Below the pieces are notes generated by a model. It did not search any database. It was not told the origin of the DNA and was given only the letters and a program-made list of their open reading frames with translations. 20,000 nt of DNA from an uncultured virus (IMG/VR IMGVR_UViG_3300033153_002864) (lineage: Duplodnaviria > Heunggongvirae > Uroviricota > Caudoviricetes), in IMG/VR virus record IMGVR_UViG_3300033153_002864. One strand, 5' to 3'. How positions within the stretch are numbered: the first letter of the stretch is position 1; every line of letters starts with the position of its first letter. This document shows positions 1 through 20,000 of this stretch, in pieces. The position numbers were made by a program, and so were the translations under genes.

Positions 1-148
1 TCGAGCTAAGATTGCTGATAAAGCATCAGCTACGGCTAAAAAAAGCGGTAGCACTCAAGATAAGGCAATAAAAAAACAAGCTATTGCACGTAAAAGGTCA
101 AGTCCTAAACAAAGAAAGCAGATAGCAACTTATAAAAATACATTTTAA
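1..148 (+). CDS. Partial CDS (3' end), Lys/Ala-rich basic C-terminus, unknown function
   Basis: Open frame from base 2 (RAKIADKASATAKKSG...KNTF*). Its TAA at 146-148 overlaps the next ATG (TAATG coupling). Confidence 0.7.
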   Translation, partial: RAKIADKASATAKKSGSTQDKAIKKQAIARKRSSPKQRKQIATYKNTF

Positions 149-384
149 TGAGTTTTTGGTCAGATCAGTTTAGGGAAAAGCCAAAAGGTAAATTTTCCTC
201 AAAGAAACTTTGGGGGTTTATTGTTATGCTACTTGTTTGTGTTTCATACATTTTAGCTGGATTTTCTTTTTATACTGCTAATGAAGAATTGTTTAATTCA
301 ATGTTGATAGCGGGAACTACTTTGCTTGGTCTTAGAATATTAGGGGAAACTTTTAAAAAAGGAAATAAAGATGCCAGTAAGTAA
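148..384 (+). CDS. Putative holin (small 2-TM membrane protein)
   Basis: 78 aa with two hydrophobic segments (LWGFIVMLLVCVSYILAGFSF; SMLIAGTTLLGLRIL) and a basic C-tail. It lies upstream of spanin-like genes. Confidence 0.55.
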   Translation: MSFWSDQFREKPKGKFSSKKLWGFIVMLLVCVSYILAGFSFYTANEELFNSMLIAGTTLLGLRILGETFKKGNKDASK

Positions 385-679
385 TCGAATAGTTATATGG
401 GCTTTAGTGGGGATTCTTTCGTTAGGATCTATATCTAGTATATTTTCTAATATAAGAGATACATTCTTTCCACAAGAAAAAACGTATAGCCTCGAAGCAG
501 TTCAATTGATGTTAAAGCACGACAGGTTAAAGCAAGAGATTAAAGACTTGCAAATAGAAAATGAAATAATAGAAAAGGATAATGAAAGAATTACGCACAA
601 TATTAGTTCCGATAGTGCTACTGTTTATAATAGTAGCAGGGCATACAGAGACAGCTTACGGGCAGAATTGTTTAGATAA
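371..679 (+). CDS. Putative inner-membrane spanin-like protein (N-terminal TM plus coiled coil)
   Basis: N-terminal hydrophobic anchor followed by a heptad-rich segment (LKQEIKDLQIENEIIEKDNERI). Follows the holin-like gene. Confidence 0.45.
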   Translation: MPVSNRIVIWALVGILSLGSISSIFSNIRDTFFPQEKTYSLEAVQLMLKHDRLKQEIKDLQIENEIIEKDNERITHNISSDSATVYNSSRAYRDSLRAELFR

Positions 680-971
680 CGATTCACTTATCCATTACAC
701 TATTGAAATGGATAAAAAATGTCTTACTTGTCTTATAAACTCGCCAAAGAAAGATAGCCTTATTCAAAATAGTGCTATTCAAATCTATAATTTAAAAGAA
801 GCTTTTAAGAAAATGCAAGTCATTCAAGATGATGATGAGCAAACTAAAGCTAAATTAAATGAAGAAAATCAAAAAATTAATTTACATTTGACCAAAGCAA
901 GACGTAATGTAAAGATTTTTGGTGTCGGAGGTATTGTTATTGGCGTTGTTGCCGTTTTATTGTTAAAGTAA
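582..971 (+). CDS. Exported protein with signal peptide, coiled coil and C-terminal TM; possible spanin partner
   Basis: Signal peptide ending AYG-Q, coiled coil, and C-terminal IFGVGGIVIGVVAVLLLK. Overlaps the previous gene by 98 nt. Confidence 0.45.
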   Translation: MKELRTILVPIVLLFIIVAGHTETAYGQNCLDNDSLIHYTIEMDKKCLTCLINSPKKDSLIQNSAIQIYNLKEAFKKMQVIQDDDEQTKAKLNEENQKINLHLTKARRNVKIFGVGGIVIGVVAVLLLK

Positions 972-976
972 ATGTT

Positions 977-1213
977 ATGGGTTATCAGGAAGTAGAAATA
1001 GAGGTTATAGGTCACGAAGGTAAAGTTCACACTCAGTATATGAATATTCATAATATCAATTATTATAGACCTTTTATAGAGAGTTCTGAAAAGATGGGCC
1101 ATAAGCCAAAGATTATGACAATGGTTTATTTCAAAGGTTCTGTAAAGGCAATGCATGTAAATTGTTCATGTGAGATTTTCCAACAAAAGATAAAAGAAAT
1201 ACAAGAAAATTAA
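977..1213 (+). CDS. Hypothetical protein
   Basis: 78-aa ORF starting 5 nt after the previous stop and ending before the terminator. Confidence 0.7.
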   Translation: MGYQEVEIEVIGHEGKVHTQYMNIHNINYYRPFIESSEKMGHKPKIMTMVYFKGSVKAMHVNCSCEIFQQKIKEIQEN

Positions 1214-1249
1214 GATACAACTTCTACCTTCCCTGGTGTAAGTCAAAAG

Positions 1250-1284
1250 AAAAAGAGCAACCCTTAATTGGATTGCTCTTTTTT
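1250..1284. terminator. Bidirectional intrinsic terminator
   Basis: AAAAAGAGCAACCC-TTAATT-GGATTGCTCTTTTTT inverted repeat with T tracts on both strands, at the convergence of the + and - gene blocks. Confidence 0.8.
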
Positions 1285-1455
1285 GATTATACTACATAAT
1301 TCATAGTTTTCTTTACGCATTTCAAAATGCTCTTTTATGCTTGTAATTAATAGATGTCGCTTTGGTCTACCTTGGAATTTGGTTTTGTAACCTTGACTAT
1401 CTATAAAATAAGCACTAAAATTTACTTCATCGTATGATATTATTACTTCAATCAT
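1264..1455 (-). CDS. Hypothetical protein
   Basis: 63 aa. ATG overlaps the upstream TGA (ATGA). Confidence 0.7.
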   Translation of the reverse strand: MIEVIISYDEVNFSAYFIDSQGYKTKFQGRPKRHLLITSIKEHFEMRKENYELCSIIKKEQSN

Positions 1456-1622
1456 TCGTTAAATTTAATTAATGGTCTCATGGTATATTTATATCCAGTT
1501 GATTTATCCTCTATAGTTACAAACTTAAGAAATACTTCACCACAATACATACACACTTTGTCTTGACCTACTTGCCTTACGAAGTGATGTGAATTACAAC
1601 CTATTGGTTTATGTCTTTTCAT
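1452..1622 (-). CDS. Small putative Zn-binding protein, 56 aa (not in ORF track)
   Basis: Manual translation MKRHKPIGCNSHHFVRQVGQDKVCMYCGEVFLK...KFNE*. Contains CxxH...CxxC, with ATGA overlaps at both ends. Confidence 0.7.
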   Translation of the reverse strand: MKRHKPIGCNSHHFVRQVGQDKVCMYCGEVFLKFVTIEDKSTGYKYTMRPLIKFNE

Positions 1623-1789
1623 GCTTCTGGGTATAAATGTGAGTGTAATTTATATACAACTTTACCGTTGTCTATTTCATAAATCCAACACGAATGCTCT
1701 TCATCAATAACCATTTTTTTCATTGGTAATTTATGTATGAGTTTAGCTGGACCTCTTTCTTCTATTTGTTTTGTTTCGTTCCAGTTCAT
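1619..1789 (-). CDS. Hypothetical protein, 56 aa (not in ORF track)
   Basis: Manual translation MNWNETKQIEERGPAKLIHK...LYPEA*. ATGA overlaps at both ends. Confidence 0.7.
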   Translation of the reverse strand: MNWNETKQIEERGPAKLIHKLPMKKMVIDEEHSCWIYEIDNGKVVYKLHSHLYPEA

Positions 1790-2031
1790 AGTTTTTTGAA
1801 TTTACGACTTCCTTTTCTGATTTCATCTATTTTATTCTTTACCTCTTCCCTTGTGTAATCTCCCTCATCAAATGATAATGTTAGAATAGGGCTTGCTTTA
1901 TCTCTTTGTTCAATCTTTAAGTTTTTGATATTAGGAAACTCAAACTTAACTAATGAATACATCATTCTTTTTACAGTTTGACAGTAATTCATTTCCATAA
2001 AGTCTACAATCTCTTTATTTTCTTGATTCAT
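1786..2031 (-). CDS. Hypothetical protein
   Basis: 81-aa ORF in a tightly coupled gene chain. Confidence 0.7.
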   Translation of the reverse strand: MNQENKEIVDFMEMNYCQTVKRMMYSLVKFEFPNIKNLKIEQRDKASPILTLSFDEGDYTREEVKNKIDEIRKGSRKFKKL

Positions 2032-2191
2032 AAGTTCTAGGTTTAGGGTAACTATTACGATACATTTCTTGTATCTCTTTTTCTATTTTAGCCATTAGTA
2101 TATTATACATATAAAAATAGGCTCTACGTTGCCTATCTACCTCAAATTGAGGCTCTGGCTTCCAAATAACTGGTAAATATTTTAGTTTCAT
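2015..2191 (-). CDS. Hypothetical protein, 58 aa (start revised to MKLKYLP)
   Basis: ATG at 2191 overlaps the TGA of the upstream ORF. Confidence 0.6.
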   Translation of the reverse strand: MKLKYLPVIWKPEPQFEVDRQRRAYFYMYNILMAKIEKEIQEMYRNSYPKPRTYESRK

Positions 2192-2358
2192 AATATAGTT
2201 TTTAAAAATTTCTTTCTTTCTTCCCATGATTCCATTTCGCAAGCTTTAAGATAATTCGGTATAGAAATATACCCTCTATTAACTAAAAAATCAAGTAATT
2301 GCTTTGGTGTAAATTTCTTTTCTTCCACCCAAGATGTAGGTAATTCGCTAAATTTCAT
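2188..2358 (-). CDS. Hypothetical protein, 56 aa (start revised to MKFSELP)
   Basis: ATG at 2358 follows an A/T-rich leader downstream of repeat copy 1. Confidence 0.6.
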   Translation of the reverse strand: MKFSELPTSWVEEKKFTPKQLLDFLVNRGYISIPNYLKACEMESWEERKKFLKTIL

Positions 2359-2383
2359 AATTATAAGTTTTAGTTTAAATAAC

Positions 2384-2405
2384 AAAGAGCCCCGAAGGAC
2401 TCTTT
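2384..2405 (-). repeat. GGCTCT hairpin element, copy 1
   Basis: mRNA AAAGAGUCC-UUCG-GGGCUCUUU, with a cUUCGg tetraloop and a U-G pair. Confidence 0.9.
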
Positions 2406-2412
2406 ATTGTTT

Positions 2413-2499
2413 TTAATCTTCAGGACGATTATAAATCCAAATACGCCATAGTAAGCATGTAAATAATACCCAAAATATTATAACTAATGTAACTATCAT
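2413..2499 (-). CDS. 28-aa single-TM peptide (not in ORF track)
   Basis: MIVTLVIIFWVLFTCLLWRIWIYNRPED*. ATG overlaps the nuclease TGA. Confidence 0.55.
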   Translation of the reverse strand: MIVTLVIIFWVLFTCLLWRIWIYNRPED

Positions 2500-3356
2500 A
2501 TACTTCCCATTTCAAGGAAACTATCAATCTTATCAGGATGCTCAATAAAATGCTTCTTATACATCTCTAAGCCTAGCTGATACTTTTTCCTTCCTTCTTC
2601 TCTAGAGTCAGGAGAAAGTTCAGCTAAACACACCGTATAAGGATAAGTCTTTTCTTGAACTAAAAACCAAAATGTATCTACTCCAGCTACATCACAATAA
2701 AATGCTCCTTGTCTATCATAATGATAGTTACGAACAGATTTTGCAAAATTAAATAACGTTGCCGGATCCCTACTTGTTTTATAATCAAGAATAAAATTAC
2801 CAGTATTGATTGCATCTACTTTAATTTTACAAGGAACACCAAGTAAAGTCTTTTGGTAAATTACTTCACGTTTCTTAGCAGAATCAATTAAATCACGTAC
2901 TTGTGGATAGCTCCTAGCTTTATCAACCATATCTTGAAGTGTTTGCATATCATCTAATGAAAGAAGTGCTCTATGCTTATTATCCTCCATTAATGGCTCA
3001 ATCCACTCTTTGTATTTTTTGGTAGTTCTTGGGCGAGCTCCACCTATTTCTTCACACTTCTCAGTATCATCTATTGCATAGTAACGAGAATTAAATGCTT
3101 CTGGTTCTAATAACAAACAATGTGCTGCTCTACCGAATATAAACGCATCAGTATCTTTTTGTCCTCTTTGGTAATAAGCTTTTAAGGTTTGTGGACCACC
3201 TCTTAATATTTGTCCTAACTGACTATTTGATACGAATTTCTTATCGGCATAATACCAATCATCATCTTTATCAATGATGTTTCCTTCGTTTTTGTCATAG
3301 GTTTCTTGCATTTTCATGAAGTCTTCTGCTTCATTACTTGGTACCATTTGATTCAT
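2496..3356 (-). CDS. PD-(D/E)XK exonuclease, RecE/ExoVIII-like (DUF3799 type)
   Basis: Motifs SNSQL, FGRAAHCLLLEP, KIKVD, ILDYKT and YDRQGAFY. Confidence 0.85.
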   Translation of the reverse strand: MNQMVPSNEAEDFMKMQETYDKNEGNIIDKDDDWYYADKKFVSNSQLGQILRGGPQTLKAYYQRGQKDTDAFIFGRAAHCLLLEPEAFNSRYYAIDDTEKCEEIGGARPRTTKKYKEWIEPLMEDNKHRALLSLDDMQTLQDMVDKARSYPQVRDLIDSAKKREVIYQKTLLGVPCKIKVDAINTGNFILDYKTSRDPATLFNFAKSVRNYHYDRQGAFYCDVAGVDTFWFLVQEKTYPYTVCLAELSPDSREEGRKKYQLGLEMYKKHFIEHPDKIDSFLEMGSI

Positions 3357-3359
3357 AAT

Positions 3360-3716
3360 TTATCGTTTTTTAGGTTTCATGAATTTTTTTGTCTTTTTAG
3401 GTTCTATTGCTTTCCATTCGGGTTCACCGTATAGTCTCCAATCATAACCTCTTGTTAAGGCAAATTTGACAAATTCAATAATATCTATTTTGTAAATATC
3501 TTTCTTTAGAGGTATTCTTACCCCATTTCTTTTTACTAATTCAATATCAATAGTTTCTGAATATCCAAATTTTGAGTATTTATATTTAACCCATAGTCTT
3601 TTTATTTCGCTAGGTTTTTCATTAAATAATATAATACCTTTTAGCCCATTATCGTCTTTCCAGTAGCTTCTATTGCTATATCGAATTAATAAATTCGCGT
3701 AAAGTTCTTGGTCCAA
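3360..3716 (-). CDS. Hypothetical protein (start uncertain)
   Basis: 118-aa ORF with a TTG start, filling the gap between two nucleases. Confidence 0.6.
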   Translation of the reverse strand: MDQELYANLLIRYSNRSYWKDDNGLKGIILFNEKPSEIKRLWVKYKYSKFGYSETIDIELVKRNGVRIPLKKDIYKIDIIEFVKFALTRGYDWRLYGEPEWKAIEPKKTKKFMKPKKR

Positions 3717-4251
3717 TTGGTTTTGTTTTAGTTCCGTAATTAATTTTACGTGGTTTAAAAGTTTTGTCGGTCATTAAATACCGATCTGGAGTAAATGTTT
3801 TATTGAAAATTGAAGGTAGTTTGATTAGGTTGATGAAGACTTTGTGTTTTTCGTAAACAAATTTGATGTTGTTTCTTGCTAGTCTTGTCATATTACCCAT
3901 ATCAAAAGTACCTTTAGTTTCTACTATAGATACTAGTTCTGGTAATTGACAGATAAATGGAGTTGCAATCTTTCCTTTTGCTCCATTTAATTTAGATACG
4001 AATATTCCAATAGCTTTTTCTTCCCAATAGATAATGAAATCAGGAGTGTAAGAACTACCGTTTAGTATTGTCTGTTCTAATACCTTGTCCTCAACTCTTT
4101 TCATCGGCTTGATGTAAGTATTGATTATTGGACTAGTCATCTCATACGAAGCTTCATTTCGTTCCCAATGATTTACATATCCTTTATCTTTTAATTGGTC
4201 TAAATACCAGGAGAAATATAATTCCTCATTTGAATCGAAGTTATTTTTCAT
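3676..4251 (-). CDS. PD-(D/E)XK endonuclease (DUF1064/resolvase-like)
   Basis: Motifs FDSNEE, YTPDF and VETKG. ATG at 4251 preferred over TTG at 4260. Confidence 0.7.
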   Translation of the reverse strand: MKNNFDSNEELYFSWYLDQLKDKGYVNHWERNEASYEMTSPIINTYIKPMKRVEDKVLEQTILNGSSYTPDFIIYWEEKAIGIFVSKLNGAKGKIATPFICQLPELVSIVETKGTFDMGNMTRLARNNIKFVYEKHKVFINLIKLPSIFNKTFTPDRYLMTDKTFKPRKINYGTKTKPIGPRTLREFINSI

Positions 4252-4462
4252 ATTTCTCAACGTGTTTTTTAAGTGAATTGTGATATTGTTGACAGCTTGT
4301 ACAGTCTGGATTACTACATAAATTTAAGTCTAGTGTTGATCTTTGTACGATGCCTTTTGTTAAACATCCTTGCATCACTATAAACTCTCTATCAGTGTCT
4401 GGCTTTAGCTCTGCCATAAACTTTTGAAGTTTCTCTATATCTAAGCCTTTGTATTCGCTCAT
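4241..4462 (-). CDS. Small Cys-containing hypothetical protein (start revised to MSEYKG)
   Basis: CSNPDCTSC motif. ATG at 4462 overlaps the TGA of the upstream ORF. Confidence 0.65.
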   Translation of the reverse strand: MSEYKGLDIEKLQKFMAELKPDTDREFIVMQGCLTKGIVQRSTLDLNLCSNPDCTSCQQYHNSLKKHVEKYEK

Positions 4463-4620
4463 CCTTCTACCTCCACCCAATTTTTAATATCATACTTTCC
4501 GTACTTCTTTTCCAATACAGTATTTATTTTAGCTTTAGCCCAATCTGCAGGAACTTTAAGGATAACTTGTTTCCAGTTATCCCAATTCATTGTTACTTTA
4601 ATCGTTTTTAAATCACTCAT
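4459..4620 (-). CDS. Hypothetical protein, 53 aa (not in ORF track)
   Basis: MSDLKTIKVTMNWDNWKQVILKVPADW...VEVEG*. Starts 22 nt after the motif of repeat copy 2. Confidence 0.7.
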   Translation of the reverse strand: MSDLKTIKVTMNWDNWKQVILKVPADWAKAKINTVLEKKYGKYDIKNWVEVEG

Positions 4621-4641
4621 AATATAATTTTAAATTAAACA

Positions 4642-4661
4642 GAGAGCCACAAAGGACTCTC
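4642..4661 (-). repeat. GGCTCT hairpin element, copy 2
   Basis: mRNA GAGAGUC-CUUUGU-GGCUCUC. Confidence 0.9.
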
Positions 4662-4673
4662 CATTAAAATTAA

Positions 4674-5420
4674 TTACTGTTCTATTACTACTGCGAAGTC
4701 TTTGATCAACTCGATTTCCTCGTCAATTCTCTTATCAACAGCTTCTTCAATCATATCGGCAGCATCAACGCTTTCCAAATAACATCTAAGACCATTGTAA
4801 TCAGAACCTTCAATTAAAACATTAACCTCGAATTTTGATTTCTCTTCACCTTCAAGTAATGGGAGAACTAAAGTAAATTTTTCTGGAACATTACTTTCTA
4901 AAGTTTGCTCAAAAGAACCTTTTACATTACCCCTATTGTCATCCTCAGCTTCAATGCTTTGCTTTAACTTAGCTTTGATTTGTCTAAGAGCGTTAACAAT
5001 AGATGCATGTTCGGCTTTACTTTCAAATATGCTCCTCATAAATTTCAACTTCTTAGATAACTCCATTGGAGTATATACCTTCTCTGAATTATTAATTCCA
5101 AGAGCTGTAAATTTAGAGCCTACTTTGATTGTACCAATGATTTCATAATTCCCATGAACATATTGCTCATTAAGAATTAAATTAATCCTCTTATTTTCCC
5201 TATTAACAACGCAATAAGATTTATTCTTTTCAAAATCTTCATTACGATCTTTAATAAATTTACTAGGAGAAGAAATTATTCCAGAAATACTAACATTGTC
5301 TGGATGATGCAAAGTCATTGCTGAACCTTTACGTATAACCACTTCCTTTACTCCTTCTAATACTAATTCTTCAACATGAACTACTTCCTTATCTTTATCT
5401 TTGTTTTCTTGATTATCCAT
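4674..5420 (-). CDS. Conserved phage protein, DUF2303/YfdQ-like
   Basis: 248 aa. C-terminal VPEKFTLVLPLLEG resembles the DUF2303 C-terminal pattern as I recall it. Confidence 0.45.
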   Translation of the reverse strand: MDNQENKDKDKEVVHVEELVLEGVKEVVIRKGSAMTLHHPDNVSISGIISSPSKFIKDRNEDFEKNKSYCVVNRENKRINLILNEQYVHGNYEIIGTIKVGSKFTALGINNSEKVYTPMELSKKLKFMRSIFESKAEHASIVNALRQIKAKLKQSIEAEDDNRGNVKGSFEQTLESNVPEKFTLVLPLLEGEEKSKFEVNVLIEGSDYNGLRCYLESVDAADMIEEAVDKRIDEEIELIKDFAVVIEQ

Positions 5421-5874
5421 TTACCGCCTCCTTATTAAGTGTTCTTATTTTTGCTTGGCGTTCAGTAGGTCTTATTGGTCTACTTTCAATACACTCAGCA
5501 TTTTCATCAAATACATACATAAATCCATTCTCTTGGTCATCTACGTAATACAAAGTTCCATTACGAAATTCAGACTTATGTTTAATTGCAGAGAGAAGTT
5601 CTTTCTTATCAATGTTAGGTTCTTTTAACCTTTCCTTGAAAACATCAACAGCTTCCTTCTTTTCAACTTCAATTGTATCGATACTGATACAAACATCTGA
5701 AAGCTCAGCTCGTTTAGCAGTTACTTCTTCATCTTTTAGGATTTTGGTATATCCATCCTCTTTTACATCATAGGCAAGACTCTCTAAAGTGTCTCTTCTT
5801 GAGTTTAACGGTTGTTGGGCTATATCTTCTTGATATACATCTCCGACTTCAAATTCACGTTTCTTTTCTGACAT
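5413..5874 (-). CDS. Hypothetical acidic coiled-coil protein, coupled to the DUF2303-like gene
   Basis: 153 aa, with an 8-nt overlap with the downstream gene. Confidence 0.7.
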   Translation of the reverse strand: MSEKKREFEVGDVYQEDIAQQPLNSRRDTLESLAYDVKEDGYTKILKDEEVTAKRAELSDVCISIDTIEVEKKEAVDVFKERLKEPNIDKKELLSAIKHKSEFRNGTLYYVDDQENGFMYVFDENAECIESRPIRPTERQAKIRTLNKEAVNG

Positions 5875-5900
5875 GATTTTTATTTAGGTTAATAATTAAT

Positions 5901-6314
5901 TTACTTTTTTTGCATCTTAAGAACTATGTCCAATCCACTAATGTCTAGAGTCTTGTCCATTTTATCTCCAAACATATTGTTATAGTCATCAAGCATTATA
6001 ATTGCTCTATTAAGTGCTCCTAACAATACATCATTAGATTTGGCACTTTCCAATATTTGAAGGTGTTCAAAGATAGTTTCTATATCATAACAATAAACGA
6101 AAACTTTACTAAAGCAATCACCATCATACATGACATATACTTTGTTTATTATAAATCCTTGCTTAATAGCTATTCTATTAATTTCTCTTTCAATCTCAAA
6201 TTCTATAGGCTCTTGATTTCCTGGCATTGAGAATTTAAACTTAATAAGTCCAACAATTTTTTCTTCCTTAAATTTCTTTAGTAATGGCTCTATTACTGGT
6301 TTTAAATTTTTCAT
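5901..6314 (-). CDS. Hypothetical protein
   Basis: 137-aa ORF, TAATG-coupled to the upstream small ORF. Confidence 0.7.
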   Translation of the reverse strand: MKNLKPVIEPLLKKFKEEKIVGLIKFKFSMPGNQEPIEFEIEREINRIAIKQGFIINKVYVMYDGDCFSKVFVYCYDIETIFEHLQILESAKSNDVLLGALNRAIIMLDDYNNMFGDKMDKTLDISGLDIVLKMQKK

Positions 6315-6424
6315 TAGTTATCTTTTGATATGAATAATTGATTCATTTTATGTTCAAATTCAATGAACAAAAGTTCTATTTCAAGACATCCTACTTCAAT
6401 AATATCTTCTGTTTCCTGATTCAT
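6314..6424 (-). CDS. 36-aa acidic peptide (not in ORF track)
   Basis: MNQETEDIIEVGCLEIELLFIEFEHKMNQLFISKDN*. ATGA and TAATG overlaps fill the gap exactly. Confidence 0.55.
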   Translation of the reverse strand: MNQETEDIIEVGCLEIELLFIEFEHKMNQLFISKDN

Positions 6425-6783
6425 GTCGTAGTTCCTCCAGATAATAATTCTGCATGCAACCATTTAAGTTGAACACTCATTTGAATATGAACTTTTTCAG
6501 AAGCTTCAATAAGTCTTCGTAACATATACAATTCAGGATGTTTTACATTAGCTGTATTTGTTGCTGCATTAACTTTTTCTCCTTGATTTCTTAATGAGTA
6601 AATAGTAGATTCAAAAGCGTTATGTGCCTGAGCTCTATATTTTTCTAAAAAGAACATATTTGAAGCAAGGGCATTTCCCATTGTCAAAAGTCCTTCAGGA
6701 TGATGGTCTTCGGTATCATTAAATTCTTCAATTATTGAAGTTACCTTTTCCACAATTTCATTCATTTTTATCGCATCTGTCAT
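6421..6783 (-). CDS. Hypothetical alpha-helical protein
   Basis: 120-aa ORF following repeat copy 3. Confidence 0.75.
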   Translation of the reverse strand: MTDAIKMNEIVEKVTSIIEEFNDTEDHHPEGLLTMGNALASNMFFLEKYRAQAHNAFESTIYSLRNQGEKVNAATNTANVKHPELYMLRRLIEASEKVHIQMSVQLKWLHAELLSGGTTT

Positions 6784-6800
6784 AAGCTATGATTTTAAAT

Positions 6801-6829
6801 TACAGAGAGCCACTAAGTGACTCTCTGTA
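6801..6829 (-). repeat. GGCTCT hairpin element, copy 3
   Basis: mRNA UACAGAGAGUCAC-UUA-GUGGCUCUCUGUA, 13 bp with one U-G. Confidence 0.9.
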
Positions 6830-6835
6830 TTCTTT

Positions 6836-7489
6836 TTAAAATGGTAAATCATCAACTGGTCCTGCAGGCGGTTGAGTTGCTGCGGGCATTTCATTATTCG
6901 CTGATGCATCAGCTTGAGCAACTGGTGCTACTGGTGCAACTACTTGAGGATTATCTCTATTCCACTTTTCTAACTCTGCAGCTAATTTAATTTGACCTTT
7001 TTCATCTAAATTACTTCTCAAGTAAGATTGATTTCCTTTAATTTCTCCATCAGCTGGAGCACTAAAAGAATATTCTACTTTGGTTCTAATCTCAGGCTTA
7101 TTGTTATTATTACCATCAACACCAATGTATTCAACTTCCTTGAATAAAGCTTTAACTTGCTTACCCATTGCAGATTTAATAGTATTCTCTCCTCCTAAAG
7201 CCCAATCAGCTCCCGCATTTGAAAATAACTCTTTAATCCTTTTTAACTTCCATTCTTTAGAGCCGTCACTATCTGTTGGTCTTACTCTATATAATCTTGA
7301 ACTGTTAATGGCTTTCGCATCACTAACTGTTTCAAATGTCACTTCAATATAAGGACATCCATTAAAACTAGCATCTGTTGGAGACATTTTGTAACTCTTT
7401 AAAGTTACTAGTTCAACACACGCTTTATTTATGTAGTTACCACCTAATTCGGCTTTTTGTACATCTTTCATTTCATCATCAAAACTCAT
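6836..7489 (-). CDS. Putative single-stranded DNA-binding protein (DUF669-like)
   Basis: Beta-rich N-terminal domain, Pro/Ala linker and acidic DDLPF C-terminus. Directly downstream of the Sak4-like ATPase. Confidence 0.7.
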   Translation of the reverse strand: MSFDDEMKDVQKAELGGNYINKACVELVTLKSYKMSPTDASFNGCPYIEVTFETVSDAKAINSSRLYRVRPTDSDGSKEWKLKRIKELFSNAGADWALGGENTIKSAMGKQVKALFKEVEYIGVDGNNNNKPEIRTKVEYSFSAPADGEIKGNQSYLRSNLDEKGQIKLAAELEKWNRDNPQVVAPVAPVAQADASANNEMPAATQPPAGPVDDLPF

Positions 7490-7500
7490 AATATTCTTTT

Positions 7501-8223
7501 TTAGTTATTAGTTCCATTTAATTCTTCTACCGTAGGCTCTATTTCCTCTGGTGTAGGAGCTTCTGTTACAGGAGCTTCATCTTCCGCATAATATGCTTCA
7601 ATGTGTTTAATCACTTCGGCAATATCATTTGGCATTCTTAATGGTAACATATCCATAGGGGATTTGATACCAGTGTTCTCATATCCAGCTTGTTTATTAG
7701 TAACAAATTGATACTCAGAACCTTTTTCAGTTGTAATCATATCAGTATATAATACCATTACAAACTCTTTTTCAACTTGCTTTTTCAGCTTTCCTTGAAC
7801 ATATACATATCTCTCCTCTACTCCATTAGATCCTTCAATTACACCATCTATTCCTAGGAATATAATGTACTTGTCAGTTCCTTTAGATAAGCGAAGAATA
7901 CGATTGATTTCATCAGCGTAATCACTCCATATATCATAACCTGTATATGCAGCTTTAGACTTAATGTATTGATGTTCTACCATTGAGGTAAAAGATTCAA
8001 TTACTATTACTTTGGCTACTGTTGATGCTATCGCTCTTTCAAATGCAACATGAAATTCACTCATATTGGCAATAGGTACATTTAGCTTAAACTTCTGTCC
8101 TGACTTAAATGGCAGGGCTTTCTGTTCTGTGTTTAAAATGATAGTTGTTGTTGGGTCAAGATTTCTTAAAGATGTTGACTTACCAGAACCCGAAGGTCCA
8201 ACTATAAAAATGTTTGGCTTCAT
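7501..8223 (-). CDS. AAA_24/Sak4-like P-loop ATPase (recombination/annealing)
   Basis: Walker A GPSGSGKS, Walker B-like VIVIES, C-terminal KSPMDM...PND, and a neighbouring SSB-like gene. Confidence 0.8.
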   Translation of the reverse strand: MKPNIFIVGPSGSGKSTSLRNLDPTTTIILNTEQKALPFKSGQKFKLNVPIANMSEFHVAFERAIASTVAKVIVIESFTSMVEHQYIKSKAAYTGYDIWSDYADEINRILRLSKGTDKYIIFLGIDGVIEGSNGVEERYVYVQGKLKKQVEKEFVMVLYTDMITTEKGSEYQFVTNKQAGYENTGIKSPMDMLPLRMPNDIAEVIKHIEAYYAEDEAPVTEAPTPEEIEPTVEELNGTNN

Positions 8224-8227
8224 TAAA

Positions 8228-8500
8228 TTAATTTTTGAAGATTAGAAAATTGGTTCCTTGAGGATCAACAATTACATCATGTATTACTTGGTGCAATTCG
8301 ATACTACTCAAACCTGTTAATTGATTTATTCTACTTTTTTTTAACTCAGAATGTTCGCAAACTTTCTGAATTTCGTCATCACTATCTATTTTGTCAATTA
8401 CTCTATTGGTACTTAATAGATGTGGTATTAATTCACACCCTTTTTTACCGCCATATGATAGTCGGTTTATAAGGGTTATTCTGCTTTTAAGTCTAGACAT
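8228..8500 (-). CDS. Hypothetical protein (start probably MSRLKSR)
   Basis: First ATG is at 8500. The longer call runs over the predicted promoter. Confidence 0.6.
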   Translation of the reverse strand: MSRLKSRITLINRLSYGGKKGCELIPHLLSTNRVIDKIDSDDEIQKVCEHSELKKSRINQLTGLSSIELHQVIHDVIVDPQGTNFLIFKN

Positions 8501-8507
8501 AACAATA

Positions 8508-8538
8508 CAAATGTACAAAAAATACACAAATAAAACAA
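8508..8538 (-). promoter_or_regulatory. Bacteroidota sigmaA-type promoter (-33/-7)
   Basis: Minus strand TTG (8538-8536), 20-nt spacer, TACATTTG (8515-8508). Matches TTG-N19/20-TAnnTTTG and lies in an intergenic gap. Confidence 0.55.
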
Positions 8539-8539
8539 G

Positions 8540-8809
8540 CTATTTTTTATACTTTTTACCATAAGCTGTTTTTTTATCTTTTCGCTTTCTTAAATTAATG
8601 TTTTTACTTTCTTTTTTCACTTTTCGCTTGTAATGAGATGATAATTTAAGGACAAAAAAGCCCTTTATGTTTATCTCCTCGTTACGAAGCATTAACTGTC
8701 TTAATCCAAAGTAAAACTTCCTAATAATTAGGTGTACTACTTTAGGGTCTAAATCAGTCTTTTTAGAAATTTCAGCAATAATTTTGCTGTGTTTATACTT
8801 CTTTCTCAT
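8540..8809 (-). CDS. HU/IHF-like DNA-binding protein
   Basis: Pattern IIAEISKKTDL...V..II..F...L...EEINIKGF, followed by a very basic tail. Confidence 0.7.
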   Translation of the reverse strand: MRKKYKHSKIIAEISKKTDLDPKVVHLIIRKFYFGLRQLMLRNEEINIKGFFVLKLSSHYKRKVKKESKNINLRKRKDKKTAYGKKYKK

Positions 8810-10227
8810 TATGAAAATTCTTCACTGTTAGGTAAATCTCCTAGTTGATCATGCTTTAGCAATTTCATTTCTTCGTAGCTATTACTCATAAATTTGGCTT
8901 TGCTAGATTGAAATGCTATTTCAACCATTCCCATACCCGTAGACCTTCCTTTAGCAAATATCAATTCAGCATATTCAATGTTTGGAATACCACCCTGGAT
9001 ATTAAAATAAGCAGGTCTATGTACAAAACATACCATATCGGCATCTTGTTCAATAGCTCCTGATTCTCTTAAATCTCCTAGCGTTGGTCTTTTATCAGAC
9101 CTTTGATGAATTGCTCTATTAATCTGAGATAAGGCTATAATAGGGATTTTAAGTTCTAAAGCTAGATTCTTAAATTCTCTTGATATAATAGCTACTTCAT
9201 TCTCTCGATTAGAAGGTTTGCCCATATCGCAAGTTATTAGCTGTAGATAATCAATCATTATAAGTTTAACCTTATGTCTAATGACAAACTTTCTAATCCT
9301 ATTAGAAATATGAGAAAGCTTTCTTGAACGGTCATCAATCCAAAACTTCTTATTTTCAAATTGTCCAATAACCGTATCAAGTCTTTTTCTTTCATCTGTA
9401 GATATTAATCTTTGTCTTATTTTACTTAAATCAATATCAGCTTCTACGGCATACATTCTGTTTAATAATTGGGTTTGCCCCATTTCTAAAGAGAAGATTG
9501 CTACCTCAGTATCGTGTGTAATTTGATTTTTAAAGATTTCAAGAGCTAGTGCTGTTTTACCCATTGATGGTGCTGCAGCTATTATTATTAGTTCAGTAGG
9601 CTCAAAACAATAGATAAACTTATCTACTACTGCTATGTGCGACTGCACCAATATATCTCCTTTCTTCTTAGGCTCTAAACTTGCGTAAACTTCTTTGTTT
9701 GCTTTGTTTATATCAAACTCTTCAATATCTCCCATTTCCTGAATATCAACTATAGTTGTACTGATTCTATTAACCGTATCTTGAGGGTCAACCATATCAT
9801 TACAATCTTTATTAATATCTTCGGCCAGTACTGTTAATGCTCTTCTTTTTGCATATCCATTTAAGATCTCTACATGTTGCAATAAGTGATTATCTGAGTC
9901 AATTCTTTCACAAATACCGTTGAGGTGAACAATAAGGTCAAAACCTTTCTTCACTCCATACATAATATCAACATACTTTTTTTGAATAAGTTTGTCGGTA
10001 ACGGTAGCTATGTCAATTTTAGATACTTCTGAAAGCTCTTTAATGGCTTGATAGATGTATCTATTTTCTGTAGATGAAAACTCATTAATCGTTAATTGGT
10101 CTGCAACTCTAAAGTATGATTCTGGATAGTTTACAAATGTTGCTAAAACGACTTCTTCTACATCAGCATTAGACTGACCTATAAATTCGCTTTTACTCAT
10201 TAAATTAAATTGTAATTTATCATTCAT
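8809..10227 (-). CDS. dnaB: Replicative DNA helicase, DnaB family
   Basis: N-terminal DnaB domain plus motifs PSMGKT, FSLEM, IDYLQL, LSQINR, DLRESGAIEQDAD and AKGR. Confidence 0.95.
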   Translation of the reverse strand: MNDKLQFNLMSKSEFIGQSNADVEEVVLATFVNYPESYFRVADQLTINEFSSTENRYIYQAIKELSEVSKIDIATVTDKLIQKKYVDIMYGVKKGFDLIVHLNGICERIDSDNHLLQHVEILNGYAKRRALTVLAEDINKDCNDMVDPQDTVNRISTTIVDIQEMGDIEEFDINKANKEVYASLEPKKKGDILVQSHIAVVDKFIYCFEPTELIIIAAAPSMGKTALALEIFKNQITHDTEVAIFSLEMGQTQLLNRMYAVEADIDLSKIRQRLISTDERKRLDTVIGQFENKKFWIDDRSRKLSHISNRIRKFVIRHKVKLIMIDYLQLITCDMGKPSNRENEVAIISREFKNLALELKIPIIALSQINRAIHQRSDKRPTLGDLRESGAIEQDADMVCFVHRPAYFNIQGGIPNIEYAELIFAKGRSTGMGMVEIAFQSSKAKFMSNSYEEMKLLKHDQLGDLPNSEEFS

Positions 10228-10247
10228 ATTATCTAAATTTTTAATTC

Positions 10248-10285
10248 AAAGAGCCACAAAGAACTTTCGTTCCTTGCAACTCTTT
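10248..10285 (-). repeat. GGCTCT hairpin element, copy 4 (long form)
   Basis: mRNA AAAGAGUUGCAAGGAAC-GAAA-GUUCUUUGUGGCUCUUU, 17 bp with four G-U pairs and a GNRA loop. Confidence 0.9.
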
Positions 10286-10290
10286 AGTTT

Positions 10291-11931
10291 TTACATTAAT
10301 AATCCTTGACCATTATCATCAAAACTTGGAATATCTTCAATATATTGAATTTCTTTAGGTTTTTCAGATTTCGGTTGAGGTTTAGCTTTTGGCTGATATT
10401 TAGCCATTTCCTCCTCATACATACCTTCTGGTAGCCAATTCTTTTGAGCTGCCGCCCTAATGTTGAATTGTTCCCATAGTTTTTTATCCTTAAACCTTAA
10501 ATGTGCTGTACCTTTCTTATAAAACTTAATTTCAAAGAACTCGCTTTCACAAGTATTATCAAACTTATCTCCTGTTTTAACTTTTCCAATCTCTTTAAAT
10601 TTAATTTGCAAAGCATCAGTCATAAGTCTAATATTATTATAGTCTTTACCTGTAATGTAGCATAATACTTTGTCTAAATCATTATACTTGTCTCTACGGC
10701 TAAATGCAGCACTAAAAGTATCTCCCCAATCTTTTAATTGCCACGCACTCATATATGCTCCATATTCAACAACTCGTGGAGCAACAAGTCTTCTGTTGAC
10801 TTTGTAGGCGTCGTTAGTTTTCCATCCTTCTACTTTCATTCTATTTTCATGAGTATAAGTAGTCAATTCATCAAAGACCTCAAGGATTGCTTTTTCAAGT
10901 ATATTTCCAGCATTCATCATAATCATTTCAAAAAATGCTTGAGTATTGTCTTTAGTAAAAGCCATTTTACTTTGTTGTTTAATAAATTTATCAAAGTTAT
11001 TAATGACTTGGCTTGACATGTACTTTTCCATATTAAGATGTGAAATTACTGTTTGCCACATTTCTCCTTTAACTTTTTGTGCAAAATAATTATACCTATC
11101 CTTATAAGTTCCTGAAGGAGTTGTTACATCTTCAAATTTGGTATATGTTCTTAATAGATTTTTTGTGTAATGAGTAAACTTAGCTTCCGCCTCCATATGT
11201 TCAACATAAGCATCTTTAGCTTTATCGAAAATATGTATTAGATTTCCTATAACATCTTTTCTTGCTATTTCATTAGTGGAAAAATCTTCTCCGATTTCAA
11301 TGTCTGGACTTTCAGAATCATTAAAATTAAAAGTAAATCTTTCAGATCTAGCTGGAACATGCACTTTTACAATAGCTATTTCTACATCAGTAGTTCTTTC
11401 AGCGTTTGTAAATGCTTTTGAATGGTATTCGACAGAACAATGTCCATCTCTTGAATACCCATCTAACAGTGCATCTAATTCCTTTCTTTTTTGACTAAAT
11501 GGATTTTTTAAAGTTTCAGCATTGAGGATGCATACAATATTTGTATCGTCTGCTATTTCGATTGCTTTCAATAAATGTTCAGCTCCATTAGAAAATGGTG
11601 GGTTCATAATAATATGATCGTAATACATATCACATTCATACGTTAAAAAATCCTCACTAACCATTTGATAATCTTTATCTTTCAAAATAGCTTGTAATTC
11701 AGGATGTTGTTCGCAAACATAATTTTCTTTATGCGCTCTTCTGCCGGTTTCTTTACATATAAAGTCTAGTATATCCCCTTTGCCTGCTGACGGCTCTAAA
11801 ATAGAGCCTTTAATAATATAGCCATCCGCATACCTTCCGTTAATACCTCCTTTATGGTATTTTCCTTTATATTGTTCTAGCATTATTTCAATAACCTCTT
11901 TAGGTGTTGGAAAAAATTCTTTATCAAACAT
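10291..11931 (-). CDS. Amino (N6A/N4C)-DNA methyltransferase fused to DUF4942-like domain
   Basis: Motifs FFPTP, LEPSAGKG and MNPPF, plus C-terminal GWKTN and FEIKFYKKGTAHLRF. Confidence 0.85.
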   Translation of the reverse strand: MFDKEFFPTPKEVIEIMLEQYKGKYHKGGINGRYADGYIIKGSILEPSAGKGDILDFICKETGRRAHKENYVCEQHPELQAILKDKDYQMVSEDFLTYECDMYYDHIIMNPPFSNGAEHLLKAIEIADDTNIVCILNAETLKNPFSQKRKELDALLDGYSRDGHCSVEYHSKAFTNAERTTDVEIAIVKVHVPARSERFTFNFNDSESPDIEIGEDFSTNEIARKDVIGNLIHIFDKAKDAYVEHMEAEAKFTHYTKNLLRTYTKFEDVTTPSGTYKDRYNYFAQKVKGEMWQTVISHLNMEKYMSSQVINNFDKFIKQQSKMAFTKDNTQAFFEMIMMNAGNILEKAILEVFDELTTYTHENRMKVEGWKTNDAYKVNRRLVAPRVVEYGAYMSAWQLKDWGDTFSAAFSRRDKYNDLDKVLCYITGKDYNNIRLMTDALQIKFKEIGKVKTGDKFDNTCESEFFEIKFYKKGTAHLRFKDKKLWEQFNIRAAAQKNWLPEGMYEEEMAKYQPKAKPQPKSEKPKEIQYIEDIPSFDDNGQGLLM

Positions 11932-11954
11932 AATTTTAGTTTTAAGTTAATAAC

Positions 11955-11974
11955 ATAGAGCCGTTAAGCTCTAT
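11955..11974 (-). repeat. GGCTCT hairpin element, copy 5
   Basis: mRNA AUAGAGCU-UAAC-GGCUCUAU. Confidence 0.9.
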
Positions 11975-11978
11975 ATTA

Positions 11979-12869
11979 TTATGCTGCTTCATTTAAAATT
12001 CCTAAATATTCAATAGCTTTAAATGCATCTTTCATTGCATCATACACTATCATTTTATCATTCTTTAAGGATGTGAGCCAAGACTGAATATAAGCTGCAT
12101 TATTATCTACAACATCACTTTCAATACCAGCTTTACTACAAAGAAATGCTGAGGTTAATTCAGCTACCAATTCTTCACGAGCATATCCTTTACTTCCAAA
12201 CTTATGATGTCCAATAATTCCATCTCTGTCCAATCTATTAGAATGTCCTGTAGAATGAGCCATTTCGTGAAATAATGTACAATAATACCCTTCGGGTTTA
12301 TGGAAGTATTCTCTATTAGGCATTGTAATCGCATCTGCTCCTGGTCTATAAAAAGCTTTTTGTCCATTGTCATGAGAATATGGTGCTACCTTGTCTACAA
12401 ACGTAGATAATAATGCATCACAACTCTCAATGGGATTGAAAACTGTTAAGTTCTCTTCTTCAAACTTCTTCTTTTCCTCTGCAAAGGGATTCTCAATACC
12501 CTCTATCTGCTCTAAATTGAATACAGTAGACTTACGTAACATTGGGTATCTTACTTCCTTACCATCAACTTCTTTCTCAATGAAACTGAAATAAATAATA
12601 GGAATACCATGCTCTCCTTTTTTTACATTACCACCCAATTCTTTGGATTGTTTGTATGTTAACCAATAAGGCGTTGCTCTATCTTCAAACATTGCTTGAA
12701 AGAAATTACAGCCTTTATAAACTTTCTTACTTATAAAATTCTGAGGATAACCGAACTGAACCGATTTCCAAGGTTTTTTCCAAGGGATTTCCCCCTGTTC
12801 TAATTTACTGACAATTTTATCAGTTAACTGTTGATATACGTCTACTTTAGTCTTCTTCTTCTTCGTCAT
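11979..12869 (-). CDS. ardC: ArdC-family antirestriction/ssDNA-binding protein with zincin-like domain
   Basis: Motifs PWKKPW, YKGCN, WLTYKQ...GGNVKKGEHG, VFNLEQ, HEMAHSTGH, YAREELVAE and YIQSWL. ATG at 12869 preferred. Confidence 0.9.
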   Translation of the reverse strand: MTKKKKTKVDVYQQLTDKIVSKLEQGEIPWKKPWKSVQFGYPQNFISKKVYKGCNFFQAMFEDRATPYWLTYKQSKELGGNVKKGEHGIPIIYFSFIEKEVDGKEVRYPMLRKSTVFNLEQIEGIENPFAEEKKKFEEENLTVFNPIESCDALLSTFVDKVAPYSHDNGQKAFYRPGADAITMPNREYFHKPEGYYCTLFHEMAHSTGHSNRLDRDGIIGHHKFGSKGYAREELVAELTSAFLCSKAGIESDVVDNNAAYIQSWLTSLKNDKMIVYDAMKDAFKAIEYLGILNEAA

Positions 12870-12987
12870 ATCCGTAAGGATTTTTAATATTATCTTCTCC
12901 ACAAGTTCCGCAATAAGCTAACTTTGGGTTCTCTTTATCTTTTCCTAAATTGTCAAGACAATTAGGACATCTTAAATCTGTTGCCAT
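12847..12987 (-). CDS. 46-aa zinc-ribbon protein with acidic tail (not in ORF track)
   Basis: MATDLRCPNCLDNLGKDKENPKLAYCGTCGEDNIKNPYGYDEEEED*. Confidence 0.7.
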   Translation of the reverse strand: MATDLRCPNCLDNLGKDKENPKLAYCGTCGEDNIKNPYGYDEEEED

Positions 12988-12989
12988 AG

Positions 12990-13379
12990 TTATTGTTTTA
13001 TTAGTTTAATTAATGATTCAATTTCTTTTTTATATTTAGGACTTACGCCTATTTCTCCTAGAGCTTTATTTGCTGAAACAGTACAAGTTGAATGTGCTCT
13101 ATTCATTATATCTCCAGTTTTATGAGCTGTATAGCCTTGTTCATGATGAAAAATATAGGACAAGGCTCTTTTGCATTGTCTTTCATTTGTCATCCCATGA
13201 CCTCTTGATTTTGCACTACTTTTTGTAGTTACAGCTCTTCGTGTTGTTTCGTAATATTTACATACAATATCAAATGTTTTATTTATAAGGTCTTCCCTTT
13301 CAAGTATTGTACGTCTTTTAATTTCTATTTTTAATTCTCCCATAGAGAATTTTGATAATTCTTTTATAATATCTCCCAT
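12990..13379 (-). CDS. DnaA C-terminal-like helix-turn-helix DNA-binding protein
   Basis: VCKYY...GDIMNRAHSTCT resembles the DnaA domain IV pattern G..F.RDHSTV. Start revised to MGDIIK. Confidence 0.6.
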   Translation of the reverse strand: MGDIIKELSKFSMGELKIEIKRRTILEREDLINKTFDIVCKYYETTRRAVTTKSSAKSRGHGMTNERQCKRALSYIFHHEQGYTAHKTGDIMNRAHSTCTVSANKALGEIGVSPKYKKEIESLIKLIKQ

Positions 13380-13398
13380 GTAAGTAAGTTTAATTAAT

Positions 13399-13426
13399 AT
13401 CATAGAGCCACAAAGGACTCTATGAT
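13399..13426 (-). repeat. GGCTCT hairpin element, copy 6
   Basis: mRNA AUCAUAGAGUC-CUUUGU-GGCUCUAUGAU. Confidence 0.9.
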
Positions 13427-13428
13427 GT

Positions 13429-13659
13429 TTATTTTTCAGCTTTAATTATAGGTCTTGTATCTCCTGACTCATCTACTGTTGATGCATCTCTCAATATATT
13501 TATAGCATCAGCTAAATCTTTTTGTCTTTTAGTAAGCTTAACTATAGCCTTGCTCATTTCTGCACCTGGCTTATGTTTTCCTAGAACATCTCTTATCCTG
13601 TCAAGCTCAAGCCCTATTTCTTCAAATTTCTGTTTTAATACTTGTTCTGGATATATCAT
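13429..13659 (-). CDS. Hypothetical coiled-coil protein
   Basis: 76 aa, ATGA-coupled to ThiF. Confidence 0.7.
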   Translation of the reverse strand: MIYPEQVLKQKFEEIGLELDRIRDVLGKHKPGAEMSKAIVKLTKRQKDLADAINILRDASTVDESGDTRPIIKAEK

Positions 13660-14411
13660 AATTTAATAGGTTTAGTGTTGCAAGTTTTAAGATTAACAAA
13701 TCCTCCTTGATGAGAAATAACATACTTAGTTAATAAATCCCAAATAAGGTTCATACCTGTGCTAACCAAAACTGAATTGATAAATAAATCTTGTTTTAAT
13801 AGTGCTTCCCTGGTACTACAACTTGGAGTACTAATATCCTCATTTTCTTCCATATTTGGAAATAAACTAAAAACATTTTTAAGGATAGATATTGTTTCAT
13901 ATTTAGAATTAGGCTGCTCAATCAAAGCAGAAGCCAAAACAAACTGACCAAAATCTTTACCATTACCAAAATCTAACCAGTAGTACGATTTTTGATAATC
14001 CGTTTTCATTTCAGAGCATGAAATATAAGCACTATGTATCTCTTTTCTTGTCTTAACATTATCAACACAAGAAATTATGATATTAGTACCTTTCCATTCA
14101 TCACTAAACTTTTTTGGTATTGCTACCCAATCAAGTCCATAAAACCTATTTAATCTAGTAATCATAACAGAAGCTTTATAATCTCCCAAATCTTGAGGGG
14201 AAAACTTCTGTCTACCAATATTAGGCTGCTCTACTATATCATCATCAATAGCTTGAACATGTAAACCAGGATGATCTAATTCTAATAAGCTACAATGTAT
14301 TTTTGCTAAGTCGTTTAAGACTTGCGTTCCATTACCACCTACACCAACTACTGTTACAGTAATTGGATGTAATGGCTCTATAAAATATTGTGGGGCATAG
14401 TGTACTTTCAT
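13656..14411 (-). CDS. PRTRC system ThiF/E1-like activating enzyme
   Basis: Motifs VVGVGGNG, DDDIVEQPNIGRQ, SCVDN, YWLDFGN, PSCS (candidate catalytic Cys) and QDLFIN. Confidence 0.9.
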   Translation of the reverse strand: MKVHYAPQYFIEPLHPITVTVVGVGGNGTQVLNDLAKIHCSLLELDHPGLHVQAIDDDIVEQPNIGRQKFSPQDLGDYKASVMITRLNRFYGLDWVAIPKKFSDEWKGTNIIISCVDNVKTRKEIHSAYISCSEMKTDYQKSYYWLDFGNGKDFGQFVLASALIEQPNSKYETISILKNVFSLFPNMEENEDISTPSCSTREALLKQDLFINSVLVSTGMNLIWDLLTKYVISHQGGFVNLKTCNTKPIKL

Positions 14412-14686
14412 AATGTTGCTTTATTAATTGCTATATCCATTACTTGTTGAAGCTCTATTTCACTCCTATGTTCCTTTTTTATTCCAAGATTGTAAATTAT
14501 AGTTTTAGCTTCTTTTAACGCATCTAACAAGTCAGGTGCAGCAGCTATTAGTTTTAAATTAGCTTTAGCTTCTTCCCCTTTACTAATTGGATTTTCTTGA
14601 AAAACTTTTGCTATAGCAAATTCATTTGATTTTGGTGTAATCCAAGAATCATTTATAACCCACTTTCCTTCTGTATGTTTATTCAT
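14408..14686 (-). CDS. Small conserved phage hypothetical protein
   Basis: KHTEGKW...ANLKLIAAAPDLLDAL pattern, common in small phage ORFs. Confidence 0.7.
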   Translation of the reverse strand: MNKHTEGKWVINDSWITPKSNEFAIAKVFQENPISKGEEAKANLKLIAAAPDLLDALKEAKTIIYNLGIKKEHRSEIELQQVMDIAINKATL

Positions 14687-15375
14687 AATAAATCCTCCAC
14701 TGTTTTGTTAATATCCAACAATACACTCCTATCAAAGAGTTTCTTGCCTTTAATTTGTTCATTAATAAATGTGTTCAAGTTTCCCTTTATAGGGCTACCG
14801 CCTGATTGTAAATGACTGAACTTAGACATAAAGAATCCATCTTCCCAGCCTTTCATCAATTTCTTGACATTGGTTGATTTGATAACTCTTGAATTTCCCA
14901 TACATACACCACCATTATCAAAAATATTGTGAAATGGAGCTCTGTATAGCTTTGTTTTTTCAGTAACATTATTTGTTTTAGCCGCATACATACTTAAACC
15001 ATTACCTTTCAGCTTGAATACGAGTGTAGGCAAGTGCATCACTCCATCTTTAATTCCCAATCCTTTTGAAAAGGTTAAGTTTCTATTTGATGACTTGATA
15101 TACCATATCATATTGGCTTCAACATTTTTGTTACTGTAGTGTAATAGATTTTTGGGTAAGAATCCTTCGCAATTTATTTTATGTAATTTTTGAGGATCTA
15201 TTTCCTCTAGCATACCTCCTAATAATTTTTTAGTCAAAGGAACTCCCTCTAACATTTGATAGCAATTATTCTTATTTACAATTTTTCTTGATTCGAGGTA
15301 ATTTTGACCTCCATCTTGAGAGTAAACAACAATAGCTACACTTGGTATAAAATCTTCTTTAATTAAATCATTCAT
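14683..15375 (-). CDS. PRTRC system protein B (prokaryotic E2 family D-like)
   Basis: Motifs LPKNLL, LPTLVF, LYRAPFHNI..GGVCMG (candidate Cys) and WEDGFFMSKFSH. Sits upstream of ThiF. Confidence 0.85.
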   Translation of the reverse strand: MNDLIKEDFIPSVAIVVYSQDGGQNYLESRKIVNKNNCYQMLEGVPLTKKLLGGMLEEIDPQKLHKINCEGFLPKNLLHYSNKNVEANMIWYIKSSNRNLTFSKGLGIKDGVMHLPTLVFKLKGNGLSMYAAKTNNVTEKTKLYRAPFHNIFDNGGVCMGNSRVIKSTNVKKLMKGWEDGFFMSKFSHLQSGGSPIKGNLNTFINEQIKGKKLFDRSVLLDINKTVEDLL

Positions 15376-15385
15376 ATTTTAAATT

Positions 15386-15412
15386 TACAAAGAGCCGATA
15401 AGGCCCTCTGCA
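15386..15412 (-). repeat. GGCTCT hairpin element, copy 7
   Basis: mRNA UGCAGAGGGCC-UUAUC-GGCUCUUUGUA, 11 bp with three G-U pairs. Confidence 0.85.
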
Positions 15413-15413
15413 A

Positions 15414-16535
15414 TCATTCATTCAGATAATTAGTTAATGTTTGTAATTCATTCATCATACTTGTATATAAGAATGGATTATCACTAAATTCTTTTTCTTT
15501 TTCATTAAAGATTACATCTCTAAAAGGAGATGTGCCACCTTCATTCCAACAAGAAGTCATATACATACTAACATCTGAACCAATCCAACCTCCTTCATCA
15601 TCTAAAGCCCATCCAAAATATGAATAACATGCTGGTGTCAAAGGTGTGTGATATTCTTCTTCACTTAAAAAAACAAAACTATAATTATTAGGGTTTATCC
15701 CCATGTTCATAGTGTCTATTACATTTTTAAATGTTTCAATACATCTTCTTTCGATTGTGTTTAATGGTTTAAATTCATTTATTAAACCTTTAAACTCTTT
15801 CAACGAAACTGTATTTCCCTTTATCTCTGCTTGTAAAGAAGCTAGAAATTCAGATTCATTCATTGCATCTTTTATATTATTGATTTCTTCTTTATCAAAA
15901 TATTTAGGATCGCTTATAGTTTCTTCAACTCTTTCAGAAATTTGGTCAATAGCCATATCGTGGAAATGATTATCCCACCACATAGCATTACCTCTTCTAA
16001 AAGATAATGAAAGGAACATAATGAATAGATTGTTTATTCTTTGATAATCTTTGTGACTTTCTTTTGTATAAAGAAAACGGAACTCAGGACAAGTATTCTC
16101 TTCCGGTATCGGATAGTCTATTGACCTTATTAAAATCCATTTATCTCCATATATTAAACTCCACTGTTCATCAGCATACAATTCCTCGTAACAACTTAAC
16201 ATCCAATGTAAAAAATCAGCCTCATCAGTATTTTCACTGAAATTAGGCTGCATAAATATTGAAATATCATCTTTTATAATAGGATAAATATCCTTTATAA
16301 CTTGAGAAAGACTGTCGTTAAACAGTCCTTCCCCAATCATAGATGATAATTTAATATTATTTATACTTTTTAAACTATTGGATGTAAGAAAATTGACATT
16401 GGCATTACTCGCTCCCTTTTTTCTTCTACCCCTTGGGATATGTTTGATTTGGTTTCGCTTAATATCAATGATGCTATTGATTGATGAAAACTTTTGTCTA
16501 TTGGTTCTATTTTTCTTTTCTTTCGTTCTTTGCAT
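15414..16535 (-). CDS. PRTRC-associated protein (position equivalent to protein F); start uncertain
   Basis: 373 aa, between protein C and protein B. Basic N-terminal 50 aa followed by an acidic body. Assignment by synteny only. Confidence 0.5.
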   Translation of the reverse strand: MQRTKEKKNRTNRQKFSSINSIIDIKRNQIKHIPRGRRKKGASNANVNFLTSNSLKSINNIKLSSMIGEGLFNDSLSQVIKDIYPIIKDDISIFMQPNFSENTDEADFLHWMLSCYEELYADEQWSLIYGDKWILIRSIDYPIPEENTCPEFRFLYTKESHKDYQRINNLFIMFLSLSFRRGNAMWWDNHFHDMAIDQISERVEETISDPKYFDKEEINNIKDAMNESEFLASLQAEIKGNTVSLKEFKGLINEFKPLNTIERRCIETFKNVIDTMNMGINPNNYSFVFLSEEEYHTPLTPACYSYFGWALDDEGGWIGSDVSMYMTSCWNEGGTSPFRDVIFNEKEKEFSDNPFLYTSMMNELQTLTNYLNE

Positions 16536-16564
16536 ACGAATTTATAGAATTGATTTGCGTTCAT
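16370..16564 (-). CDS. Possible overlapping small ORF (64 aa)
   Basis: ATG is coupled to the upstream TGA (ATGA). Overlaps the 373-aa ORF by 166 nt in another frame. Confidence 0.4.
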   Translation of the reverse strand: MNANQFYKFVCKERKKRKIEPIDKSFHQSIASLILSETKSNISQGVEEKRERVMPMSIFLHPIV

Positions 16565-16773
16565 AAATTATCTATTTTACTAAGTTTTGTAGCTTGTTCT
16601 AAGAAATAGCTATATACTTCTGGTATATGTTTTTTATAATAAGGTTGTTCTGACATACACCATTTTTTTAGGTCTGCCTTGTCTTTAAATGTTACAAAAG
16701 GAAATGTAACTTCAAGCTCATCAATAAAGTTTTGAACTGTCCATCCTTCCCAAATATGTTTATCTTTTCCCAT
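16561..16773 (-). CDS. Hypothetical protein
   Basis: 70 aa, following repeat copy 8. Confidence 0.75.
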   Translation of the reverse strand: MGKDKHIWEGWTVQNFIDELEVTFPFVTFKDKADLKKWCMSEQPYYKKHIPEVYSYFLEQATKLSKIDNL

Positions 16774-16789
16774 AATATAGTTTTAAAAT

Positions 16790-16813
16790 TCAGAGAGCCA
16801 TAAAGCTCTCTGA
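16790..16813 (-). repeat. GGCTCT hairpin element, copy 8
   Basis: mRNA UCAGAGAGCU-UUAU-GGCUCUCUGA. Confidence 0.9.
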
Positions 16814-16820
16814 TTGTTTT

Positions 16821-17054
16821 TTATAATAAAGTATCTGTTTCAATCTTTTCATATTGAAATTCCCCTTCTCCACTATATCCTTGTGTTTGTTCTAAATTAC
16901 CTAAGTTCCATTCTTGGTCACCACTAATTTCATAACCTTCTGCTTTTGCTTTTTCTTTACACAAAAGCATTGCATAAGCGCGATCAGAAGCAAGACCTAT
17001 AATATCTCTTGAGGCATAAGAATGATGTCCATCAGTTTTATAAACCAAAAACAT
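16821..17054 (-). CDS. Hypothetical protein
   Basis: 77 aa, starting 3 nt after the protein C stop. Confidence 0.75.
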   Translation of the reverse strand: MFLVYKTDGHHSYASRDIIGLASDRAYAMLLCKEKAKAEGYEISGDQEWNLGNLEQTQGYSGEGEFQYEKIETDTLL

Positions 17055-17057
17055 AAT

Positions 17058-17261
17058 TTAACCTTTAGTTCCTACTGATGTAGAAAATTCATAAACCAAC
17101 TTATCATTCTTTACAGTTGGTCCTGTTACGTGAGCATTTGTTAACTCGGTATATTGATTAGAATAGAAATCAAGAACATTGTCTTTCGACATTTCTCTAT
17201 TCGGATCCTCTAATTCAATATCTCCATGTTTAAATACTCTTTTTAATTCAGTTACTTCCAT
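17058..17261 (-). CDS. PRTRC system protein C (ubiquitin-like)
   Basis: LKRVF...LEDPN..MS...VLDFYSNQYTELTNA.VTGP...YEFSTSVGTKG, ending in a C-terminal Gly. Confidence 0.9.
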   Translation of the reverse strand: MEVTELKRVFKHGDIELEDPNREMSKDNVLDFYSNQYTELTNAHVTGPTVKNDKLVYEFSTSVGTKG

Positions 17262-17262
17262 C

Positions 17263-18393
17263 TTATCCTAATATTTCAATGTGATCACTTGCTGATGGCC
17301 TTGGCGTTTCAGCTTTAACTTCTGGTATTGGCACTACTTTATCTGCTTCAAATTCAGCTTCTCTTTTAACCATATCTTCTCTAGCCATTTCTTCCATAGG
17401 AGACATTTCTTCTACTATTGGAGTTGGAGCTACAGTTTCAGCGATAGGTGGATTATGTTCTCTCCAAGTTGCTAATCTGATTTCATAATTCTCCATAGAT
17501 TCTAAATCTAATCTCTTAGGCTTAGGCTGTCCTTTTAAATCATTAGCAACAAACGCTTCTGCTATTGGAATAGGATTCTCTTGTATATGTTTAACCCTAT
17601 TTTGATATTCAATATCACTTTCTACATGAGCAACTATAGGTTGTTCAGCCTTTTGCTGTTCTCCAATAGCTACTTCCTTCATAGATGTAGGTGCAGCAAG
17701 TCCAGCTTCCGTTAACGCATCTTGAACTTGGTTAACCTCATCTTTAGATTCAGCTCCTAATATTACTGGAGTTTTATCAGCTAAAGTATTTGGAATATGA
17801 CTTAAATCAACTAAAGGTTTCTCTGCAATAGCAGTAGGTTCAGATGCCATTACAACTTCTACCATTTCTTCCTTAACTTGTTCTACCAATTTAGCTTCTT
17901 CTTTAGGAACAAACATACCTTCCGCTTTAGGAACAAGTTTGTCCATTAAATCAAGAGCTTTCTTATATTCAGGTGCAACTTTCAATGCTGCTTTCACTTT
18001 GAGAATAGCTTTCTTAGTTTCTTCCTTTTCAATAAGAGCTTCAGCTTCTTTAATATACTTATCAGCTTTATCTGTAAGTTTCTTGTCTGCATCTTTTTTA
18101 GCTTTAACAATAGCAGTCTTTTCTGCCTGTATCTCTACATTTTTCTCGAATTGAACTAAATTAGTTGATATTCCAGAAACTTTTTGTAATGGCTGTTGAA
18201 TAATACCCGCAAATTGGGCGTCTAATTCTTCAGCTGTACCTTTTAATAGAATAGGTGTTAAGCTCTTCATTGCATCATCCTTACAAGTAGGTTGAGGCAA
18301 TACTGAAACTGTAAGACCGTTCTCATTTTTACTAATAACAACATTGAGGTTTAATCCATCTAAATGCTGCTCAATACTTTTAAAAAAGCTCAT
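17263..18393 (-). CDS. PRTRC system protein E with long acidic extension
   Basis: N-terminal FF..I...LTVSVLP...LTPILLKGTAEELDAQF, then a TPR-like helix pair and an E/P/A-rich tail. Confidence 0.85.
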   Translation of the reverse strand: MSFFKSIEQHLDGLNLNVVISKNENGLTVSVLPQPTCKDDAMKSLTPILLKGTAEELDAQFAGIIQQPLQKVSGISTNLVQFEKNVEIQAEKTAIVKAKKDADKKLTDKADKYIKEAEALIEKEETKKAILKVKAALKVAPEYKKALDLMDKLVPKAEGMFVPKEEAKLVEQVKEEMVEVVMASEPTAIAEKPLVDLSHIPNTLADKTPVILGAESKDEVNQVQDALTEAGLAAPTSMKEVAIGEQQKAEQPIVAHVESDIEYQNRVKHIQENPIPIAEAFVANDLKGQPKPKRLDLESMENYEIRLATWREHNPPIAETVAPTPIVEEMSPMEEMAREDMVKREAEFEADKVVPIPEVKAETPRPSASDHIEILG

Positions 18394-18411
18394 ATATTTT
18401 GGGTTTAATTA

Positions 18412-18441
18412 ATACTAAAGAGCCGCAAAGCTCTTTAATAT
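18412..18441 (-). repeat. GGCTCT hairpin element, copy 9
   Basis: mRNA AUAUUAAAGAGCU-UUGC-GGCUCUUUAGUAU, 13 bp with two U-G pairs. Confidence 0.9.
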
Positions 18442-18444
18442 ATT

Positions 18445-19728
18445 TTAAGTAAATAAGATTCTTCTAAAATTCTTAGAACGCAATACTATTTTCATAAGCC
18501 TTTTCATAATATTATACATATTACTGTTTCTATTATGAAGTAAGCCTATTAATACTACTGATTCTAAATCCTTATCAGAAAGTACATCAATATTAGTATT
18601 GAAGATTAGTTCTTTTACATCTGGTATTATCTCAAAATCTCCTTTTAAAGATACCGCTATAGAGAAATCACAAACCTTATCATATTTATTAAGAATCTTA
18701 TTAATCCTTTTTTGTAATTCAGGATTAGCAACTTCTTTATAAATCAGTTTTGATTCATTATAACCACTTCCTGAAGATCCATAATAACCTTGACCACTTC
18801 TTGTTGTTATTTTTTCACAAGGTAATTCACACTTCTCTAAAATTGTATATAATTCCATTGGAACATATACAGCTCTATCTTTAGCTTCCTTATTAGATTC
18901 TGGATGTAAAAATAAATAGCCTTGAAATAATTCCTTAACTATTTTAGGTTCATAATCTGCTGAACTAAAGTAAAGACTACTCTTCTCAATAACGTTACTA
19001 ACCTCACTATTGTTGTACATTTCAAGGTATTGCTTAACTATCTTTCTATTTGAGTTAAGTATAGCAGTAGGTATATCTCCATTGATAAAACCTCTATACT
19101 GTCTTAACTCATTTAGCTCACAATCTTTAAAATCATAATTGAAATAAGAGTTGTAATGACTCTTGCCATCTACCAATACATTGTTTTTATATACTTTCAA
19201 TGAATTGTGCTTTACTTTTTTGTAGATGGAAAATTTGTTATTTTGAAATATTGGTACTTCTGCATTAAAATACAGATTCCATTTATCATGAACTTTCTGA
19301 ATATCCTCATCCATTTCAATATAAAATGTAGTAGCTCCGGCTTTACCTTTAAGTTTACTTCTGCCATCAATAGCTTTAGCACTGGCATCTTCTTCATCAA
19401 TAGCATTACACCATATCTCTCTAAGTATTTCCCAGGCATTCCATTGGTAACCATATTCAGTAGTAATATTCATAGAATCTCCATTACAGAAAATTTCTTC
19501 TGCAGAGATCCCTTTAATATTTACTGGCTCAGTTACAAACATTACCTCTTCTTCTCCAATAAAAACCTTGAAGTTATTCGTTGTTCTTAACAAGTAGCTA
19601 ATAGCATATTTCAATCCTGTACCAAATTGTCCAATTTTGTTGCTATCACTTGTTTTCGTACTTGCTCCAATGAGCTTTAACAGTCTTACATCAAGTAGAC
19701 CTTTGTTTTGAATTTTTAAGTATTTCAT
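18445..19728 (-). CDS. GHKL (HATPase/Hsp90-like) ATPase domain protein
   Basis: Motifs IQNKG, IGASTK...IGQFGTGLK, LREIWCNAIDE and GATTFYI in the N-terminal 140 aa. Confidence 0.75.
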   Translation of the reverse strand: MKYLKIQNKGLLDVRLLKLIGASTKTSDSNKIGQFGTGLKYAISYLLRTTNNFKVFIGEEEVMFVTEPVNIKGISAEEIFCNGDSMNITTEYGYQWNAWEILREIWCNAIDEEDASAKAIDGRSKLKGKAGATTFYIEMDEDIQKVHDKWNLYFNAEVPIFQNNKFSIYKKVKHNSLKVYKNNVLVDGKSHYNSYFNYDFKDCELNELRQYRGFINGDIPTAILNSNRKIVKQYLEMYNNSEVSNVIEKSSLYFSSADYEPKIVKELFQGYLFLHPESNKEAKDRAVYVPMELYTILEKCELPCEKITTRSGQGYYGSSGSGYNESKLIYKEVANPELQKRINKILNKYDKVCDFSIAVSLKGDFEIIPDVKELIFNTNIDVLSDKDLESVVLIGLLHNRNSNMYNIMKRLMKIVLRSKNFRRILFT

Positions 19729-19754
19729 ATAATATGTTTTGGGTTAATATCAAA

Positions 19755-19786
19755 GAGCCACAAAGAACGCAAGTTCTCTGTAGCTC
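19755..19786 (-). repeat. GGCTCT hairpin element, copy 10 (long form)
   Basis: mRNA GAGCUACAGAGAAC-UUGC-GUUCUUUGUGGCUC, 14 bp with two G-U pairs. Confidence 0.9.
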
Positions 19787-19887
19787 AATGACCTCCTTCA
19801 CCCAATTTCTTTTTTTCGTCCATTGAAACGGACGATAACAGCCACTATAGAACATTGCTCATTCTTTGCACGTTCCATAGTTTGGTG

Positions 19888-20000
19888 TTAGGTGTAATAC
19901 TCGTCACCTAATTCTTTTTTTAACTTATTTAGTATCAAGTTTCTTTTATGTGTTTCTTCATAAGAAAGAGTAACCTTATCGAATATGTGTAAAATATCTA
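19888..20000 (-). CDS. Partial CDS (3' end), hypothetical
   Basis: Open frame ...DILHIFDKVTLSYEETHKRNLILNKLKKELGDEYYT*, with TAA at 19890-19888. Confidence 0.6.
   Translation of the reverse strand, partial: DILHIFDKVTLSYEETHKRNLILNKLKKELGDEYYT

Follow-up and report, generated by a model that had tools for sequence, protein, structure and literature searches.

A linear motif overlapping an RNA hairpin, repeated before genes of a crAss-like phage replication arm: a candidate composite transcription signal

The question raised by this locus is what a short sequence is doing in ten of the gaps between genes of an uncultured tailed phage. Our window is the whole 20,000-nucleotide stretch of the IMG/VR record IMGVR_UViG_3300033153_002864, and in it AGAGCCNNNAAG occurs ten times on the + strand (starts at 2386, 4643, 6806, 10250, 11957, 13404, 15391, 16794, 18419 and 19754) and not once on the other strand; 200 dinucleotide-preserving shuffles gave a mean of 0.10 copies and a maximum of 2. 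An earlier, sequence-only reading of this DNA had listed the same ten copies, all intergenic and in one orientation, nine of them continuing on the mRNA (minus) strand as GGCTCT-n-TG, and all of this is confirmed, the intergenic placing by our own gene calls, in which starts were shifted to the ATGs at 2361, 8500, 12986 and 13379; the exceptional copy is that at 18419 (GGCTCTTTAG). The distance from the end of GGCTCT to the next ATG, first given as 15-27 nt, is 15-25 nt with the re-called genes. The hairpin that contains the motif was said to begin, in nine of the ten copies, within about 12 nt of the upstream stop codon; we find about 85 nt at 2386 and about 0-11 nt at the other sites. The claim that 8501-8539 is the sole larger gap lacking an element was wrong, as four of the 13 gaps of at least 15 nt are element-free (5875-5900, 6315-6420 with its 106 nt, 8501-8539 and 16536-16560), and the majority of the genes in the arm begin without an element. 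The ten elements and two sites for contrast are collected in Table 1.

Table 1. Positions of the ten elements and of two contrast sites in the window, with folding energies of the RNA and covariance-model (CM) E-values
Feature	Position	Strand	Structure	Energy (kcal/mol); CM E-value
Element 1	2362..2406	-	hairpin 2383-2406 (TAAAGAGTCC-TTCG-GGGCTCTTTG), A/T leader to ATG 2361	-12.5; 4e-10
Element 2	4621..4663	-	hairpin 4640-4663, A/T leader to ATG 4620	-10.8; 1e-6
Element 3	6784..6829	-	13-bp hairpin 6801-6829, loop TTA, leader to ATG 6783	-19.1; 1.5e-7
Element 4	10228..10286	-	long 18-bp hairpin 10247-10286, GAAA loop	-22.0; 0.12
Element 5	11932..11975	-	hairpin 11954-11975, leader to ATG 11931 (DUF4942 methyltransferase)	-9.5; 0.0097
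Element 6	13380..13424	-	hairpin 13401-13424, leader to ATG 13379	-10.5; 1.4e-8
Element 7	15376..15412	-	hairpin 15386-15412, two G.U pairs, shortest leader (ATG 15375)	-15.1 (antisense -6.4); 0.0063
Element 8	16774..16812	-	hairpin 16791-16812, leader to ATG 16773	-14.0; 4.6e-4
Element 9	18394..18439	-	hairpin 18414-18439	-11.2; 0.028
Element 10	19729..19786	-	long 14-bp hairpin 19755-19786 (GAGCTACAGAGAAC-TTGC-GTTCTTTGTGGCTC), leader to ATG 19728	-20.6
Contrast: host-type Bacteroidota promoter	8501..8539	-	TTG, 20-nt gap, TACATTTG; 7 nt before ATG 8500; element-free gap	
Contrast: canonical two-way terminator between convergent arms	1250..1283	.	AAAAAGAGCAA..TTGCTCTTTTT and T run	

The nine bases described as fixed are so in this genome but not in its relatives, where the universal part shrinks to CTT and CTCT..T; outside this genome the GG of GGCTCT varies too, in step with the 5' arm of the hairpin. 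The fixed linear part reads CTT-N5-CTCT-N-T-purine, followed by a box of A and T only (WWATTWAA). Of 41 copies, 40 have CTT and all have CTCT and T, at a constant spacing that is the same whether the motif sits in the loop or in the stem. The whole cassette is about 45 nt long and very compact, running from stop codon through hairpin and 12-24 nt to ATG, with an A-rich stretch upstream (53% A, against a background of 39%) and a T-rich tail. In 60 copies the distance from TG to ATG has its mode at 17-19 nt, although three of these have no ATG within 45 nt and no usable open reading frame downstream. The leader is purely A/U, and no Shine-Dalgarno sequence was seen.

The ten window copies were picked by nothing but their 3' motif, and every one folds into a hairpin, with a stem of 9-18 bp (9-13 bp in eight of them), AGAGCCNNNAAG as the 3' half and a loop of 3-6 nt, UUCG and GAAA included. 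The sense RNA folds more stably than the antisense in every case (mean -14.5 against -9.9 kcal/mol), and the non-Watson-Crick pairs are G.U wobbles throughout, with no A.C; hairpins in the template-strand DNA fold too, at -2.4 to -8.2 kcal/mol. At the level of the family, 26 short-type copies drawn from 12 sources had 93.8% of their cells paired, where shuffles had 84.5 +/- 1.1, and they had 23 double-change cells, where shuffles had 4.2 +/- 2.3 and none of 500 came up to that number; these counts lean towards structure because the copies had been selected for at least 8 of 9 pairs, with G.U counted as a pair. In the same 26 copies, partners slid out of register paired at only 31-57%.

The two halves of the hairpin are constrained differently. 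The register of the 5' arm shifts by 2 nt while the 3' linear motif stays fixed, and in the long hairpins the loop lies 8-10 nt farther away with the motif and its distance to the ATG unchanged; in short copies the purine after the stem is 11-12 nt from the loop centre. Each orthologous site retains its own long or short form. Element 4, which precedes a DnaB-like helicase gene, has its linear motif (CTTTGTGGCTCTTTG) entirely within the 3' arm, and its orthologues in 12 relatives are long hairpins with compensatory changes. The motif of element 10 also lies in the 3' arm, and this copy was missed by the covariance model, which was built from short-type copies. Element 9 is the single copy with TTAG in place of nTG, and its 5' arm compensates the change. 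Since sequence and spacing are preserved in the linear 3' motif and the 5' arm needs only to pair with it, the element is best read as a sequence-specific signal and not as structure alone, and on this central point the sequence-only reading stands.

The window corresponds to the replication arm in a crAss-like phage whose host belongs to the Bacteroidota. A complete 71-kb relative (G002) has the Crassvirales set of muzzle protein (crAss_MUZ, E 2e-108), portal, large terminase and a giant protein with an invariant DHDGD motif, taken as an RNA-polymerase catalytic motif, as well as the major head protein. crAss-like phages are among the most abundant phages known, and a giant, unusual RNA polymerase is injected to express their first genes. 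The 2794-aa protein of G002, in which SDSDHDGDKAMV and VRIPAS are invariant among 13 sequences, matches phi14:2 gp66 locally by hhalign (E 0.0015), and its nearest named Atlas cluster is PF05183 RdRP (score 0.81), while a sequence search of the PDB gave no match. The motif and these two weak similarity signals make the protein a candidate RNA polymerase. The phage also encodes Sak4-like and exonuclease recombination proteins; no nuclease candidates were found beyond one PD-(D/E)XK exonuclease.

The element is restricted to one arm and one strand. A covariance-model scan of G002 gave 14 sense matches, all within 1-21.2 kb (the replication arm), and no match in the structural arm of about 50 kb with its long late operon. 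Allowing at most one mismatch to a 14-base pattern, we found 11 copies on the + and none on the - strand of G002, 8 and 0 in the window, and 29 sense against one antisense in G003-G007. Five or six copies are crowded together in the first 3.4 kb of the G002 arm. In two lineages (G002; G003/G004) a hairpin-poor copy, with one mismatch to the core in each, heads the arm exactly where conservation starts: it is followed by about 110 nt that are non-coding but conserved, and preceded by sequence that cannot be aligned. CTT, CTCT and T are fixed between lineages whose helicases share only 69% identity, and the stem positions next to them covary. phi14:2 lacks the element; several of its early genes are preceded by hairpins, each with a sequence of its own, and by A/T leaders like those here.

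No element matches any Rfam family; a scan of the window gave two unrelated sub-threshold matches, neither at an element, and a scan of the leader region of a relative gave no match. A search for host repeats returned at least 120 matches, and among those listed there is one per contig, in scattered taxa, and none shows the architecture of the element. The Bacteroidota pattern TTG..TAnnTTTG occurs at none of the ten elements. It has three matches on the sense strand of the arm, and the only intergenic one, at 8539-8501, is not an element and has the host-type shape shared by the middle promoters of phi14:2. The middle promoters of phi14:2 and the Bacteroidota primary-sigma promoters (bioRxiv 10.1101/2020.03.07.982082) resemble the present case in phage order, host phylum, short or absent leaders and A/T-rich sequence before the ATG, but they combine TTTG at -33 with TAnnTTTG at -7, about 19-21 nt apart, and the element has neither. 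Nor is there sigma-70 -35/-10 geometry in the elements, the spacing from TTG to a TATAAT-like sequence being 12-14 nt. A terminator scan was passed by one of the ten sense copies and by the arm-end terminator at 1250..1283; the latter has the AGAG/CTCT stem and lacks the TG/A-T box. The U-tract of the elements is weak: T makes up 4-8 of the 10 nt that follow the outermost G-C pair.

The phi14:2 report (bioRxiv 10.1101/2020.03.07.982082) has the replicative module of this phage wholly transcribed by a rifampicin-resistant virion polymerase, and its authors found no common motif upstream of the early transcripts; gp66 transcribes denatured DNA (Fig. 2c). No published promoter for a crAss-type two-barrel RNA polymerase was found in the literature searched, and the word "promoter" is absent from a 2023 review of the Crassvirales (PMC10136315).

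Our leading interpretation, tentative and somewhat short of an even chance, is that the element is a composite cassette in which a hairpin punctuates the upstream message and a linear motif serves as a lineage-specific promoter, possibly for an injected RNA polymerase. Just past the upstream stop codon, the mRNA-polarity hairpin would serve as a leaky terminator or attenuator while also capping the 3' end. The linear, strand-specific signal, doubling as the 3' arm of the hairpin, would restart transcription 10-25 nt ahead of the next ATG. The polymerase reading it would differ from the host primary-sigma holoenzyme and, by analogy to phi14:2, may be the injected two-barrel RNA polymerase. In this reading the cassettes lie between the cistrons of the replication arm, taken as the early arm. 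What the sequences show directly are the copies, the hairpin with its covariation, the fixed linear motif, the confinement to one arm and strand, the mosaic borders and the crAss-like identity of the clade; termination, initiation and the identity of the polymerase we infer. As promoter-like behaviour we count the arm-head copy with its poor hairpin, the copies that precede no ATG and the crowding at the start of the G002 arm. Against the promoter half are the missing -35/-10-like geometry and phi14:2, which has neither the element nor a common early motif, and against the terminator half is the weak U-tract. Of the three options in the sequence-only reading, that of a promoter fused to an upstream terminator fits best, given the hairpin-poor leader, the ATG-less copies and the arm and strand specificity, although its function is deduced. 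A narrower version is possible but rather unlikely: CTT-N5-CTCT-N-T-purine with the A/T box would be the promoter of the clade's injected two-barrel RNA polymerase, transcripts would start at the fixed purine or just past it, and the overlapping RNA hairpin would be the stop or attenuation signal of the same polymerase.

A fixed 3' strand facing a 5' strand that merely pairs would also be accounted for by a reader at the RNA level, whether a nuclease or a binding protein. Long polycistronic RNAs from a few promoters might be cut in the A/U box by a sequence-specific endoribonuclease of phage or host, the hairpin protecting the upstream 3' end, much as the processing option of the earlier reading had it. 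The RNA polarity of the hairpin, its G.U pairs and UUCG and GAAA loops, the fixed and single-stranded A/U box, the compact layout and the weak U-tract all suit such punctuation, and copies flanking non-coding stretches could release small RNAs. We nevertheless consider it unlikely: RNase III needs stems longer than the 9-13 bp of eight copies, the leader copy in two lineages keeps the linear motif with little or no hairpin, the sole nuclease candidate is an exonuclease, and the long late operon is element-free. The T7 early region likewise has about ten intercistronic hairpins, RNase III sites that divide the polycistronic region so that each upstream message ends in a 3' hairpin, but these are longer, irregular duplexes without a shared linear motif, whereas the stems here are mostly 9-13 bp and come with conserved sequence and an A/T box. 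Ordinary factor-independent terminators or attenuators, alike through descent and recombination between copies and read by no specific factor, would have the A-rich tract before and the T-rich tail after; the arm-end terminator has the same AGAG..CTCT stem before a clean T run, the phi14:2 early-gene hairpins have comparable leaders, and cassette exchange could homogenise the copies. This appears quite improbable to us, as CTT, CTCT and T are fixed across sites and lineages while the neighbouring stem covaries freely, the A/T box conserved in the elements is absent from the arm-end terminator, and nine of the ten copies fail the terminator scan. The copies are also not being homogenised, because orthologous sites keep their own long or short forms.

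A translational operator or enhancer, in which hairpin and leader are read either by an RNA-binding protein of the phage or by the Shine-Dalgarno-less ribosome of the Bacteroidota, would draw on the tight distance to the ATG, which places the hairpin at the 5' edge of the ribosome footprint, and on the purely A/U leader. This part of the second option of the sequence-only reading is weakened because some copies precede no ATG; with a leader copy heading a non-coding block and most arm genes starting without an element, we hold it to be very unlikely. In coliphage N4 the three early promoters P1-P3 are read by an injected, T7-like virion RNA polymerase and carry, at a set distance from the start site, a template-strand hairpin with a stem of 5-7 bp and a 3-nt loop. 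The proposal made here shares with N4 an injected polymerase, a first-expressed arm, hairpin signals before early genes and a preference for single-stranded template, but here the pairing favours the sense strand, each arm has 10-14 or more copies, and what stays fixed is the linear sequence and not the position of the hairpin. That an injected polymerase recognises the DNA-extruded hairpin itself would agree with transcription of denatured DNA by phi14:2 gp66 (bioRxiv 10.1101/2020.03.07.982082), with the N4-like placing of the purine relative to the loop centre in short copies, and with the template-strand hairpins that still fold. It is nonetheless a reading to which we give little credence, as the wobble pairs, which on the template strand turn into A.C mismatches, favour the sense strand, stems of 9-18 bp and loops of 3-6 nt depart from the N4 form, long forms have their loop displaced by 8-10 nt with the linear motif still in place, and the leader copy has no good hairpin. 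Least probable of all, and scarcely to be expected, is a DNA-level site for recombination or replication (cassette exchange or priming) with no direct role in expression. Mosaic borders do coincide with elements, and the phage encodes recombination proteins, but the elements lie strictly between genes, point the same way as these and keep a fixed distance to the start codons. Their covariation is of the RNA type, and a repeated regulatory cassette would be expected to collect breakpoints as a side effect, as happens with the PeSL cassettes of T4-type phages.

These PeSL cassettes are the closest known analogue of the composite cassette favoured here. In RB49/phi1 (PMC2839356, PMC4122927) they are short, co-oriented composite repeats between early genes, in which a stem-loop acting on upstream transcription is joined to, and sometimes overlaps, a start signal for the next gene (roles that would be similar here), and they sit where close relatives insert, delete and replace gene cassettes. 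Unlike the elements here, which have no host-type box, they carry a strong sigma-70-type -35/-10 promoter for the host polymerase, and both of their activities were demonstrated by reporters, while the present elements are known from their sequence. The pyrimidine-rich linear motif inside the 3' arm of the hairpin, the Bacteroidota host and the crAss-like phage also set our case apart. What had been called an undescribed gene-control system therefore has the architecture of the PeSL cassettes (PMC2839356) and a signal that is itself new. If the narrower version given above is true, one 45-nt cassette would be the start and stop code of an enzyme family for which we found no published promoter. 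The clade offers a sharply defined candidate signal, with 10-14 copies per genome and a consensus separable into linear signal and hairpin, and natural controls in the host-type promoter of the same arm, the clean arm-end terminator and the hairpin-poor arm-head copy.

Since the cassette of about 45 nt is repeated, it forms an exchange border for related phages. Near-identical relatives exchange or delete genes at element borders, and in comparisons with L009 and L010, two relatives with an identity of at least 97%, five of nine internal homology breakpoints lie at elements. Cassette exchange at repeated regulatory elements, familiar from T4-type phages, thus operates in crAss-like phages too, and it would help explain the swapping of anti-defence and methylase genes. 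Homology with L009, L014 and L022 picks up again at 4665, beside element 2, and the homology blocks of five relatives begin at 10287-10292, at the border of element 4. In L010 the methyltransferase cassette between the elements at 11957 and 10250 is replaced, so that a different gene cassette stands downstream of the same element 5.

Ten matches to the motif AGAGCCNNNAAG are present in the window, all of them on the plus strand; over 200 dinucleotide-preserving shuffles the mean was 0.10 matches and the maximum 2. The sequence-only reading had located ten copies on one strand, and our recount agrees with it at every position (see table). The minus strand is the coding strand over 1264-19728, and there each copy reads CTTnnnGGCTCT. 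The continuation as nTG in nine of the ten copies is likewise borne out, the exception (18419) reading TTAG, and all ten copies are still intergenic under revised gene calls, in which four starts were shifted to better ATGs (2361, 8500, 12986 and 13379). The copies do lie upstream of an ATG, at 15-25 nt from the end of GGCTCT rather than the 15-27 nt given earlier. The gap at 8501-8539 had been taken for the only larger one without an element; in fact 4 of the 13 gaps of at least 15 nt have none, among them 6315-6420 (106 nt). For nine of the ten copies the hairpin had been described as starting close behind the upstream stop codon; a correction applies at 2386, where the hairpin sits about 85 nt past the stop.

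Defined by their 3' motif alone, the window's ten copies all prove to be the 3' half of a hairpin. Eight are of a short type, with stems of 9-13 bp in which CAnAGAG(Y)C pairs with G(G)CUCUnUG and loops of 3-6 nt, the UUCG tetraloop among them. The copies at 10250 (18 bp) and 19754 (14 bp) are of a long type, in which the entire CTTTGTGGCTCT lies inside the 3' arm and the loop is GAAA or UUGC. The stretch after the stem consists of A and T only. Across 60 non-redundant members of the wider family, positions 2-9 of this run contain two C at most and never a G (consensus WWATTWAA), and the ATG lies 12-29 nt downstream of the TG, most often at 17-19 nt.

The "n" of nTG covaries with the 5' arm (CAgAGAG with CTCTcTG, CAtAGAG with CTCTaTG), and the TG-less copy at 18419 carries compensating changes. 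Twenty-six short-type copies, taken from the window, five related contigs and seven further loci, were aligned; 93.8% of cells are paired, versus 84.5 +/- 1.1 in shuffles and 31-57% with the partners slid. Compensatory changes occur at 4 of the 10 pairs, and the 23 double-change cells (4.2 +/- 2.3 expected) were reached by none of 500 shuffles; RNAalifold is in agreement. The non-Watson-Crick pairs of the window copies are all G.U (G.T) on the mRNA-sense strand, with no A.C and no transversion mismatches. The family as a whole gave 421 Watson-Crick, 103 G.U, 2 A.C and 14 other pairs, a tally that leans towards structure because members were filtered for at least 8 of 9 pairs with G.U counted as a pair; this bias is absent from the window's ten copies and from the compensatory columns. 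The sense RNA is predicted to fold more stably than the antisense in all ten copies (mean -14.5 versus -9.9 kcal/mol), and the predicted DNA hairpins are weaker on either strand (-6.8 and -5.5 kcal/mol). We conclude from these comparisons that the hairpin has been selected in one strand of mRNA polarity, most simply as RNA.

Among 41 aligned short-type copies, CTT is kept in 40, CTCT as well as the T in nTG is invariant and the spacing is constant, while the 5' arm occurs in two registers 2 nt apart, with either AGAG or AGAGNN directly before CTT. In the long hairpins the loop is displaced 8-10 nt upstream, and CTTTG-N2-3-CTCTTTG and the distance to the ATG are unchanged; the same is true at the helicase gene of twelve relatives, whose stems differ through compensatory changes. 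The GG of GGCTCT is invariant in the window genome only, relatives having TG, AG, AA, TC or TA, each matched by the 5' arm. With a fixed motif beside a 5' arm that shifts and pairs, and with the covarying GG, the element thus has a sequence-specific 3' half, and pairing with that half is the sole visible constraint on the 5' half.

Both strands of 308 kb were searched with a covariance model of the 26 short copies. On the window's minus strand the model recovered nine of the ten copies, with E values from 4e-10 to 0.12 (all but the long copy at 19754), and on the plus strand just three mirror images, all weak. In G002, a complete related genome, its 14 sense matches all lie within 616-21,185, and the structural arm has none; nor did it match anywhere in the crAss-like Cellulophaga phage phi14:2. 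A linear scan with a 14-base pattern (at most one mismatch) gave 8 sense and 0 antisense matches in the window, 11 sense (10 in the arm) and 0 antisense in G002, 29 sense and 1 antisense in the related records G003-G007, and one stray match in phi14:2. When a 16-base degenerate pattern was searched against viral contigs, 19 of the 42 matches were judged to have the full architecture, all 19 in contigs of this clade. On the Rfam and host-repeat matches that the sequence-only reading named as refuting novelty, Rfam has no match at the elements or in the leader region of G002, and in one genome per prokaryotic species none of the at least 120 16-base matches listed has the element architecture, these matches being one per contig and scattered among taxa. 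At two loci (L025 and L026) with a helicase just 51% identical, a shared box, TACCTnnTAAACTAAA, and not CTCTnTG, precedes the helicase ATG; it may be a diverged start signal.

Searching viral contigs with the helicase identified 64 loci. Where the helicase is 69-100% identical, the exact motif is found again and always points the same way as the helicase gene; across L027-L071, 45 loci with helicase matches of mostly 26-37% identity, there are no forward matches. The record nearest to the window is a near-identical 12.6-kb fragment (G001). Megablast of 12 kb of the window against GenBank phages gave no matches, and helicase tblastn gave nothing at 60% identity or above (best 34% among the matches listed); these searches brought up no close relative in culture. 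G002 (71,213 bp, rated 100% complete) has a replication arm of 22 kb and a structural arm of 45 kb encoding a portal, large terminase, major head protein and a 1460-aa match to the Crassvirus muzzle (E 2e-108); no tRNAs were found in it. Across the ends of this record, ahead of the first elements, about 137 bp are repeated directly in tandem; this repeat could be the genome terminus, an origin or the product of an assembly overlap.

Shine-Dalgarno sequences were not seen in the window's arm. A PRTRC-type ubiquitin-like set lies inside this crAss-like replication arm (13656-18393), beside an ArdC-like protein and a DUF4942 methyltransferase. PRTRC-type, ArdC-like and DUF4942 genes are more usual on conjugative elements.

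Coordinates of the elements and of other features discussed in the text
Feature	Sequence	Position	Strand	Remark
Element copies (motif starts)	window	2386, 4643, 6806, 10250, 11957, 13404, 15391, 16794, 18419, 19754	+	read on the minus strand as mRNA
Two-way intrinsic terminator	window	1250-1283		between convergent arms; stem AGAGCAA..TTGCTCT
PD-(D/E)XK exonuclease	window		minus
Sak4-like annealing protein	window		minus
HU-like protein	window		minus
DnaB-like helicase	window		minus
DUF4942 methyltransferase	window	10291-11931	minus	546 aa
ArdC-like protein	window	11979-12986	minus	zincin domain
ThiF/E1	window	13656-14411	minus	PRTRC-type set
Prok-E2_D	window	14683-15375	minus	PRTRC-type set, E2
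Prok_Ub	window	17058-17261	minus	PRTRC-type set
PRTRC_E	window	17263-18393	minus	PRTRC-type set
Leader block	L072 (G002)	183-330
Leader block	L124 (G003)	~11340-11190	minus
Leader block	L126 (G004)	~220-370
Terminal direct repeat	G002	~71,074-71,213 and 1-137		~137 bp
TACCTnnTAAACTAAA box	L025	3200-3275
TACCTnnTAAACTAAA box	L026	2600-2675
2794-aa protein	L076 (G002)	37220-45604 (G002)		candidate virion RNA polymerase
1090-aa protein	L073 (G002)	13964-17236
Hairpins before early genes	L080 (phi14:2)	4560-4581, 5865-5887, 15831-15864, 20929-20956, 35439-35464

The 10 nt upstream of the elements are A-rich (53% versus a 39% background), and of the 10 nt of tail past the outermost G-C pair, 4-8 are T. 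A simple terminator scan passes one of the ten sense copies. It also passes the terminator at the arm junction, which has an AGAG..CTCT stem like those of the elements but a plain T run, without the TG or the A/T box. Given this contrast and the weak U-tract, the element hairpin looks like a terminator whose U-tract gave way to something else. Neither sigma-70 geometry nor the Bacteroidota TTG..TAnnTTTG pattern is present in the element. A sigma-70 scan found 90 promoter-like sites versus 99 +/- 8 in shuffles, a result that does not discriminate. We dropped the reading of GGCTCTTTG as a sigma-54 signal or a host -7 box, since in relatives the GG is covariant and, in TTTG, the first T changes along with the base it pairs with. 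The element-free gap at 8501-8539 (minus) holds a textbook host-type Bacteroidota promoter (TTG, a 20-nt gap and TACATTTG) lying 7 nt before the ATG at 8500 of a 90-aa gene, which implies a nearly leaderless message that would be read by the host polymerase. G002 lacks this gene at the corresponding position, so the gene resembles a moron.

At the head of the arm, the linear motif appears with one core mismatch as CTTTGATGCTCATTG-ATATTA in G002 and, independently, as CTTTTAGGCTATTTG-ATTATTA in G003/G004; these copies form at best a poor hairpin. In a three-way alignment, conservation begins at this motif and covers about 110 nt of non-coding sequence, and the sequence upstream is unalignable. 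The conserved leader block holds small hairpins, one with a compensatory C-G to U-A change, and only 3 of 15 matches to it in viral contigs were real (G002, G003 and G004). It may be an early non-coding RNA, by comparison with the abundant early intergenic transcripts reported for phi14:2. The first 3.4 kb of the G002 arm has five or six element copies, versus one per 1-4 kb further on. We count the arm-head copies, this crowding, the few copies that precede no ATG and the absence of a host-type box as promoter-like traits of the linear half.

Compared with two relatives at least 97% identical where aligned (L009 and L010), 5 of 9 internal homology breakpoints fall at elements. In L010, the 1.6-kb DUF4942 methyltransferase cassette between 11957 and 10250 is swapped for a different 1.15-kb cassette, with homology stopping at the start codon and resuming exactly where the next hairpin begins; this slot in L010 (917-2069) and in G002 encodes a 108-aa protein and a 286-aa methyltransferase (phrog_3820). 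L009 lacks two genes ahead of element 4643, and 694 nt are deleted immediately after the TTG of element 2386. Homology blocks in three more distant relatives likewise start at 10291-10292 and 4665. The overlap is partly trivial, because the elements fill most intergenic space and the borders lie between genes; even so, the element-bordered cassettes are the units exchanged.

We tentatively favor a composite cassette, combining an RNA hairpin for the upstream message with a linear, lineage-specific promoter for the next gene group. The hairpin would attenuate or terminate the upstream message and protect its 3' end, and the pyrimidine-rich motif with its A/T box would be the promoter that restarts transcription; overlap of the two halves would save space. 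That transcription initiates or terminates at the element is inferred, as is, by analogy with phi14:2, that its reader would be the injected polymerase. As a candidate for the start and stop code of a crAss-type injected polymerase, the element is sharply defined and can be tested.

A pure RNA processing and stability site, favored by the sense-strand pairing and disfavored by arm-head copies that barely fold, seems rather unlikely to us. Ordinary attenuators sharing their sequence by descent are a doubtful explanation, set beside the single copy passing the terminator scan and a motif that stays fixed while its pairing arm shifts. For a translational operator, the position ahead of an ATG has to be set beside the 3 of 60 copies with neither an ATG in the following 45 nt nor a usable ORF, and we consider it improbable. 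We give equally little credence to an N4-style DNA hairpin promoter. That the element is a DNA recombination or replication site, the partly trivial breakpoint overlap notwithstanding, is very improbable.

The phi14:2 preprint assigns the whole replicative module to an early class transcribed by the rifampicin-resistant virion polymerase gp66, which transcribes denatured DNA, and in it the authors report no common motif upstream of early transcripts (10.1101/2020.03.07.982082). A 2023 review gives the same scheme, and the word "promoter" is absent from it (PMC10136315). The mapped middle promoters of phi14:2 have the shape of the window's 8501-8539 promoter (10.1101/2020.03.07.982082). Just before several phi14:2 early genes we observed hairpins, each with a sequence of its own and several containing G.U pairs on the sense strand, followed by A/T leaders like those of the elements; phi14:2 may therefore have the same layout without a shared motif. 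A search of the literature for intergenic stem-loop motifs in Flavobacterium phages found nothing relevant. The closest described system is the PeSL promoter/stem-loop cassette of T4-type phages (PMC2839356), which the element resembles on every structural count tested. The host-type -35/-10 that defines a PeSL is missing, however, so the element is not a member. Particular to the element are a signal embedded in the 3' arm of the hairpin and cassettes along the whole 20-kb replication arm.

In G002, a 2794-aa protein adjoins the muzzle protein. Its homologues (13 sequences) share an invariant SDSDHDGDKAMV, preceded by VRIPAS, which we take to resemble the catalytic loop of two-barrel RNA polymerases, and because of the invariant SDSDHDGDKAMV we consider the protein a candidate virion RNA polymerase. 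It gave no family matches, and PDB sequence and profile searches found no match. BLASTP of this protein and of its 1090-aa neighbour in G002 against gp66 gave nothing significant; a profile comparison of the 2794-aa protein with gp66 gave one local match (E 0.0015, 85 columns). Of the named Atlas clusters, PF05183 RdRP lies nearest to the 2794-aa protein (score 0.81), a lead only. The DFDLD of the 1090-aa protein was rejected as a polymerase motif, being unconserved among 28 homologues; this protein keeps an N-terminal HExxH (zincin-like) motif.

Follow-up and report, generated by a model that had tools for sequence, protein, structure and literature searches.

The closest described counterparts of the element reported here are the PeSL cassettes of T4-type phages. 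Two reports (Arbiol et al. 2010, PMC2839356; Comeau et al. 2014, PMC4122927) describe PeSLs as cassettes of ~100 bp that flank variable genes and indels and contain both a Shine-Dalgarno sequence and a host sigma-70 promoter. We analyzed a 20,000-nucleotide stretch of DNA from an uncultured virus (IMG/VR record IMGVR_UViG_3300033153_002864; hereafter the window), in which a hairpin at 10248-10285 is one of ten intergenic copies of a real family of RNA-level elements. As in PeSLs, to the extent that those reports describe them, a small conserved cassette present in multiple intergenic copies combines a stem-loop, translation signals and the next start codon, and copies flank indels and gene replacements between close relatives. 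The cassettes differ from PeSLs, as described there, in being 45-60 nt long, in having neither a host -7 box nor a Shine-Dalgarno sequence, and in containing an invariant, strand-specific 12-mer. With middling confidence, we read the copies as the hairpin half of a 45-60-nt intercistronic cassette of hairpin plus leader, analogous to PeSLs, in a long co-directional operon. The copies have a strand-specific, covarying fold and a characteristic position, and they are linked to indels. Their molecular role, which may be insulation or stabilization, attenuation, or that of an operator, we infer from these features.

To our knowledge, little is known of how polycistronic mRNAs are divided in Bacteroidota and their phages. 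The cassette offers a compact testable unit that combines an invariant 12-mer, an RNA hairpin specific to one strand and a fixed A-rich leader. If its role in exchange holds, the PeSL idea of mobile regulatory cassettes would reach beyond T4-type coliphages into another phylum whose signals differ. Any sequence-specific reader of the element, if there is one, would be a new regulator. The family is absent from Rfam and from the literature searched, where we found no description of this hairpin cassette: Rfam (cmscan, E<=1) gave just two weak matches, neither at a cassette, and a tRNA scan gave nothing at the cassettes.

The window is 31% G+C, and nearly all of its genes lie tightly packed on the minus strand. 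Pfam and PHROGs identify an ExoVIII-like nuclease, a Sak4-like ATPase, an HU-like protein, DnaB, a DUF4942 methyltransferase, ArdC and a PRTRC set (ThiF, E2, Ub and PRTRC_E). The last forms a full PRTRC-type cassette of PRTRC_E, Prok_Ub, Prok-E2_D and ThiF at 13429-18393 (minus strand), adjoining ArdC, the orphan DUF4942 methyltransferase, DnaB, Sak4 and the ExoVIII-like nuclease. We take the combination of ArdC, orphan methyltransferase, RadC and PRTRC to resemble the leading region of a plasmid or ICE, yet IMG/VR lists the contig as viral. The DUF2303 protein (4674-5420) is 27-39% identical to proteins of Flavobacterium, Bacteroides, Phocaeicola and Cellulophaga phages. The methyltransferase is 100% identical in IMG/VR contig L001 (= G001), which shares 71% of sampled 31-letter words of the window. 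The best DNA matches to the locus are metagenome runs from marine sediment and cold seep, X1 and X8 among them, and no close DNA relative of the window was found in the phage and plasmid collections searched. We take the source to be an uncultured phage, or phage-like mobile element, of Bacteroidota. The ArdC-like ORF was called from a GTG at 12902, and its true start is probably further upstream: the apparent gap before it (12903-12989, minus strand) holds an in-frame, zinc-ribbon-like CPNC...CGTC stretch.

The hairpin first flagged (copy 4, 10248-10285, minus strand) has the form AAAGAGTTGCAAGGAAC-GAAA-GTTCTTTGTGGCTCTTT, with 16 pairs of which 4 are G.U. It sits between the stop codon of the methyltransferase gene (10291-10293) and the start codon of DnaB. 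Its invariant 12-mer (CTTTGTGGCTCT, 10250-10261, minus strand) lies wholly within the 3' arm, and an A/U-rich start region with no Shine-Dalgarno sequence (GAATTAAAAATTTAGATAAT, 10228-10247, minus strand) abuts the DnaB ATG at 10227-10225. The nine sister copies are also on the minus strand. Copy 1 (2377-2412) has a c-UUCG-g loop, with the upstream stop codon 83 nt away and the next ATG at 27 nt. The 5' edge of copy 2 (4638-4665), at 4665, is both a strain-variant joint and a homology breakpoint. Copy 3 (6801-6829) shows a compensatory change from CAGAG/CTCTG to CAAAG/CTTTG in orthologues. Copy 5 (11948-11981) precedes the DUF4942 methyltransferase gene, and copy 6 lies at 13396-13429. Copy 7 (15385-15413) has three G.U pairs and opposes a CAGAG-type 5' arm to a CTTTG-type 3' arm. 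Copy 8 (16790-16813) has a stem of Watson-Crick pairs only and a strain-variant joint at 16810; copy 9 (18412-18441) precedes the PRTRC_E gene, with a strain-variant joint at 18448. Copy 10 (19750-19792) is a long form whose 3' arm, GTTCTTTGTGGCTCTTTGA, it has in common with copy 4; on the plus strand the two share the 19-mer TCAAAGAGCCACAAAGAAC.

The 12-mer CTTNNNKGCTCT matches ten times in the window against 0.43 expected, every time on the minus strand, in an intergenic region and in the sense orientation of the genes. Its GGCTCT core occurs 22 times in the window (4.73 expected), a count reached in none of 200 shuffles.

We sought relatives by pattern and protein scans of IMG/VR and by one pattern scan of metagenome contigs. 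The same cassette and gene module occur in G002-G005, L128, L152, L158-L161, L165, L168, L176, L181 and L184. All relatives carry the same gene module and are not independent. The metagenome stretches that matched the pattern (n=54) are mostly chance matches without a hairpin. In the more distant L132 and L133, and in some G004 and G005 copies, TGCTCT or TGCTCC replaces GGCTCT; these variants still have the hairpin and a CTT three nucleotides upstream of the altered core. A MAG contig with a 45%-identical methyltransferase (L003) was set aside, as it has no cassettes and just unrelated hairpins. In L161, two cassettes at 1178 and 1519 (sense coordinates) lie ~340 nt apart with no ORF after the first, which may be the scar of a lost gene module.

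The original prediction held that the repeat folds only on the mRNA strand, where departures from a perfect palindrome are G.U pairs, four in copy 4 and three in copy 7. To count these departures, stems were extended with Watson-Crick, G.T and A.C pairs all allowed, so that detection is equal for both strands. The 39 unique copies counted come from the window and relatives after removal of one spurious coding-region match; copy 10 (19754) is missing, skipped by the script with a stem one base short of the full GGCTCT. In the nine window copies scored there are 16 G.U pairs and 2 A.C, and both A.C fall in outer AT-rich extensions that RNAfold leaves unpaired. The predicted counts for copies 4 and 7 (the latter scored at 15391) were recovered, and copy 10 adds two G.U by hand count on its RNAfold structure. 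All 39 copies together have 405 Watson-Crick, 62 G.U and 5 A.C pairs. By our estimate, base composition would give about equal frequencies of G.T and A.C; the excess has a binomial p of ~1e-13, which overstates independence because the copies are kin.

Folding energies agree with the pair counts. As RNA, the ten window copies average -16.9 kcal/mol on the sense strand and -11.0 kcal/mol on the antisense strand, the sense strand gives the more stable fold in nine of ten, and RNAfold energies range from -12.5 to -24.7 kcal/mol. With DNA parameters the gap narrows (-7.7 sense versus -6.1 antisense). Covariance model R1 scores sense copies at 42-57 bits and antisense copies mostly at ~20 bits, with an antisense maximum of 37.9 bits among near-palindromic copies.

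The predicted covariation of the outer stems was also recovered, with the variants AAAGAG/CTCTTT, CAGAGAG/CTCTCTG and ATAGAG/CTCTAT all present, as were the predicted cUUCGg and GAAA loops and the sequence held in common by copies 4 and 10. Aligned, the 22 copies whose loop is 6 nt long show pairing in 94.2% of cells; four pairs have changes on both sides, and 20 cells are changed on both sides versus 6.1 in shuffles. The alignment has a covariation score of 0.336; shuffled versions score 0.207, none of 500 equals the observed value, and slid registers score 0.04-0.12. Some copies are hybrids of two outer-stem types, and their arms meet at columns 8:27 as G.U in five sequences and unpaired in one. 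Hybrid arms that are mostly G.U are what selection on an RNA helix predicts. Since the fold is selected on the sense strand, the hairpin most likely acts in mRNA.

This strand preference weighs against the idea that the repeat is a single-stranded-DNA element, used for priming or attC-like recombination on a displaced or lagging strand, or else a selfish MITE- or REP-like repeat spreading to gene starts. Gene indels do cluster at cassettes, and the sense strand is slightly favored with DNA parameters too, but the asymmetry is much larger as RNA than as DNA. The hairpin promoters of the phage N4 virion RNA polymerase and of plasmid Frpo form on the template strand and are read as single-stranded DNA. 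The cassettes are likewise short conserved hairpins upstream of mobile-element genes; however, they fold on the non-template (sense) strand, leave A.C mismatches on the template strand, and have stems too short for a promoter. The cassettes share with integron attC sites an imperfect, strand-specific hairpin set between co-oriented genes that are exchanged as units, but the hairpins here are much shorter and without R''/R' core sites. We rejected an attC-like site: of 39 copies, one has GTTRRRY and none has RYYYAAC, and no integrase domain is present in the window, where no HUH nuclease was found either.

The REP/BIME sequences of enterobacteria and the intergenic RNase III sites of T7 are transcribed, operon-internal imperfect palindromes that shape mRNA stability and processing. 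REPs, which are chromosomal and linked to RAYT transposases, are found in both orientations; the helices of T7 RNase III sites are longer and contain internal loops; neither kind has a start region fused to it. The cassettes resemble both as repeated imperfect palindromes within an operon, but all ten copies have one orientation and the window contains no transposase domain. No copy was found outside this gene module in the IMG/VR and metagenome contig scans, and covariance model R1 matched four of 151 Bacteroidota genomes, once each and always at terminator-like sequence. We consider a single-stranded-DNA or selfish element highly improbable, and give it the least credence of the readings discussed here.

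Translational starts in Bacteroidota and their phages involve no Shine-Dalgarno pairing, and the cassettes are placed as a unit before such starts. In 28 of 37 copies the stem starts -3 to 8 nt after the stop codon, and in 30 of 36 the ATG lies 20-25 nt beyond GGCTCT (median 22). Where the upstream spacer is long, in copy 1 and its G004 orthologue, the hairpin is still beside the downstream ATG. Anchored on the ATG, A is found at -11 in 35/35, at -12 and -10 in 28/35 each and at -3 in 21/35, T is at -1 in 34/35, and G is nearly absent from -18 to -1. The A-rich pattern also precedes 17 cassette-less genes whose upstream sequence is coding (A at -10 in 12/17, at -12 in 11/17). It fits the initiation determinants of F. 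johnsoniae, which one study gives as A-3, A-6, A-12, A-13 and an unstructured region from -20 to +20 (PMC6847099). On both counts, the A/T block is a ribosome start region and not a promoter element. A similar start region at the hairpin-less junction 5875-5900 indicates that the hairpin is not needed for initiation as such. Cassettes precede about a third of the genes in the replication/anti-restriction module (DnaB, ArdC, orphan methyltransferase, PRTRC).

An element-specific promoter, at which a phage sigma factor or RNA polymerase would recognize the 12-mer and A/T block and produce very short leaders, would make the cassette a terminator-promoter composite like a PeSL; in favor of it, the intergenic regions across some 18 kb of co-oriented genes have no host-type -7 box. 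The Bacteroidota -7 box, TAHHTTTG (PMC6847099), occurs 14 times in the window versus 22.3 expected, with no match in a cassette or any intergenic region. A host sigma-A promoter in the cassettes is thus ruled out. Cassettes do travel with the downstream gene, and PeSLs are described as such composites (PMC2839356, PMC4122927). However, the A block keeps a fixed place relative to the ATG while its distance from GGCTCT ranges over 6-12 nt, and it recurs before genes with a coding upstream region. G.U selection shows that the hairpin itself is transcribed, and neither the window nor its relatives show an RNA polymerase or sigma gene. We therefore think a promoter of this kind very unlikely. A leaderless-mRNA promoter is unlikely as well, as the A block also stands before cassette-less genes and its distance from the hairpin varies.

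The stems resemble intrinsic terminators in their GC core, purine-rich 5' arm, pyrimidine-rich 3' arm and A/T-rich flanks. They differ in a U tract that is weak or interrupted, in the fixed distance to the ATG, and in a GGCUCU that is invariant even at the cost of U.G pairs. The earlier suggestion that these are not typical strong terminators is supported by a terminator scan of the sense strand, which called one of ten copies (copy 10), and by downstream tracts of 4-7 T in the 9 nt after GGCTCT. Copy 1 has the 7 T; most tails have 4-5, interrupted by G or A. A canonical intrinsic terminator at 1250-1283 (minus strand), with a 14-bp stem and the tail TTTTCTTTT, ends the minus-strand gene block. 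It is bidirectional, at the meeting with the plus-strand ORFs at 148-1213, and its arms (AAAAAGAGC.../...GCTCTTTTT) resemble cassette arms.

A reading of the copies as leaky terminators or attenuators that grade transcription along the operon, with sequence conservation reflecting mere shared ancestry, would draw on the GC core stem, the upstream A-run, the partly U-rich tail, the call at copy 10 and the tail of copy 1. The Bacteroidota host terminators matched by R1 (L188-L191; AAAGAGTCC-TTTC-GGACTCTTTTTTTTT) have arms close to those of the cassettes, nearly equal, but with full T tracts and perfect pairing. PeSL stem-loops were reported to be effective terminators when measured (PMC2839356). 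Against this, nine of ten sense-strand copies fail the scan, the terminator at 1250-1283 with its long T tract shows that the element uses strong terminators where wanted, and a terminator would need neither an invariant 12-mer nor a fixed ATG distance. On balance we regard this reading as doubtful. Because host Bacteroidota intrinsic terminators look similar, partial attenuation of transcription by the hairpins is possible. Among runs recorded as RNA, none contains the locus, and two runs labelled metatranscriptomic (X20 and X21) gave only short, low-depth contigs on which RNA ends would not be visible.

The likeness to PeSLs extends to gene exchange. In DNA runs X1 and X8, related strains supply variant contigs that are joined across whole genes: a joint from 10289 to 11941 drops the methyltransferase gene, and one from 18448 to 19739 drops a 427-aa gene. 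Further strain joints link 4665 to 5936 and 16810 to 17060, and loose contig ends at 10289, 11981 and 4665 are all cassette edges. In BLAST comparisons with eight relatives, 22 of 84 block ends lie within 20 nt of a hairpin. Among distinct breakpoint clusters the count is 8 of 45, in a zone that makes up 3.6% of the window, a modest enrichment for which BLAST alignment ends are a crude proxy. For L128, which is 91-97% identical, three of five block ends are at hairpins.

Gene content at individual cassettes agrees with this. The cassette at 11948-11981 is followed by the methyltransferase in the window and by a different, 120-aa gene in G004, and G003 and G005 have neither this cassette nor a methyltransferase between ArdC and DnaB. 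Beyond the cassette that follows the 373-aa gene, relatives carry an extra gene of 120-154 aa that is absent in the window. Cassettes mark the boundaries of exchangeable gene modules, staying at the junction while neighbors come and go. At 10668-11116 of L123 (G004), a cassette variant with TTGCTCT directly precedes the gene for a 134-aa protein that the window lacks and that has an I-HmuI NUMOD-like endonuclease domain; this gene is possibly a homing-endonuclease insertion at a cassette.

In the hairpin-plus-leader cassette, the stop codon is followed by the stem-loop, then by an A/U-rich start region that has no Shine-Dalgarno sequence, and then by the ATG. By closing off what lies upstream, the hairpin would let the unstructured start region of ~20 nt function anywhere. 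It could also provide a stable end for mRNA segments, and perhaps weakly attenuate transcription. The shared 45-60 bp of DNA would offer homology for module exchange, as in T4-type PeSLs. Insulation or stability gives no reason for an invariant GGCUCU in which structure-neutral changes are avoided.

This invariance is one of two constraints named in the original prediction: a fixed directional sequence, and a variable arm that sequesters it. In the 22-copy alignment, 3' arm columns 21-26 are invariant and the three inner pairs never vary. The 5' arm does vary: column 13 is U in 12 copies and C in 10, column 14 is U in 3 of 22, and other register types have G at other positions. The 3' arm shows none of the changes that would be neutral for pairing or improve it, such as G to A opposite U or C to U opposite G. 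CTT lies exactly 3 nt 5' of GGCTCT in 37 of 39 copies in any stem register, and falls variously in the loop, at the closing pair or in the 3' arm. Both constraints are evident in these copies. Because the 3' arm and the CTT-N3 spacing stay fixed whatever the stem register, CUUNNNKGCUCU appears to be read as sequence, beyond the fold, by a candidate reader.

Other parts of the prediction fared less well. No copy was said to have the perfect complement AGAGCC in its 5' arm; this is true of the window (0 copies) and fails in relatives, where six copies have it, or seven if L158_1174 with its 5' arm AGAGCCC is counted. The proposed avoidance of perfect symmetry is contradicted by these arms and by four stems in which every pair is Watson-Crick, including that at 16794 in the window. 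A proposed sRNA partner with the complement was not found in the window beyond the cassettes' own opposite strand. Two features came in addition to the prediction: the fusion of each hairpin to a start region at a set distance from the ATG, and the coincidence of cassettes with boundaries of gene exchange.

The reader could be a sequence-specific RNA-binding protein or endoribonuclease, of phage or host, with the hairpin as its operator controlling translation or processing of the cassette genes and the 5' arm hiding or presenting the motif. An invariant 3' arm and CUU opposite a 5' arm that varies through wobble pairs would suit such an operator, as would a sequence and CTT-N3 spacing that are constant in loop or stem. 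Relative to the ATG, the hairpin stops near -17 to -20, which would be the edge of the 30S-covered region, and with 0-8 nt from stop to stem a terminating ribosome would open the 5' arm. But Pfam and PHROGs name no candidate RNA-binding protein in the window, and no Rfam family matches; we judge this account decidedly unlikely.

A broader version would make CUUNNNKGCUCU the operator of an undescribed RNA regulon, bound by a specific protein or ribosome-associated factor, in phages of hosts that do without Shine-Dalgarno sequences. The wobble-paired 5' arm would mask the 3' arm until the stem is opened by a ribosome that terminates 0-8 nt upstream, each module's expression or processing would be coupled to translation of the preceding gene, and the cassette would double as a universal joint for swapping anti-defence and replication genes between phages. 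That all of these hold together is unlikely.

One resemblance to a ribosomal sequence is probably coincidental. The 5'-terminal helix of a Bacteroidota 16S rRNA (L187, 1507-1527; gagtt-tgatcct-ggctc) and the cassette core (GAGUY/GGCUC) have five equal stem pairs, including U.G wobbles. The stem is only 5 bp, and R1 gives no match there at E<=10. GGCTCT also occurs outside the cassettes, in 12 copies within genes and on both strands, against ~4.7 expected for all copies. Examples are at 2120, 6208, 7535, 9671 and 11792/11803, often as TAGGCTCTA, and codon usage or a DNA motif may account for this over-representation. At 11792-11808, inside the methyltransferase gene, GGCTCT forms a small palindrome, GGCTCTAAAATAGAGCC.
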